In this document: piece after piece, positions 1-64,000 of the stretch
Layout of the letters: each line of letters opens with the position of its first letter
Position numbering within the stretch: position 1 is the stretch's first letter
NCBI GenBank assembly: GCA_963775895.1
Contig: CAVZKL010000017.1
Coordinates: 32,001-96,000 of the forward strand
Length of the DNA: 64,000 bases
Direction: 5' to 3'
Origin: Candidatus Bathyarchaeota archaeon
GTDB lineage: Archaea; Thermoproteota; Bathyarchaeia; Bathyarchaeales; Bathycorpusculaceae
Translations under genes and position numbers: made by a program
Notes under the pieces: generated by a model
What the model saw: only the letters and a program-made list of their open reading frames with translations
The model's database searches: none
Told to the model about the DNA's origin: nothing

Positions 1-21
1 TCTCAGATAGTAAAAGAGGCA

Positions 22-916
22 ATGGAAGCTCCTCTTGCTGGCTTCAATAAGACCGTCGAGGACGCAACTCAGCTGCTTCGAGACGAAAACGCCAAAGTTG
101 GAAACCTCGAAATCATCGGGCGGTTCGTTAGAATGGAGCCGTCGGGCGAGGCGGTGATAATAGGCGATCTGCACGGAGATCTTGAGAGTCTTGTTCACAT
201 TCTGCAAGAGAGCAGCATTCTTCAAAGAATGGATAAATCCGATTCTGTTCATCTTGTCTTTCTAGGTGACTATGGGGATCGAGGAGACTTTTTCTTCAGA
301 AGTAATATGCACCGTTCTGAAACTCAAGCTTCATTTTCCGGCCCAGGTCATCTTGATGAGAGGAAACCATGAAGGACCTAAAGACATTATGGCCTATCCT
401 CATGACTTGCCATCTCAACTGAAGTATAGATTCGGCAAGGATTGGACTGCTGCGTATGACAGAATCTTTGAGCTGTTTCGATATCTCTACACCTCGGTCT
501 TGGTGAGGAACACGTGTCTGATGGTTCACGGCGGTCCATCCGAACAAGTCCATACGGTTGAAGATCTAGCCTACGCTCATGTGAGTCATCCCAAAACCTC
601 CATGCTCGAAGACATTCTTTGGAGCGATCCTTCAGATTCTATCAGAGGAGTTTATCCTTCCCCTAGAGGTGCTGGCAAACTCTTCGGAAAAGACGTGACG
701 GCGAGATTTTTGAAGATCTTCAAAGTCAGGATTCTCGTGAGGGGTCACGAATCTTGTAACGATGGTTTCAAAATCGATCACGATGACAGGGTACTAACGC
801 TGTTTTCAAGAAAGGGTCCACCCTATTTCAACGTCCATGGCGCCTACTTGGACCTCATGTTGTCTAAAGAATTCCAAAACGCGACGCATATGATTCCGTA
901 CGTTCACGAATTTTGA
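22..916 (+). CDS. PPP-family serine/threonine protein phosphatase (metallophosphoesterase), split by a frameshift near 290
   Basis: GDLHG and GDYGDRG motifs in ORF 22..372; RGNHE, VHGG, DILWSDP, SPRGAG and RGHE motifs in ORF 266..916. The break falls in a T run. Confidence 0.85.
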
Positions 917-923
917 TTGTTCA

Positions 924-1871
924 TTGAACCTCGGAAACTTTAAGAACGTCGCGAAACGCATTTTTCACAGACTCAAGACAACGGAGAGTGGTTTTCTGAG
1001 ATTCGGTATCGTTACTCGAAACAAAGAAGCCTACAGTTCATCTCAGCTGCAGAAAGCTTTGAAAAGGCGTGGGCTTGACTGCGTATGCTTTACGTTCCCA
1101 AAATTGATTGCCCACGTAGGATTCAAACCTATGGCCAAAGTCGCCGAACTTGACATCAGCGAGTTGAATGCGCTCATAATTCGTCCGATCGGACGAGGTT
1201 CTCTTGAAGAGCTGGTTTTCAGAATGGATGTTCTGTACGCTCTCCAGCGTGCAGGCTTGTACATCGTGAATCCGCCGCAAGCCATTGAACACTGCGTCGA
1301 CAAGTACGACATACTTACGCTCATGGAAGAGAATGGGATTCCTGTGCCACGCACTGCGACAACCGAAAGCTTGGACGAGGCACTGAAGGCTTTCAAAGAG
1401 CTTGGAAATGATGTGGTGGTTAAGCCCTTGTTCGGCTCGAGAGGAGTTGGTGCCACGAGAGTGAATGACGCCGAGGTGGCTGTAACAGTCTTTCGGGCAA
1501 TACTGTTCTATCATGGTGTCATCTACATTCAAGAGTTTGTGAATCACGGGTTCTCGGATATCCGTGCCTTCGTGATTGGCAACCGGGTTGTTGCCGCGAT
1601 GCGGCGTGTTGCTAAGGATTGGAAAACGAACTACAGCCAAGGAGCCAAAGCAAAACGTACCAAGCTTGAGAAAACCCTCGAAGATCTCGCCATCAAATCA
1701 GCAAGAGCCATAGACTGTAAGATAGCTGGAGTCGACATATTGGAAAGTCCGTCAGGGCCCGTTGTCGTCGAGGTCAACAGTCAACCTGGATGGAGAGGAT
1801 TACAATCAGTGGCAACAGTCAACATTGCAGACGAAATCATTGCCTTCGTACTATCAGAGCTGAAGAAGTGA
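924..1871 (+). CDS. RimK-family ATP-grasp alpha-L-glutamate ligase (MptN-like)
   Basis: KPLFGSRGVG, IQEFV, DIRAFVIG, WKTNYSQG, GVDILES and EVNSQPG motifs. Confidence 0.85.
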   Translation: MNLGNFKNVAKRIFHRLKTTESGFLRFGIVTRNKEAYSSSQLQKALKRRGLDCVCFTFPKLIAHVGFKPMAKVAELDISELNALIIRPIGRGSLEELVFRMDVLYALQRAGLYIVNPPQAIEHCVDKYDILTLMEENGIPVPRTATTESLDEALKAFKELGNDVVVKPLFGSRGVGATRVNDAEVAVTVFRAILFYHGVIYIQEFVNHGFSDIRAFVIGNRVVAAMRRVAKDWKTNYSQGAKAKRTKLEKTLEDLAIKSARAIDCKIAGVDILESPSGPVVVEVNSQPGWRGLQSVATVNIADEIIAFVLSELKK

Positions 1872-1876
1872 AGGGT

Positions 1877-2659
1877 ATGTTAGAGGTTGAGGTTGTTAGA
1901 GTCGACGTTTCAACTAAGATGGTTCAGAAAACGACAGACCTTGTGGCCGAAGAGAGACCGCTTCACGTGTTTCTGAACCGGACCCATTACGCTACGATTT
2001 TCTGTTCTCCAACTGACCTTAAGGAACTCGCGGTTGGACACGCTCTATCTGAGGGAATAGTGAAATCTCCAGAGGAGATAGAAGAGATCATTCTGGAAGA
2101 GCATGGAATCTGTCGCGTGCGCTTAAAAGACGAAGTCGAACTTCCAAAAAGGCTGAAACTTTCGAAACAGTTCTCTCGCATCATTTTCTCGGCGTGCGGA
2201 AGCCAAGAACCCTTCCGGCCAACCGTGCGGCTTCACAAAATCGAATCTACGTTAAAGGTCAGAGCTGAGACTTTGCTGAATTGCGTGGCCAACCTAAATC
2301 ATGTTGCGGAGACTTTCAGAAAAACGGGTGGGACTCATGTCGCTGCTGTCTACACGCGCGACGGGGATCTCTTGGCTTTAGCGGAGGATGTCGGTCGTCA
2401 CAACGCGGTTGATAAGGTTATTGGTATTTGTGCGTTGAAGAAGGTCGACTTTGACGAATGCTTCTTAGCCCTCAGCGGGCGTTTGACAGGCGACATCGTC
2501 TTCAAGGCTGCAAGGATGGGCATTCCTATCGTAGGTTCTTTGTCTGCAGCAATAGATTCTGGGATCAATATAGCAAAGGATATTGATTTGACTTTAGTGG
2601 GTTTTGTTCGCGGCAAGCGCATGAACGTCTACAGTTTCGCTGAAAGAATCCTCTCGTAA
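1877..2659 (+). CDS. fdhD: Formate dehydrogenase accessory sulfurtransferase FdhD
   Basis: VAEERPL, SACG, FRKTGGTH, EDVGRHNAVDK and TLVGFVRG motifs; ATG at 1877 chosen as the likely start. Confidence 0.9.
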   Translation: MLEVEVVRVDVSTKMVQKTTDLVAEERPLHVFLNRTHYATIFCSPTDLKELAVGHALSEGIVKSPEEIEEIILEEHGICRVRLKDEVELPKRLKLSKQFSRIIFSACGSQEPFRPTVRLHKIESTLKVRAETLLNCVANLNHVAETFRKTGGTHVAAVYTRDGDLLALAEDVGRHNAVDKVIGICALKKVDFDECFLALSGRLTGDIVFKAARMGIPIVGSLSAAIDSGINIAKDIDLTLVGFVRGKRMNVYSFAERILS

Positions 2660-3633
2660 GGGTCTTGTGCCTCTTCTGGAAAAGAGACTTCTTTTCCCTT
2701 CGTGACTAGAATTCGATCTTTCATCTTTGTGAAAGTGCCCAAAAAGCTGGTCTGCAGATCGTTCTGTTCCATCGTTTTCACTATCTGAAGAGTTTTTTCA
2801 GGGCTGATGCTAGCCACGATGGTGCCAGTTGAAGACATTGAAAGCAGCTGCTCGTTTGACAGGTCAAAGTACTCCTGCAATTTGATTGCCTCTTTGCAAA
2901 TGGGGATCTTCTTGAAGTCTATTCTGAAACCGACTTTGGAAGCTTCAGCCATCTCGTTCAGGGCAGCAGTCAAGCCTCCTTCGGTCGCGTCGTGCATAGC
3001 ATGGGCATAGCCTGTCTTTGAAAGCAGCAGTGCTTCTTTCACGCAGCTTTGCAGGGTAACCTGCCCTCTGAGTTCTCTTGCTCTTTCTGCTCCGAAGATC
3101 TTCTTCGCCAATTCTCGATGGGTTATTGCGAAGTTGACGGCCAATTCCAAGCCTATGGGCTTTGTGCACAGTACTAGATCACCTGGTCTAGCACCGGCTG
3201 GAGTAATCAGTTTGTCTTCTTTTATGATGCCGTAGGCCGTACAGACTCCGACTGGAACAAGCAGACCACGGTAAGTTCCGGTGTGTCCTGTTATTATTGT
3301 CATTCCAAGTTCGTCAGCAGCCTTGCACGTCTGGTTCATGATCTTCTGGAAAGTCTCTGGACTCGTCGATGGTGGACCTAAAAGGTTGACAGTGCAGAAC
3401 TGCGGCTTGGCACCGAACAAGGCGACGTCCGAGGAAGCATAATGTATCAGTAACCAGCCGAACCACTCTGTGGGAACACCGATACAAGGGTCAGTCGAGA
3501 TAACCAAGCACTGCCCGCCAGGTAGTCGGTGGACGCCCGAATCGAAACCGGGCAGTGGAGGCACCACCACGTTGGGATCTTTCTTAATGCAACTGAGTAA
3601 TCTCGCAAGGTCTTCAGTGGCAAGCTTTCCCAT
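2629..3633 (-). CDS. AIR synthase-related protein (PurM/HypE/ThiL superfamily)
   Basis: N-terminal MGKL, STDP, TGHTG, ARPGD and AMHDATEGG motifs. Confidence 0.8.
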   Translation of the reverse strand: MGKLATEDLARLLSCIKKDPNVVVPPLPGFDSGVHRLPGGQCLVISTDPCIGVPTEWFGWLLIHYASSDVALFGAKPQFCTVNLLGPPSTSPETFQKIMNQTCKAADELGMTIITGHTGTYRGLLVPVGVCTAYGIIKEDKLITPAGARPGDLVLCTKPIGLELAVNFAITHRELAKKIFGAERARELRGQVTLQSCVKEALLLSKTGYAHAMHDATEGGLTAALNEMAEASKVGFRIDFKKIPICKEAIKLQEYFDLSNEQLLSMSSTGTIVASISPEKTLQIVKTMEQNDLQTSFLGTFTKMKDRILVTKGKEVSFPEEAQDPYERILSAKL

Positions 3634-3775
3634 TTCACGTCTGGCCTCTCTGCATTTATTGCGTCATGCGGCGCTTATTAGTTGGTGTGAAAGCCTTCCA
3701 TCCAAGAGGTTTTTTGCACCTTCCACCTTCGAGGTAAGACGCGGTTAAGGTGTAGTGTTATCGATCGGCAAATTG

Positions 3776-4318
3776 TCAACGGCCATAGGTAAATATGCTC
3801 CTCGCTGAAAGCAAGAGGGCAGTCATGATTGCCAAGCTTATTCCCAACTCTGGCAAGAGGTAGGCTCCGTTGTAGATTATGGAGTATATCACGGGGTTGA
3901 GGGATCCTGCGTTCATGTACCAAAAGAAGACACCTGAAAGAAAATGTGCAATGAAACGACCGAATACACCTACTACGACTCCAATGATTGGCCCTACTGT
4001 TCGCCACTTTCTAAACAAACCTGCCAATCCTAGGGCTCCAAACGCAATCGGATAATCCAATAACACCTGCACGGGACTTACAAGAAATGGTTCAAAAACC
4101 ATCACGACAAAACCAAAAACCACTCCTGCGTAAGTCCCGATTAGTGCGCCTCTTCGAAGAGAAAGCACGAAAATGGGAACCATGCAGCCAAGAGTTATTT
4201 CTCCTCCGTTTGGAAACTGATACAGTTTAATGTTAAACAAAACCGTTGCCAAGGCAACAAAAGAAACTACTTCGGCAAGAATTCTTGGATCAAACCTTGT
4301 TTCTGACTTCAACTTCAA
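3776..4318 (-). CDS. thiT: Energy-coupled thiamine transporter S-component ThiT
   Basis: FPNGGEIT, QVLLDYPIAF, GRFIAHFLSGV and YSIIYN motifs; about 6 TM segments; TPP riboswitch directly upstream. Confidence 0.9.
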   Translation of the reverse strand: MKLKSETRFDPRILAEVVSFVALATVLFNIKLYQFPNGGEITLGCMVPIFVLSLRRGALIGTYAGVVFGFVVMVFEPFLVSPVQVLLDYPIAFGALGLAGLFRKWRTVGPIIGVVVGVFGRFIAHFLSGVFFWYMNAGSLNPVIYSIIYNGAYLLPELGISLAIMTALLLSARSIFTYGR

Positions 4319-4418
4319 TTCTATCCCTCCGCCAGTATTACCTGGATCAGGTTCTATGGGTCGACGATGCTCAATCGTCCTCTCAGCCGGGTCACGTGCC
4401 CAGCTCCCCCTTAAACCT
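4316..4418 (-). ncRNA. TPP riboswitch (THI box)
   Basis: The minus strand reads GGGGGAGCTG..CGGCTGAGAG..GACCCATAGAACCTGATCCAGGTAATACTGGCGGAGGGA, matching the conserved CUGAGA, ACCUGA and TAAT..GCG.AGGGA elements; it lies upstream of thiT. Confidence 0.92.
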
Positions 4419-4471
4419 ATGAGGACAATTGTTATCTATCCATAAATAAAGCTTCTGGGTGATACTCTGTA

Positions 4472-4640
4472 TCATGGTTTGTCTTTTGCGTTGAGCAGTT
4501 CTTTCCTCATCATGTCTTTCAGGGCTACGCTTAAGTTTTCGATTTGTTCCTCTTCGCACGATGCGGGACCTGTACAGGCTGTGTATGGGCGGGTCAAGGC
4601 CTCTCTGGTCAAGACTTCTTCAGGGTTCAAACTCCGCGCG
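4472..4640 (-). pseudogene. 3' gene remnant resembling the C-terminal tail of archaeal site-specific integrases
   Basis: Reads ARSLNPEEVLTREALTRP..EEEQIENLSVALKDMMRKELL*, with no start codon, beginning at CGCGCG (4635-4640). Family resemblance is recalled, not searched. Confidence 0.4.
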
Positions 4641-4653
4641 GTTCTGACGTATG

Positions 4654-4905
4654 CTAGAGGATCAGTCCCATGATTATTTCCAATACTCCAAATACTGCTC
4701 CTATACCATAGAAAACGGTCATCAATGAAACATTGTTTGGAGGCAAGTTAGCAAACGAAGCAGCAGACACATACTCTATTAGTAAAAGAATTGTTCCAAG
4801 ACACGTTAAGATTCTGATGAGTATGAGTACGTGACCCACCACTCTGGGAAGAGTTTTGGTTCTGTCTCTGGTTTTCTCTTTGGTTTTGTCGTTTCTGGTT
4901 TTCAC
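4654..4905 (-). CDS. Small membrane protein (2 TM, KTR-repeat N-terminus)
   Basis: ORF track; two hydrophobic segments. Confidence 0.55.
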   Translation of the reverse strand: MKTRNDKTKEKTRDRTKTLPRVVGHVLILIRILTCLGTILLLIEYVSAASFANLPPNNVSLMTVFYGIGAVFGVLEIIMGLIL

Positions 4906-4969
4906 TCATTCTTTTAGTTCCTAGTTTGTCTTCTGTTTGTCGTGCAGCGCGCGCTTGCAGATCAGCTTT

Positions 4970-5347
4970 TCATAGCACGCGTGATTTCATAGTGTGAGCG
5001 CGTGTTTCGTCAAGGTACTGTCGAATTTTCTCTATGCCTTGATATTTTTTTCCTTGAACTATTGCTGTTGGAGTTTTCCGAATTCCCCGTACAAACGCTT
5101 TGATCAAGTCAATCGTTCTTGAAGTATCAAGCAATTTGACCTCTTCACCAGATTCCTTCACTAATGGTTCCAACAGCTCTAAGGCTTGAAAATCCTCTGG
5201 TGAAAGAATTCGTCCCTTAAAAGATGATGCAAGACCTTTCACGAGTCCTTCCGATGTGCCTGGACGGCAGTGGGAGTGTGCGCTTGTTTCTCGGTACGCA
5301 TCCATATCTACGCTCTCGGAATATGAGCGCACATAGATTTCGATCAC
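4970..5347 (-). CDS. Hypothetical protein, possibly thioredoxin/glutaredoxin-like fold
   Basis: ORF track; IEIYVR first strand and GIRKTPTAIVQGKKYQG cis-Pro-loop-like motif. Confidence 0.55.
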   Translation of the reverse strand: MIEIYVRSYSESVDMDAYRETSAHSHCRPGTSEGLVKGLASSFKGRILSPEDFQALELLEPLVKESGEEVKLLDTSRTIDLIKAFVRGIRKTPTAIVQGKKYQGIEKIRQYLDETRAHTMKSRVL

Positions 5348-5430
5348 AGAGCTTCTCCATCTCTATTAAGCGTTATGAATATTAACGTCTAACGTTTCGC
5401 GAGCGCTGACAGCACTGTGAAGATTTTCGT

Positions 5431-5733
5431 TCAGAAGAATCTCTGCTTCTTTCCTTGTAGAGGTATGGTAATGAAGAAAGCTATCCAACAGATTCCGATG
5501 AAGAGGGCAGAGCCGAAGAGAAAATTCCTTAGTGGATGCATATATGGAAGCCAATTTATGAGGACGTCAGGGTTTAGTTTTCGGTACAACTCAACTATCT
5601 CTGGCTGCTGTGAATTAACCCCCTGTTCTACACCAGCTACATAGGCTACTGCCATTGTCAAAACAACAGTTCCTATGGCTAGGAAGACTACCATCAACCT
5701 TAACATCTTATCCACGGCTTTTAACCCATCCAA
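5431..5733 (-). CDS. Small 2-TM membrane protein
   Basis: ORF track; two hydrophobic helices. Confidence 0.55.
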   Translation of the reverse strand: MDGLKAVDKMLRLMVVFLAIGTVVLTMAVAYVAGVEQGVNSQQPEIVELYRKLNPDVLINWLPYMHPLRNFLFGSALFIGICWIAFFITIPLQGKKQRFF

Positions 5734-5922
5734 GAAATGATTAGCTTGGCTCCCGTATAATCCTAGAGATTAGAACAGAAAATCCAGAGATTAGGACACG
5801 GGCGGAGTCTCTGTTTCCTAGTCAATTGCTTTCACTCATATGTTGTTCTTTTGATATGGCAAGTTTCTACGAAAACCCGACTTTGCGGGAGATATTCCGT
5901 TTTCTTTGCTCGTACATGTCAA

Positions 5923-5956
5923 GTTTGGGTTTGGGTTTTGGTTTGGGCGCGCGCGC
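5923..5956. repeat. (GTTTGG)x4 imperfect tandem repeat fused to a (GC)5 tract
   Basis: gtttgg gtttgg gttttg gtttgg gcgcgcgcgc read directly. Confidence 0.8.
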
Positions 5957-6014
5957 ACTATTTCAGGGACTCCTTAGAAGTATGGTATCACCCAGAATCT
6001 TTGCTCCGAAAATC

Positions 6015-6578
6015 TCAGTTTTTGGAAGCTTGGAGATCTGTCTTTTTCTCGTGGCTCAATAGACTCAGTGTGAAGGCGGCTATGAAGAGCAGCATTGAGG
6101 GATATGTAAGCCAGTAGCCTTGTTGATAGGAGATTTCCCAAGATCTAAAACTCGTGCCCACGTAGACCATTAATGCAGTGACCGTTGGGCATAGGATTGC
6201 TGGGGCAAGAGCCAGAATCCTCTTGTTGAGAAAAACAGAAGCTACTCCAGTAATCAACGTCAGGATTTGAGCTACAAGCATGAATACAAACACCAATGGA
6301 AGCTCGGATTTATAGGCATATTCTTTGACCCAATAGTCATAGAACCAATATTCAACAGTCTGATTAAGGAACAGGGATCTAACCTGTTGGGTGGAACACT
6401 TTAACGACCAATAACTAGTTCGATCCGAATCCTCAGGAATAATGCTTGCGGGACGAATTTCATGAAGAAAAGGAAAAATGGTTGAGCCTAGGAAAAGCAA
6501 GCATCCAAGTATGAGCAGGACCATTCTCAATATGCCCATGTGCTTAACAGAGTTGCCTTTTGAATCAACCATTATCAA
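6015..6578 (-). CDS. Hypothetical 4-TM membrane protein
   Basis: ORF track; four hydrophobic segments with a large first loop. Confidence 0.65.
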   Translation of the reverse strand: MIMVDSKGNSVKHMGILRMVLLILGCLLFLGSTIFPFLHEIRPASIIPEDSDRTSYWSLKCSTQQVRSLFLNQTVEYWFYDYWVKEYAYKSELPLVFVFMLVAQILTLITGVASVFLNKRILALAPAILCPTVTALMVYVGTSFRSWEISYQQGYWLTYPSMLLFIAAFTLSLLSHEKKTDLQASKN

Positions 6579-6684
6579 AACCCCATCTGAAGAATATACT
6601 TCGATTCTCTTATAATTCCACGTTTTAGAACAGAGCGTTCTTACAATTCTTCAGGTAAATGATAGACTTTAGAGGTGTGGTGAA

Positions 6685-6864
6685 ATGGGAATTGACGCGC
6701 GTGCTGTGATCGGTGTTCTAGCGGCTGTGTCCATAATAGTGATTGGAATAACCATAATGACGTATCTTAATTCCATAAATCCACTTGGCGCAATTCTCGG
6801 TATAATAGTGCTAATAGCCGTAGCCATTGCCATAGTTGTCGGCTTCGCTCGATCACATACCTAA
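6685..6864 (+). CDS. 59-aa 2-TM membrane protein (not in ORF track)
   Basis: MGIDARAVIGVLAAVSIIVIG...FARSHT*; GAGGTG/GGTGA SD-like sequence upstream; TAA followed immediately by CGCGCGC. Confidence 0.6.
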   Translation: MGIDARAVIGVLAAVSIIVIGITIMTYLNSINPLGAILGIIVLIAVAIAIVVGFARSHT

Positions 6865-6988
6865 CGCGCGCTAGAATATGTGTTTCGTTGCTTCTTGCTT
6901 GGATTGAGTGAGGATTGCGTGTTAGTGTTGAAGTGCGTCCAGAAGGCTTTTTTAGCCGTACATTTACTTTTCCTAGACATAATCCAAT

Positions 6989-9481
6989 TTGCTTCAGGAC
7001 GTTGTCAACGTGAAGAAAGCACTGCCAAAACTCGATATTCCAGTGATTGAAAAGAAATGGCAGAATGAATGGGAAAAACGCCGCGCTTACCTTTTTGACT
7101 GGAAGGACCATAAACGACCTAGCTTCAGCATCGACACTCCGCCGCCCTATCCGTCCGGTGAGTTTCACGTTGGAACAGTTCTGAACTGGACCTACATCGA
7201 CATAGTGGCACGTTACAAACGTATGCGTGGTTTTAACGTTCATTTTCCTCAAGGTTGGGACTGCCACGGTTTGCCAGTTGAGGTTGAAGTGGAAAAACAG
7301 CACAACATCAAGAAAACCGACGTCCCACCAGACCAGTTCAGTAAACTCTGTGAGCAGTTAGTGAACGAGAACATAGCTTCTATGAAAGATTCTATGGTAC
7401 GCATGGGTTTTTCGATGGATTGGACAACAGAGTTCAAGACGATGGACCCTGACTACTGGAGGCGCACGCAACTTTCATTCATCATGCTGTACAACAAAGA
7501 TTTCATCTACAAAGGAACGCACCCAGTCAACTGGTGTCCTCGCTGCGAAACTGCCATAGCCGACGCTGAAGTGCGGTATGATCGCAGAAACGCCGATCTA
7601 CAACACGTCAAATTTGAGCTTGAGGACGGCGGTTCTCTTGAAATAGCCACGACAAGGCCTGAACTGATTCCCGCATGCGTTAGCGTTGCGGTTCATCCTG
7701 ATGACGATCGCTACAAAAAGTACGTCGGAAAACGGGTCAAAGTACCTACAACAGGTCGAGCTGTTGAAATCTTGGCCGACGATATGGTCGATCCAAAATT
7801 CGGAACTGGCGTGGTGATGATCTGCACTTACGGTGATAAGGCTGACGTAAAAACAGTCATGAAACATCATTTGCCAGTGATAATGTGCATAGATGAGAAA
7901 GGCAGAATGACGAAGAACGCAGGGAAGTACGCGGGCCTGTCAACTGGAAACGCCAAGAAGGCTATTCTGGAAGACCTGAAGCTTCAGAGGCTGGTCGATA
8001 GGACCGAAAGCCTGGAGCAGGAAGTCAGCATCTGCTGGAGATGCCGGACTCCGATCGAAATTCTCGAGAGAGAACAATGGTTCATGAAAACTCGAATTCT
8101 GACGGACAAAGTGGAGAAGAATGCTCTAGAGATCACTTGGTATCCTGATTACATGAAACACCGGCTGATCGATTGGGCTCGATCACTCGAATGGGACTGG
8201 GTAATATCTCGACAACGCGTGTTTGCTACGCCAATACCGATCTGGTATTGCAAGAAATGTGGCGAAGTAATTCTTGCCAAACCCGATTGGGTGCCGATTG
8301 ACCCGCGCATTGAAAAGCCAAAAATCCAGAAGTGCCCAAAATGCGGCGGCAATGATTTCAAGCCGGAAACCGACGTGCTTGACACATGGTTCGATTCTTC
8401 GATAACATGCGCGGTCCACGCAGGATGGCCAGACAGGAAAGATTGGAGGAGACTGTTCCCTGCAGACGTTCATCCTTCAGGAGTCGACATCATACGCACA
8501 TGGGCTTACTATTTAATGGTGAGGCATCTCGCTCTGTTCGACGAGAAACCCTACAAGAGTTGCTTGATAAACGGTATGGTTCTCGGCACTGATGGACGTG
8601 AAATGCACAAGTCTCTGGGCAACTATGTTTCGTCAGTTGAAGTTCTTTCAAAATACGGCGCAGACGCGATGAGACAATGGGCCGCAGCTGGAGGGGCCAC
8701 AGGTTCAGACATATCTTTCAGGTGGCCCGACGCAGAGTATGGATGGCGTTTCTTGATCAAACTCTGGAACGCGTCGAGCTTTGTCAGTAATCTACTGAAA
8801 GACTATGAGCGGGCCGAAGACTCTGATCCAGACCTTCAGCCACTGGACAAGTGGATTTTAAGCAAGACTGAACAAATCACGCAGAAAGTGACCGAGGCCT
8901 TGGAAACGTGTCAGTTTAACATTGCCCTTGAGGAAACGCGCAACTTTACTTGGCATACGTTCTGTGACTGTTATTTAGAGGCAGTGAAGGATCGACTTTA
9001 CAGACCGGAAGTCTACGGTGAGCCAAAGAAAAGGGCAGCACAGTATACGCTGCATACGGTTCTCAAGAGGATTCTTTTGCTACTTGCACCGATGATACCT
9101 CACGTGACCGAGGAAGTGTACTCCATACTCTACGCAGAAGAAGATGAACAGACAAGCATTCATAGTTCCGCTTGGCCAGAACCTAGGAAAGCCACAATTG
9201 ACGCAGACGCAGAAAGAAAGGGCGAGATCATAATAGCAATTATAGCCGAACTTCGAAAAGAAAAAGCTGAGAAACATCTTCCGCTGAATACGCAGATCAA
9301 AAATCTGAAGATATTCACCGAAGAAAAGGACATAGCGGAAACTATCAATCAGGGAAAAGGAGACATCAAAGGAACCTGCAAAGTCGCAGAAATGCAGATC
9401 CTTTCCGAAAAAGGTGCAGGCCGAGAAATCAAACCGTACAACATCCGTTTCAGAACGGAGTTTCAACCGAAGCAAGAGTGA
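6989..9481 (+). CDS. valS: Valyl-tRNA synthetase (archaeal type)
   Basis: DTPPPYPSGEFHVG (HIGH-like), GWDCHGLP, ATTRPE editing domain, DWVISRQR and EMHKS (KMSKS-like); true start may be GTG at 7010. Confidence 0.95.
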   Translation: MLQDVVNVKKALPKLDIPVIEKKWQNEWEKRRAYLFDWKDHKRPSFSIDTPPPYPSGEFHVGTVLNWTYIDIVARYKRMRGFNVHFPQGWDCHGLPVEVEVEKQHNIKKTDVPPDQFSKLCEQLVNENIASMKDSMVRMGFSMDWTTEFKTMDPDYWRRTQLSFIMLYNKDFIYKGTHPVNWCPRCETAIADAEVRYDRRNADLQHVKFELEDGGSLEIATTRPELIPACVSVAVHPDDDRYKKYVGKRVKVPTTGRAVEILADDMVDPKFGTGVVMICTYGDKADVKTVMKHHLPVIMCIDEKGRMTKNAGKYAGLSTGNAKKAILEDLKLQRLVDRTESLEQEVSICWRCRTPIEILEREQWFMKTRILTDKVEKNALEITWYPDYMKHRLIDWARSLEWDWVISRQRVFATPIPIWYCKKCGEVILAKPDWVPIDPRIEKPKIQKCPKCGGNDFKPETDVLDTWFDSSITCAVHAGWPDRKDWRRLFPADVHPSGVDIIRTWAYYLMVRHLALFDEKPYKSCLINGMVLGTDGREMHKSLGNYVSSVEVLSKYGADAMRQWAAAGGATGSDISFRWPDAEYGWRFLIKLWNASSFVSNLLKDYERAEDSDPDLQPLDKWILSKTEQITQKVTEALETCQFNIALEETRNFTWHTFCDCYLEAVKDRLYRPEVYGEPKKRAAQYTLHTVLKRILLLLAPMIPHVTEEVYSILYAEEDEQTSIHSSAWPEPRKATIDADAERKGEIIIAIIAELRKEKAEKHLPLNTQIKNLKIFTEEKDIAETINQGKGDIKGTCKVAEMQILSEKGAGREIKPYNIRFRTEFQPKQE

Positions 9482-9487
9482 TCTACC

Positions 9488-10226
9488 GTGAAGAAGGTCG
9501 GTGTCATTGGGTGCGGCGTAATCGGGGCACTCATTGCGAAGTCATTCGCAGAAAGACTGATCCCGTGTGACGAACTAATCCTATTCGACAAAGACATTGA
9601 AAAAGCGCAGAAAATACGAAGCGTTATTGAAGGCTCCGATCACGCCTGTGAACAGTGTTGATGAGATGATCAGGGCAAAACCCGCAATCATCGTTGAAGC
9701 CGCGTCACAACAGGCCGTCAGAGAGTATCTTCACAAAATCTTGTCAGCTGACATAGAAGTCGTGATCATGAGCGTGGGCGCGCTCTTGGACATGGACTTG
9801 GAGAGTGGCAAGATTCACATACCATCCGGGGCCATCGGCGGTCTGGACGCTATTTCTACCGCTTCGCTTGCGGGAATCAAAGAAATAACTTTGACGACTA
9901 GGAAAAACCCGAAGACTCTTGACACGAGCAGCGACTTGGAGAAAATCGCTTACGAAGGGTTCGCGGAGGAAGCAGCCAAGCTTTTTCCGAGAGAAATGAA
10001 TGTTGCAGCCACTTTGGCGTTGACCGTCAAACCCCACAAAGTGAGAGTCAAGGTAATTTCAGACCCTAAGGTCATACGAAACGTTCACGAGATTCAACTG
10101 GTCTGGAAACACGGAGACATGTTCTTCCGATTCGAGAACGATCCTCATCCCGAGAATCCGGGCACGAGCGCACTGGCAGCTTGGTCAGCCATTAAGCTTA
10201 TCAGAGACCTGTTGGAAAGGAACTAG
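9488..10226 (+). CDS. nadX: L-aspartate dehydrogenase, frameshift near 9600
   Basis: GTG at 9488 gives KKVGVIGCGVIG (Rossmann motif), continuing after an A-run indel into VEAAS, PSGAIGGLD and NPGTSALAA. Confidence 0.85.
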
Positions 10227-10227
10227 G

Positions 10228-11019
10228 TTAGGGCATCAGTCCAGTTCCAACGTCCACCCAGGTCTTCTCGCCAATCTTTTTGTACCCGATTTTCTCGTAA
10301 ACCCTTATGGCAGGGTAATTGTCTGATCTAACAAAAAGAGCAGCCGACTCAGCTTGTCTAAGAGCTTCTTGAGTAACCGCTGACGTGGCAAGAAGTGCGT
10401 AGCCTTTGTTCCTCTTTTCTGGTGCCGTATAGACTCCTCCTATCATCCACACTTGAGGAAGCTGAATGAAGGAGCCCGCGTATGAGACTAGTTGGTCATT
10501 GTCGAAAACGCCGTACAGTGGCATTTTCGTTATCCAGTTTTGATACCTGCGAAGATTTCGTCTTGGGCGATCCTTTCTGTCAAGGAGAAGGTTAGAGAGC
10601 AATTTGGCATCCGATCTTGTTTCAAGCTTTCTCACCTTTTGTGATCTAAACGTGTTAGCTTGGCTTCTCCTTACTAACATCCAGTTTTCAACGTAGCTCT
10701 TGGCATTCGGAAATCTCTCTAATACGGTCTGAACGTTCTTCGGCGGGGTATGCAGAATGAAGCCGTTCTCAGGTGCGTATTCCACGAGTTTTCTTGCAGT
10801 TTCTTCTTCACATTCTAAGATTACACTTGGAACATCTGTTGCCGTATACACTAGGACGTATCCGACAACCTCTTTGTTCTCTAAAGCAACGTGCATCGTG
10901 GTGCGGTCAAACTCGTGCTGAATGTCGTAGAAGGCAAAAACGTGCCTGATTATGTCTGATTTCAGATATTCAACGATGCGTTATACTTGCGCCTTCGTTA
11001 CCTTTCTTACAGTTATCAT
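10228..11019 (-). CDS. GNAT (FR47-like) acetyltransferase with an in-frame TAA at 10981-10983
   Basis: GGVYTAPEKRNKGYA and NYPAIRVYEKIGY motifs; the frame extends to ATG at 11019 through one stop. Confidence 0.8.
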
Positions 11020-11055
11020 CAATTCATCGGCCGAACGGTGGGTTAGGCTTGTCAG

Positions 11056-12186
11056 TTAACTCTTTGCTTTTTTGATTTCGGCGATCAAGTTGTCGATTTC
11101 TTCCTCGGTGTTGTAGAAATGGGGAGAAACCCTTATGCCGTTAGCTCTGGCTGACACGATTATGCCTTTTCTGTTCAATTTCTCAGTCAGCTTCTGTGGA
11201 GCCTTGATCTTGAAATTCACTATCCCTGAGCGGCATTGCTTGTCCTCTGGTGTCTGAAGTTCAAGTCCGAGAGACTTGATGCGATCTATTAGATGGTCTG
11301 TAAGCTTCATGATTCTGTGCTTCACGTTCTCGATTCCGTAGCTGAGGAGCATTTTCATGGCTTCCTCTGCGCCCACGAAGCTTATCGTCGCTGGGGAGCC
11401 TGTTTCGAAGCGGCTTGCAGTTTTCGAGAGTCTGAGGCTCCATATTTCCCAGAAGTTCTCGGTTGCAAAAACGTCTTGGTCTACGCTCGCCCATCCAACC
11501 ATTGGTGGTTCAAGTTTCTCGATGAGTTCGCCTTTCACGTAGAAATAGGCTGCGCCAGGCGGGCTTAAGAGCCACTTGTAACAAGCGGCTGACAAGAAAT
11601 CCACGTCGTCTCTGACAACGTCGATCGGCATAGTTCCCACGGACTGTATGGCATCTACTATTAGGTACGCTCCGTGCTCGTGGACTATTTCGCTTAGAAT
11701 CTTCAGGTTTTGCCGGAATCCGTTGAAATATGACACGTGACTTACTGTGACGGCGACTGTTTTGTCGTCGACGGCTTTTTCCATTTCGTCCAAAGACACT
11801 CTGCAGCCATCACTTTTGACGTAGTGAACTTTTACTCCGAGGTTCTTGCGGAGCCAAGGGTAAACGACAGAGGGATATTCCATGTCGGTTGTGACCACTT
11901 TTGATCCTTTGGGGCAATGAAGCATGTTTGTTGCTAAGCTCATTCCGGTTGAGGTGTTCTCAACCAGGGCTATCTCTTCGGGCCTGGCTCCGATGAGTTT
12001 GGCGAAGCAGGGTTTTCCGTTGCGGTCACACTCTAGGGAACTGGTTCCGAATTTTGAATACTCATTTACGTACTTACGAACCGCGTCGGCTACGGGTTTT
12101 GGAAGCGGAGATTGGGCGGCATGATTCAGGAAAGTCCTGTGCTTTGTGACGGGAAACTGTTCCCTGAGTTTCTTTATGTCTTCCAT
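11056..12186 (-). CDS. Class V PLP aminotransferase (cysteine desulfurase/isopenicillin N epimerase-like)
   Basis: FLNHAAQSP, VDAIQSVG, YKWLLSP (PLP lysine), FETGS and RVSPHFYN motifs. Confidence 0.88.
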   Translation of the reverse strand: MEDIKKLREQFPVTKHRTFLNHAAQSPLPKPVADAVRKYVNEYSKFGTSSLECDRNGKPCFAKLIGARPEEIALVENTSTGMSLATNMLHCPKGSKVVTTDMEYPSVVYPWLRKNLGVKVHYVKSDGCRVSLDEMEKAVDDKTVAVTVSHVSYFNGFRQNLKILSEIVHEHGAYLIVDAIQSVGTMPIDVVRDDVDFLSAACYKWLLSPPGAAYFYVKGELIEKLEPPMVGWASVDQDVFATENFWEIWSLRLSKTASRFETGSPATISFVGAEEAMKMLLSYGIENVKHRIMKLTDHLIDRIKSLGLELQTPEDKQCRSGIVNFKIKAPQKLTEKLNRKGIIVSARANGIRVSPHFYNTEEEIDNLIAEIKKAKS

Positions 12187-12266
12187 ACACGGTTCACCGG
12201 ATGTTTTCGATTTGAGTGTAGATTATTCATCGTTGGGCTATTAAAGTGTGGAGCCTGATGTCATTT

Positions 12267-13364
12267 CTAATTGACACCCGAGATCGCAAAGCCATCTAGG
12301 CACGTCCAATGTTTTCTCAATGTTCGTTTGAGCTCATCCACCGTGCTCTCGACAATCCTCCGACAATCAGGAGGCTCATGGGGTGCGGTTCCGGGGTCTT
12401 CCAAGTTGATCTGTTCGAGACCCACCGCTCCTGCCAAAAGCGCGTACCAACATAGGGGCAGGACTTCTGAGTTGTATCCGCTTCCGAGCAAGAAAACGAG
12501 CTTTCCGTCGCACACTCTTTCAGCTGTCTGTCTGATCACCTTTGATAATCTAAAGAAGCCGTTGGCTGTCAATGCCAATTGCCCGAGCGTGTCGGCGTAG
12601 TGCGAGTCGCTCCCGCCGTTGGCGATGATGATTTCTGGCGCGAACTCTTCGGCCAGCGGCACGAAAATCTCGTTCAGAGCATACAGGTAGGTTGAGTCTC
12701 CTGTGTGTGGCGGTAATGGAACGTTTACGTTGTAGCCTGTTCCCTTTCCTTCTCCGATCTGAGAGGCAAACCCTGTGCCAGGGTACAGCGTCTTGGGATC
12801 TTGGTGCAGACTGATGTACAGAACTGTTGGATCCCGATAGTAAATGTCGCTCGTGCCGTTTCCGAAATGAACGTCGTAATCGAGAATCAGAAATCGTTCA
12901 ATTTTGAATTTGGCTCTCAAGTACTCTGTAAGCACGGCGACATCGTTGAAGAGGCAGAACCCTCCGCCGTAATCTCTTCCTGCATGATGATAGCCTCCGC
13001 CAACGGAGACGGCTCTGCTTACGTCGTTGTTCATGACTGCTTTCCCGCATTCCATCGCGCTTCCGCAGATGTAGAGTGCGGCCTCGAGGATTTCAGGTGT
13101 GACCGGCGTTTCGATGTCGTAGGGTCTGTGCTGCTTTGCGAGGTTGTAAATCAAATTCACGTATTTCTCGTCGTGCACTCTGAGCAGATCGTTCTTGGAC
13201 GCGGGTTGTGGCTGAAGCAGCCTGATCTGCGGGTTGGACAGCAGTCCTTGTTGTTGAAAGTATTTCATTGCGTCTGAAAAACGGTCGCCTCTGAACGGAT
13301 GGCCTTTCCCAAGATCATAGCCTTTGAATTTTTCGTGGAAGCTTACGCCTGTTACGTCGATCAA
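12267..13364 (-). CDS. Histone deacetylase family protein (HDAC/AcuC)
   Basis: GGYHHA, GFCLFND, DYDVHFGNGT, SLHQ, YPGTG and NVPLP motifs. Confidence 0.92.
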   Translation of the reverse strand: MIDVTGVSFHEKFKGYDLGKGHPFRGDRFSDAMKYFQQQGLLSNPQIRLLQPQPASKNDLLRVHDEKYVNLIYNLAKQHRPYDIETPVTPEILEAALYICGSAMECGKAVMNNDVSRAVSVGGGYHHAGRDYGGGFCLFNDVAVLTEYLRAKFKIERFLILDYDVHFGNGTSDIYYRDPTVLYISLHQDPKTLYPGTGFASQIGEGKGTGYNVNVPLPPHTGDSTYLYALNEIFVPLAEEFAPEIIIANGGSDSHYADTLGQLALTANGFFRLSKVIRQTAERVCDGKLVFLLGSGYNSEVLPLCWYALLAGAVGLEQINLEDPGTAPHEPPDCRRIVESTVDELKRTLRKHWTCLDGFAISGVN

Positions 13365-13459
13365 TTTGCGGTTCGCCAGAATTCAGGAAGTGCAGGCGGA
13401 TATAAAATGGTGTCTCGTGACGAAGTGTGAAAGAAGAAAAAAGGTGAGTGGTGGAAGAG

Positions 13460-14054
13460 TTAGGTTTCTTGTTTCTCTTCAACCTTGTTTTCGGTTTCTG
13501 TTGGAGTGGCTTCTGCGACTGTTACGGCTTGGACCACTGTTTCTTCTGAACTTTTTTCCTCTGCAGTCTCGGTTTCGTTTAGGAATTTGACTTCTGGCTC
13601 ATTGCTTCTGATTTGTGTCAGGTTGTGGTTCACTGTTTTCGTCCATCGTGAAGTCGCCTACGGCAAGCTGGTCTGCTGCTTCTTTGACCTGGTTCAGTTC
13701 TTGTTTTGCGTTTTCAAGTCCGACGGAGAGAAGGTTGCTGTCTCTTTGGTACGTTTCATCGTCTATTTCTTCCGTGACGTGTCGAATCTCGAAGTTCGCG
13801 ACAAGGATCTCTAAGGTTTTGATCTGGCCTTCAAGTTCGAAGACTTTGGCGGCCATCTTTTCAAGAAGGGCTTTCTGCTGCTTCTCGATGTCTGCGATGC
13901 CGTCCTCTATTTCTTTCTTGAACATGTCGTGCGTGGACTGCGAGATTCTGCCGGTGTTCAGTAAATTGTCCAAGGCTTGTTTCTTTTTCCTCGCCACTTC
14001 GAATTCTTCGCTTAATCTTCTAAAAGAGTGTTTCCAAGAGATCAATTTGTACAC
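13460..14054 (-). CDS. CdvA-like coiled-coil protein with acidic tail (frameshift near 13600)
   Basis: KKKQALDNLLNTGRIS..LEILVANFEIRHVTEEIDDETY resembles the CdvA coiled-coil; an E/T-rich tail continues in another frame to TAA at 13460. Confidence 0.6.
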
Positions 14055-14282
14055 CGCGCATCTCTGTTCCTTAGAACTGGCAAATAACCTTTGTTAACAT
14101 GCAGATATATCTCAGAGTATTTGGTGGGGCTTCTTTTCGCATTTGGGGGAAAGATTGAGGGCCAAAAAAGTTGCGATTCATAGGACCAATCTTCTGCGTG
14201 GAAAGGATGATGCTCAAGAGTCTATAGAAACCCTAAAAAACACCTTCCAAGACTCTCTAGAAACGAAAGATCGGCGTATGAT

Positions 14283-14378
14283 GGGCCCGTAGCTCAGTAA
14301 GGATAGAGCACCGGACTTTTAGGCAACGAGGGTTGCGGAGAAATCCGGGGGTCCCGGGTTCAATTCCCGGCGGGCCCG
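14283..14378 (+). tRNA. tRNA-Lys(UUU) with a 21-nt intron at 37/38 (14322-14342)
   Basis: GGGCCCG acceptor stem, CCGGA-CTTTTA/A-TCCGG anticodon arm, GTTCAAT T-loop. Confidence 0.93.
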
Positions 14379-14444
14379 CTTCAAATCAGCTCGATTCTTA
14401 TGGTTTTTTGCTGGACGCAGATGCTGAAAACGCTCGAGATGAGA

Positions 14445-14522
14445 CATATTTGGATCCTAATATTCATGATACATTGAAACCGAGGAGGGGAGGGTACACA
14501 ATAAGCTTTTTTCAGCGAATAA
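14445..14522 (+). repeat. 78-bp inverted repeat, left copy
   Basis: Matches the reverse complement of 18681-18758 except for two 1-nt homopolymer indels. Confidence 0.92.
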
Positions 14523-14694
14523 GTCAACGAATTTCGTTAATGTCGCCTCATAATTCTGATGAGGAAAACTGATTTTCCGAATGTCCAAGATTCCAACCTC
14601 CCGAAACGGAATGGTCTAAGACTAATAAGAGTTGCCAGACCAAGCATCATCACAGGCGCACGTTGTCAAGATAACTCACGCGCACTTGTATTGT

Positions 14695-15129
14695 TCATGC
14701 TTTGTCAAGAATGTTTCCGTTCAACTCGACCGTTGCAACGTAGCTGATAACTTGACCAATCGTTGCGTTCATGTCCACCGATATTCCAAACGACTGATCT
14801 ACTTCTTGTCCACTGCGAAGATTGACTGGATAGTGGCTCTCCCTTCCGAGTTCGCTTCCGTTGCCAAGAACCTTCACGGTCAATGTCAAGTTACTCACGT
14901 CATTAATCCCTTGATTCGCGACTTTCAAATCGAAATCGTAGATCATCTCATCCGGAGTCTGCCCACCACCTGACTTGATAAACTTTGTTATCTTGACGAA
15001 ATTGGTTCTTGATTGCCAATAATAGATCGATGAATGCGATAGTTATGGATGGCGATGATGATGACAGCAACTGCTGTAAAGTCTTTTTTTGCTGCTTGTC
15101 GCCTTGCTGCTCTGCTTTTGCTCTTCCAT
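14695..15129 (-). CDS. Membrane-anchored beta-rich exported protein (frameshifted)
   Basis: ATG at 15129 followed by a hydrophobic anchor; Ig-like C-terminal part in ORF 14695..14946. Confidence 0.5.
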
Positions 15130-15411
15130 TGGACCACAGAATTCTATCAGTTCAGACGATGTATTATGGATTTTGGAAGAACGGATCGAGTCCATGAAGT
15201 GGCAGTCCAAACGAAATTGCGGCGCCTCTCAAAGGACCAGCAGGCGCCGAACGTAATGGCTTCAAGTGACGTGGTTTTCGTTGCCGATCAAGGCTTTGCT
15301 TGTTTAGTTTCGCTCTAGAAGATTTTTCCATAAGTATTTATCTATGCAGAAAACTGATAGACCTTAGGAGAGGGAGACAGACAAGTAGGCTTCAGGCAAG
15401 GAGGTGAGCGT

Positions 15412-15654
15412 GTGGAGTTTTCGATAAACGCTAAGCAGGCTGTGGCATTGATATGGACGATTATCGCAATCATAATCGCTCTGATAGTCGTGCTGGCAAT
15501 GGGCAACCCATCCTTTGGAACGGTCGAAGGTGTATTCGTTGAGCCTTGGCAATGGTTGATCGTGCTGTTCTTCGGTTTGGTTCTGATAATTACCGTTCCA
15601 GTCTACCTGGTAATAGTACTTTGGCACATCTCCTCCAGATGGGAGACTACGTAG
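15412..15654 (+). CDS. Small 2-TM membrane protein
   Basis: GGAGGTGA SD upstream; two hydrophobic helices. Confidence 0.65.
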   Translation: MEFSINAKQAVALIWTIIAIIIALIVVLAMGNPSFGTVEGVFVEPWQWLIVLFFGLVLIITVPVYLVIVLWHISSRWETT

Positions 15655-15892
15655 ATCACAGGTAGAACACCCAGTTTTCTTTCTCTGAGGAACAGTACTT
15701 ATCGTGTTTTCTGCCGAGGTGCGAGGGCTAGGCTGCACTCTAAACTCATCCTTGTCTGAAGCGAGCAGAGTCCTCAATCCCGTGGTTGCAAGTTTGTTTT
15801 GGTTCTTTCGGCAGCCGAGCAGATGTGTGATACGAGTCAATCCATCAGAAAGCCAAAAAATCGATTGAAGCTAAACCCGTTGATGAATCGTT

Positions 15893-17562
15893 CTAGATGT
15901 GTGGATGAGCTATGACCGTGTAGGTTGCTCTTGGTCGTCTTCTTCGGCGCGTTCTGCCCAGGGCCATTACGAGGAACAGCAGTATTACCCCTGCCAAGCC
16001 GCCTAAGATTATCACTATGTAAATGATCAACCAGTCCAACGTCGGGAAGAAAGGTGGGTACGGTGAAATCGTCACCGTTCCGTCGACAAAGGTGTTGTCC
16101 GACAAGTGAGTTTCGCCATCGACTTTGTCGGCCACTGCAGCTTATGACGTATTTCAATGGGAACACGCCGCTTGTGTTCCATGCGAACACCATCAGTCTC
16201 TCTGCGGACGGTGCTAAGTTTTGAACGAGTTTTCTGTCGATCAGAACTCGCCCATAATAAGCGTTCACGTAGAAGGTCTCATTGAACATTCCTTCGTTCT
16301 TCACGGTTACGTTGATGGTTACGATTTCTCCGCTTTTACAACTGTGGGCGATGGAACAACATGCGTAACCGCGACATCATGAGCGTTCTGCGGAGGTTTT
16401 CCGGATTTGACTTCAACCAATCCGTCCACGTAAGTGTTGTCAGCAGGTGTTGGATCTCCAGGTAATGGTGCGGAAGCGCTTATCTGGTAGAAGCCAGGGT
16501 TCACTGCGCTCGTGTTCCAATTGAACGCAAGCGTTTTCTGCGATGAAGGCGCAAGTTCGGTGACTTGGCGAGTTTCAATCAACGTTGCGTTGTCGTAGAC
16601 GCTCAGATCGAACATCACCGATTGGTTGCCATCGTTCAGCACCGTGACGCTTATGGTTACTGTCGTGCCGAGTGAGACTTGGCTGCTTGAAGGTACCACG
16701 TTCGTGATCGCGATGTCTCCTCCTGCAGAAACGTTGAACGTCGTGTAGATTGCAGGACTGTAGAGTCTGCCTCCCTGATCAGGCGCTGCCGTGAACGGTT
16801 CAGCAGAAGCGTTAGCCACGCCGCTCTCTGCTAGGATGGGTATTTCTGAATTTGCCTTCACGTTTGTTTTGCCCGGTTGGAACAGCATGTTGTCCATTTC
16901 AACGTGGATGATAGGATAGTCGGAGGAGTCTTTGGCGTCGACATTTATAGTCGCGTTCTTCGCTGTCCTCGCGATGTTTTCCACGGTCAGATTGAAGACT
17001 ATTGGTTCCTGCCTGAGCAAACACGGATTGCGGCTTGAGTCCTGAATTCAAAGTTGCAATTTGGACAATCCTGATTATCCAGCCAACTTGAAAAGGCATC
17101 GTATCAACGGAGACGTTGTCTGCGATTTTTACTGTGGCGAAGGCGACCCATTGGCCAAAGATTTCTGCTTCAGAGTGAGTTCTGTCCAGGCCATGGAATT
17201 CTGAAGGAGAAATCCGCGATCCCAGTGTCACTGGTGTTTGCTGACCCAACTATTGTCAGGTTCTCAGACTTGTTTCTTGGTCCATCCGCCTCGAAAGCGA
17301 CTAACATCTTGCTCAGCGGTCCTCCATTGTAAGTAACGAGCGCGTGAAAAACAGCCAGTTCTTGCGGTTCAAAAGCGTCACAGGAAACGTTCGCTCCCTT
17401 CCCGTCGAAGGGCGTTTTATCCGTGAAAAGATCGATGACTGCGCCCGCTTGAGTCTCGGCTGACACCAGTCGCGTAGTCGGGAAAAGTGAGAATACTAGA
17501 AAAGTCGCGAGAATCAGGCCTAGGAAAACTGTGTATTTCGCCTTCTCCGTTCTCCCCAGCAT
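15893..17562 (-). CDS. Cell-surface protein with CARDB (Ig-like) domains, signal peptide and C-terminal TM anchor; split into about 5 ORFs by indels
   Basis: DIAITNVVPS..ISVTVLNDG..FNWNTS..DNTYVDG and a second HDVAVTHV..FAWNTS..DNTFVDG repeat; TM followed by an RRRRR tail. Confidence 0.8.
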
Positions 17563-17869
17563 TGGTCTTTTCCTTCTTGAACCAGCGTCTTTACATATGT
17601 TCTTGATGTTTAGACGCTACCGTATGTTATCCAGAGGAGCTTCTCCCTACTCTCATTGAAGCCTTTGGATAGCGCCCTATTTAGACTGCTATGGAACACT
17701 ATTCTAGTACGCCTCAGTCGATGCATTGCCTTCACCTCTTTCTGTTATCATCTTGAGTACAAAAGGCGTACTTCAGATATGTAATATGTCGCAAGAGACA
17801 ATATGTTGCTTCCTTCCACCTGAAATAGTGGTACGTAAAACATAAATCAAGCACAAGAGCTTACAAGGA

Positions 17870-18094
17870 TTGGGAAAAGACTTGAGCTTTGAAGAAATCG
17901 AGGAATTTGCCAATTCTTTGAAAACCTGCCCAAAATGCGGCTCAAACGAAGGGTTTTGGCTCGCAGCAAACCGAGAAAAGAGCTATGCCCAATGCAAGCA
18001 CTGCGGGGCCATATTGGAGTTCTGCGAGGTCATTTCTTATTCGGACAAGCCCAAGCCTCCGCCGAAGAACGCATTTCGAAAGTTGAGATTCTGA
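17870..18094 (+). CDS. Small zinc-ribbon protein
   Basis: CPKCG...CKHCG. Confidence 0.7.
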   Translation: MGKDLSFEEIEEFANSLKTCPKCGSNEGFWLAANREKSYAQCKHCGAILEFCEVISYSDKPKPPPKNAFRKLRF

Positions 18095-18357
18095 TCTGCA
18101 GGATTTCAAAACTCGTGAATATCAGAAAATGTTTGCTGAAGAGTTAATTGACGATCATCAACTCGGTCTTAGAGTTGATGACCGCCTTCTCCTGTTCTCC
18201 TTCTCAGGTCAAGAACTAACAATTGTCGATCTGTATTAAAATGCTTACTGCCTCTCTGGGCATATGTCAGGTCCCAGCGTATGTTCTTTTCAAGCTCATT
18301 TCAGACTGCGCAATTATACTACTTAAGACATTGTGGTGTAGTTACTGTTGATCAAGA

Positions 18358-18477
18358 ATGTTTGAGGCTTTGATTTACGCGTCGACCCACACTCTGATTG
18401 CACTGTTCTGGACTTTCTTGATCCTGATTTTGGTAGGCGGCATTGTTGGAGCACGCTTTTGCAGAAGAGCAATCTGA
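18358..18477 (+). CDS. Possible 39-aa single-TM peptide
   Basis: MFEALIYASTHTLIALFWTFLILILVGGIVGARFCRRAI*. Confidence 0.3.
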   Translation: MFEALIYASTHTLIALFWTFLILILVGGIVGARFCRRAI

Positions 18478-18680
18478 AACTAAATACTTTGCAGGTCAAT
18501 TTTCTTCAAGCTTCTGTTCGGTAACAGGCTACGAGATGGCCAGGTTTTACAGTCGTCAGTTCGGGTTCGACTCTGCATCTGTCTTCCGTGTAGGGGCATC
18601 TCGGGTTGAAACGGCACCCCTTAGGGATGTCTATTGCGCGCGTGGTACGTCACAACGATGCGGGCGCTGAGGAGAGGTGT

Positions 18681-18758
18681 TTATTCGCTGAAAAAAGGCT
18701 TATTGTGTACCTCCCCTCCTCGGTTTCAATGTATCATGAATATTAGGATCCAAATATG
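18681..18758 (-). repeat. 78-bp inverted repeat, right copy
   Basis: Reverse complement of 14445-14522. Confidence 0.92.
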
Positions 18759-18831
18759 CACGTGACTTGTAATGCGGGCATGAATTGGGTTTTCTGTTTT
18801 TCTCTGGTGATCTGATTGGCGCTCGTGTGGG

Positions 18832-19140
18832 CTATTTTAGCATGGGCATCTTGATGCCTTTTTTTGGCTATTCTCTGTGCTTTTTGTAGCCTGCGTCTGC
18901 GTGGCGTACGATTCCTATTCCAGGGTCAGTCGTGAGGACGGTAACTATTCGTTTTTCCATTTTCTTGGTTCCGTCTGCTACGAGGCACATGCCGGCGTGA
19001 ATGCTGTAGCCGATGCCTACGCCTCCTCCGTGATGCACGCTGACCCACGTTGCACCGCTGACGGCGTTTATCAAGGCGTTCAGTATTGGCAGTCTGCGAT
19101 CGCGTCGCTTCCGTCCTTCATTCCTTCAGTTTCGCGTCTG
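18832..19140 (-). pseudogene. hutU: Urocanate hydratase C-terminal fragment
   Basis: [15 protein letters not shown](W)[47 protein letters not shown]; no room upstream for the rest of the gene. Confidence 0.88.
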
Positions 19141-19185
19141 AACGCTGTAATAAGAGAAAAAATGCGTTCCCATTTGAGGAACACA

Positions 19186-19456
19186 CTATTGAGTCTTTTG
19201 CGGTTGCTGTGTTTTCGGTTTGGGTTTCTGTGCCCTTGCTGCCAGACTATAGATTAGCCATATTATTACGCCGTAGATCACGCCGTTGAACACTGCTTTA
19301 ACAAGTGTCGCTACTGGAATTCCTAACACTTGGGTAATCCGTGCTTGGTACGTTGAGGGCGTCGTAGATCTGTTTGCCAGGTGGCAAGTCAGCGTACGCT
19401 AAAGTTGCCGCTAGGAACAGTATGAAAGCTATGATAAATACTAAAGCGCCTTTCAT
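19186..19456 (-). CDS. Small membrane protein (frameshifted)
   Basis: MKGALVFIIAFILFLAATLAYADLPPG.. continuing as LGIPVATLVKAVFNGVIYGVIIWLIYSL in another frame. Confidence 0.6.
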
Positions 19457-19632
19457 GTCGATCAGCCTTTGTTTATTCGTTATAGTGTTCTTTAAGAACT
19501 GATTTTCGGTTAAAAGCCTTGTTCTTCCTGCACGTGCTTTCAACAATCGCTTTCCATCTGAATCGAATTGCGGATGGAGAGTGACTAAAGCTAATATATT
19601 CGTTTTCAGTCTTCTGTTTTCTGATTTGGCAA

Positions 19633-19794
19633 CGGGCGGTAGCTCAGCCTGGCAGAGCTTCCGAGTCAGCTCAGAATCGATGTTTGGCTGACGGAGACGC
19701 TGTAGATGCCTACCCACGGTGGGTGTCGCCCAGCCTACCAGGCTAACACGCAGAAACCGGATTGTCGCAGGTTCAAATCCTGCCCGCCCGACCA
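19633..19794 (+). tRNA. tRNA-Tyr(GUA) with two introns: 30/31 (19664-19698) and 37/38 (19706-19755); CCA encoded
   Basis: C1:G72 and A73 Tyr identity elements; spliced anticodon arm TCCGG-CTGTAGA-CCGGA; intron 1 forms a BHB (CTTC/GGAG helix, bulges CG|A and AC|G). Confidence 0.9.
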
Positions 19795-19907
19795 AAGCTT
19801 TCGATCTCTTTGAATGGAGCTTATCACATAGGTTTGCTCTTTAGTAAAATCTGTCTGTCAGCTTATGCGATACAGTGATCTTGGCTGCTTGAAAACACGA
19901 AAAGATG

Positions 19908-20339
19908 CTACGCTTTCGATTTCGCGATCGTGACTGTGCCCTTGTCTGCGTCTACTTTGACGAAATCGCCGTTGTGGATTATCCTAAATGGATCTTTGTC
20001 CAGTTTGTCTACCAAAGGGATTTTCGCTATGAAAGCGCTCACTACGAGCACTGTTTCCACGTCTTTAACTATCATAGCCCTCGGAGCCAAACCGTGCTGT
20101 ATGAGCTTGAAGAGGCCGTCTATTTGGACGACCGAGCTTGCTTTTCCAGATGGGAATACCAAGACTTTGTTCGCGATGTTCTTGCCAGCAAGCTCATGGT
20201 TTTTTTCCCTCACAACTCCAGTCTTTGGGTCGGTGAGGTAGAAGCAGATGGGCTCGTGCGAAATGAGCGCCTCTCCTTCACCGTAGCCTCCTATGATTCT
20301 GTGACACTTCACCGTGGTTTCCATGTTGTTTATCTCCAC
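19908..20339 (-). CDS. Aconitase X small (swivel) subunit, DUF126
   Basis: GEGEALIS, DPKTG..HELAGKNIANKVLVFP and GDFVKVDADKG motifs. Confidence 0.88.
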   Translation of the reverse strand: MEINNMETTVKCHRIIGGYGEGEALISHEPICFYLTDPKTGVVREKNHELAGKNIANKVLVFPSGKASSVVQIDGLFKLIQHGLAPRAMIVKDVETVLVVSAFIAKIPLVDKLDKDPFRIIHNGDFVKVDADKGTVTIAKSKA

Positions 20340-21544
20340 CTGCCCTTCAACGCGGCTTCTACGCAGTCTTCAAGTCTTCCTACCATGACATCTTTGAATC
20401 GCCTGTAGTAGGCGCATTTGGGTGAGTCGGTCATGCCCACCTTCTGCTTGTACGCGATCCAGCACGGTTCATCTATACAGGTGTCAACCACCAAACGTGC
20501 CCCCGCCTTCTCTATAATTCTCGTGTAACCAATCCTGTCAGCCAGCAATTTGGCAGTAGCAGACGTGCAGACCCAGAATGCGACGCCCTCGTGCACTCTC
20601 TTTCCTTCTAACCTTCGTGCAACATCTGCAATCTGCTTAAGAGTGTAGTGAGGACATCCCAGCTGCACGAAATCTATCTTCCCACTGGTCGTCTGAAGCT
20701 CTTCCTGAGCTTTTTTCAGGTCTCTGTCCGTGACCGTTGCCTTTTCCTTCGGTATGTCGCCGTGGAAGGCTTCTTTCACTGTTGAAGCCTCAACGGTGTA
20801 TCCAGGAATGTAAAACATCGAGATGGCCCCGCTCGTGTTTGACATGGCACAGAAGTTTATCAATTCCTCAGTGCTCGGCGCACTGGTTATCCCTGTCAAC
20901 GCAGGAATTCCGTAACCCACTATCTTCCCCACGTGGTATCCGAGAAGAGTGTAGTCGAACTCGTCTGTCAGTTTTGCTTTCACGTCAAGAAGAAACGTGG
21001 CTTTCCTGTTCTGTTTGATGAGCAATCCGTACTTTGGGACTTTCCCGATGACTCCGGCGGCAAGTGCGCTCTGGGCCGCTTCTCGGTTTGTGTACGCGCC
21101 TATTACCGAGTTCACGAAAGGGGTGGCGCTTGATTCTGAGAAGGCAACGGTTTCGCCGCGAAGGGGAATGTTTTCACACAGGTAAGGTATGCAGCTCCAG
21201 CTGATTATGGCGCCTAACTTCTTGTAGGCTTCCATCACTCTTCGGGCGACTTCAGCTTCGTCTTTTGGGATGTCTTTGAACGTTTTGTGGAAGTACTTCA
21301 AGTCGTAAACTGGGTTTGTGCTCGTGGGCACTTTGCATTTGGCGCCTCCTTCAGCAAGCAGTTCAACCCAGTACAGATCTCCTTCTTGTCCGCTCGCGGC
21401 TGCGTGCGCACGGGTTATGGGAACCATTTTTTCCGAATCGTACGCATCTCCTATCGCAACGAGCATCTCCATGGCATTCTGTGTTCCGATTCCTGATTCG
21501 CCTTTGAGTATTCTCTCCTCGTCTCTTGACAGATGCATACCCAT
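20330..21544 (-). CDS. Aconitase X large catalytic subunit, DUF521
   Basis: TSTNP, SCIPY, ESSATPFVNSVIGAYTNRE, GCPH, DTC and TDSPKCAYY motifs. Confidence 0.88.
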   Translation of the reverse strand: MGMHLSRDEERILKGESGIGTQNAMEMLVAIGDAYDSEKMVPITRAHAAASGQEGDLYWVELLAEGGAKCKVPTSTNPVYDLKYFHKTFKDIPKDEAEVARRVMEAYKKLGAIISWSCIPYLCENIPLRGETVAFSESSATPFVNSVIGAYTNREAAQSALAAGVIGKVPKYGLLIKQNRKATFLLDVKAKLTDEFDYTLLGYHVGKIVGYGIPALTGITSAPSTEELINFCAMSNTSGAISMFYIPGYTVEASTVKEAFHGDIPKEKATVTDRDLKKAQEELQTTSGKIDFVQLGCPHYTLKQIADVARRLEGKRVHEGVAFWVCTSATAKLLADRIGYTRIIEKAGARLVVDTCIDEPCWIAYKQKVGMTDSPKCAYYRRFKDVMVGRLEDCVEAALKGRWR

Positions 21545-21575
21545 TCACCTTTCTAAGGTGGAAACTCCTTGCTGT

Positions 21576-22514
21576 TTAACAAGCGTTTTGCTTTTTTCCT
21601 TCTGTGAACTTCACGACGTTGTCAACGCAGATATCGGAACATCTCGCTTCCGCTTCCACCGTATTGAACGCTATGTGAGGAGAAAGCACAGTGTTTTCAA
21701 GCTTGAACAACGGGTTGTTTTTTGGCGGTGGCTCCTCTTCAAGGACGTCCAACCCTGCGGAACGCAATTTGCCTGACTTCAGCGCTTCAGCCATCGCCTT
21801 TTCGTCTATCACTCTGCCCTGCGAAGTATTGATTATGACCACGCCGTTTTTCATCAGGGCGATTTCTGCTTTTCCAATCATCCGTTCTGTCTCAGGGTTC
21901 AACGTGACGTGCACCGAGATGACGTCGCTTTGTCTGAGCAGAGTCTTCAAGTCAGCATACTTAAACCCTATTTCCTTCGCCCTCTTGAGATTAGGATACT
22001 TGTCGTAGCCGATGACCTCCATCTTCAGCGTCCGGGCTATTTCTGCCACGCGAAGTCCGATTGCTCCAGTGCCTATCAGACCCAAGGTCTTTCCTGCAAG
22101 CTCTCGTCCTTCGAAGTGTCTGTAATCAAATTCACCACTTCTGACATGTTTGTCTGCCAGTGTGATCTTTCTCACTGCTGTTAATAACAAAGCGACTGCA
22201 TACTCTGCAACCGATTCAGTTGCATAGCCTGGCACGTGAGTCACCAGAATCCCTTTTTGCCTTGCGGCTTCAAGGTCAGCGTAATGGCAAGTGGTCGCCC
22301 ATATCGCGATCATTTTCAGTTTTTTCGCAGAATCGATTACGTTCCTCGTCAGATTCGTCCAACCGACTATGACAACGTCTGCGTTAGCTATTCTCTGTTT
22401 GAGCTCATCGGTCGTCTTGGGCGCTTCCTTGAAAACTTCAAGGTCACCTAGTGATTTAAGAATCTTGATATGTTTGTCCTCTAGATGCACGTGGTCTATC
22501 ACAATTATTTTCAT
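21576..22514 (-). CDS. D-isomer-specific 2-hydroxyacid dehydrogenase
   Basis: GKTLGLIGTGAIG, INTSQG, AGLDV..EP and SPHIA motifs. Confidence 0.9.
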   Translation of the reverse strand: MKIIVIDHVHLEDKHIKILKSLGDLEVFKEAPKTTDELKQRIANADVVIVGWTNLTRNVIDSAKKLKMIAIWATTCHYADLEAARQKGILVTHVPGYATESVAEYAVALLLTAVRKITLADKHVRSGEFDYRHFEGRELAGKTLGLIGTGAIGLRVAEIARTLKMEVIGYDKYPNLKRAKEIGFKYADLKTLLRQSDVISVHVTLNPETERMIGKAEIALMKNGVVIINTSQGRVIDEKAMAEALKSGKLRSAGLDVLEEEPPPKNNPLFKLENTVLSPHIAFNTVEAEARCSDICVDNVVKFTEGKKQNAC

Positions 22515-22618
22515 TTTGATTCACTTCGTTAGTGAGATGCGTGTTTACTTAAGTTTTTGCGGCTGAGCTGAATCTCGTCGCGATGCGGCGAACACGGGTG
22601 GAAAGAGAAGGTTGGTCT

Positions 22619-23314
22619 TTACCTGGCTTTTGATTGTACCTTTGACTCCATCAACGTCCACAGCCAGTCCACGAATTCTTTCAAGTTCTTGGTTTGTATG
22701 TAAATGTCCCCGGGGCCGGTGATCTGCGTCACCAAGCCTTCTCCGCCGAGCAGCGTCTCCTTCAATCCTCCGAACTTCGTGACTTTGTAGCTGCAAGTGC
22801 TGGTGAAAGCCACTAGGTGAAAGTTGTCAACGATCATCGTCTGTCCAGCTGCTAGCGTGTGTTTGTCAATTGCTCCGAAAGTGTTTATGAAGAGGCTGCC
22901 GTTTCCTGTTGCTTTGAGCATAAACAGTCCTTGACCGAAGAGTCCTTTCGTGAAGCCTTCCCATTTGACGTCCAGATCGACGTCTCCTGTCGAAGCCACG
23001 AAAGCCGACTTCTGTATCACGTAGCCTTGGTTCGGTTTGACTTCCAAGGTTTCTATGTCTCCAACGGGCGCTGCGACAAAGGCGGCTTCTCCCGATCCTT
23101 GCGAGGCTGTGTATTCGTTTACCCAGAAGGACTGCTTGCCTATTATCGATAGTCCCAGGCTGCCGAGAAGGCTCTTTTCTCTCTTGCGAGTGTGGACCTC
23201 GATGTTGGGGTCCATGTAGGTCATTGATCCTGCCTCTGCGACGATGCTTTCCCCTTGTTCCAATGTGGCGACGAGCATTGAGTAGGATGGCTTGTATTTT
23301 ATTTCGTACTTCAT
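22619..23314 (-). CDS. TIGR00266 / AIM24 family protein
   Basis: AEAGSM, VDNFHLVAF and GGEGLV..TGPG.IYIQT motifs. Confidence 0.85.
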   Translation of the reverse strand: MKYEIKYKPSYSMLVATLEQGESIVAEAGSMTYMDPNIEVHTRKREKSLLGSLGLSIIGKQSFWVNEYTASQGSGEAAFVAAPVGDIETLEVKPNQGYVIQKSAFVASTGDVDLDVKWEGFTKGLFGQGLFMLKATGNGSLFINTFGAIDKHTLAAGQTMIVDNFHLVAFTSTCSYKVTKFGGLKETLLGGEGLVTQITGPGDIYIQTKNLKEFVDWLWTLMESKVQSKAR

Positions 23315-23489
23315 GTGGTTCCCTGATTTGAGAAGTGTGTGTGAATGTTATTTTTGATTTGCGCACAAAACCGAAGGACAAGAGAAAAGGTGTGTTTGTG
23401 TCTTCGATGTGCAATTTGTTTTTCATAAGGCTTTTATATGTGATGACTTGTGGTTATGAGTAATTGTATTCAAAGACTAAGGTGCTTGC

Positions 23490-23729
23490 ATGGAGCCTAG
23501 CAAGAAGCCACTCAACGTGCTTATCAAACAATTGAACGCTGGAATCGCGGTCGTGCTCAAGAACGGCGGTGAGTATAAGGGCAAGATGGTCAAGTGCGAC
23601 GGGCACATGAACATACTCTTGGAAGGAGCGACTGAGTCCAAAGACGATCAGTTGATAACCAACTATGGAAGCGTCCTGCTGAGAGGCAACAACGTCCTCT
23701 ACATAATGCTGGACGTGCCTACAAGATAA
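23490..23729 (+). CDS. Sm-like (Lsm/SmAP) protein
   Basis: Sm1 motif VLKNG.EYKG...DGHMNILL and Sm2 motif LLRGNNV. Confidence 0.9.
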   Translation: MEPSKKPLNVLIKQLNAGIAVVLKNGGEYKGKMVKCDGHMNILLEGATESKDDQLITNYGSVLLRGNNVLYIMLDVPTR

Positions 23730-24625
23730 GCGCCCTGTCCTCTCCAACAACGTATTTCAAACTTTCTTCGAGCCCAACGTGCAGTTTGTGCTTTCTTTCA
23801 AAATACTGAAGGACGTTCTGAACGTCTCGTTTCAGCATTTCTCTAGCGTTTGGATGCTCTCTTGTGACAAACTGTGGCCAGTCTATTATCAAAATGTGTT
23901 TATTCGGCTGAAGTATTATGTTGTATTCACTGAGATCTCCATGAATCACTCCTGCTTTCAAGAATGCTTTTCTAACGTTCCGCAAGATCTCTTTCAGGAT
24001 CTTCTCCGGTTTCGAGAGTCTCTTCCAGTTTGCCAGTTCAGCGCCTTCAATCATTCCCATCACTACCACGTGTCGATTCTGACTGAAGGGCTCTGGCACG
24101 GCGATTTTGAAGGGAAAAAGAAGCCTTAAGGCTTGGAACTCCCTTTCAGCAGCAAGTCGGGACTGGTAGAGCCACCCTGCACTGTGCTGAGCAGTGTAGC
24201 CTCTCTTTCGAATAGTCTGCCGAAAGCTGATCCTTCCCAGTCTGTGAAATTTGACGGCTATGCGTTCTCCCTTCGGGTTCAAAGCATCATAAGACATCTG
24301 CTTCTTTTCCCACGCCCAGAGGCTTGCCGAACGCTTCAAGCACTCCAGACTTAACTAGAGCGTTGATGGCGAGACAATCGTACCCAGCATAGTTCATCGT
24401 GTAGCCTACGTAAGAGCCGCTCATGCGGTAGATCAGACCGAGTTTGTTCAACCTGCTCAGCCTAAAATCTGTGTCCCGGTCGAGATGGAACTTCGTGAAC
24501 CTGGATATCTGTTCTTTAGGCACGTATTCGTGTTGGCTCATCAGAGTCTCGATTGCTTGAAGTACTCGAAGGTCTTCGTTTTGAAGTTCCCGATAGACCT
24601 TGACCGCAACTTCTGCTGAAGACAT
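23719..24625 (-). CDS. rio2: Rio2 serine/threonine kinase (frameshift near 24295)
   Basis: N-terminal winged helix with GYD.LA, GVGKEADV, KFHRLGRISF, HGDLSEYN and IDWPQ motifs. Confidence 0.9.
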
Positions 24626-24743
24626 GTCACACTGGATTAGAAGCATTTCAACTAATAAGTCTCATCGAAACGTATTGTCACGAATTTCGCGAGTTTGCGC
24701 AAGCCAACCTATTGTTCCAAGACGAAAATTGGATATCCGTAGA

Positions 24744-25677
24744 CTACTTGTTCTGTTCGATTGCTTCGGCGACTATTAGATAGAAAGACGCGAGTCCCTT
24801 CCACTTTCCCCATCTCTCGGAGATTTTGCGAGCCTGTTCTCCTGTTATCTTCTTATCGTTGCAGTAGAAGTGAGAGATCACTCTTCTGAGTCCCAAGTCG
24901 TCAGCGGGAATCGCTTCATACTTCTGCATGCCTCTAACTATCGTCAGTTCAGCCGTCCAAACTCCTATGCCTCTTATCTCGTCAAGTTCCTTGATGATTT
25001 TCTCGACGTCGTTGTACTGTTTGAAAGCTTCGAGGTCCAACTTTCCATCAGCAACCATTTTGGAAATATCCCTGATGTACTCGGATTTCTTTGCGGACAA
25101 ACCGCATTTTCGCAGTTCTTCAATGGATGCCTCTGCAAGCTGTTTCGGTGTCGGATAAGCGAAGTAGACTCTGGAATCCAAGCGCAAGAAGTCGCCGAAC
25201 TTTTTGATAAGATTCGTTTGCAGAACGTGGGCGACGTTTAATGAAATCTGCTGTTCGATTATTGAATCGATGAGCGCTTCGAAAACGGTAACTGCCGAGG
25301 GAACCTTGAGTCCATTCAATCTCGTGGCAATTTCAGCCAGGATTTCTTCTTTTCTGATATCTGCGTAGAAAGGTCGAAGATCAAAATTAGCGTTCTACGA
25401 GGGAGCTAGCCAATTGACTGATTCTTTGTTCATCGACATCGTTGAGGATTCCGTTTGATTGCAGCTCTAACGAGACTGTCGGCCTTGCGACCGTTCCAGA
25501 AGCCTTGATGGTAACGAGAGTTAGTTTGTCATCAGTTCTAATTACCTGCCAGAATTTTCCTCCCTCGTATCTGCGAATCTGTCTGTCTCCGTCTGAGAAA
25601 AGACTGAAACTCAGACCAAAATCAAACGGAGGCACACATTTCACGGTCAGCGTTCTAATCAAATGCTTCACTCCCAT
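24744..25677 (-). CDS. alkA: DNA-3-methyladenine glycosylase II (AlkA/HhH-GPD), frameshifted
   Basis: PPFDF N-terminal domain; FEALIDSIIEQQIS and IRGIGVWTAE..PADDLGLRR motifs. Confidence 0.85.
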
Positions 25678-25785
25678 TCGAAAGATGGTTGCATAACCAT
25701 CTGATTTACACACTAAAACACTTTCTGAGTGACGAGTGCAGAAAAACATAAGTTGCGAATCAAACTGCTCTAGTTCTGGAAATTC

Positions 25786-26623
25786 ATGGACTCCGATTTC
25801 AGAATAGTCCTTCTCGGAACGGGCGGCGGCCGTTTTGTCACGATGACTCAGAAGAGACGCACCGCGGGAATCAGGATAATGGGTAAGGGTCTAAACCTCC
25901 ACCTGGACCCCGGACCGGGAGCTCTTGTACATTCAATAGAGCAAGGGTTGAACCCGCAACGTCTGAACGCTGTACTGGTTTCACACTGCCACCCTGATCA
26001 TTACACTGACGCGGAAATACTCATTGAAGCCATGACGCACGGAATGACTCGCAGACAAGGACTCTTAGCTGCGCCCAAGAGCGTCTTGGAAGGAAGTGAT
26101 GTGTGTGACGCCTCTATTTCAAAGTACCATCAACAGATGGTAGAGCGGAAGATAGAGGTTGCTCCAGGCTCAGAATTCACAATGGACAACATCAGCGTTC
26201 TGACAACGCATGCTAAACATACTGATCCCGGTGCCGTCGGTTTCAGGTTCGTGACTGCATTTGGAGATTTTGCTTACACAAGTGATTCCGAATATTACGA
26301 GGGCTATAGTCAAATATTATCAAGGCGTCCGTCTGCTCTTCCTCTGTGTCATGCGTCCTTCTGGAAAACCGTGGAAAGGGCACATGTCAACCGATGATGC
26401 AATAAGAATTCTCGACGTGGTGCGTCCTGAACTTGCCGTGATGACTCATCTTGGCATGAGTATGCTTCGACAGGGGCCTGAAAAGGAAGCTGAAAAGATT
26501 CAAGAGGTGACGGGTGTCCGGACGATTGCGGCGGTAGATGGCATGGTGCTGCTGTTCGGCGCGAGCATAGGGGTTCAAGCCCAAAGAAAACCAGACTCGA
26601 GCAATCTGACGAATTTTATGTGA
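25786..26623 (+). CDS. MBL-fold metallo-hydrolase (frameshifted)
   Basis: LGTGGGR, DPGPG, SHCHPDH, YTSD and GHM..VMTH motifs. Confidence 0.85.
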
Positions 26624-26673
26624 AGGATATTTAACTAACCATCTTGTATAGCTGGTTCAAGGATGCAAGCTTC

Positions 26674-27348
26674 ATGCGTGTCGTACTCAGAATAGGCGGA
26701 TCAGTGATTGCCACGCCAATCAACCCCGAACTGATCGAGAAATACTCCGCGCTACTGATTGGCCTGAGAGGAGAAAAGCACGAGTTAGCCGTCGTCGTTG
26801 GAGGCGGCAAACTGGCAAGAGAGCTGATCTTGGTTGGCAAACAGATCGGCTTAGATGAGTCAGCGCAAGACCGCATTGCAATATCGGTTTCAAGGGTTTT
26901 TGCCCAGCTTTTTATGGAAAAACTCGGTGAGGCAGGGTGTGGAGTGATTCCGACGACCGTGGAAGAAGCTGCGGATTATTTGGCCAAAGGAAAAGTGGTG
27001 GTCATGGGAGGACTCATGCCCGGAATGACGACGGATAGTGTCGCAGCTTTGGTGGCTGAAAAAGTGAAAGCAGGATTAGTTTTGAAAGCCACCGATCAAG
27101 ACGGCGTGTACGACAAGGATCCGAAAATCTACCCTGACGCCGTGAAACTAGATCATTTGAGCTTTGATAATTTGTCGAGTGTTTTCTCGGAGGACAAGCA
27201 CAAGGCTGGTATCCATCAGATTCTGGATCCAGAAGCTATTAGAATTCTGATGCGGCACCGCGTCAAAGTCGTGGTTGTAAACGGCTTCAAGCTCGACAAC
27301 GTTTTAGCAGCTGTCAACGGGAGCGATATTGGAACTGTGATTGAATAG
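26674..27348 (+). CDS. pyrH: Uridylate kinase
   Basis: IGGSV, VVGGG, GGLMPGMTTD and DGVYDKDPK motifs. Confidence 0.9.
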   Translation: MRVVLRIGGSVIATPINPELIEKYSALLIGLRGEKHELAVVVGGGKLARELILVGKQIGLDESAQDRIAISVSRVFAQLFMEKLGEAGCGVIPTTVEEAADYLAKGKVVVMGGLMPGMTTDSVAALVAEKVKAGLVLKATDQDGVYDKDPKIYPDAVKLDHLSFDNLSSVFSEDKHKAGIHQILDPEAIRILMRHRVKVVVVNGFKLDNVLAAVNGSDIGTVIE

Positions 27349-27375
27349 GCGGGTTCACTCTTTTTGTCCGATATG

Positions 27376-27419
27376 TTTAAATATCACCATTGATATCGAC
27401 GGCGATATCAACAGTGATA
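27376..27419 (+). promoter_or_regulatory. TATA box plus palindromic operator, probably bound by the adjacent PadR
   Basis: TTTAAATA followed by TATCAC-CA-TTGATATCG-ACGG-CGATATCAA-CA-GTGATA, ending just before the ATG. Confidence 0.7.
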
Positions 27420-27423
27420 AAAA

Positions 27424-27978
27424 ATGCGCGAGCAACAAGGACATTGGATGAAACATACGGCAATGGTGCCTAAGGGGTTCATACGCTATCACGTTCTTGA
27501 GTCCCTGGCGGAGAAGCCAATGTCTGGTTCTGAGATAATGGATGATATTCAGAGGAGGGCCAATGGACGGTGGAAACCCAGTCCGGGTTCTGTCTATCCG
27601 CTCCTAGCTTTGTTGCAGGAAAATGACTACTTGAAAGAACTGCCGACAGACCAAAATGGTCTAAAAAGATACGAGCTTACAGAAAAGGGGAAGAAGTTTC
27701 TCGACGAGCAAAGAAAGATCAGAAAGCAGTTAAGAAAACAAGCGAAGTTGTTCACTCCTCCTTTTCTGGGCGCATTGTGGTTCAGAATACCTCCCGAAAA
27801 AACGGTCCATGTCAGAGACTCCATGCACAGGTTGATGTCGGCATTCTTTGAGCTCGGAGCAAGCTTGGAGGAGAAATTCTCTGAAGAAGTTCTGGAGCAG
27901 GCTCGCGAAGTTTTGGATGAAACTTCAGAAAAACTAGAAAAAATAAACAAAAAACTCAAGGTGAAGAAAAATGAGTGA
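27424..27978 (+). CDS. PadR family transcriptional regulator
   Basis: WKPSPGSVYPLL and YELTEKG motifs. Confidence 0.9.
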   Translation: MREQQGHWMKHTAMVPKGFIRYHVLESLAEKPMSGSEIMDDIQRRANGRWKPSPGSVYPLLALLQENDYLKELPTDQNGLKRYELTEKGKKFLDEQRKIRKQLRKQAKLFTPPFLGALWFRIPPEKTVHVRDSMHRLMSAFFELGASLEEKFSEEVLEQAREVLDETSEKLEKINKKLKVKKNE

Positions 27979-28973
27979 AGATATAATAAAAGCTGAAGGA
28001 CTGACAAAAGTCTTCAACAGTCACCTGGTGGCTGTTGACCACGTCAACTTCAGCGTTAAACATGGTGAAATATTCGGTTTTCTGGGCCCCAACGGCGCCG
28101 GCAAAACGACTACGATCAACATGCTGATTACTATCCTGAAACCAACCGAAGGCAAAGCTTCTGTCCTGGGTTTTGACATATCAAAACAGAACATCGAAGT
28201 CAGAAACGTCATCGGGGTGGTCCCGCAGGAATACACTGCTGACGAAGACTTGACAGCTACGGAGAACATCCTCTTGTGCGCTGATTTGTACGGTATTCCG
28301 CGCAATGTCGCGAAAGACCGTGCAATGGATCTGTTGAAGTTAGTTGAACTGACCGAATTCAAGGACAAAAGGGTCCAGACATTTTCAGGCGGAATGCGTC
28401 GTCGACTTGAACTTGCGTGTGGTCTGATCAACAGGCCGAAGATGCTTTTCCTGGACGAACCCACGCTGGGTCTTGACGTACAGACTAGGACTGCAACTTG
28501 GAACTACATTAGAAAGCTGAAGAACGAGTATGGAATGACTCTGTTCATGACAACCCATTATCTTGAAGAAGCTGACGCGCTCTGCGATCGCATTGCAATA
28601 ATCGATCACGGGAAAATAGTTGTCGTAGGTCCTCCGGAAGAACTGAAGCACAACCTCGGCGGCGATTTGATAACCCTTTCAATTAAGGAAAATGAAGACG
28701 TGAGCGAATTGATCAAGAAAGTTGAAAACGTCAAAGAGGTCCGCAAAGAAAATGGATCCTATCGCATCAAAGCCGAACTTGGCGAAATAACCACACCTTT
28801 CATAATTGAATCTCTGCGGAAGAAAGGCTACAGTGTAACGAAGCTTTCTCTTGACGGAGCCTACTCTGAACGAAGTTTACCTCGAATACACGGGCAAGTC
28901 TATGCGCGACGCGGAAGAGTCTAGAGAAGCCTTTGCTTCGCAAAGAATGACTATGAGGAGGGCTCGACAGTGA
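27971..28973 (+). CDS. ABC-2 (DrrA-like) ATP-binding protein (C-terminal frameshift)
   Basis: GPNGAGKTT, FSGGM, LDEPT and THY motifs. Confidence 0.9.
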
Positions 28974-29890
28974 GCGAAACAAACGGCAATTCAAAGAACA
29001 AAATGCACGGTCTCTGGGCCTTGACGAACAGAGAGCTCAAGAAATGGTACAAAGCCCCCGTAATATTCATACTCTCTATAATTCAGCCGATTCTTTGGAT
29101 GGGTCTGCTCGGAAAAGCTATGAACATCGGTGCTATTTTCTCAAGCGGTTCACTGGAGCAACTAATGAGCAAATTAGTTTTGACCCCACCTCTGACCCAA
29201 ACGCAAACTCAACAATTCGGTGTGTTCTTTCAAGGTCTGCAGACAAGTATCATCCAGAATACGTTCCATACGAGTGATTACTTTTCCTTTATGGCTGTTG
29301 GTATGATTGCCTTCACAGCCCTCTTCACAACGGCATTCAGCGGCATGTCAGTGGTTTGGGACAGACGCTTAGGCTTCCTGAACAAGGCTCTTAGTACACC
29401 CGTGTCAAGAGGGGTCATAATTTTCTCCAAAGTTCTTTCTGCAACTCTGCGGTCGATGTTCCAAGCAGGCGTAATAATACTCATCGCCATTGCATTCGGT
29501 CTTCAATTTGGAGCCAGTTTCAATCCGGTCTACGTACTCGGCGTATTCGCAATTCTGTTCCTAATCTGCGTCGGTTTGTCTTCAATGTTCATCGCGATTA
29601 CAATTAGATCGACAAGGATAGAAACTCCGATGGCCGTTATGAACCTGGTAACCTTGCCTCTGATGTTTGCCAGCAATGCGTTCTTCCCGACCAGCATAAT
29701 GCCTTCCTGGCTTCAGACAGTTGCACAGGTTAACCCTATGACGTACACTACAGAAGCAGTGAGAGAGCTCTTGATATACAACACTACTGATTTCGTGGTG
29801 GTTGCGAAGGACTTCGCGTTCGTAGGAGTGTTTGCGGTGATAGTCGCAATGATTGGCATACTGCTCTCGTGGAGATTTCTGAACAAATAG
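28970..29890 (+). CDS. ABC-2 permease
   Basis: Multi-TM protein with WDRRLGFL and NPMTY motifs. Confidence 0.88.
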   Translation: MSETNGNSKNKMHGLWALTNRELKKWYKAPVIFILSIIQPILWMGLLGKAMNIGAIFSSGSLEQLMSKLVLTPPLTQTQTQQFGVFFQGLQTSIIQNTFHTSDYFSFMAVGMIAFTALFTTAFSGMSVVWDRRLGFLNKALSTPVSRGVIIFSKVLSATLRSMFQAGVIILIAIAFGLQFGASFNPVYVLGVFAILFLICVGLSSMFIAITIRSTRIETPMAVMNLVTLPLMFASNAFFPTSIMPSWLQTVAQVNPMTYTTEAVRELLIYNTTDFVVVAKDFAFVGVFAVIVAMIGILLSWRFLNK

Positions 29891-29915
29891 GCAGGCAGCG
29901 AACAAAACAAAGCGG

Positions 29916-30608
29916 GTGATCTATTTGCCAACGATTGTTGAAGCGGTGAATCTTCAGAAGACGTACTTGCTCGGAAAAGTCCCTGTCAACGCACTTCGAG
30001 GCGTCAACCTGAAAGTTGAGGATGGCGATTTCCTTGCCATCCTAGGCCCATCTGGAAGCGGCAAATCGACATTGCTTAACCTGATCGGAGCTCTGGATAA
30101 GCCAACTTCGGGGAAAATGATCATAGAGGGCGTTGACATCTCAACACTTAATGACAATCAACTGACAGACCTCCGACGTCGAGTCGGTTTCGTTTTCCAG
30201 TTTTTCAATCTCATTCCACGCTTTTCAGCGAGAGAAAACGTTGAACTCTCATTATCGATATCAGACATAAGTAGATCTGAAAGAAGAAAAAGAGCAGAAG
30301 ACCTTCTTGCAACCGTAGGCTTGAAAGACCGAATGGCTCATAAGCCCGCCGAACTGAGCGGCGGCGAACAACAACGCGTTGCCATTGCGAGAGCCTTGGC
30401 AAACAATCCTCGATTTCTACTGATGGATGAACCCACCGGGAACATAGACTCCAAGACCGCGAATGAAATCATTGGACTGATCAAGGTTCTAAATGAAGAG
30501 AAGCACGTTACAGCAATCATGGTTACTCATGATCAGCGTTTGGCCGCTCAGTCAAAGAAGACAGTGCTGATGCTTGACGGTTTAATCGTTCAAGAAACGG
30601 TGAACTGA
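29916..30608 (+). CDS. ABC ATP-binding protein (LolD/MacB type)
   Basis: GPSGSGKST, LSGGEQQR and DEPTGN motifs. Confidence 0.9.
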   Translation: MIYLPTIVEAVNLQKTYLLGKVPVNALRGVNLKVEDGDFLAILGPSGSGKSTLLNLIGALDKPTSGKMIIEGVDISTLNDNQLTDLRRRVGFVFQFFNLIPRFSARENVELSLSISDISRSERRKRAEDLLATVGLKDRMAHKPAELSGGEQQRVAIARALANNPRFLLMDEPTGNIDSKTANEIIGLIKVLNEEKHVTAIMVTHDQRLAAQSKKTVLMLDGLIVQETVN

Positions 30609-30609
30609 C

Positions 30610-31900
30610 ATGAAAGCCCGAGACATTCTTTCCTATTCATTCAGCGCAATAAGACTGAGAAAACTTCGCGCAGGCTTAACGACCTTAGGCGTGGTGATCG
30701 GCATAGCCGCAATCGTCGCCCTTCTCTCAATCAGTCAAGGACTGCAAAGCACCATAACGGCGCAACTTCAAAGAGGATTCGCAACCGACACGTTGATTGT
30801 CACCGCAGGGGAGGAGGCTTAGGCGTCGGAGGAGGTCTAGGCGGGGGCGGAGACACTGGTTTCAAGTTGTTCGTCAGCGACGCGCAGACAATCAGAGGAT
30901 TGCAGAACGTTGACATAGCCGTAGCGGTAATTGAAAGAGTTGGCAACGTCACGGTCGGCGGAAAAAACGAGCTCGTCACGATAGTTGGCGTTGATTTTGC
31001 TCAGTATAGCCAAATTTACGGTGACACTTTTGTAGCTGACAGGGGAACGATTCCCGCAAACCCTGATAATAATACAGTTGTGGTGGGAAAGCGCGTCGTT
31101 GACCCTAGACTGAATGGGACAACGCTCGCAGATGCGAACGATCCGATCGTCATAACCTGGATTAACGCGACCGCACGTCCACCCACAACTGTGACTCTAG
31201 ATAGGAACATTACTAGTATTCTTAAGCAGATAGGGTCTTTCGGCGTGGGAGGTCCATCAGATTCTGGCGTTTACATTCCGATCAACCAAGCTGAAACGCT
31301 TTTTGGGACGAATGAATGTGACACGATAATTGTGAAGTTGAAAAGCAGTGATCAAACGGTCATCGATGACACGTCCAAATCCATCAAGGACGCCTTCAAT
31401 GGTGAAGTATCAGTGCTGTCTGCCACGGCAGTCCTTAACATTATTTCCAGCATTTTCTCCGTCATAACGCTCTTCTTGGGCGGCATTGCTGCAATTTCGC
31501 TCATCGTGGCCGGCGTGGGCATAATGAACATCATGATAGTCTCGTTAATGGAACGCACAAGAGAGATAGGCATTCTCAAGGCTTTGGGAACGAAGAGTCG
31601 AACCGTCCTCCTGATTTTCCTCAGCGAAGCAGTGATCATCGGTTTCTTGGGCGGCGCAATAGGCGTGGGATTAGGCTGGGTTCTAGCAAACGTCGTTGCA
31701 GTAATCTTCAGGGGAAACGGAGGCATCATGGGAAACCAGACAGCCAGAGGAGGACAGGAATGACGATAACCCCAATCCTAACACCAACGGTGCTCTTTGG
31801 CGCCATAGCCTTTGGCATAGGCGTCAGCGTAGTCTTTGCGCTTTATCCAGCTTGGCGAGCCTCGAAACTCAAACCTGTGGACGCGTTGAGGTACGAATAA
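30610..31900 (+). CDS. ABC permease, MacB/FtsX family (two frameshifts)
   Basis: LTTLGVVIGI, ERTREIGILKALG and C-terminal YPAWRASKLKPVDALRYE*. Confidence 0.88.
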
Positions 31901-31996
31901 ACTCTTTTCTTTGGACGGTTACAGCTCTGCGCGCATCAAAGCTTAAGCTTGAGTATGGCAAAATCTTAGACAACGCTTAGCGCAGGTGTTATTACT

Positions 31997-32461
31997 TTGA
32001 GCAGATTGTACCCCTCCCGACCTATCGTCGGAATCGGCGCAATAATAATACGTGATGACAGGATTCTGCTTGAGAAGAGAAAGAATGATCCAGGAAGAGG
32101 CAAGTGGAGTGTTCCTGGCGGAATAGTGGAAGTCGGAGAAACCTTGGAACAGACCGTCATCAGAGAAGTGAAAGAAGAAACAGGCCTTATCGTCGGTAAC
32201 CCAGTCATCATCGACGCTGTAACCCATATCACCCTCGACGAAAATGGAAAGGTGAAATTTCATTTCGTCATAATCGATTATCTGGTAACACTCAAAGGCG
32301 GAAAAGCTGAAGCTTCAAGCGATGCTGCGGCACTGGAATGGGTTCCGCTTGATGCAGTTGAAACCAAGGACCTGACGGAAACTTTCCGTGAATTCTTTGT
32401 CAAGAATCATGAAAAACTGAAAAAACTCTCTTCAGGTTCTTCAAACTCGTTGCAAATCTGA
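31997..32461 (+). CDS. NUDIX hydrolase
   Basis: Nudix box GGIVEVGETLEQTVIREVKEETG. Confidence 0.92.
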   Translation: MSRLYPSRPIVGIGAIIIRDDRILLEKRKNDPGRGKWSVPGGIVEVGETLEQTVIREVKEETGLIVGNPVIIDAVTHITLDENGKVKFHFVIIDYLVTLKGGKAEASSDAAALEWVPLDAVETKDLTETFREFFVKNHEKLKKLSSGSSNSLQI

Positions 32462-32471
32462 GATGCGCCAG

Positions 32472-33932
32472 TCAGTCTGTATCTGTGAAGAAAAGTCTGG
32501 TCTCTCCCATCGTTTTGATGTCCAATGCTTTTACCTTGGCAACTATTGGAAAGTCTCCTACAACTTTTCCAAGCGTGAGGCAGTGATGCGGTGGAAGGTC
32601 TCGCGCTATCGACCTTACGGTTTCTGCGTCCACGCGTGCAGCTCTTGAAACGACGTCCAAGTCATGCTCGTTAGTGAAGTTGAAGAGGAAAATGTTGTCT
32701 GCCTGACGGTAGATGTTCTCCTTGATAGTGTCAGGCTGGTTCGTTATGAACGTCGTGAAGATTCCGAAGTGACGCATGCGAGTCACGATGTCGTCCCAGT
32801 AGGTCTCTCGCAGATAGAGATGTGCTTCTTCGGCGAAGAGGAATGCAGCCTTGAGCTTGCCAGCCGTTAATGTGTCCAGCAGTTTTCCGAGCATGTACTC
32901 GACCACTATTTGTCGGTCGATCGTTGACGTGTTCTTGAGGTTGATGATTATGGCCCCTCCTTCCTGCTTCGCTCTCAACAGGACCTCCTCAAGGAGAGTT
33001 GCCTCCGCGATATTGTCTGTGAAGAAGCCACAGTTGACGAGGGCGTGGTAGCGGGAAAAAAGCGCGTCTCGAACGTGTTGGTTGCAGTTCCAGTTGGGTA
33101 TTGTCTCTCCCAACTCGTTCAAGGTGAGCTTGTCTTTTTCTCGAAGTTCTTTCCATATTCGCCTGAATTCGCGTGTTGATGTGCCCGGAAGATGAAGTGC
33201 ATGAACGAGTATGCCTAACAATATATGCAGACTCAATTGTTTCAAGGCTACTTTGAAGTTCTGTGATGGCGTAAGAACGTGTATCTTATCGTAGTTGATG
33301 TTCCTCTTACCGTCAGAAGTCATTCCTAGGCTGAGGTATTCACCGTTAAGATCGAAGACCACGATCGTTGCCTTGTACCCCACGAGATTGGACATTAGAA
33401 GCTTTGAAAGGTGACTCTTGCCTGTCTCTTTTTTTCCAGTGATTATGTTCAGCCTTCCGTCTATAGCTGAGGCGTCAATCGTTAGAAGTGAGGAGTCTTT
33501 TGTGGTGCCAATGGTTATCGGGAGTTTCCCATGGATTTTTGCGAGATTGAGTAACGTTGGAACTGGCAGTTTCTTTATCGTTGATTGCGAGCGGCTGGGC
33601 AACCAGGAACTGCTCGGAGTGAGAGTGTCGTTTTCTACCGTGGCCCGTATTTTGCAGATCAGGAGGCTGGCATCCTGAATGTAAGTGATGTGCGGAGTGA
33701 TTTCTAATGGATCGATGTCCTCGCCTTGAATCAGTTCTCCGCCATCTGGAAGACTTCGAAGCAGCTCCTCTAAGACTCCGGGAATAGTGGCAAACTGAAC
33801 GTCGATCACCTGAACTACCAAACCTCTTCCTGCTTCTGCATCTTCAACGAGCAGGTAGTCTCCTTTCTCGACCGTCTCGTTTGGGAAGCTCAGTATTTGG
33901 ACTATGTTTCCTTCCTTCCGGTACAGTTTCAT
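32472..33932 (-). CDS. herA: HerA-like ATPase (HAS barrel + DUF87)
   Basis: GKKETGKS, FDLNGEY, FAEEAH, RMRHFG and NQP motifs. Confidence 0.8.
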   Translation of the reverse strand: MKLYRKEGNIVQILSFPNETVEKGDYLLVEDAEAGRGLVVQVIDVQFATIPGVLEELLRSLPDGGELIQGEDIDPLEITPHITYIQDASLLICKIRATVENDTLTPSSSWLPSRSQSTIKKLPVPTLLNLAKIHGKLPITIGTTKDSSLLTIDASAIDGRLNIITGKKETGKSHLSKLLMSNLVGYKATIVVFDLNGEYLSLGMTSDGKRNINYDKIHVLTPSQNFKVALKQLSLHILLGILVHALHLPGTSTREFRRIWKELREKDKLTLNELGETIPNWNCNQHVRDALFSRYHALVNCGFFTDNIAEATLLEEVLLRAKQEGGAIIINLKNTSTIDRQIVVEYMLGKLLDTLTAGKLKAAFLFAEEAHLYLRETYWDDIVTRMRHFGIFTTFITNQPDTIKENIYRQADNIFLFNFTNEHDLDVVSRAARVDAETVRSIARDLPPHHCLTLGKVVGDFPIVAKVKALDIKTMGETRLFFTDTD

Positions 33933-35011
33933 GAATAGCTCTCTCCTTTGCCGAAGGGTCCGAACAAAAGTTTATGCATGTCTGGTCTGTTGACGATTTG
34001 AAGCCCACACTTGCGCGTAATGAAGTGCCGCATAGCGAGAACTTCGTTGGCTGTGAACGTGCAGAAGATATGTGCGAGACGGAGCGTTTCGGGATAACTC
34101 TGTGATACGAGATCGTTTCCCAGAAGCCTCTGTACTGCTTCGATCCTCGAGTCAGATGGAACTTCTTGGTCGATGTCCAATCGGAAAGCACAGCTTCCTT
34201 TGCTTAGCTTGGCAACGTACACCGCTCCGAGAGTGACCATCGGAGGGTTCAACCTCAACCCCACTGTTTCGAGCAAGTAGGGAGGGCGTTGGTCGAGCTT
34301 GAGTTCTGTTATGAGACATCCGTTGACTCTCAGGCTGGTCATTTTTGAGAAAGCCAGTATCGTGTTGCCTCTGTTTCTTCCATCCCTCAAAGTTTCTCTC
34401 AATCGTTGAGTCGGTGTGTCAGGCGTTCCTGAGGTGAGTGAACCGTCGAAAAGAATCAGTCCGTTTTCAAGGGTTCTTGTGAGCATTGATTGTTGCCATC
34501 TTTCGAGAAGAGTCGCAATTCGGGTGGGCATCTGCAGCAGACTAGGTGAACTCTGGCGACTTTGCATGTGCATCGACGGAAAATACGAATTTTCGAGTGC
34601 GTTAAAGACTTCGTTTTTGTTGTCGTCCGTTACGTGAAAGATGAATGGGCCCAGTCTCGTGTAACGGTAGTTTTCTCTCTGTTTCCATACGTTTGCGCCT
34701 CTGATAGCAAGGACTATTCCCGCACTTGTTTCTGCTATTTTCATCGTCGATGTGTCTACTGCGGCAACTATCGTTTCTTCGTGAAGAGGTCTCAGCGATA
34801 TTGGTTCCAGCCTTATTCTCAGCGTTTGCATACGTTCTTCGGGATTCACTTGTTGAAACACTTGTTCGTTCAATTGAAGGGATCGAACATGGTTTTGCAT
34901 CAATGAATGCAGGCTGAGTTCCGTAAACTGCTTTGGAAGCAGCGTGTCCATGGTGGATTGTGGAAAATTATATTTTGGTGTTGTTGCAATAGGGTATTGT
35001 GCAATCACCAA
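33929..35011 (-). CDS. nurA: NurA-domain nuclease
   Basis: AAVDTS, LFDGSL, AFSK and YPETLRLAH motifs; translationally coupled to herA. Confidence 0.8.
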   Translation of the reverse strand: MVIAQYPIATTPKYNFPQSTMDTLLPKQFTELSLHSLMQNHVRSLQLNEQVFQQVNPEERMQTLRIRLEPISLRPLHEETIVAAVDTSTMKIAETSAGIVLAIRGANVWKQRENYRYTRLGPFIFHVTDDNKNEVFNALENSYFPSMHMQSRQSSPSLLQMPTRIATLLERWQQSMLTRTLENGLILFDGSLTSGTPDTPTQRLRETLRDGRNRGNTILAFSKMTSLRVNGCLITELKLDQRPPYLLETVGLRLNPPMVTLGAVYVAKLSKGSCAFRLDIDQEVPSDSRIEAVQRLLGNDLVSQSYPETLRLAHIFCTFTANEVLAMRHFITRKCGLQIVNRPDMHKLLFGPFGKGESYS

Positions 35012-35101
35012 GATTCACCAATAGTCAATTGTTTAAGGAGGACGTATTTAAGTGTTGTGCATGTACAAGATGCACAATACAATAAACAATGAGGTAAGCC
35101 C

Positions 35102-35503
35102 TTGACGGAGAAAATATCAAGACCGCCGATCCGCGTAAGAATGAAAATCGGCGATATCGAGTTCGAAATAGAATGCCAAGAAGACCAACTTCAAGCCACT
35201 GTAGACAAGATACTGTCGACGGTAACTGAAAAGCTCAAAGAAACACCACTCATGTTCGAAAGGGCGCCTCAACCAGCAAGAGCGGAGACGTGCAAGGGCG
35301 TAATACAAAAGCTATGGGAAGAAGGCTGGTTTGCAGTCGCTAAAGGTCTCAGCGAAGTGCACGACGAGCTCGCAAGACGAGGTTTCCACTATGACCGCAC
35401 GGCAGTCGCACACGCGTTGATCGACCTAGTCAAGGATGGGGTTCTTACAAGAGAAGGCAAACCTCGACGCTACCAGTATGCACAGAAAAGGCCTCCGAGC
35501 TGA
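35102..35503 (+). CDS. Uncharacterised beta-beta-alpha + winged-helix protein (paralogue 1)
   Basis: RVRMKIGDIEFEIE N-terminus; LSEVHDEL..VAHALIDLVKDGVLTREG..YQY wHTH. Confidence 0.75.
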   Translation: MTEKISRPPIRVRMKIGDIEFEIECQEDQLQATVDKILSTVTEKLKETPLMFERAPQPARAETCKGVIQKLWEEGWFAVAKGLSEVHDELARRGFHYDRTAVAHALIDLVKDGVLTREGKPRRYQYAQKRPPS

Positions 35504-35534
35504 GACAATCTCTCCTTCTGAGAACTAGCCGGGT

Positions 35535-36047
35535 TCAGATTCTTGCTTTGGTCCTGATTCTTGGCAGAATCTCTCTCTGCATTTGAACTAGCCCAAAAGT
35601 CGTGATTTTGTACTTCTCGTCAGCGGTCCTCATTGCCATTTCACTCTTGATCAGCTCTCCCAGACGTGTGCTCGTAATCTTTGCATCCTTGCCAAGTTTT
35701 GCTTGCAGTTCTTCCTTGGAAAGTCCAATCGCCTCTGTCCTTCCAAGCTTGTGTCCTACATAACTAGCAAGCAACAGCAGTGCTAACGTCTCATTATCCG
35801 TCAATTTGCTTCTTGGCACGAGCACGTAAGGTCCTTCTTCGGTAAGAGCGATTAACCCGTTGCAGTCTCGAACTAGGTTCTGCAGGTCAACTTCAAGAGC
35901 CAGCTTCTCAGCAATCGCGAATGATGGAAGGAGGTCCTCGAAGAATTTGTTCAAAAGCAGCCAAACCTGTTCCGGAGAGCCTGCGATTGTTTTTTCAAGG
36001 TCTCTGTATCTGATTTGGACGGTCATAGGATCCTGTTCTGGGCTCAA
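35535..36047 (-). CDS. Uncharacterised beta-beta-alpha + winged-helix protein (paralogue 2)
   Basis: VQIRYRDLEKTIAGSPEQV N-terminus; LSKEEL..RLGELIK..YKITTFG wHTH. Confidence 0.75.
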   Translation of the reverse strand: MSPEQDPMTVQIRYRDLEKTIAGSPEQVWLLLNKFFEDLLPSFAIAEKLALEVDLQNLVRDCNGLIALTEEGPYVLVPRSKLTDNETLALLLLASYVGHKLGRTEAIGLSKEELQAKLGKDAKITSTRLGELIKSEMAMRTADEKYKITTFGLVQMQREILPRIRTKARI

Positions 36048-36514
36048 CCCATTTTACCTCGGAGCTTGGTCAGAACTTCCTCTTCGATCCATTGCTCCCC
36101 TTGTATCGTGAGTTTGAACTCGGGCTTGTTTGGGTCAGGCTTGAACACTTGGCCCCTTTTTGTCATCTCGTTCAATCGTGCCGGAACCATGCATTTTATT
36201 CCGCTTGATTCCAACAATTTCTGGATCTGCGCCGCGGTACCCTTTTTGTCTTCCGACGCGTAAAGGGTGAGTCCTATGGCCTCATAATGTGTGAGGCTTT
36301 CATGGGCAACTATTACGGGTCCTTCAGTCGTTTGTTCAACTATCCCTTTCAGTTGAACTCCCGAGGGAGTTAAACGACTTGAAACAAGTTCTGAGATCTT
36401 CTCCACAAAGCCCTCTGGAAAGTCTTCGAGTGTCTTAAGAACCTCTGCCGGACTTTCGGCTTCGACCAGTATTTCGCCGAACGGTGTCTTGATGCGCACT
36501 TCGACTCTGTTCAT
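36044..36514 (-). CDS. Uncharacterised beta-beta-alpha + winged-helix protein (paralogue 3)
   Basis: VRIKTPFGEILVEAESPAEV N-terminus; ARLNEMTKRG..FKLTIQG wHTH. Confidence 0.75.
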   Translation of the reverse strand: MNRVEVRIKTPFGEILVEAESPAEVLKTLEDFPEGFVEKISELVSSRLTPSGVQLKGIVEQTTEGPVIVAHESLTHYEAIGLTLYASEDKKGTAAQIQKLLESSGIKCMVPARLNEMTKRGQVFKPDPNKPEFKLTIQGEQWIEEEVLTKLRGKMG

Positions 36515-37086
36515 TCTGCTTCGGCTTCTCCTTTCTGTTTGATCGTTTCCTTCTCAGCGAGGATGTAAACGTATCCCGAGTTGGTCTGCCAGCGTACTAT
36601 CTTCTCTTTCTTTGCCAGATCCAGCAAGATTGCGCCCAATGCGCGCAAAGGCGTTTCCATTCGGTTCGTCTTTAGTGCTTCACTCAGCTCATCGATGGTT
36701 CGAGGACGCCATTTACCCCAGTCGGTGGCAAGAAGGTTGAGCACTGCTTCGTCTCGTTTTTCCGTTCGAGATATCTGAGGGTATTCTTGCGTTGGGGGCT
36801 TCTGCGGGCCAGCTGGTTCAGTTTTGACCGTCAGCGTGGTCACCTTCTTTGGTCTTATCTTTTCAAACGCTTTGTCAATGTTCGGAATTATCTCCGGAAG
36901 TCCCTTAATCGTTTTCATGACTTCTTCGTGGTTTCCGCTTATTTCTATCTCATATTCGCCCATTTTCAAACGGAAGGCAAAACTCTGATGAACACTACTT
37001 GACTGTCTACTTGGCAACTCCCATTCCCACGATATAGAAAAGTGGTCACTGCTTTTAGGATTTGCGTATCCGTTTTCGCTTGCCAC
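36511..37086 (-). CDS. Uncharacterised beta-beta-alpha + winged-helix protein (paralogue 4)
   Basis: FRLKMGEYEIEISGNHEEV; RTIDELSEAL..LLDLAKKEKIVR..GYVY wHTH; start uncertain. Confidence 0.7.
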   Translation of the reverse strand: MASENGYANPKSSDHFSISWEWELPSRQSSSVHQSFAFRLKMGEYEIEISGNHEEVMKTIKGLPEIIPNIDKAFEKIRPKKVTTLTVKTEPAGPQKPPTQEYPQISRTEKRDEAVLNLLATDWGKWRPRTIDELSEALKTNRMETPLRALGAILLDLAKKEKIVRWQTNSGYVYILAEKETIKQKGEAEAE

Positions 37087-37159
37087 TCTTAACGATTTGA
37101 GTGTGTCTCGGAGTCCTGTTTTTCGCGTTTCTTAGTTCAGAAGAAGCTGTCTTGTTTCT

Positions 37160-37519
37160 CTATGTCACGCTAAACGCTGTGGCCAGTTTCATTAGGGCAT
37201 CAATCGATCCGTCAATTTTGATGTTTCCCTTGAGAAAGGCTGCCACAGGGGAAATTGAACCGTTCAATAGTCCCGCGAGGGTGTCTGTGGACATGTTGAG
37301 AGTCGCGACCGCTTCTTTCGTTTGCAATTGATTCGGGCTTCCCTTTTCAACTGCTTCGATTGTACCGTTCATGGCAAGTTTGGCCCAGTAAGCGACCTGG
37401 ATGTCTGTGAAAACGAGCTTGATGGCTTTGCCCCAACCTTTCGTTTTTTCAGCGTTTTGATCGATTCTCTTGGTGATGTCTTTTATCAGTTCGTCAGCCA
37501 ACTTGTTTTTTTCTGCCAT
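37160..37519 (-). CDS. SCP2 sterol/lipid-carrier domain protein
   Basis: TLAGLLNGSISPVAAFLKGNIKIDGSIDALMKL matches the SCP2 C-terminal signature. Confidence 0.85.
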   Translation of the reverse strand: MAEKNKLADELIKDITKRIDQNAEKTKGWGKAIKLVFTDIQVAYWAKLAMNGTIEAVEKGSPNQLQTKEAVATLNMSTDTLAGLLNGSISPVAAFLKGNIKIDGSIDALMKLATAFSVT

Positions 37520-37694
37520 GTGTCTTCAGCTCTGGTTTGCAGGTCTTTTTGACAGATAACGTGATATTTAATCTTTTCAACGACTAGCGGGGGTATGTCG
37601 GTTTTCGATATATGTTTTGTAAGGGAACATTGTATTAAATATTAAGATACCATACTATCTTTCGCATCGACTTCTACTAGGACAGTGAGAATGC

Positions 37695-38330
37695 TTGGCA
37701 AAGAAGGGGCTCGCAGTCTGGGTTTTCAGTTCTTTAACGTTTTTGTCCGTGGCTCATCTTGTAGAATCTATCTACGTTGTGATCTCTGGGAGTCCAATCA
37801 GACTTCTTGCAATGTACCCATTCATCGGTGACAAGCTGAATACGATATCCCCCATCGCGTATCTCTGGTTGTCCATCCTTGTTAGCCTAGTATGCTGGGG
37901 AATAACCTGTGCCATCGCCTTTCAAAATCCAATGGAACAATTCCTTAACAAAGTGCTCTCAGACGCCAAGAGACAGAGCACCGTGGAATCACAGCTCGTG
38001 GACAGTAAGGCCGAGATATTGGACGCGATGTATGAAACCCTGGAGTCAGGCAGCCAAGCTATCTCCACGGTCAAGGACATGATGTTCAACGTGAGGTCCG
38101 AAGTGAAGCAGCTTCAACCGTTGGCATCAACCGTTGACCTGATACGGCACGAACTGAACGGGTTAGTCGAGGAAGTGGAGAAGCTTGAGGGCAAAATGAA
38201 ATTCACGTACGTGTGTCGCTCGTGCGGGAAGCCCCTGCTTCCTGAATTCAAAATCTGCCCGTACTGCGGTGAAGACTCTCAACTCCTGAGAGCTCCGGCT
38301 CCGCTGGTTTCAGTGGACGAGCGCAAATAG
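37695..38330 (+). CDS. Membrane protein with coiled coil and C-terminal double zinc ribbon
   Basis: Two TM segments, a heptad-rich middle and CRSCG..CPYCG. Confidence 0.75.
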   Translation: MAKKGLAVWVFSSLTFLSVAHLVESIYVVISGSPIRLLAMYPFIGDKLNTISPIAYLWLSILVSLVCWGITCAIAFQNPMEQFLNKVLSDAKRQSTVESQLVDSKAEILDAMYETLESGSQAISTVKDMMFNVRSEVKQLQPLASTVDLIRHELNGLVEEVEKLEGKMKFTYVCRSCGKPLLPEFKICPYCGEDSQLLRAPAPLVSVDERK

Positions 38331-38339
38331 AGCCGTTTT

Positions 38340-40253
38340 CTATTTCGTAACTTCCTTCATTTTTTCCTTCAACACTCTGCTGACGACTGCAGCGTCGGCT
38401 CTGCCTCTCAAACTGTTCATCGCTATGCCCATTAGTGCGCCAAAGCTTCCTTCACCACGTTTCTTGATCAGATCCTTGTTGTCTTCGACGATTCTCTCAA
38501 TTGATTTTTCAAGCGCGTCACGTGAAATGGACTGCAATCCAAGTGCATTGAGAGCTTCTTGAATCGTCCTATCTTCATTCTTTGAGAGCCATTCTACGAC
38601 GTTTGAGAGCGCTTCTTTTGCAAGTTTTCCCTCATCAACAGACTTGAAAATATCACGCAGTTGGTCGTCCGTGATTGTTTCCACGGGCACAGCATCTCGT
38701 TTGAGAGCTTTCAAGGTTTCAGTCAAGAAGGCGGCCACTGTCGTCGGTGAAACGTTACTTCCTTTCACAATAGTTTCAAACAGTTCGCTGTACTCGGAAT
38801 TCAGAACTTGTTTTGCCAGTTTGTCGTTGAGTTTGTACTCCTTCTGTAGTCTCTCCAATCTCCGTTCTGGCAGTTCAGGCAGGTTCGCGTAAACTCTGTC
38901 CAGTTCTTCCTTGGTGATTTCAACTGGAGGAATATCCGTTTCAGGGTACATTCTTGCGGCTCCTGGCCTCGGTCTCATGTACCGCGTGGTTCCGTCAGGA
39001 TTTGGCGCTCTCGTCTCCTGCGGAACCCCTTTCAAGGCTTCGCGTGCTCTTTCGAGCACAGCTTTCAAAGCATCTTCGGTTTTTTCCTTCGCGTCAGCAA
39101 CGAAGACGACAGCATCTTCTGCTCCAGCTCCGACCTGCCTCCTCACATTTTCAATTTCCTGCTCCGTTATGCCATAGGCTGGAAGTTCGTCTGTGTGGAA
39201 CAAACCGCCGACTCTGCCCCAGAACCTAGCTCTGTCAGCCATCTCGGTCCCAAGACGTAGTTGCGGCGCGAGTTCTGTTTTTAGCATAGCTTTGAATCCT
39301 GGCAACTTGACGGCCACAACTTGTTGGTTCTTCTCAAGTGCCTTTTGAATGACTTTGCACGTGGTGCCTATGAACACGTTTGTGACGTTGAAGAACTTGT
39401 CTTCAATCTGTTCTTCTTTGATGTCTCTCTTCTCGAGCTCGTCTCGGATTTTGATGAGGTTCAGCTGGCGTTGTACTTCGTACTCTACGACGAGTGAGAC
39501 GAGTTCCAGTTCTTGCAGTCCTTTTATTTCGATCAGGGCTCCGTTCGGAATTGAAATGTTGATGTCCTGTCTGATTGAGCCGAGACCACGGATGACTTTG
39601 CCCGTTCCTCTGAGTATTCTTCCTATTGCTAGAGCAACTTCCTCGGCTTCTTCAGGCGATTTTATCACTGGTCCCGTTGCCACTTCTATGAGCGGTATCC
39701 CGAGGCGGTCTATGCGGTATTTTATCGTGTTTCCTTCTATTTCGCCAATTTTTCTGGCAGCGTCCTCTTCCAGGCTCGCATGTTGAATGGGAATGATCTT
39801 GTCGGCTACTTTGATTTCTCCGTTCAGAGCAATGGCGCATGTTCTTTGAAAACCGGTAGTGTTCGAGCCATCTATGACGGTCTTTCGCATTACGTGTATT
39901 TCGCTCACGGGCTTAGCATTAATCATCAGCGCGACGGTCAGAACCGTTTCGACTGCCTCCATGTTCAAGGCGTGAGGCGGCTCTTCGTCCATCTCTACGA
40001 GGCAAGCCGTTTCACGGTTTGCTTCGTAAAGGATTTTGACTCCCTTCTGAAACTCGAAGAAGGCCGCTGGATCAACTTGCCCAAGTTCACTTTGGGTCGG
40101 TCTCAATCTGCGCAGGAAAGTTACTTCTGGTTCTTCTTTAAAAAGTGCGGGTTTGCAGTTGCAGAACAGTTTCGTGGCGGTGTTCAATTGCTGATGAATC
40201 TCAAGCCCAACTTTCAGACCGATTTTCTCATAGTCAAATTCCAATGCGGTCAC
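38340..40253 (-). CDS. gatE: Glu-tRNA(Gln) amidotransferase subunit E
   Basis: GLKVGLEIHQQL, DGSNTTGFQRT, DRLGIPLIE and RPRPGAARMYPETD motifs. Confidence 0.96.
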   Translation of the reverse strand: MTALEFDYEKIGLKVGLEIHQQLNTATKLFCNCKPALFKEEPEVTFLRRLRPTQSELGQVDPAAFFEFQKGVKILYEANRETACLVEMDEEPPHALNMEAVETVLTVALMINAKPVSEIHVMRKTVIDGSNTTGFQRTCAIALNGEIKVADKIIPIQHASLEEDAARKIGEIEGNTIKYRIDRLGIPLIEVATGPVIKSPEEAEEVALAIGRILRGTGKVIRGLGSIRQDINISIPNGALIEIKGLQELELVSLVVEYEVQRQLNLIKIRDELEKRDIKEEQIEDKFFNVTNVFIGTTCKVIQKALEKNQQVVAVKLPGFKAMLKTELAPQLRLGTEMADRARFWGRVGGLFHTDELPAYGITEQEIENVRRQVGAGAEDAVVFVADAKEKTEDALKAVLERAREALKGVPQETRAPNPDGTTRYMRPRPGAARMYPETDIPPVEITKEELDRVYANLPELPERRLERLQKEYKLNDKLAKQVLNSEYSELFETIVKGSNVSPTTVAAFLTETLKALKRDAVPVETITDDQLRDIFKSVDEGKLAKEALSNVVEWLSKNEDRTIQEALNALGLQSISRDALEKSIERIVEDNKDLIKKRGEGSFGALMGIAMNSLRGRADAAVVSRVLKEKMKEVTK

Positions 40254-41596
40254 CTTGCTCTCGTCTATAGCTCATTTTTTCCGGGATGCTTCGAGGTGAG
40301 AATTCGTTAGCTACGTTCGTGGTCAACAGTCGTTTTGCTTCCTCGCTGTCTTTGGTTTGTGCAAGAACCCACATCAGTTTGACAAGTGCTGTTTCTGGAA
40401 GGACGTCCTCTAGAGGGATGATTCCCAGGGCTTGCAAGTCACGTCCGGAATAGTAGACGTTCATGTTTATTCGTCCCCAAATGCACTGAGACGTCATTGC
40501 GACAACGAGCCCTTGTTGAATCGCTTTTTTCAGGGCTTGATGGCAGTATTTGCTTATGTGTCCTAGTCCGGTCCCTTCGAGAATTATGCCTCTGTAGTTC
40601 TTTTCTGTGTAGAAATCTATGACAGATGGGTCCATTCCTGGGAAGAACTTGATTAAAGCGACTTTCTGTTCGAATTTCGGCTTCAGAGCTAGTTTTCTCG
40701 ACGAATCCCGTTTCTGGTAATCATTTGTAAGCATTGATATGCTTCTGTTTTCTATTCTGGCAATTGGCATCGTGTTTACCGATTTGAATGCGTCTCTTCT
40801 GCTTGTGTGGAGTTTTCTCACTTTGGTTCCTCTGTGGATGGCAATGTGATCGTCTGACGTTGTTTCATGCATTGCAACGACGACTTCAGCGAATGGTCCA
40901 TTTGAGGCGGCTAAAACAGCGCCCAAGAGGTTAGTGGCTGCATCTGAGCTCGGTCGGTCTGCCGATCTTTGCGAACCCACGATCACAACTGGTACTGGAA
41001 GGTCTTGCAGTGCAAAGCTGAGAGCTGCAGCCGTGTATCCCATTGTGTCTGTTCCGTGAGCGATGACAACCCCATCGACGCCTTCGGAGATTTGTTTCGC
41101 GACCGCTTGGGCAATCTCGGTCCAATTGTCCTGCGTGATGTTTTCACTGAACAGGCTCAGGAGTATGTGAGTCTCTATGTCCGCGACATCTGCGAGTTCA
41201 GGAACGACGCTGTACAGGTCGCTTGCAGTCAGTGCGGGGCGAACGGCACCTGTTCGGTAGTCGACGCGACTGGCTATCGTCCCTCCTGTGCTGAGTATGG
41301 TCACCTTGGGGAGTCCAGGTTTTTTTTCTAGGAATTGGAGGGGGCGCAAAGGTCGGTTTTGCGCCTTCTCCAATTTTCTCGATTATCGTGTCTGGCGTGA
41401 CCGATATGCCTATGTTGTAGCCGTTTTTGAGTTTGACCACAACGTGAGTCTTGTCGCCGTATTCGGAACGAGGAATCAATATTCCCTCGAAAGTTTCGCC
41501 CTTTTTGGTCACGCGGATCAGGTCGCCAATTTCTGCCTTAGCTTTCTTAATCGCCTCAAGCGCTTCGCCTCGATACCCCGTTTCCTTGTCACTCAT
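40234..41596 (-). CDS. gatD: Glu-tRNA(Gln) amidotransferase subunit D (frameshift near 41340)
   Basis: KLKNGYNIG N-terminal domain; STGGTIASRVDYRTG, HGTDT and SQRSADRPSSD motifs. Confidence 0.93.
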
Positions 41597-43227
41597 ATTC
41601 GGCTCTCCAATATTTTTGACATGTAAACTCCATCGTAATCGTAACCGAACCGCTTGTAGTACTGTTTAGTGCCAAGGGCACTTATAACTAGAATCTTCTC
41701 AAAACCGTAATCATTCCGGGTTATGCGCTCGGCCTCGTTCAACAAAATGCCACCGTAACCTCTGTGTTGCCAAGCTTTTCGCAGGTGTTTGCCGACAGGA
41801 ACTAGCGTGCCGTAAACATGCAGTTCCCGCACCATTGTGCATGGTTCCGATGCAACTTCCGGCCTGTGGGCTTTGTCTGAGGGAACTCTCAGTCTCAGAT
41901 ACCCTATCAGAATGTCTCGCTCTGTGTTTTCAGCAGAAATGAAGATCTCTTTCCCTTCAGAAGCTTCATACTGTGTTCTTAGGATTTCAATTTCTGCTGG
42001 TTCCGGCCTCGGTGCTCCACTTCTGACCTTGTGACCGACTTCCCGGCAGCGGATGCAGCGGCACTTGGAACCTTCTTTTTCAAGTTTCTTTAGTGCGAGT
42101 TGACGTAGATTACTCTTATCCACTCCTCCTAATATCAGGGGGGCAGGGATGTCTCGTTGAACCCTCATTATTCTAATCCATGGTGGAACAATTTTCTTTA
42201 TTTCAGCAACAAGATTCACCGCTTCCTCGGTCGTGTAGGGCATATATTTGCCTTCCTTAAACCATTCATAGGTCTTCGTGTTTTTGAGAACCAAGCATGG
42301 GTAGATCTTGATCATGTCGGGTTTGAACTTTGAGTCTGTGAAGATCTTTTTGAATATCTTCAGGTCCTTTTCTGGGGTCGTGCCGGGAAGTCCTGGCATC
42401 ATGTGGTAAACGATTTTTAATCCTGAGTCTTTCGTTATTCGTGTGGCTTCAACGACGTCGGATACCGTGTGCTTTCTTCCGACAATACGATAAATTGCGT
42501 CGCTTGGATGTTGCACTCCCATCTCAACACGCGTTACACCCATAGCCAACATGCTGTCTACGTGTGCTTCTTTAGCCCAATCAGGGCGAGTTTCCACGGT
42601 TATTCCGACGTTGTGGATTCTGCTTGATTCAGCGTTCTTCTTTGCCGCTTCCAGACTGAATGATATTTTTCCCGTGATCGCGTCGAGGCATCGTTGTATG
42701 AACCAGCTTTGATAATCTGGAGGCGTTGCCGGGAACGTTCCCCCCATGATTATTAATTCAACCTTGTCCACTTTGTGGCCGATTGCCATCAACTGCTCCA
42801 TACGAGTCTTCACTTGCTTATACGGGTCAAACTGATTTTGCAGACCGCGCATTGCTGCTGGCTCGTGTCCCGTGTAGCTTTGTGGAACGCCTTGTGTTGG
42901 CCCTCCTGGGCAGTAGGCACAGGGTTCATCTTGGGGGCACTCGTACGGCTTGGTCATGGTAGCTATGATTGTCACGCCTGATATTGTACGGGTAGTCTTT
43001 CTGGTCAGGAGTGGGAGCAGTTTGCCTTTGTCGCTGGGCTTGAGCAAGCGGATTATTTCCGAGTTTGAGGTTGTCTTTTCAAGATGGTACTTGGATGCTG
43101 CCCGCGCTTTTGCGCGACTCAAATCTCGACTGGTCGGTGAGGGAATTAGCATCAGGCTTCGAATTATCTCTTCTACTGGCTCTTTCTCGTCCAAGATCGG
43201 GGCCGCCATTGGTTGAACTAGCGTCAC
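41593..43227 (-). CDS. elp3: Elp3 tRNA uridine(34) acetyltransferase (radical SAM + GNAT)
   Basis: RTISGV, CAYCPGGP, QSYTGHEPA, ETRPD, RELHVYG and WQHRGYG motifs. Confidence 0.95.
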   Translation of the reverse strand: MTLVQPMAAPILDEKEPVEEIIRSLMLIPSPTSRDLSRAKARAASKYHLEKTTSNSEIIRLLKPSDKGKLLPLLTRKTTRTISGVTIIATMTKPYECPQDEPCAYCPGGPTQGVPQSYTGHEPAAMRGLQNQFDPYKQVKTRMEQLMAIGHKVDKVELIIMGGTFPATPPDYQSWFIQRCLDAITGKISFSLEAAKKNAESSRIHNVGITVETRPDWAKEAHVDSMLAMGVTRVEMGVQHPSDAIYRIVGRKHTVSDVVEATRITKDSGLKIVYHMMPGLPGTTPEKDLKIFKKIFTDSKFKPDMIKIYPCLVLKNTKTYEWFKEGKYMPYTTEEAVNLVAEIKKIVPPWIRIMRVQRDIPAPLILGGVDKSNLRQLALKKLEKEGSKCRCIRCREVGHKVRSGAPRPEPAEIEILRTQYEASEGKEIFISAENTERDILIGYLRLRVPSDKAHRPEVASEPCTMVRELHVYGTLVPVGKHLRKAWQHRGYGGILLNEAERITRNDYGFEKILVISALGTKQYYKRFGYDYDGVYMSKILESRI

Positions 43228-43249
43228 TCACGTAGATAAATCGCGCTAA

Positions 43250-44830
43250 TCAGTCACGTTGTCTGGAATATGTGATCTTACCGTTGACGATTACCGCGTC
43301 CACGGTGACGTCTCGTATCATGTTTCGCGGAGTTTGGGTCAAGTCTTTTGAAAAGATCGTCAGATCAGCGTACTTGCCTTTTTCAATCGTTCCCTTTTTG
43401 TTTTCATCGAACGACGCGTACGCAGCGTTGATGGTGTACGTTCTCAATGCCTCTTCTAAGGCAAGGCTTTCATTTGATTTATCTTTCCTATCGATTGCAG
43501 CCCAGAGCCCCAACAATGGGTTGATCAGCTCGACAGGACAATCTGAGCCAGAAGCCACAACTATTCCTCGATCAATTAGCGTTTTGAAGGGGTAGGCCCA
43601 TCTTGCCCTTTGAGGCCCGACACGGTCAAGAGTCCAGAAATCTGAGACTACGAAATGAGGTTGCACTGATGCGATGAGACCTAGATGTTTCATCCGCGAG
43701 ATCAATTCAGCGCTTATAATTGAGCAATGTTCGATCCGATGCCTGTGATCTTTTCGCGGCGACTTCTCTAGCGCCTTTTCAATGGCCTGAATAACGTTTT
43801 CTATGGCACGATCACCAATTGCGTGAACCCCTATCTGTAATCCGTTTGAATGTGCCTTCAGAATCAGTTCTTGCAGCCTTTCCTGCGCGTAAAGCATAAT
43901 TCCCCTCGTTTTTGGATCGTCCGTATATCCTTCCTTGAGGGCTGCTGTGCGAGTGCCTAGTGAGCCATCAGCCAGAATCTTGACAAAGCCTACTTTCAGC
44001 ATGTCATTCCCGAATCCTGTGACGAGACCTAGACGCACCATTTCGTCCAACATTTCCACTGGTATGCCAAGGTAGATTCTCAGGGACAGTTTCTCCTCCG
44101 AGAGCATTTTTTGTAGAACACGCACTTCTTCAGCAGAGTTTACAAGCCAGTGAACCTCCGTCAAACCTGATTCCACCGCTTTCTGGCAGGCCAAAAAACA
44201 TGCTTCCTCGTAGGTTTTGCTGCTTGGGTTCGGAACTAGTCTCCAAACGAGACCGGTCGCGTTGCCTCTTAGGATGCCATTAGGCTCTCCTTTGTGCTCG
44301 TCTAAGTCTACGACTCCACCTTTGACTTTGGTGCGTTTGGTTATTCCTGCAAGTTGGAGAGCCCTGCTGTTGGCGACCGATAAGTGTCCGCAGACTCGGT
44401 TGAGAAAGACGGGTTTGTCTGAAACTACAGCGTCGAGGTCCCATCTGGTTGGGTAGCGTCTTTCTGAGAATTTTTCTTCGTCCCATCGTCCACCTAAGAT
44501 CCATTCTTGCTCAGGGTTCTTTTCGGCGTATTCACGAAGGTTGTTCTGCATTTCTTTTATCGATTTTGAGTGCCTTAGATTCGGTTCTTGCAGTGAAAAC
44601 CCGAATTCTTTCATGTGGACGTGACAGTCGACCAGCCCCGGCACGACTGTGTTGTGTTTGCAGTCGATGATTTTTGTGTCTTTGCATCTGAGTTTGAGAA
44701 CTTCTGCTTTGGAACCGACGGCAACTATCTTTTCGCCATGAATTGCGATTGCTTCAGCCCTAGGGTGTTTAGGGTCCAAGGTTATGACATTGGCGTTAAG
44801 AACCAGGATACTAGACTCTGGAACGTTCAT
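43250..44830 (-). CDS. Amidohydrolase 3 (YtcJ-like)
   Basis: PGLVDCHVH, DGSLGTRTA, HAIGD, RIEH and GSDCP motifs. Confidence 0.9.
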   Translation of the reverse strand: MNVPESSILVLNANVITLDPKHPRAEAIAIHGEKIVAVGSKAEVLKLRCKDTKIIDCKHNTVVPGLVDCHVHMKEFGFSLQEPNLRHSKSIKEMQNNLREYAEKNPEQEWILGGRWDEEKFSERRYPTRWDLDAVVSDKPVFLNRVCGHLSVANSRALQLAGITKRTKVKGGVVDLDEHKGEPNGILRGNATGLVWRLVPNPSSKTYEEACFLACQKAVESGLTEVHWLVNSAEEVRVLQKMLSEEKLSLRIYLGIPVEMLDEMVRLGLVTGFGNDMLKVGFVKILADGSLGTRTAALKEGYTDDPKTRGIMLYAQERLQELILKAHSNGLQIGVHAIGDRAIENVIQAIEKALEKSPRKDHRHRIEHCSIISAELISRMKHLGLIASVQPHFVVSDFWTLDRVGPQRARWAYPFKTLIDRGIVVASGSDCPVELINPLLGLWAAIDRKDKSNESLALEEALRTYTINAAYASFDENKKGTIEKGKYADLTIFSKDLTQTPRNMIRDVTVDAVIVNGKITYSRQRD

Positions 44831-44857
44831 GAATGTTCGGAAACCAGAGTTACAGCC

Positions 44858-45019
44858 TTAAACCCAGTTTTGCCCAGGCTTTCTCTGGAGGATTACCCTC
44901 TTCTCGTAGTTCCGCTTATTTCTGAAACGCGGGCTTGGACTCTTCTTAGGAGTAGCCTGAATCTTGGGAGTCTGAGATCTAACTTTTCCTGCTTTTGAAA
45001 GTGAACCGTGAGTGGGCAT
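44858..45019 (-). CDS. rps30e: 30S ribosomal protein S30e (not in ORF track)
   Basis: [20 protein letters not shown]...NYEKR, 53 aa. Confidence 0.93.
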
Positions 45020-45092
45020 AATTTCGCACCTTTTTCATGTAGAAGCCCACAGCAACTCTTAAACATTTCCGCACAACATTCAGATAGATAAT

Positions 45093-45180
45093 GCGGGGGT
45101 CGCCGAGCATGGTCAAAGGCGTAGGCTTCAGGAGCCTATCCCGCAGGGGTTCGTGGGTTCAAATCCCACCCCCCGCACCA
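45093..45180 (+). tRNA. tRNA-Leu(CAG), CCA encoded
   Basis: GCGGGGG acceptor stem, TAGGC-TTCAGGA-GCCTA anticodon arm, long variable arm. Confidence 0.95.
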
Positions 45181-45217
45181 CATGTTGAAAGATGACGGGG
45201 GTCCTGAAATCAACGGT

Positions 45218-45403
45218 TTATTGATCGGAAGCCAAGGGATCTTTGGGTTTTGCGAAGATCTTGCCACCGTCAGTGTATTCACCGGTACAGTACTTCTATC
45301 CGTCTTCGATGAGAGCGCAGGCTTCGTTGACGTTGTGAGCTATCTTTGTAACGTATTCTTGTTCGTTTTTGAATAGCACTTGGGCAAGGTGGATGTATCG
45401 CAG
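45218..45403 (-). pseudogene. Tyrosine integrase C-terminal remnant
   Basis: Reads LRYIHLAQVLFKNEQEYVTKIAHNVNEACALIEDG*KYCTGEYTDGGKIFAKPKD. It includes a catalytic-Tyr-like motif and an internal TAG at 45296-45298, and points toward the tRNA 3' end. Confidence 0.7.
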
Positions 45404-45414
45404 CGCGCACGCTA

Positions 45415-46938
45415 TTAGAATGCTTTCTTCCCAATAGGGAAGAGTGATATTTTGAAACTGTGTTTTCCAAGCTCCAGAGCCTTTGGGCAGGGTATTCTTG
45501 GGCCTGCGTCTCCGTGACTTAGAATCTGAACGCTGCGAACCAGTGTGAAATAGGCGTCTCCGTTATCTTTGACTTCATAGTCGAAGCAATCGTCGCTACT
45601 GAAGCGAAGCCCATTACCGTTTTGATCTTTGTATTCGAAGAAATCGTTGAGGGCATGCGGAGTGTTCAGTTTTCTCTCGACGAAAACGTCTTTGCAAAGA
45701 TGATGAATCAATCTGCCATTTCTTATACCAGTGTTCACGATGAGCCTTAGGACGTGTCTGGGATATTGGAAATTTGTTTGGACCAGCAGATCCAAGGTGG
45801 AATCGTTAAGACGTGATTTTAACTTGACGGAGTTTTGGGAAAGGGCAACTTTCACTGATGGTATGGTGTGGTATAGGTCTCCCTCTTCAGATTTAAGTTC
45901 GAAGGAAATCTTGCGCAGGAAATTTCCTTTGTATGCTTTTCCTTTCGTTACTGCTTTTTTGGCAATTTGGATATTTTTTAGCTTTTTCTCCGCGTTTGGA
46001 TATACTTCGTCGATCCCAGTGCCGCAGATGAGGTCGTGGAATGTTGCATAGAGTAAATTCTTCCATTCTTCATCATCAGCTTCTTTGTTTAATACTTCTT
46101 TTTCAGCGCTTCTATAGAGTTGCTTGAAACTGATTCTGCTGCTATAATATCCTTTGAAATTACGCGTAATCGGATAACATCTCGCCTGTTATCGTCGGTA
46201 ACTTGCTGTTTTTCTAATTCCCTGAAGAATTCTGAAGGTAAAGCGAATTTAGCTCCTTTAGTTTCATGAACCTGTTGAATGAGTTTTTCATGTGGGACAC
46301 AGAAATCTCCTCCAAAAGGTATGAAAGCAAGGTCTGTTGTAGGCTCTAAGGGCATGTGTAGCTTTCGCTAAACTGTTAAAGTAATACCCGAACAAGCTAT
46401 AACCATGCTTCATCCAGTGGGCAAGAATGGTAGTTCCGTCTGTTCCAGTCCAATAAAATTCTTGGGTAGAGTCAGGTTCATTCATCCCTCTCCAAAAAAC
46501 GTAATATTTTAGGTTTGCTTCTCTCGCTATTTTGGGCATGATTCCCGGATGTCCAAAGCAATCAATCATCCAGGCAACTTGAGGTTTTGTGTTAAATTCT
46601 TTTTTAGCAAAATCATTCATGATTTCATAATTCTTCTTTATTACAAATGGAGAAATAAGATTAAGATCCGGCATCACATATCCTGCGTTAACAACTTCTA
46701 TCCTACCTTCAAGAATCCTATCAGCAACTTGAAGGAATAATTTTGGCCTTTCCATTTTCATCTTCTCAAGATAGAATGCTTGATCAACAACATACTTGAA
46801 ACTCCTATCTTTTTCCATTATTTCCATGACTTTACCCAAGATTTTGTAGACTTTTTTCAAGTATTCCTTTTCTGTGTTAATCCATGCAACATCGTAATGA
46901 AAATGGGGAATTACGAATACTCTCTTCTCTAAATCCAT
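45415..46938 (-). CDS. Glycoside hydrolase family 38 (alpha-mannosidase-like), frameshifted
   Basis: PHFHYDVAW, WMIDCFGH, EFYWTGTDG, GGDF and ATFHDLICGTG motifs across three frames. Confidence 0.85.
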
Positions 46939-47162
46939 AAAATCAAACCGGTGGACGGAATTTAAGAACTTTGCTGCCTTCGAAGTTGGACTAAGACAAA
47001 GATATTCAGAAGCCCACGCGCGCTAACCCAAGAGCAGTAATGTCAATTGGAAAAAAGGGGGTTTTGCGGGAGATGTTAAGTTCTGCTTCAATATCGCCAG
47101 CTTGACGTGGGTTCAAATCCCACCCCCGCACTACAATTTGGGTCCAGCTTAAGTCACGTGCC

Positions 47163-48112
47163 TCATTTCACAGCTTCTTCTGTAATAATCTTTGGAGTTC
47201 TGGTCCATCCGGAATAATGGTGTGTCTTGGAAAGAAATTCTCTTAGAAGAAGGTACATCTCCTTTACGTTGATGGCTATTAGCGATACTAGCGTTAGGAG
47301 CGGGATCAAAGCGTAATAATAAAGCGGCGTCGAAGCTCCACGCTGGACTACCATCTGCAAGAATCCCGCACCTATTCCGTCGATCAGAAGTGGGAAATTG
47401 AGCAAAACGAGGCTGGCCACCAATGATAATCCTGCTCTTTTCAAGTCTAGCTTGTTGTAAAAGGCGAACAAGGGAAGCGAGAGTAAGAAAAACCTCGGGT
47501 CAAAAGCTCCTAGGCCCAGCACGATTCCTGACGGGATCGGTCGGCGAGTCCGACCCAAATAGAACGAGAGCAAGAGAAGAGTCGTGTTTAACACTTTGTC
47601 CTGTCCTTCGGCCCACTGCCAATAGTAGCTCACCGACAATCCCCAGTGCGGGACTGGCGATGGTTGAAGTAGTGCTATGATGATTACGACTGCTATTGCA
47701 AGGGCGCTTCTGTCTTTGAGCAACTCGTAGATCAAGAACGCCATGACGGGTAGAAGAAGCAATTGTATCAAGTCGAATGCTATCAAAGCCTGCTGGTAAT
47801 TCAAGGCTAGCAGGGGAGAGGCAAAATCAAGAATGAGGGCAGATACTTGAAAGGCTCAGGTTGCGGATAGATAGAAGGTCCCCCGTCGTTAACTGCGCCT
47901 TGAGTGTAAACGTTCGACGGATCATGAAGGAACCTCCACGAGGCCGTGTAGTAGGCTGAAAAATCCTTCGCGAGAATTTGATTAGCACAACATCCAGGAT
48001 CCACGATGAAAGTCTCGGGATATGCTTGAATGAAGGTGTACAAGTTGAGGAGGATCGCAACTATTACGATCAAGAGCAGAATTATTTTCTTCCTAGCTTC
48101 CTTCTTCAACAC
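47163..48112 (-). CDS. GT87-like membrane glycosyltransferase (frameshifted)
   Basis: KDFSAYY..FKYLP and WAEGQ motifs; multi-TM. Confidence 0.65.
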
Positions 48113-48337
48113 GAAAGCGATCCCACCATTTGCTTGAAAATAATCGTAGCGTATTTAGCGTTATCGACGTACGCCATGAAACCTACGAAGCTATCAAACA
48201 ATATGCTGAGGACACTTTCAAAGAACCGTAATATTCACAATTCCCGTTTCGATACAAAGCCTTTGGCTTGATTCCTATTCAGACACTAGAGCATTAACGA
48301 TCGCCCAACTTGCCGTGCGCGTATGTCACGTGCGAGC

Positions 48338-49342
48338 TCAGAGACCGATGCTGTTGATGACGCTGCCTGAGTTGCCATCGATGACCAGGACTATCTTGTT
48401 CCCTTTGTGGTCGTAACGGGCAAACCATATCGGCGCGTAAAGCAGCTCTGAATCTGCGACGTCCACATCCGTGTGTAACTGCTGGATCATATGGTACTGC
48501 GCGTGCGCCTTCTCGGATTGCAACTGGTCGACGAGCGTCTTTGCCTGATATTTGGCTGCCTCTTCTCCAACGTCACCGTTCAGGATCTTTATACCCTTTG
48601 GGACCTTCGAGACATCAAAGAGTGTTCTGTCGTCGAGGTTGAACTGGTAATTTCTGGGCTGATGCTCAGTCAGAGCCTTGAGCGCTACTATCGGGAAATT
48701 GTAGTTGTTGTTCATCTCGTAGGTTTTCCTCGCGTTAGCCTTGACCAGGACCCATCATGCGAGCCCAGCACCGCTCCCGCAAGAAGAGGCCCTGCGAAAC
48801 CTCCCCACCGCGTCTGCCGCCGAAGCGCCGACCCCATCACGCCAGCGAGAGCGGCGGTGGTGGCGATCTCTCCAGCTTGAACTGCCATGTCACTGGCCAC
48901 GACGGATGTCCTTGCTGAGACAGAAACAATCCAATATGGAACAAAGCTCAGGTTTATCTCTTCGAGCGTTGAACTCTCCTGAAGATGTCTGTGGAGCAGT
49001 CCTCTGTCCATGAGGTCACGGGTCCTCGGCGACGACCTGGTCCTTTTCTGCAAACTTGAGCGGAAGCATCGTCTGTTTCTGTACGCCCCTCCAACCGTCG
49101 TTTCCTAATGTTATACCAGTTCCACAGTACTCACAGGTTATGATCATCTCGCCGAATTTGGGCGTGATAGGTGCGCCACAATTGGGGCACTTCAGCGCCT
49201 TTGCTCCCAAAGGGGCAATGATCGGTGCCGTCGAAGCTGCGGTCTGCTTTGCTTGTGCAGTGGCAAGGTTGGTTCCGCACTTGATGCAGAAGACGGCATC
49301 ATCTGGAAGTTGGGTTCCGCACTTAGGACAGTACAAGTTCAC
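48338..49342 (-). CDS. Zinc-ribbon-containing protein (split into 3 ORFs)
   Basis: CPKCG..CIKCG and CPNCG..CEYCG; FVPYW and YAPIW..VIDGNSG motifs. Confidence 0.7.
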
Positions 49343-49662
49343 TGCACCTCATCACGGCAATTTGTCTCTTTCGATAGATACGTGATCGTGCTGACTTTCG
49401 CCAGCTTGTTCTGGAAAACTGTTCTTTTGTGTATGAATCGTCTTGTGGCAATCTGACAACTCAGAAACTTACGTCTGAGGTTTTTTGCACATGGTCTCCT
49501 AAATACTTGTTGGCGCATACGGAATCGAACAGCATCGATCAACCGCCTCTTGTTGACCGTTACCTAACGTTCGTGTTCTCCCTGACGAGGCAAACACAAG
49601 CTTTTATTGTGGCATAGGCTTCCCTTTACGGCAACGTCTTCGACGGCGAAAGTGAAGTTTGC

Positions 49663-50652
49663 TTGGAAAATGCCATAGAGACGAGTGATCTTACGAGGCG
49701 CTTCAACGGACTCGTGGCAGTTGACGCCCTAAACATTGCGGTCGAACAAGGCGAAGTTTTCGGTTTGTTGGGGCCAAACGGTGCAGGCAAGACGACGACT
49801 ATCTCCATGCTCTGCACAATCTTGAAACCCACTTCCGGCACAGCGAGAGTCAACGGTTTTGACATTGTCAAGCAGGACACACAGGTACGCAAGTCGATCG
49901 GCATAGTCTTTCAGGATCCGAGCATCGACGACAGACTTACCGGACGAGAGAATCTTTACATGCACGCCAACCTCTACGGCGTTCCGACGGGGGAGCAGAA
50001 GTCACGCATCGACAGAATTCTGAAGTTGGTTGAGCTTGAAGACAGGGCTGACGATCTTATGCGGACCTACTCGGGCGGGATGAGACGTAGGCTGGAGATC
50101 GCTCGGGGTCTCATTCATTATCCAAAGGTCTTATTCTTAGACGAACCGACAATTGGGCTTGATCCTCAGACAAGGGAGCACATTTGGTCATACATAGAGG
50201 AACTGAGGAAAGCTCACGCCATCACGATCGTTCTGACAACGCACTACATGGAGGAGGCTGACAGACTTTCGGATCGGATAGCCATCATGGACTACGGTAA
50301 AATCGTGGCTTCAGACACGCCCTCTGGGTTGAAAGAAACCCTCGAAGGGGACGTCATAACGGTGAAGACCAAGGAGGCTGACAGGCTTTCTTCGGTACTG
50401 GCTGGGACGCCTGGGATTCTAAAGACCGTGGTCGCTGAAGACAGGGTCGACGTCACTGTTCGAGGCGGAAGGGCTCTTTTGCCCAGAATTGTTGAAACCG
50501 CTGCGAAAAACGGTGTGTTCGTTGAGTCCGTGTCTTTGCGTGAGCCGAACCTAGCGGATGTTTTCTTGCACTATACTGGTCGTGCGATTCGTCCTGAAGG
50601 TGGCGATGAACTACACGGACTGGCAGCCATCAGGAGGAGGCGCATCAAATGA
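49663..50652 (+). CDS. ABC-2 (DrrA-like) ATP-binding protein
   Basis: GPNGAGKTT, YSGGM and LDEPT motifs. Confidence 0.92.
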   Translation: MENAIETSDLTRRFNGLVAVDALNIAVEQGEVFGLLGPNGAGKTTTISMLCTILKPTSGTARVNGFDIVKQDTQVRKSIGIVFQDPSIDDRLTGRENLYMHANLYGVPTGEQKSRIDRILKLVELEDRADDLMRTYSGGMRRRLEIARGLIHYPKVLFLDEPTIGLDPQTREHIWSYIEELRKAHAITIVLTTHYMEEADRLSDRIAIMDYGKIVASDTPSGLKETLEGDVITVKTKEADRLSSVLAGTPGILKTVVAEDRVDVTVRGGRALLPRIVETAAKNGVFVESVSLREPNLADVFLHYTGRAIRPEGGDELHGLAAIRRRRIK

Positions 50653-51410
50653 CCGAACTCAGGGGCGTCTACACGCTTTGGCTGCGTGAAGTCAAACGCT
50701 ATTTGCGAGATAGAGCAAGAATCATCAGCAGCTTCGTACAGCCATTGCTATGGCTGGTCATCTTCGGTAGTGGACTGCGCGTGGTGTCTGGATTACCGCC
50801 TAACCTAACGTATCAACAGTATATTTTTCCTGGGATACTTGGGCAGACGCTCCTTTTCACTTCGATGTTTATGGGCATATCCGTCATATGGGACAGAGAA
50901 TTTGGGTTTCTCAAAGAGATATTGGTGGCACCCATTTCGCGCCTTTCAGTATTCTTGGGGAAGATGTTGGGCGACAGCACAGACGCATTAATCCAAGGAA
51001 CAATCGTTTTCGCGCTGGGTCTGCTGCTGGGAATAGGCTTCGACCCTCGGACTTTTTTGGAGACTTTGCCCGTAATGATTTTGATCACTTTTGGACTCGT
51101 GGGGATAGGGCTAACGGTAGCTAGTTTCATAGAGAGTCTAGAAAGTTTCGGCGTGATCCAAAGTTTCATCAACCTGCCTCTATTCTTCCTGAGTGGTGCG
51201 CTTTTCCCGATCGGAGGAGATGCGCCCAGCTGGCTGCAAATCGTGTCAAGATTCAACCCGTTGACCTACGGCGTGGACGCTCTGAGAACGGTTATCCTAG
51301 GAAGCGCATGGACACCAATTCAACCACTGTCCTTTGACCTCGTGGTAGTATGCGGATTTGACATAATCATGATGATCATCGGAACAATCGCTTTCAGCAG
51401 AAGAAAATAG
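50649..51410 (+). CDS. ABC-2 permease
   Basis: WDREFGFLKEILVAP and NPLTYGVD motifs. Confidence 0.9.
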   Translation: MTELRGVYTLWLREVKRYLRDRARIISSFVQPLLWLVIFGSGLRVVSGLPPNLTYQQYIFPGILGQTLLFTSMFMGISVIWDREFGFLKEILVAPISRLSVFLGKMLGDSTDALIQGTIVFALGLLLGIGFDPRTFLETLPVMILITFGLVGIGLTVASFIESLESFGVIQSFINLPLFFLSGALFPIGGDAPSWLQIVSRFNPLTYGVDALRTVILGSAWTPIQPLSFDLVVVCGFDIIMMIIGTIAFSRRK

Positions 51411-51693
51411 GCCAAGCCGAACGTGCAGGATCAGGAAACCAAAAGAGTCCAAGTGAACCGAAAGTCGTACCTTGTTTTGATTCTCAGAATACAATGCGCA
51501 TGTTCAGCTGTCAAAAGCCAAAACAGTCGTATACTCAGCAAGATTCTGTTTTGACAAAAAGCGTAAGCCACAGAGATTTGGATATTTCCTTCAAGAGACT
51601 CGCCAATATCCGTATAAGCTAATCTTACAATCAGGAATGGAAAGGGGAAATAGGTTTCACTGTAAAGATTCGCATTGGGAAATAGTGAAGTAA

Positions 51694-54307
51694 ATGAGCG
51701 GTTCAGAGTTCACCCATAAGAAGGATGCTGAAGACAAAGTTGCATGGTACGAATCGGCAACCATGGAAGAACTTACGAGTCTACCCTATGAAACGATCTT
51801 GGACCGACTGAACACTTCACAAACAGGACTTTCATCGCAGGAAGCAGAAAATCGCCTGCGGATCTACGGTCCCAATCTGCTTGCAAAAAGAAAGAGACGT
51901 ACCGGCTTTGTAGAGTTCCTTTACCATCTCAGGAATCCTTTGGTCTTTATACTGCTCTTTGCTGGGCTGATTTCCGGTATACTGGGCGAAGTCCCAGCCG
52001 CAACGATAATCTTCATCATAGTCCTCCTGAGTGTCTTCTTGGATGTTTACCAGGAATCAAAGGCTCAGCAGTCAGCTGAACTTCTGAGAAAGAAAGTTCT
52101 TACCACCGCCACCGTTGTAAGAGATGGAGCAAGAAAGGAAGTCAGCCTCACTGACGTGGTTCCGGGTGACATACTTTATCTCTCTGCTGGGGACGTTGTC
52201 CCAGCTGACTCGAGAATCATCAACTCAAAAGACTTGTACGCAGACCAGTCGGCGCTCACTGGCGAGTCTTTTCCTGTAGAAAAATTCCCAACGCCTCGTT
52301 ACGACAAAGAGTGAATCACTGACCGAAGCTGACAACCTGCTTTTCTTGGGAACCTCTATAGTGAGTGGAACAGGAAATGCCGTAGCGGTAAGGACAGGAA
52401 CCGCGACTGAGTTTGGGAAAATCGCAAAACGACTTGCTGGGAGGGAACCCGAGACAGAGTTTGAACGAGGTCTCAGAAGATTCGGTCTTCTCCTGACGCA
52501 GGTCGCGTTGGTTCTCGTGATATTCGTGTTTTTCATCAACGCGCTCTTCAAACGTGGAGTCTTGGATTCACTTCTTTTCGCTGTGGCTCTGGCAGTCGGG
52601 TTGACGCCTGAACTATTGCCGATGATTATCTCGGTTAATCTTTCGAAAGGTGCACTTGCCATGTCCAAGAAGAATGTGATTGTGAAGCGCTTGGCTTCCA
52701 TCCAGAACTTGGGGAACATGGATGTTTTGTGCACCGACAAAACAGGCACTCTGACAGAGAACAAGATCAACCTCGAGCTGGCCGTGGACGTTGAAGGGAA
52801 GGATTCGGATAAAACGCTTTTTTACGCGTTTCTAAACAGCAACTTCGAGACCGGACTGAGAAACCCTCTTGATGATGCAATACTCAAATACAAACATCTC
52901 GATGTGACTGGCTATGAGAAATTTGATGAGGTGCCGTTTGATTTCAATCGAAGACGAGTTTCAGTTGTCTTCAACTATCAAAAACAACGCATCATGATTA
53001 CCAAAGGAGCGGGTGAAGAGATTATTCGCGTTTGCTCTCATTTCGAACATGAGAACGAAGTGCTCGACCTGACGGTCGAGCAAGAGAAAAAGATAGAGAA
53101 CGACTATCACAAATTGAGTTCACAAGGGTTCAGGGTGCTGGGAGTTGCCTATCGGCTGGTTGAGGAGAAGCCGAATTATTCAATAGTGGATGAGAAAGAA
53201 ATGGTGTTTCTCGGTTTCATTGCGTTCATGGACCCTCCAAAAGAAACTGCCATGGAGTCCCTGCGCCTCTTGAATCAAGCCGGTATTGAACTGAAGATTT
53301 TGACCGGGGACAACGAACTGGTCACGAGAAAGGTATGTCAGCAAATCGGGTTTGAGGTTACAAATGTCGTCCTGGGAGGCGACGTTGCCAAGCTTCAAGA
53401 CAGTGCTCTTGCAAGGATCGTTGAAGAGACGAATGTTTTTGCGAGAGTCAGCCCAGCCCAGAAGGACAGAATTATGAGCGCTTTAAGGCACAACAAGCAC
53501 GTGGTCGGTTTCATTGGAGACGGAATTAATGACGCAACTTCTTTGCGGGCCGCTGATGTGGGAATATCTGTTGAAAACGCGGTCGACGTGGCTAAAGAGT
53601 CAGCAGACATTATTCTGTTACGGAAAGATTTGAAAGTGCTTAATGCCGGAGTGATGGAGGGCCGGAAGACCTTCGGTAACACGATGAAGTACATATTGAT
53701 GGGGATCAGCTCAAATTTCGGGAACATGTTCAGCGCCGCTGGAGCCTCGTTGTTCCTGACTTTCTTGCCGATGCTTCCTACCCAAATTCTTCTGAACAAC
53801 CTCATGTACGATCTCTCCGAATTAGCCATCCCCACCGATAACGTTGATCAAGAGTACATCGAGAAACCCAAGAAACTCGATACCACGTACATCAGAAACT
53901 TCATGCTCTTCTTCGGACCAATCAGCTCCATCTTCGATTTTCTGACATTCTTCATAATGATATACATATTCGGTGGCTACGCCCACTTTGATATGCTTTT
54001 CCAGACGGCGTGGTTCATCGAGTCACTTTGCACGCAAACCCTCGTCATTTTTGTTATCAGAACGAGAAGATCCCCGTTCTTCCGAAGCAGACCGAGTAAG
54101 TCTCTGTTGTTCGCCAGCTTAACTGTCGTCGCCGCAGCTCTGATACTTCCATTTACGCCACTGGTCTCATTGTTTGGGTTCGTAACGCCTCCGCTCGCTT
54201 TCTATGGATTCTTGGCTGCGTTCGTCGTGAGTTACCTGACTATGGTAGAAACACTGAAGGTATGGTTCTACAGACGATATGCTGGCCGCCTAGAACAGTG
54301 TGCCTAG
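51694..54307 (+). CDS. mgtA: Magnesium-translocating P-type ATPase (frameshift near 52305)
   Basis: TGES, GLTPELLP, DKTGTLT, TGDN, GDGIND, SSNFGN and FQTAWFIES motifs. Confidence 0.9.
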
Positions 54308-54462
54308 TGGTGTGAAGAAGGTCGGCTTTCTCCTGTGGAACAATGATGATCGGTGGGTCAGAGATCGGAGAACTCGAACAAATAACTCTGGAGGCGCTAC
54401 CACCAACGAATTGCACTGCTATATCCAGGGTTCAGTTTGCATTGTTCTTGTTCGCATCGAGA

Positions 54463-54783
54463 CTATTCGGTCCATGAAAAAGCACATTTGCTGCATCTGA
54501 AATGTTCGATGGTTCTCTCTTGCCGAACGCCCGCGTGTTCACCTAGAACATCCGAAAACCAATGGAACGCCACCTTGTTTCCACATTGGGGGCACACGCG
54601 CGAGATTTTCGAATAGCTTTCGGCCGAATCGCTTGATACGTAGATGCCATCGGACCCATTCTCCTGCTTCTTCTTTTCCAGCTGAAGTTCAGGCTTGGCC
54701 CTAACCATGTTCTGGCATTTCGGACACAGAAGTCCTTCTTTCGTAATGATCATGCGGGAACCGCATTTCTCGCAGAATTCCAT
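54463..54783 (-). CDS. Transcription factor S (TFS/RpoM) paralogue with a non-canonical catalytic loop
   Basis: MEFCEKCG..CPKC linker CPQCGN..FRCSKCAFSWTE; lacks QTRSADE. Confidence 0.8.
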   Translation of the reverse strand: MEFCEKCGSRMIITKEGLLCPKCQNMVRAKPELQLEKKKQENGSDGIYVSSDSAESYSKISRVCPQCGNKVAFHWFSDVLGEHAGVRQERTIEHFRCSKCAFSWTE

Positions 54784-54926
54784 GCCGACTCACGTGGGTG
54801 TTCAGTATATAAGACGCAGAAGTCTCTACTATAGCTTTCCAAACAAGCCTATTCAGTCTTCAGTTTTTCAAAAGAGAAGTCTACGTAAAGACAGATGGAA
54901 AAATCGGTTGCGCAAGCGGCTTTTCT

Positions 54927-55448
54927 TTAGGGTACTCTTTCAAAGGCTTTCTTCGATGCGCCACAGATCGGGCAGTTCTCTGGAGCCTCGCGTTCATGAA
55001 CGTGGCCGCAGACTGTGCACACATAGTATTCTGTGGAGCGTTGTGCAATCAAATCGGTGAGGGCTCTCTTGTAGAGATTGGCATGCTCAGCTTCAACGTC
55101 TCGCGCCTGTGAAAAGACCAATTCTGCCTTTTCCTCTCCGTCCTGTTCTGCATCTTGCAGCATTCTGAGATAATGAACGCCGTTAACTGCGTTCTCAGAC
55201 TGGAATGCTGTCTCAAGGTTCGTTTGTGTGTCTGAAACCGATTCAAGAAGGCCGAAGTGTCTCCGCGAATGGACTCCTTCAGCCGCAGCAACAGCTCTGA
55301 AAAGATGAGCTATTTGTGGCAGTTCCTCTTCTTCGGCTTTCTTGGCAAACATCAGAAGCCGTTGATAAGCTTTGGCTTCACCCACGAACGCGTCGTGCAC
55401 GTTATTTGCTGTTCTCTCTTTCATGGGGTCGTTCACCTTATCATTCAA
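54927..55448 (-). CDS. rbr: Rubrerythrin
   Basis: AFVGEAKA, EGVH, EAEH and a C-terminal CTVCG..CPICG rubredoxin domain. Confidence 0.9.
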   Translation of the reverse strand: MNDKVNDPMKERTANNVHDAFVGEAKAYQRLLMFAKKAEEEELPQIAHLFRAVAAAEGVHSRRHFGLLESVSDTQTNLETAFQSENAVNGVHYLRMLQDAEQDGEEKAELVFSQARDVEAEHANLYKRALTDLIAQRSTEYYVCTVCGHVHEREAPENCPICGASKKAFERVP

Positions 55449-55597
55449 TATCGTTTAATGAGGAATTCTTTAAGTTTTTGCATAAGTCATAACTGCCAGT
55501 TCCGTACGTCTTACGTCGTCGCTTAATGCTTGCGGTAACTGGTGTTTTCCAGTCATGTTGTTAGAAATGGAAAGTCGTTCTGACCGCATTCTTCAAT

Positions 55598-55802
55598 CTA
55601 GTCGTATTTTTTTAGCCTGATCATCTTCCTGTAGTGTCGCAGATCTGAAGCGACTCGTTTGAGAACGTAGAGTTCTTCCATCGTTTTCTGGAAGTTTGTA
55701 AACTCCTCGTATATTCTGTCTACCGCGGTGTCTCTCTGTTCCATTGCTTCTGTCTCCGGGTTCTATGGTGCTGAGGGTGTTCATTGTTAGTTGGCTGACC
55801 AC
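55598..55802 (-). CDS. Small helical hypothetical protein (frameshifted)
   Basis: Frame MEQRDTAVDRIYEEFTNFQKTMEELYVLKRVASDLRHYRKMIRLKKYD* looks coding. Confidence 0.4.
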
Positions 55803-55978
55803 TCAACCATTTTCCGTCACTGAGGAGAAAGGAGAAGGCTTCGAGAACGGAAAAAAATTCGTATTGGTCTTGTGGTATGCCTTCAACCTCGGCCCTCCAG
55901 CACATCGTAAGACTTAAGAGTCAAGTCTACTATAAAAAGCTTGTTAAACAATAAAACATGTGCTCTTTGCAGCTGATT

Positions 55979-56569
55979 CTAACCTATGGCCAGTATGCCT
56001 TCCAGTATCTTCTTCTCCGGAACGTCCAGCTGTTTGGAAAGCCACATCTTTAACAACGCCGTTTCCTTCGGAAGCGGCCCGCTGTAGGTTATAATCTGGT
56101 TGTCTTTGACTGCGTCAACTTGGAACAGTTTCTCCTGTTCCCGGTACATGAATGACAACGTCTGCGCTTGAGAAGCTATACTTTGGAAGTCTTCCCAGAT
56201 TTTGCACCTCAAAATGACAGGAGGCCCCCGTGTTTCCTTGACTTCCAAATCTTGGGTCCTTGATCTTGACATTGGTGGGGGCGAGATCTGGGCTGGCGTC
56301 TGCAAAGCTTGCTGCGGCGTTGGCAATTGTTCACGAGAAGCTGAAAGATGAGTGATTAGATTAGTTATCTCGTTCTGCAGAGTTGACAGACGTTCTTCAA
56401 CTTTCTCGACCTTCCCACTGAGTTCGCCTGTGTCACCCATCCTCTCGGTTATCGTACCGAGCTCATTAATGAGTCTGTCAAGGTCTTTTTCATGCTCCTT
56501 CAGGACGTTTACGATGAAATCTAACGCTTCGAGTGCTTCGTCCTTCGATGGGATCTTCCTAGACATCAC
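55979..56569 (-). CDS. Hypothetical coiled-coil protein with a C-terminal globular domain
   Basis: Heptad repeats over roughly residues 10-75, a P/Q-rich linker and an alpha/beta C-terminal domain. Confidence 0.75.
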   Translation of the reverse strand: MMSRKIPSKDEALEALDFIVNVLKEHEKDLDRLINELGTITERMGDTGELSGKVEKVEERLSTLQNEITNLITHLSASREQLPTPQQALQTPAQISPPPMSRSRTQDLEVKETRGPPVILRCKIWEDFQSIASQAQTLSFMYREQEKLFQVDAVKDNQIITYSGPLPKETALLKMWLSKQLDVPEKKILEGILAIG

Positions 56570-56750
56570 TGCATCTCCGCTGTTTCGCTCACCCTATAAC
56601 GTGCGAGCTTTATAAATAAACTTAGCGAATCCTCAAAATGTATCGTTGTGACGCGCTTTCTATCCTTATTGGGAATCATGTGCAACAAATCGTAATGTTT
56701 CGCAGGGGTTCAATGGGAGAGTTAAAATATCAGTCCTCCAAAGACTCTAG

Positions 56751-58191
56751 GTGCTCGGAAGGCCTCTTATGCATGGAATGCTGAATTTTTCGCAAAAGGA
56801 AGAGGTTCTCAAATTCATCTCAGAAAACAACTGTAAGATATTGAACCTCTGCCACATTCCTGAAGAAGGTCGATTGAAAGTTCTGAGTTTTTCCACCGCC
56901 GACAGAGATCGAGTCAAGGAGGTGTTGGAATATGGGGAACGGGTTGATGGGTCAAGCCTGTTCTCCTTCATTGAACCTGGCAGAAGTGACATCTATATCT
57001 CGCCGCGCATCACTCGGGCTTTTGCAGATCCGTTCGCAATCCTGCCAACGTTGAACGTTCTGTGCGATTATCTTGATGAGAATGGAAAGCCGCTGGACAT
57101 CGCGCCGCAGACTGTGCTGGCAAGAGCTGAGACTACGCTGAAGGCTTCAACCAACGTTGCTTTGAAAGCTTTGGCCGAACTCGAATTCTATATAATGGCG
57201 AGGATGCAGACTGAATCACTCTTTCAAGGTCTGCCCGACAAGAACTATCATGAGTGTTCTCCCTTTTCAAAGTTCGAAGAAATTCGAAACGAAATATTAG
57301 CAACACTTGCCGTCATAGGTATCCCCACAAAATACGGACACAGTGAAGTGGGCCGAATAACAACCGCGGATGGAGTAACAATTGAGCAACATGAAATCGA
57401 ATTCATGCCCCAGAAGCTCGCTGACATGGCTGAGACAGTAGCCATCTCGAAGTGGACAATCCGCAATGTCTGTCTTAGGCATGGTGTGTCCGCTTCATTT
57501 ATTCCGAAGATCGATTTGAACCACGCTGGTAACGGAATGCATGTGCACCTCTGCGGCTTCAGACGCAACCGCAACGTCATAGTAGATGCAGGCCGAGAGC
57601 TCAGCAAAGAGGGACTCAGCATGATCGGTGGGATACTAAAATTCGCTCCAAGTCTGGCGGCATTTGGGAACCCCACACCCGTCTCGTATCTCCGCATCGT
57701 CGCCAGAAAAGAGTCACCCATGCACATCTGTTGGAGTGCCCAGAACCGCCTAGCCCTGATACGCATACCCTTGTGGTGGAGATTCAGAAAATCATCCGAA
57801 AGAACAGAATCGTGTCGCGAGACGTTTGAGTACAGGGCTCCGGATGCATTTGCCAATCCAAGCCTCTTGCTTTCAGGGTTGACCCTCGCAGTGAAACTGG
57901 GGACTGGAAAACGCGAATGAATCACTGAGAATTGCTGAAGAATTGCATGCACGTTCACTGCGGGCGGAGGAAAAGAAGTTTCGAATCTTGCCCCAGTCAT
58001 GCAGCGAAGCAGCTCAGTATCTTGCGAAAGACAGGAAGCTCTACGAGGTCGACGGCGTCTTTCCAGAAAGGCTCATCGAAACCGTCATTCACAGACTTGA
58101 CGACTACAAAGATCGAAACCTGTTGAGAGAAATGCTCGAAAAGCCAGAAGAACTGCAAAAAGCGATAACACAATACCTACACTACGGATAA
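56751..58191 (+). CDS. glnA: Glutamine synthetase family protein (frameshift near 57900-57945)
   Basis: DGSS, ELEFY, HSEVG, QHEIEF, GNGMHVH, NRLALIRIP and EYRAPD motifs. Confidence 0.85.
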
Positions 58192-58320
58192 CGTAGAAGT
58201 GAAACTGTAGGCATGCATTCTTGCGCGCGTTGGAAAAGAGAGTTCGATATGTACAAAGCAAAGACATGTCCTGAATGTGAGAGCGGTTTTTGTTTACGAA
58301 ACGGACGAAGGAAATAGACT

Positions 58321-58616
58321 GTGATTGAAGAACAACATCCAGACATTTTTTGGCATCGGTTAGTAAAGTACGCTGTGATCACAATGGTTATTCAAGCAGT
58401 TCTTGGAATGTTGCTTTACTCCACCATGTATGGACGAGGACCTCTGTCCTTGCTTTTTCTGATACCTATGACAAATATCGGCTACTTTGGTTATTGCAGA
58501 ACGCTATTAGCTTCAGGCTATGGCCAGCTGCAATGCTGATCGGAAGCTTTTTCATGTTCTTTTTGATTTTTGTCCTTGGGGAAATCACACATCGGTTGAG
58601 GCGAGCTTTTTCATAA
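58321..58616 (+). CDS. Small membrane protein (frameshifted)
   Basis: Hydrophobic segments across two overlapping frames. Confidence 0.45.
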
Positions 58617-58759
58617 ACAAAGAAATGAACGAATTATGAGTGAAGTATCTGATGAGGGTCCTACGTGGAAAAAGTAAGTAGTTCTGCGTGGAATATGCTA
58701 GGGGAAGCTGGAATCCAGTGCGCGCGCACGTATATTTCCTTTTATGATATCATGAGAGA

Positions 58760-59374
58760 TCAAATTAGATCTCTTATTTTTTCAAAAATATCCGATGCCA
58801 ATATCTTGTTTCCACAATGATCGCATTTTGTTTGATTTCCAGATTCAGGCAGCCTAACGGACGCACCACATTCCGGACATTTCATAGTCTGCAACACTAG
58901 ACCGCCCTTAACCATATACTCCCTCAAAGAACCAAAGTCCAACACAACCTGAACGTGCTCTCTTCTTCTCTCTCCTTCAATAGTTGCCAATCGGGCTTCT
59001 GAGGCGCTGTTTATCACACTTTGCCATTGTTCAGGATCTTTGACCGAAAAATCAAGTCTCACTGGAAAATCACTAACAAACCCTTTCTTGACATAAACCA
59101 CAAGTTTCTTTCCCAACATTCCTTCGACAGACGTGCTAGAAACTCCATCCAATGGCAAGTCGAGTGTTACGTAAACTCTCTTCGTGAAGATGCCGCTCTC
59201 ATGCTCAAGAATTAGACGCTTGTTGGTTAGAAACAGATTCCCAAAAACGTCCTTGTGTCTGCAAGTTTCAACGATTATCGTGTGCTCATCATGCTCGAGG
59301 TTAGGCACATTGAAATCCTCACTATCGTCTACATTCAACGCCGCAGTTTGGACAAGCGGGCTTCTTGAATACAA
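58760..59374 (-). CDS. PH-like (bPH/GRAM) domain protein with C-terminal zinc ribbon
   Basis: GNLFLTNKRLILE..LDLPLDGV and CPECGA..CDHCG motifs; start uncertain. Confidence 0.7.
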   Translation of the reverse strand: MYSRSPLVQTAALNVDDSEDFNVPNLEHDEHTIIVETCRHKDVFGNLFLTNKRLILEHESGIFTKRVYVTLDLPLDGVSSTSVEGMLGKKLVVYVKKGFVSDFPVRLDFSVKDPEQWQSVINSASEARLATIEGERRREHVQVVLDFGSLREYMVKGGLVLQTMKCPECGASVRLPESGNQTKCDHCGNKILASDIFEKIRDLI

Positions 59375-59504
59375 AGCCCACTCTTGGACAGCATGCTTCG
59401 CAATAAACTCTCTTGCACGATGGACATTGCCAAGCTCGGGGTTTCATAAAGCCTCCAACTTCCCTTCCGCACTTTGCACAAAACCCCCTAGCCAAATGAA
59501 CCAT
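59322..59504 (-). CDS. 60-aa cysteine-rich zinc finger protein
   Basis: Four CxxC pairs (CAKC, CPSC, CEAC, CPNC). Confidence 0.6.
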   Translation of the reverse strand: MVHLARGFCAKCGREVGGFMKPRAWQCPSCKRVYCEACCPRVGFVFKKPACPNCGVECRR

Positions 59505-59540
59505 CTCTGTGAAGTTCTGTTTTTCCTTAGCGAGATAAGA

Positions 59541-60121
59541 TTATCGGTTTCCCAACATATTATCGATGGAATTGAACTCATCGAGAGACTCTGAAGCGAA
59601 TCTGTGAGAAAGCGAACCTGAGAGTTCTAAGCTAACGCTGACTTCGACTGCGAAGATGTCCTTGCCTTCTTGCCAATAATCATCACTACTAATATTCCAG
59701 TCGTGAGCAGCGACAGCAGGATAATTGGTGAAAACTCCGGAACAGCCCCATATCTTGTTCAATGATTGCATTATAGCCTTCAAGGTTTGCCACGCGAAAC
59801 TTCAAGTAGAACTCGCCTTGTCGATTATGAATATATGTCGTGCCGACTTGTGGTTGTATTGCCATATTCGGTTATTACGCCTATTAAACTGGCTTCGTTT
59901 CTTGAATAGACGTAGATATTGAAGACTGCAATCTCTGGAATGGTTGAGTTTGGCTTATAGTTCCAGTTTATTCGCCATTCAGCATGGTCACAAATGAAAT
60001 AGTTGGTTGTATAATCCCCAGAGCCTGTAAATCGTGTTACCTCACTCCAAGGGACAGCCCAAGCAAAGTTGGAGCTTAAAAGGAAAAGCATAAGGATAGA
60101 ACAGAGAATACTACTCCTCAA
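59541..60121 (-). CDS. Secreted hypothetical protein (frameshifted)
   Basis: Signal peptide followed by a beta-rich WSEVTRFTGSG.. domain. Confidence 0.45.
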
Positions 60122-60356
60122 TTGACATCAGCAATTATATCTATTCTCAAAAACTTTTATGTCTTATCTATTTTCTATTATGATATTTCAGCCAAATGGA
60201 ACATTGCTATAGACAATAAGTAAATAGACTTTGGCAGTTCTGTGCGGAACTACTTCAACCCAGCATTAATCACCGATCTGAAAAAGGAGTGCTGAAAGGC
60301 ATAGCAGAGTTAACTGTTACTTAATTTTTAACGCGTGCACCGAGCCGAGTTTGCAG

Positions 60357-60674
60357 TTAATATCCTTTGTTCCTATCTGATGAATCCAGCAAGTAACAGG
60401 ATACCCAGAGTGAGGAATAATATCGCAATCAATAGAAGCATTATTGAAATTCCAGTTTGTTTTCTACTTGTGGGAAGCGGCTCTAAATGGATTTGAATAA
60501 GTCACACGCCCACGCATGTACTGCACACTAAAAAACGCCATGACCAGTGCCAAAAATGAGGAAGAAGCCTGCAATCAGATAGTTGTACCATCCCAAGTAG
60601 GCTAGAATTCCCAGGATAATTATTGTTAGGGCAGAGAGAAACCAACTAGCCAATCTGTCGAGTATAGAGCCCAT
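60357..60674 (-). CDS. Small membrane protein (frameshifted; not in ORF track)
   Basis: MGSILDRLASWFLSALTIIILGILAYLGW.. ending ..SMLLLIAILFLTLGILLLAGFIR. Confidence 0.45.
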
Positions 60675-60953
60675 TGGCTTCCCAATTCTACAGGCTATTT
60701 AATGTAATAAGAATGTTTGCCTCTGGCGACTCGAACAGATCCCGCGCACGCTCGTATGAACTCTTCTATTTCCCTCCTTTCTAGCTCTTTTCACTTCCCT
60801 CCTTTTTTCTATTTATTAGGTTAATACCAGGAATTATTTGAGCGCGCGCGTTGAATACTGCCCTATTAGAAAGATTTTTCTATATTCCACAAGAAACACA
60901 AACCGAAAGCTCTATTAACTTTCTTACTCGAGGTTCTTTTCCGAAAGAAACTC

Positions 60954-61031
60954 GGGCGGGTAGATCAGCCTGGTATGATCGCCACGTTGGCATCGTGGAG
61001 GTCCCGGGTTCAAATCCCGGCCCGTCCACCA
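60954..61031 (+). tRNA. tRNA-Ala(GGC), CCA encoded
   Basis: GGGCGGG/CCCGTCC acceptor stem with G3:U70; CCACG-TTGGCAT-CGTGG anticodon arm. Confidence 0.95.
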
Positions 61032-61042
61032 AGAAACTTGTA

Positions 61043-62179
61043 CTACTCTAGAACGAAGATGTTCCTTTTGCGGCTCATTTCTCTAAGTATCTTAGGCCAC
61101 ACGGTGACGCTAACTTCGCCTAAATGTGCCTTTTTGAGTATCGCCATCTGAGTCCGTGATTGTCCTATGCCTCCGCCGATGCTGAGCGGTATCTCGTTTT
61201 TGATTATGGCTTGATGGTACGGGTATCTGAGAAAGTCAAGCTGTCCTGTCATCTTGAGTTGTATTTTGAGCGTCTCGGCGTTAACGCGTATGCCCATCGA
61301 TGACAACTCGTGACGCCGTTTTGTTACAGGGTTCCAGACGAGTATGTCACCGTTTAGTCCGTGCATAGGTTTGCCGTCCCTGGATTTTGTCTCGGTGACC
61401 CAGTCGTCGTAATCAGCGGCTCTCATTTCATGTGGATATCCATCTTTGAGCGTCCAGCCGATTCCGTAGATGAAGATGCCCGGATATTCCTGCAAGATCT
61501 TTGTCTCGCGTTGTTTCCGTGGAAGATTCGGATATTTGTCAAGGATGTCTTCAGCGTGTATAAACGTAAGTTTTTCAGGTAGATCGGGATACTTGTCCGT
61601 CTTGAGTTGTGGAAAGATTTTTTGGACGTGTTTCTCAGCGCCCTTGATGACCTTCCAGATTTTCTTCACAGTTTCAGTGAGGTACGCCAGGTTGCGGTCC
61701 TTCTCCGTTATTGCTTTCTCCCAATCCCATTGGTCTACGTACGCGCTGTGGTCATGGTCTAGAAAGTAGTCTTTTCTTACGGCGCGCATGTCGGTGCACA
61801 GACCTTCGCCTGGTTTCATGCCGAACTGTTTCAAGGCCATGCGCTTCCATTTTGTGGCAGCTTGAACAACCTGGGCATCTACTGGATGCTTGTCATAATC
61901 ATTAGAAATGTGAAATTGGATCGGGGTGCGCGAGCCATCGCGGTCTAGGAGGTCATTGACGCCGCTTTCAACATCGACGATAAGGGGAACTTGGACCATG
62001 ATCAAGTCGAGCTCCTTGCACAGGTACTTCTCGATATAGTTCTTGACGGCGAAAATGGCGATCTGCGTATCCTTCGGGTTTAATATGGACTTGTAGTCTC
62101 TTGGAAGAACCTTCTCGAGTTCATCGTAACTACCGATTCCGGGACCAGCCAAATCGGCTTTCTTTTCTGACATCGTCAT
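61043..62179 (-). CDS. asnA: Aspartate--ammonia ligase (asparagine synthetase A)
   Basis: KWKR, HSAYVDQWDWEK, RAADYDDW, ELSSMGIRV and SIGGGIGQSR motifs. Confidence 0.92.
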   Translation of the reverse strand: MTMSEKKADLAGPGIGSYDELEKVLPRDYKSILNPKDTQIAIFAVKNYIEKYLCKELDLIMVQVPLIVDVESGVNDLLDRDGSRTPIQFHISNDYDKHPVDAQVVQAATKWKRMALKQFGMKPGEGLCTDMRAVRKDYFLDHDHSAYVDQWDWEKAITEKDRNLAYLTETVKKIWKVIKGAEKHVQKIFPQLKTDKYPDLPEKLTFIHAEDILDKYPNLPRKQRETKILQEYPGIFIYGIGWTLKDGYPHEMRAADYDDWVTETKSRDGKPMHGLNGDILVWNPVTKRRHELSSMGIRVNAETLKIQLKMTGQLDFLRYPYHQAIIKNEIPLSIGGGIGQSRTQMAILKKAHLGEVSVTVWPKILREMSRKRNIFVLE

Positions 62180-62275
62180 GCTTTATCAGATCTTTTACAC
62201 AACAGCATTGCACGTGCGCTATAAATCTTTGTTGCCTCTGTTCATTCCGTAGGCATGCTTCTCAGAATCTGGTCC

Positions 62276-62488
62276 TTATCTGTCCATAGGCTTCTGCATT
62301 GTCTCTAGACCATGCAACGCTGCGGTAACTAGGAGAAGCAGGAAGAATGAAATGACGACTATCAATATCTTGTACAGAATCGATATTGTTGAGAAAAGCA
62401 GAACATAGGCGTCTATTATCCCAATTACAAGAGTTGCTATACTCGTTGCGTCGATCTTGTTCCTCATCATCTTCTCTGCAGATCTCAC
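62276..62488 (-). CDS. Small 2-TM membrane protein
   Basis: ORF track; hydrophobic. Confidence 0.5.
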   Translation of the reverse strand: MRSAEKMMRNKIDATSIATLVIGIIDAYVLLFSTISILYKILIVVISFFLLLLVTAALHGLETMQKPMDR

Positions 62489-62934
62489 GAGTCTTCGTAT
62501 GTCTGACAGAAGTATCGAGGGTTGGATAAAAGCAGTTCCTCTTCAGGTTGCTTTTCTGAGCATGTTTTTCAGTAAGATGTTAATGAAACATTAACGTTTT
62601 TCTACCGGTTTCCATGTTTCAGCTCTTTACGGTACACTCGTCTTATTTGACGCCAAATGTAAAACTCCCCCTTTCCCAGATGCTTTTCAGAAACCATTCA
62701 TGTCGGAATTGTTCCGAAATTGCCGACAAAGTTAAGAGCAGAAACAACAAATCCATACCTATGGAGGATGGTAGAAACTTTTTTCCTTTCCCCTTTCCCC
62801 GCAAAAGCGCTCTACCATTCTCCTAAAATGGTCAAGCAATTTCTCGTAACCGAAATATATCTTCCGAGTGTTTCCCATGAAAAACCACTCCATCACAAAG
62901 AGTTGAGAGGCACGATTTCAGAAAGCTGGATCTT

Positions 62935-64000
62935 CTAACATCTCGTGCCGAATGCCCAACTGAACTTCTTCTGCAGGGTTTTGGGATAGATTTTTTCCAC
63001 GGGCAAACCTACCTGTTCTGTCCACGCTACGTAGGCCAAAGGATTGATGTAGGACTTCAGTGAAGTGCTGAGGTTGTATTCTTTTGTCTCTTCGGAAAGT
63101 TTCAAGTCGAACCTGCTTTTCTGCAACCTTTTGACCGTTGTGTCAGTGTTTTTGCCCTGCTCTGTCTTTTCTTTCAATTTCTTTTCAAGTTCATTGACTT
63201 TGTCTTGTTTTTTTGCCAGCCTGTCCTCAAAGTTTGGTGGAATCTTCTTCTTGTGGTTGGCAATCTTGGCTGCTTCCAAGTTCGCCATTTTGGCGCAGAA
63301 CTGCTTCGAATAATCAGGATCTTCTTTCTTTGCGTTGCACTTCTGCAAGAAGTCTTTGACGGTCGTCGTACACTTCCAAGTTCTGAACACCTTCGCTGTG
63401 AGGCCCTCCATCTTCTCAGACAGGAACCGTGAGACTTTCCTCGAGTTTATACCTTCGAAAAGATACCCTTTGCTAGTCTTCGAGAACTCCTGAATGTTCC
63501 TTATCACACTTGCTGGTGCTTCAACGGTCTTGGTCCATCTCACGCAGTCTTTTCCCAAAAAGTCGAAGTTGAGTTTGTTTCCTTCAATACTAACGTGTTC
63601 AGGTCTGAGTGTTATAGCTCCAACGGTGTCTGCTTCGCCGGGGTCCTTTTCGTCTCCCACTCTCATGTTTACTTTCATGATCAGCCAGCTGACGGTTGCT
63701 ATCTTGCGTTTGTCCAATTCATCAGCATCAAGGTTCTTTGTTATGTGAGCCTCGATTTTGGGGATTTCTCTGCCGAGTTTTTCGGCCTTTTTGAACTTTT
63801 CTTCTTCGGCTTTCTGCTTCAAGAACGCGGAGTCAGAGAACCACACGTACTTCTTTTTTCCAGTAAGCTTGTCTTCCCATTTGGCTAGGTACATTTTTTC
63901 AGGTTCCCAAACCCTGCCTTTCCAGTTTCCTGAAGGCATAGGGCTTTCGGGGGAAAGGTTTAGGATTATGTCTTCCTCTCGTGGCCCTTCTTTCCATTTT
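62935..64000 (-). CDS. Type IB DNA topoisomerase, 5' end beyond the window
   Basis: RVGDEK, DTVG, FLGKD, KVFRT, NHKK and SLKSYINP (catalytic Tyr); the frame stays open to the window edge. Confidence 0.92.
   Translation of the reverse strand, partial: KWKEGPREEDIILNLSPESPMPSGNWKGRVWEPEKMYLAKWEDKLTGKKKYVWFSDSAFLKQKAEEEKFKKAEKLGREIPKIEAHITKNLDADELDKRKIATVSWLIMKVNMRVGDEKDPGEADTVGAITLRPEHVSIEGNKLNFDFLGKDCVRWTKTVEAPASVIRNIQEFSKTSKGYLFEGINSRKVSRFLSEKMEGLTAKVFRTWKCTTTVKDFLQKCNAKKEDPDYSKQFCAKMANLEAAKIANHKKKIPPNFEDRLAKKQDKVNELEKKLKEKTEQGKNTDTTVKRLQKSRFDLKLSEETKEYNLSTSLKSYINPLAYVAWTEQVGLPVEKIYPKTLQKKFSWAFGTRC

Follow-up and report, generated by a model that had tools for sequence, protein, structure and literature searches.

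The short alternating (CG)n tracts scattered through the accessory DNA of this archaeal contig are probably the termini of a lineage-specific cut-and-paste family of transposable elements, together with the footprints of their excision and the marks left at junctions, and not the sites of an integron devoid of attC. An insertion sequence (IS), its MITEs and a larger cargo element all have the tract as their terminal hexamer; therefore, transposition, excision and IS-mediated rearrangement would account for the pattern. The tracts are genuine markers of the variable, gene-poor regions of the genome, and an oligomer bias that resembled a new recombination system appears largely explained by a mobile element missing from the window, i.e., the whole 64-kb stretch of DNA that was analyzed.

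Tracts and islands of the window

The window contains 17 strictly alternating C/G tracts of at least 6 nt, for 17.5 expected from 200 order-1 Markov simulations. Eight tracts reach at least 7 nt (4.2 expected; simulation maximum, 10) and four at least 8 nt (1.08 expected; simulation maximum, 5). Tract number in the window alone is thus barely above chance, and it is the placement that is unusual: all 8 tracts of at least 7 nt are found in four islands, within their 8.2 kb of non-coding DNA, with none in the remaining 6.5 kb of non-coding window DNA and none in the ~49 kb of coding window DNA. The tracts referred to below, read from the sequence and given without strand, are as follows.

4635..4640: CGCGCG tract within island 1
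4947..4954: GCGCGCGC tract, island 1
5947..5956: (GC)5 tract, the longest of the window
6696..6701: CGCGCG tract, missing from the list of the earlier note on this DNA
6865..6871: TAA-CGCGCGC-TAG tract, 50-90 nt inward of the right edge of island 1
18636..18642: GCGCGCG tract, with a copy of a 78-nt repeat 45 nt downstream
45403..45408: GCGCGC tract joining an integrase remnant to the 3' end of a GH38 pseudogene
47017..47023: CGCGCGC tract, with the GH38 pseudogene on one side and the next gene on the other
58223..58229: GCGCGCG tract, 33 nt inward of the left edge of island 4 and next to a short Zn-ribbon-like ORF
58720..58727: GT-GCGCGCGC-AC palindrome
60842..60850: GCGCGCGCG tract, 30 nt inward of the right edge of island 4

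The sequences that the earlier note gave for its tract positions are all present, those at 5398, 14677, 48314, 60331 and 60743 being interrupted variants and not pure tracts. A stretch of 45-57 nt with its end at tract 4947 (4889-4948) is found again in 3 genomes of the genus at 82-85% identity. The islands and their gene remnants comprise the following features.

4441..6961, no strand: island 1, from comparison with G005 and G006
45093..45180, plus strand: tRNA-Leu(CAG), left anchor of island 3
45218..45402, minus strand: tyrosine recombinase gene remnant (C-terminal 65 residues; homology begins at the tract)
45415..46938, minus strand: fragmented GH38 alpha-mannosidase pseudogene (N-terminal domain at 46288-46938, remainder in other frames)
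47163..48112, minus strand: gene of a GT87-like membrane protein, split by one frameshift
48338..49342, minus strand: Zn-ribbon protein gene, broken into three frames
58192..60880, no strand: island 4, from DNA comparison with 10 other genomes of the genus

Island 1 (~2.5 kb), located between a TPP riboswitch and the valyl-tRNA synthetase gene, is missing in G005 and G006, where the empty site is without tract; its ORFs matched no Pfam family. DNA matches to island 4 in the 10 other genomes of the genus are limited to two short pieces, and the island stops short of tRNA-Ala (60954-61031). The GT87-like gene has a 90%-identical copy in G008, and the Zn-ribbon gene has homologues of 81-84% identity in G002, G005 and G008, all of them at non-syntenic locations.

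Three gene fragments had been proposed to start at tracts, and one of them does. The segment 45218-45403 is a true tyrosine recombinase C terminus whose homology starts at the tract: positions 45221-45415 (minus strand) match residues 273-337 of the 337-residue integrase of G009 (82% identity, E 6.9e-30), with one in-frame TAG and the 5' side severed exactly at tract 45403. The intact G009 gene occupies the same place and adjoins tRNA-Leu. A tyrosine recombinase gene adjoining a tRNA 3' end, a hallmark of integrative elements, is present at tRNA-Leu, although the window keeps no more than a remnant of the gene. The other supposed integrase stump (4472-4640) has no similarity to integrase, and the Zn-ribbon-like stump (58231-58317), with Zn-ribbon matches below threshold only, was not established as a fragment.

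A largely genus-specific motif of non-conserved DNA

In the genome to which the window belongs (G000), GCGCGCGC is the most frequent 8-mer of non-coding DNA. The enrichment suspected from the window is strong at this scale, although the window count itself barely exceeds its null: the 381.6 kb of non-coding DNA hold 228 tracts of at least 8 nt for 6.8 expected, with no excess in the 1.39 Mb of coding DNA (29 for 26.7 expected). Rather than a microsatellite, the tract is a specific motif, (T)A-GCGCGCGC-T(A). Other dinucleotide repeats of at least 8 nt number only 7-13 in non-coding DNA, versus 234 for CG, and exact GCGCGCGC occurs there in 99 copies versus 21 of CGCGCGCG. Solo tracts are flanked by A in 69% and by T in 69% of cases, with T at position -2 in only 40%. 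Each flank varies independently of the other: 53 tracts have both A and T, 24 have A alone, 25 have T alone and 13 have neither. Position frequencies over 98 non-coding GCGCGCGC tracts revealed no conservation further than 2 nt from the tract on either side.

The abundance of tracts is common to all 10 other genomes of the genus and almost missing beyond it, with 254 copies of GCGCGCGC in the window's own genome, 29-464 in the 10 others, 0-14 in eight further genera of the family and, apart from one genome with 53, 0-6 in other families. Intergenic regions that are conserved and syntenic (416 of them) hold 0.15 tracts per kb, versus 1.18-1.34 per kb for those having a species-specific flank, an 8- to 10-fold bias toward non-conserved DNA. 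The contrast persists at equal GC whatever the length class, conserved regions of any length or orientation having 0.07-0.26 tracts per kb. Among the same 416 regions, a tract was present in both genomes in 1, in G000 only in 7 and in G001 only in 12.

The position of tracts relative to genes could evoke a signal. Within intergenic regions of 30-400 bp, density is highest between convergent genes (2.04 per kb; tandem, 0.86; divergent, 0.56), and tracts peak 0-30 nt past stop codons and are scarce less than 50 nt from starts; moreover, one-off variants of the motif are for the most part transitions, as decay predicts. The motif could then be a functional or structural non-coding signal (terminator, insulator, chromatin-protein site or HIP1-like methylation palindrome) or a neutral product of mutation or repair surviving in unconstrained DNA. 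We consider this improbable, because conserved intergenic regions are nearly tract free, because tracts are not kept at orthologous places and because the repeat ends found within 5 nt of tracts (see below) would be left unexplained. In addition, a search of G000 (88.8% complete) for C5 DNA methyltransferase (PF00145) gave no match. The single N4/N6 methyltransferase match (PF01555) was identified from its sequence motifs as a THUMP-domain tRNA methyltransferase.

Elements ending in the tract

The relative G001 carries an IS with the ends TA/GCGCGCATGCGTGTTCC...GGAACACACATGCGCGC/TA (slashes marking the element boundaries). Its DDE transposase, of the IS4/IS5 type and made of DUF772 (PF05598, E 7.6e-11) and DDE_Tnp_1 (PF01609, E 1.1e-11), is split in two ORFs; among NCBIfam models, IS1182 and IS5 fit it best, every score being under the cut-off. 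The pattern of its terminal inverted repeats has 41 matches in G001 versus 0 with a reversed control. G001 also contains a family of 24 transposase-less MITEs of ~220 nt; in six aligned copies, the termini are identical to those of the IS, so that the terminal inverted repeats are common to the autonomous IS and the short copies. Ends of the same type delimit a cargo element of G000 (C22:2974-6134; 3161 bp), which has ~180-nt inverted ends starting with GCGCGC and TA on both sides, and which contains host gene fragments and two internal GCGCGCGC and no transposase. As a candidate short target duplication, TA is present at both ends of the IS and this 3.2-kb element, and on the left side only in 5 of the 6 aligned MITEs; the comparison of a filled with an empty MITE site is consistent with a TA having one altered base.

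The IS transposase was found neither in G000 (88.8% complete) nor in 4 other genomes of the genus, and G005, among the genomes without a transposase match, has 128 copies of the motif. Repeats are frequently lost from assemblies such as the incomplete G000. With the G001 MITE as a query, no match was obtained in G000, and no element ends lie within the window. Known element ends represent at most 41 of the 1151 tracts of at least 6 nt in G001; almost all tracts are solo, and the solo terminal motif is more than 10-fold more numerous than the elements.

Orthologous sites bear on the origin of these solo tracts. One MITE site, filled in G001 and G002, holds in G008 GCGTGCGTG, a decayed solo tract, between the same flanks. 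From this one comparison we infer that solo tracts derive from departed elements, and it reads equally well as insertion into an older tract. Tracts would in that case be older target sites, born of a mutation or repair process or of a sequence-specific nuclease, to which the IS/MITE family homes. The palindrome prevents a target duplication from being told apart from a terminal repeat, and the large number of tracts relative to elements also suits such an order of events. We nevertheless hold it unlikely, since another MITE site is cleanly empty and tract free in two genomes (G002 and G008), which argues that the element brings its own tracts, and since the IS and the G000 element are each bordered by TA outside GCGCGC at both ends, which places the hexamer inside the element. 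The flanks of a third site were not conserved.

Junctions, repeats and arrays

Of 165 repeat ends in G000, 10.9% are located no more than 5 nt from a tract, as are 9.4% of 869 repeat ends in G001, for 0.6-0.7% in shifted controls. Two indels between C2 and C16 have a tract at the junction, in the short allele only; among intragenomic repeat indels, only 1 of 7 has a tract at the junction, and ends of truncated protein matches are hardly enriched within 20 nt of tracts (2 of 194 and 5 of 578). Altogether, island densities, repeat ends and the integrase cut tie the tracts, well above chance, to accessory DNA, to junctions of rearrangement or duplication and to one truncated gene or more, as the earlier note had proposed. 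For islands 1 and 4, the outer edges are 30-190 nt from the closest tract.

The same note saw in the tracts the core sites of a dedicated recombinase capturing, excising and inverting cassettes, i.e., an integron without attC. Tract-bounded segments do turn up in unrelated surroundings, both in a single genome and in different genomes, examples being a 585-nt tract-bracketed unit at two G001 loci (100% identity) and a 296-nt tract-bracketed RAM-domain gene shared by G001 and G008 (96% identity). Besides many smaller arrays, G001 contains 18 in which 6-14 tracts are spaced by 200-700 nt, and segment order and orientation differ between species. However, these arrays are numerous and scattered, their ORFs occupy both strands and no adjoining recombinase was shown; about half of the tract-marked repeat ends inspected by eye in G000 have a tract in only one of the two copies; and sequence conservation stops 2 nt from the tract. 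Tract-poor genera have 7-15 tyrosine recombinases, as many as tract-rich genera do, and recombinase counts showed no correspondence with tract counts across 31 genomes. PF00589 has 10 matches in G000 and none in the window, where the search for an intact recombinase returned nothing and the sole remnant belongs to the tRNA-Leu-linked integrase. Moreover, a transposable element with exactly these termini is known here. We judge a dedicated recombinase very doubtful: the association with accessory DNA and junctions stands, whereas an integron-like site-specific system is unnecessary and attC-like conservation is lacking.

Proposed model and significance

We propose a family made of an IS5/IS1182-like IS, its MITEs and larger transposase-less elements with host gene fragments, whose members would all end in TA/GCGCGC...GCGCGC/TA. 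Departure of an element would leave a solo tract, either through a transposase cutting a few bases inward of each end or through slippage between the two terminal GCGCGC copies. Insertion, excision, IS-mediated deletion and recombination between copies would be tolerated in dispensable DNA only, hence the patchwork of fragments and small genes with tracts between them. A further extension, to which we give little weight, is that the transposase or a coupled host end-joining needs little beyond the 8- to 12-bp palindrome TAGCGCGCGCTA. DNA between any two tracts would then be mobile, and tracts would be universal, orientation-free joints for capturing, duplicating, inverting and shuffling small genes and fragments in dozens of mini-arrays. 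If true, this would represent a transposon-driven analogue of integron cassette shuffling, undescribed in archaea.

If solo tracts are excision scars, each genome of the genus records hundreds of past transposon visits. In uncultured Bathyarchaeia, tracts provide a cheap flag for variable DNA and for the breakpoints of rearrangements, and they are a likely source of contig breaks and thus an assembly hazard. The cargo element and the tract-bounded small genes suggest the capture of gene fragments by an archaeal DNA transposon.

Comparison with known systems

The highly iterated palindrome HIP1 (GCGATCGC) of cyanobacteria is described as evolutionarily conserved and tied to cognate methyltransferases (PMC5861425, PMC4390886). 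Our motif is likewise a lineage-specific palindromic octamer over-represented tens of times, and it differs in being confined to non-coding, non-conserved DNA and in that the searches with PF00145 and PF01555 found no DNA methyltransferase.

Like the present tracts, REP/BIME palindromes, which are associated with RAYT (Y1/HUH) transposases, are short, extragenic, GC rich, present in hundreds and often downstream of genes. The tracts described here shun conserved intergenic regions and, at 8-10 nt, are too short for a REP hairpin.

Like integron cassettes, small and often promoter-less accessory ORFs stand in arrays, each bounded by a repeated palindrome. The attC site ending each integron cassette is an imperfect palindrome of tens of bases, whereas here there is no attC structure, adjacent integrase or attI, and many small dispersed arrays of mixed ORF orientation replace the single array of one orientation.

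Excision of eukaryotic cut-and-paste elements of the Tc1/mariner type leaves a footprint made of TA, a few terminal bases per end and TA. The solo consensus TA-GCGC+GCGC-TA is the residue expected from TA/GCGCGC...GCGCGC/TA; a solo tract stands in place of an element at one orthologous site only, and a search of 21 genomes for an IS630/Tc1-type DDE_3 transposase gave no match.

The closest likeness in transposase and ends is to IS5/IS1182-like IS and their MITEs, through the DUF772 and DDE_Tnp_1 transposase, the terminal inverted repeats, the TA beside the ends and the 24-copy transposase-less derivative, while the 3.2-kb derivative with host gene fragments recalls Pack-MITEs. The present family differs from IS5/IS1182 by a transposase that is split in G001 and under all NCBIfam cut-offs. 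To our knowledge, prokaryotic IS normally leave no such trace behind, whereas here the terminal motif, standing solo more than 10 times as often as in elements, has become the commonest non-coding octamer of the genome.

RESULTS

Tract counts and motif form

The earlier note on this DNA had read short alternating CG tracts as crossover scars or core sites of a gene-capture system. The sequence it gave for each named position is indeed present at every one, five of them being interrupted versions of the motif rather than pure tracts. Counted strictly, 17 uninterrupted alternating C/G tracts of at least 6 nt lie in the window, and simulating its sequence 200 times under an order-1 Markov model shows that their number alone is unremarkable. 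Their placement is remarkable: the four accessory islands together have 8.2 kb of non-coding sequence, and all eight tracts of at least 7 nt fall inside it. The remaining 6.5 kb of non-coding sequence in the window has none, nor does its coding DNA.

Tracts in the window, observed and expected
At least 6 nt: observed 17, expected 17.5
At least 7 nt: observed 8, expected 4.2 (largest simulated 10)
At least 8 nt: observed 4, expected 1.08 (largest simulated 5)

The enrichment suspected in that note, not apparent from the window count, emerged genome-wide. The window is C17:32001-96000 of a genome (G000; 1.77 Mb, 28 contigs, 47.7% GC, rated 88.8% complete) that is 78.5% coding according to our own crude gene calls, made with a hexamer model. 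In its 381.6 kb of non-coding DNA we counted 228 tracts of at least 8 nt versus 6.8 expected under the order-1 model, and 316 of at least 7 nt versus 26.6, while coding DNA (1.39 Mb) has 29 of at least 8 nt versus 26.7 expected and is depleted in tracts of at least 6 nt (234 versus 454). The pattern was the same with a still cruder gene call. The main tract octamer, GCGCGCGC, is the commonest 8-mer of the non-coding DNA, with 222 copies or 88 times the mononucleotide expectation.

Copies of GCGCGCGC per genome
Genome of the window: 254
Rest of the genus (10 genomes): 29-464
Other genera within the family (8): 0-14
Other families within the order (12 genomes): 0-6, with one exception at 53

As exact 8-mers in non-coding DNA of G000, GCGCGCGC was counted 99 times and CGCGCGCG 21 times. 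The tracts are flanked by A on the left (69%) and T on the right (69%), preferences that are mutually independent, with a weaker T at -2 and A at +2; beyond 2 nt on either side no sequence conservation was seen around the non-coding tracts of G000, and no inverted repeats were found beside those of the window. In a single-contig relative (G001; 2,346,764 bp) the longest tract is 11 nt, and other dinucleotide repeats show no excess in G000. The phase and flank preferences, the 11-nt ceiling and the lack of other repeats in excess rule out microsatellite slippage as the origin of the tracts. A link to restriction-modification or methylation was likewise rejected, there being no PF00145 match and the PF01555 match being a tRNA methyltransferase by its motifs. 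Judged by title or abstract, none of the papers listed for GCGCGCGC in archaea is on this motif and none of those on intergenic palindromic sequences of Bathyarchaeota is relevant; two passages of PMC13343696 mention neither Bathyarchaeia nor footprints.

Association with accessory DNA

Orthologues paired between G000 and G001 (1,188 reciprocal best hits among 1,916 ORFs, median identity 74.6%) allowed the intergenic regions of G000 to be classed by synteny, a "species-specific" gene being one without a blastp hit in one relative, and related genomes not being independent.

Density of tracts of at least 7 nt in G000 intergenic regions, with G001 as reference
Flanking genes both with orthologues that are neighbors in G001 (9 tracts in 416 regions, 60.5 kb): 0.15/kb
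Small indel between core genes: 0.28/kb
Core genes at a synteny break: 0.57/kb
One flank without homologue: 1.18/kb
Both flanks without homologue: 1.34/kb

The association of tracts with accessory DNA is thus real, as had been proposed from the sequence of the window. The contrast between conserved and non-conserved regions holds in every length class (0.07-0.26 versus 1.0-1.9 tracts/kb) and in every gene orientation, with GC equal at 44.6%. The idea that tracts are a property of all non-coding DNA, suggested by a flat density across intergenic lengths, is overturned by these synteny-class densities. Turnover is fast: among the 416 syntenic regions a tract is present in both genomes at 1, in G000 only at 7, in G001 only at 12 and in neither at 396. 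The tracts are also clustered, G001 having 18 runs of 6-14 tracts at a spacing of 200-700 nt, one of which lies upstream of the valyl-tRNA synthetase gene, where the window has island 1, but differs from it in content. The valyl-tRNA synthetase genes of three relatives (G001, G002 and G008) carry one in-frame TGA within an otherwise full-length match, and the match in two genomes of other genera has an in-frame TAG; these stops could reflect alignment past the start, sequencing error or recoding.

Gene fragments and repeats of the window

4307-4420, minus strand: TPP riboswitch (68.3 bits), with a gene for a small membrane protein (3776-4318) downstream of it
14283-14378, plus strand: tRNA gene of 96 nt (Rfam model, 60.3 bits; not found by ARAGORN in bacterial mode)
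14445-14522, minus strand, and 18681-18758, plus strand: copies of a sharply bounded repeat of ~78 nt with 35 copies in G000
18868-19456, minus strand: urocanase remnant of island 2 (last 68 codons; PF17392 positions 125-190 of 196)
45218-45403, minus strand: tyrosine recombinase remnant of island 3

Two integrase-like stumps had been described, and only one of them held. The stretch at 45218-45403, which reads ...RYIHLAQVLFKNEQEYVTKIAHNVNEACALIEDG-stop-KYCTGEYTDGGKIFAKPKDPLASDQ-stop, matches residues 273-337 of a 337-aa tyrosine recombinase at 82% identity; the gene of that recombinase is intact and adjoins tRNA-Leu in another relative (G009). DNA homology stops at 45402, directly before the tract (45403-45408), and codons 1-272 were found nowhere in G000 at that identity level. 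The stump at 4472-4640 has no such similarity. Island 3 otherwise consists of three decayed genes. No tract marks the break of the decayed hutU at 18868-19456, a stretch that also includes two short ORFs with 79% matches in another relative (G005). Tyrosine recombinases were rejected as drivers, their counts not following tract counts.

Two inverted copies of the ~78-nt repeat enclose a 4.2-kb window segment beside the tRNA gene, whose length probably reflects an intron; the tRNA-Leu orthologue of G001 looks interrupted too. The repeat reads TTATTCGCTG(A7/T6)...GGATCCAAATATG, with a small stem that still pairs when the loop is inverted, and matches no Rfam family at gathering score. The riboswitch is retained in G005, in whose syntenic stretch the two genes to its left were not found.

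Elements with GCGCGC ends

The largest repeat family of G001, a short transposase-less family (MITE) of 24 members and ~215-238 nt, ends in inverted copies of GCGCGC(AT/TA)GC.TGTTCC (six aligned copies). A search of G001 for this end pattern gave 41 matches versus 0 for the reversed control. One pair of ends 1.08 kb apart, TA-GCGCGCATGCGTGTTCCTAAATT...AATTTCGGAACACACATGCGCGC-TA, bounds an insertion sequence with two ORFs, DUF772 and DDE_Tnp_1; among NCBIfam models those for IS1182 and IS5 come closest, with every score under its cut-off. The transposase is present in 6 of 10 genomes of the genus, intact as single ORFs of 329-341 aa in two of them (G004 and G009), and outside the genus 3 of 20 other genomes match at 30-50% identity only. 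An IS630/Tc1-type transposase (DDE_3 in none of 21 genomes) and TnpB (domain in no genome of the genus) were rejected.

Neither the transposase nor a copy of the G001 MITE was found in G000 (88.8% complete), and the MITE and the ~78-nt repeat have in common a core ...CCCTCCCC...GATCCAAATATG. G000 does hold a 3,161-bp element (C22:2974-6134) without transposase, with ~180-nt inverted ends starting GCGCGC and TA outside both. Its cargo comprises a membrane-protein gene, a partial duplicate of it and two internal GCGCGCGC tracts; two further fragments look, from our own reading of the sequence, similar to a cation-transporting ATPase at its C-terminus. A second MITE-like family, ~210 nt long and lacking GCGCGC at its ends, occurs in G001 (L206:8704-8916 and ~23 other places, one directly after the last tract of a 14-tract array) and in more than 30 copies in G002.

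One MITE site of G001 (532691) is empty in G002 and G008, where it reads GAATAGTT(A/C)GC without a tract, so the element brings its own terminal tracts. At a MITE common to G001 and G002 (G002 C1:250244), G008 has CTCTAGTA-GCGTGCGTG-CAAGCTC, a decayed 9-nt tract with the same flanks, readable as a footprint or as an older target site. The flanks of a third MITE locus are not conserved in relatives.

Junctions and rearranged segments

Among distinct ends of intragenomic repeats (blastn, at least 150 nt, at least 80% identity), 10.9% of 165 in G000 and 9.4% of 869 in G001 lie within 5 nt of a tract of at least 7 nt, versus 0.6-0.7% in a control shifted by 300-1500 nt. More than half of the ends at most 60 nt from a tract are at most 5 nt away, so that mere co-location near gene ends is no explanation. 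A 585-nt unit stands at two G001 loci with 100% identity, a tract on either side and unrelated outer flanks. A 296-nt gene with GCGCGCGC at both sides, probably encoding a small RAM-domain-like protein by our own reading, recurs in G001 and G008 (96% identity) in unrelated contexts. The array regions of G001 are scattered in relatives, with pieces on different contigs, orders and orientations changed and several ends exactly at tracts.

Between contigs C2 and C16 of G000, indels of 433 nt and 1.33 kb have a tract exactly at the short-allele junction and none in the long allele, the first reducing a Zn-ribbon gene to a stump that starts at the tract. As general deletion scars the tracts were nevertheless rejected, since only 1 of 7 scored indels between intragenomic repeats has a tract, and truncated protein-hit ends are hardly, or not clearly, enriched at tracts; moreover, where a repeat pair has a tract in one copy only, the tract-less end is almost never within an ORF, in counts inflated by multi-copy families. 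The two contigs (C2:4697-12761 and C16:1905-10817) have several kb in common at 90-93% identity, with indels; they may stem from an ancient duplication or from the binning of two strains into one genome, whose contamination is rated 3.46%. A perfect 5,996-bp tandem duplication in G001 (2096997-2108976), with four ORFs of 143-560 aa, may be genuine or may have arisen in assembly. Several G000 tracts lie within ~1 kb of contig ends (e.g., C26:13, C21:107, C17:730, C27:958 and C16:1047), where the assembly may break at tract-carrying elements.

Public DNA read sets had at most 0.25 of sampled words in common, no RNA read set was among those listed, and the best match of a metagenome scan for close strains was 84% identical, too distant for breakpoints. 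In four runs, seen as contigs only, three observations are too weak to carry weight: bins 58676-60676 have a depth of 0-2.2 in X2, X4 and X12 and are covered in X1; one X12 contig departs at 58616 and comes back at 60954, its short side being just 26 letters long; and one X1 joint has 14 letters ending (CG)5 between both sides.

DISCUSSION

Altogether, we favor, with some reserve, the view that the tracts are the ends, footprints and junction marks of IS/MITE-type elements. Against this transposon reading stand the lack of the transposase in the genome of the window and in another tract-rich genome, elements far fewer than tracts, a TA duplication that is inconsistent for the MITEs, and a footprint step based on one site. 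A bolder version of the gene-capture mechanism, in which the palindrome alone would suffice as a joint and any DNA between two tracts would be movable, strikes us as improbable.

We propose that only dispensable DNA would tolerate insertion and excision, deletions that an IS causes next to itself, and recombination among its copies. This would account for the tracts favoring accessory DNA and synteny breaks, forming clusters, turning over fast and being restricted to one genus, and likewise for truncated genes and for duplicates bounded by tracts. The consensus tract without an adjoining element is TA-GCGCGCGC-TA, which could be composed of TA, four terminal bases from each element end and TA; slippage between two terminal hexamers could be another route to the same product. 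The pattern does not call for an integron-like system without attC, as initially suggested, and the features that define such a system were not found. The arithmetic of the solo tract is that of the footprints of eukaryotic Tc1/mariner elements, which consist of TA, a few terminal bases from each end and TA.
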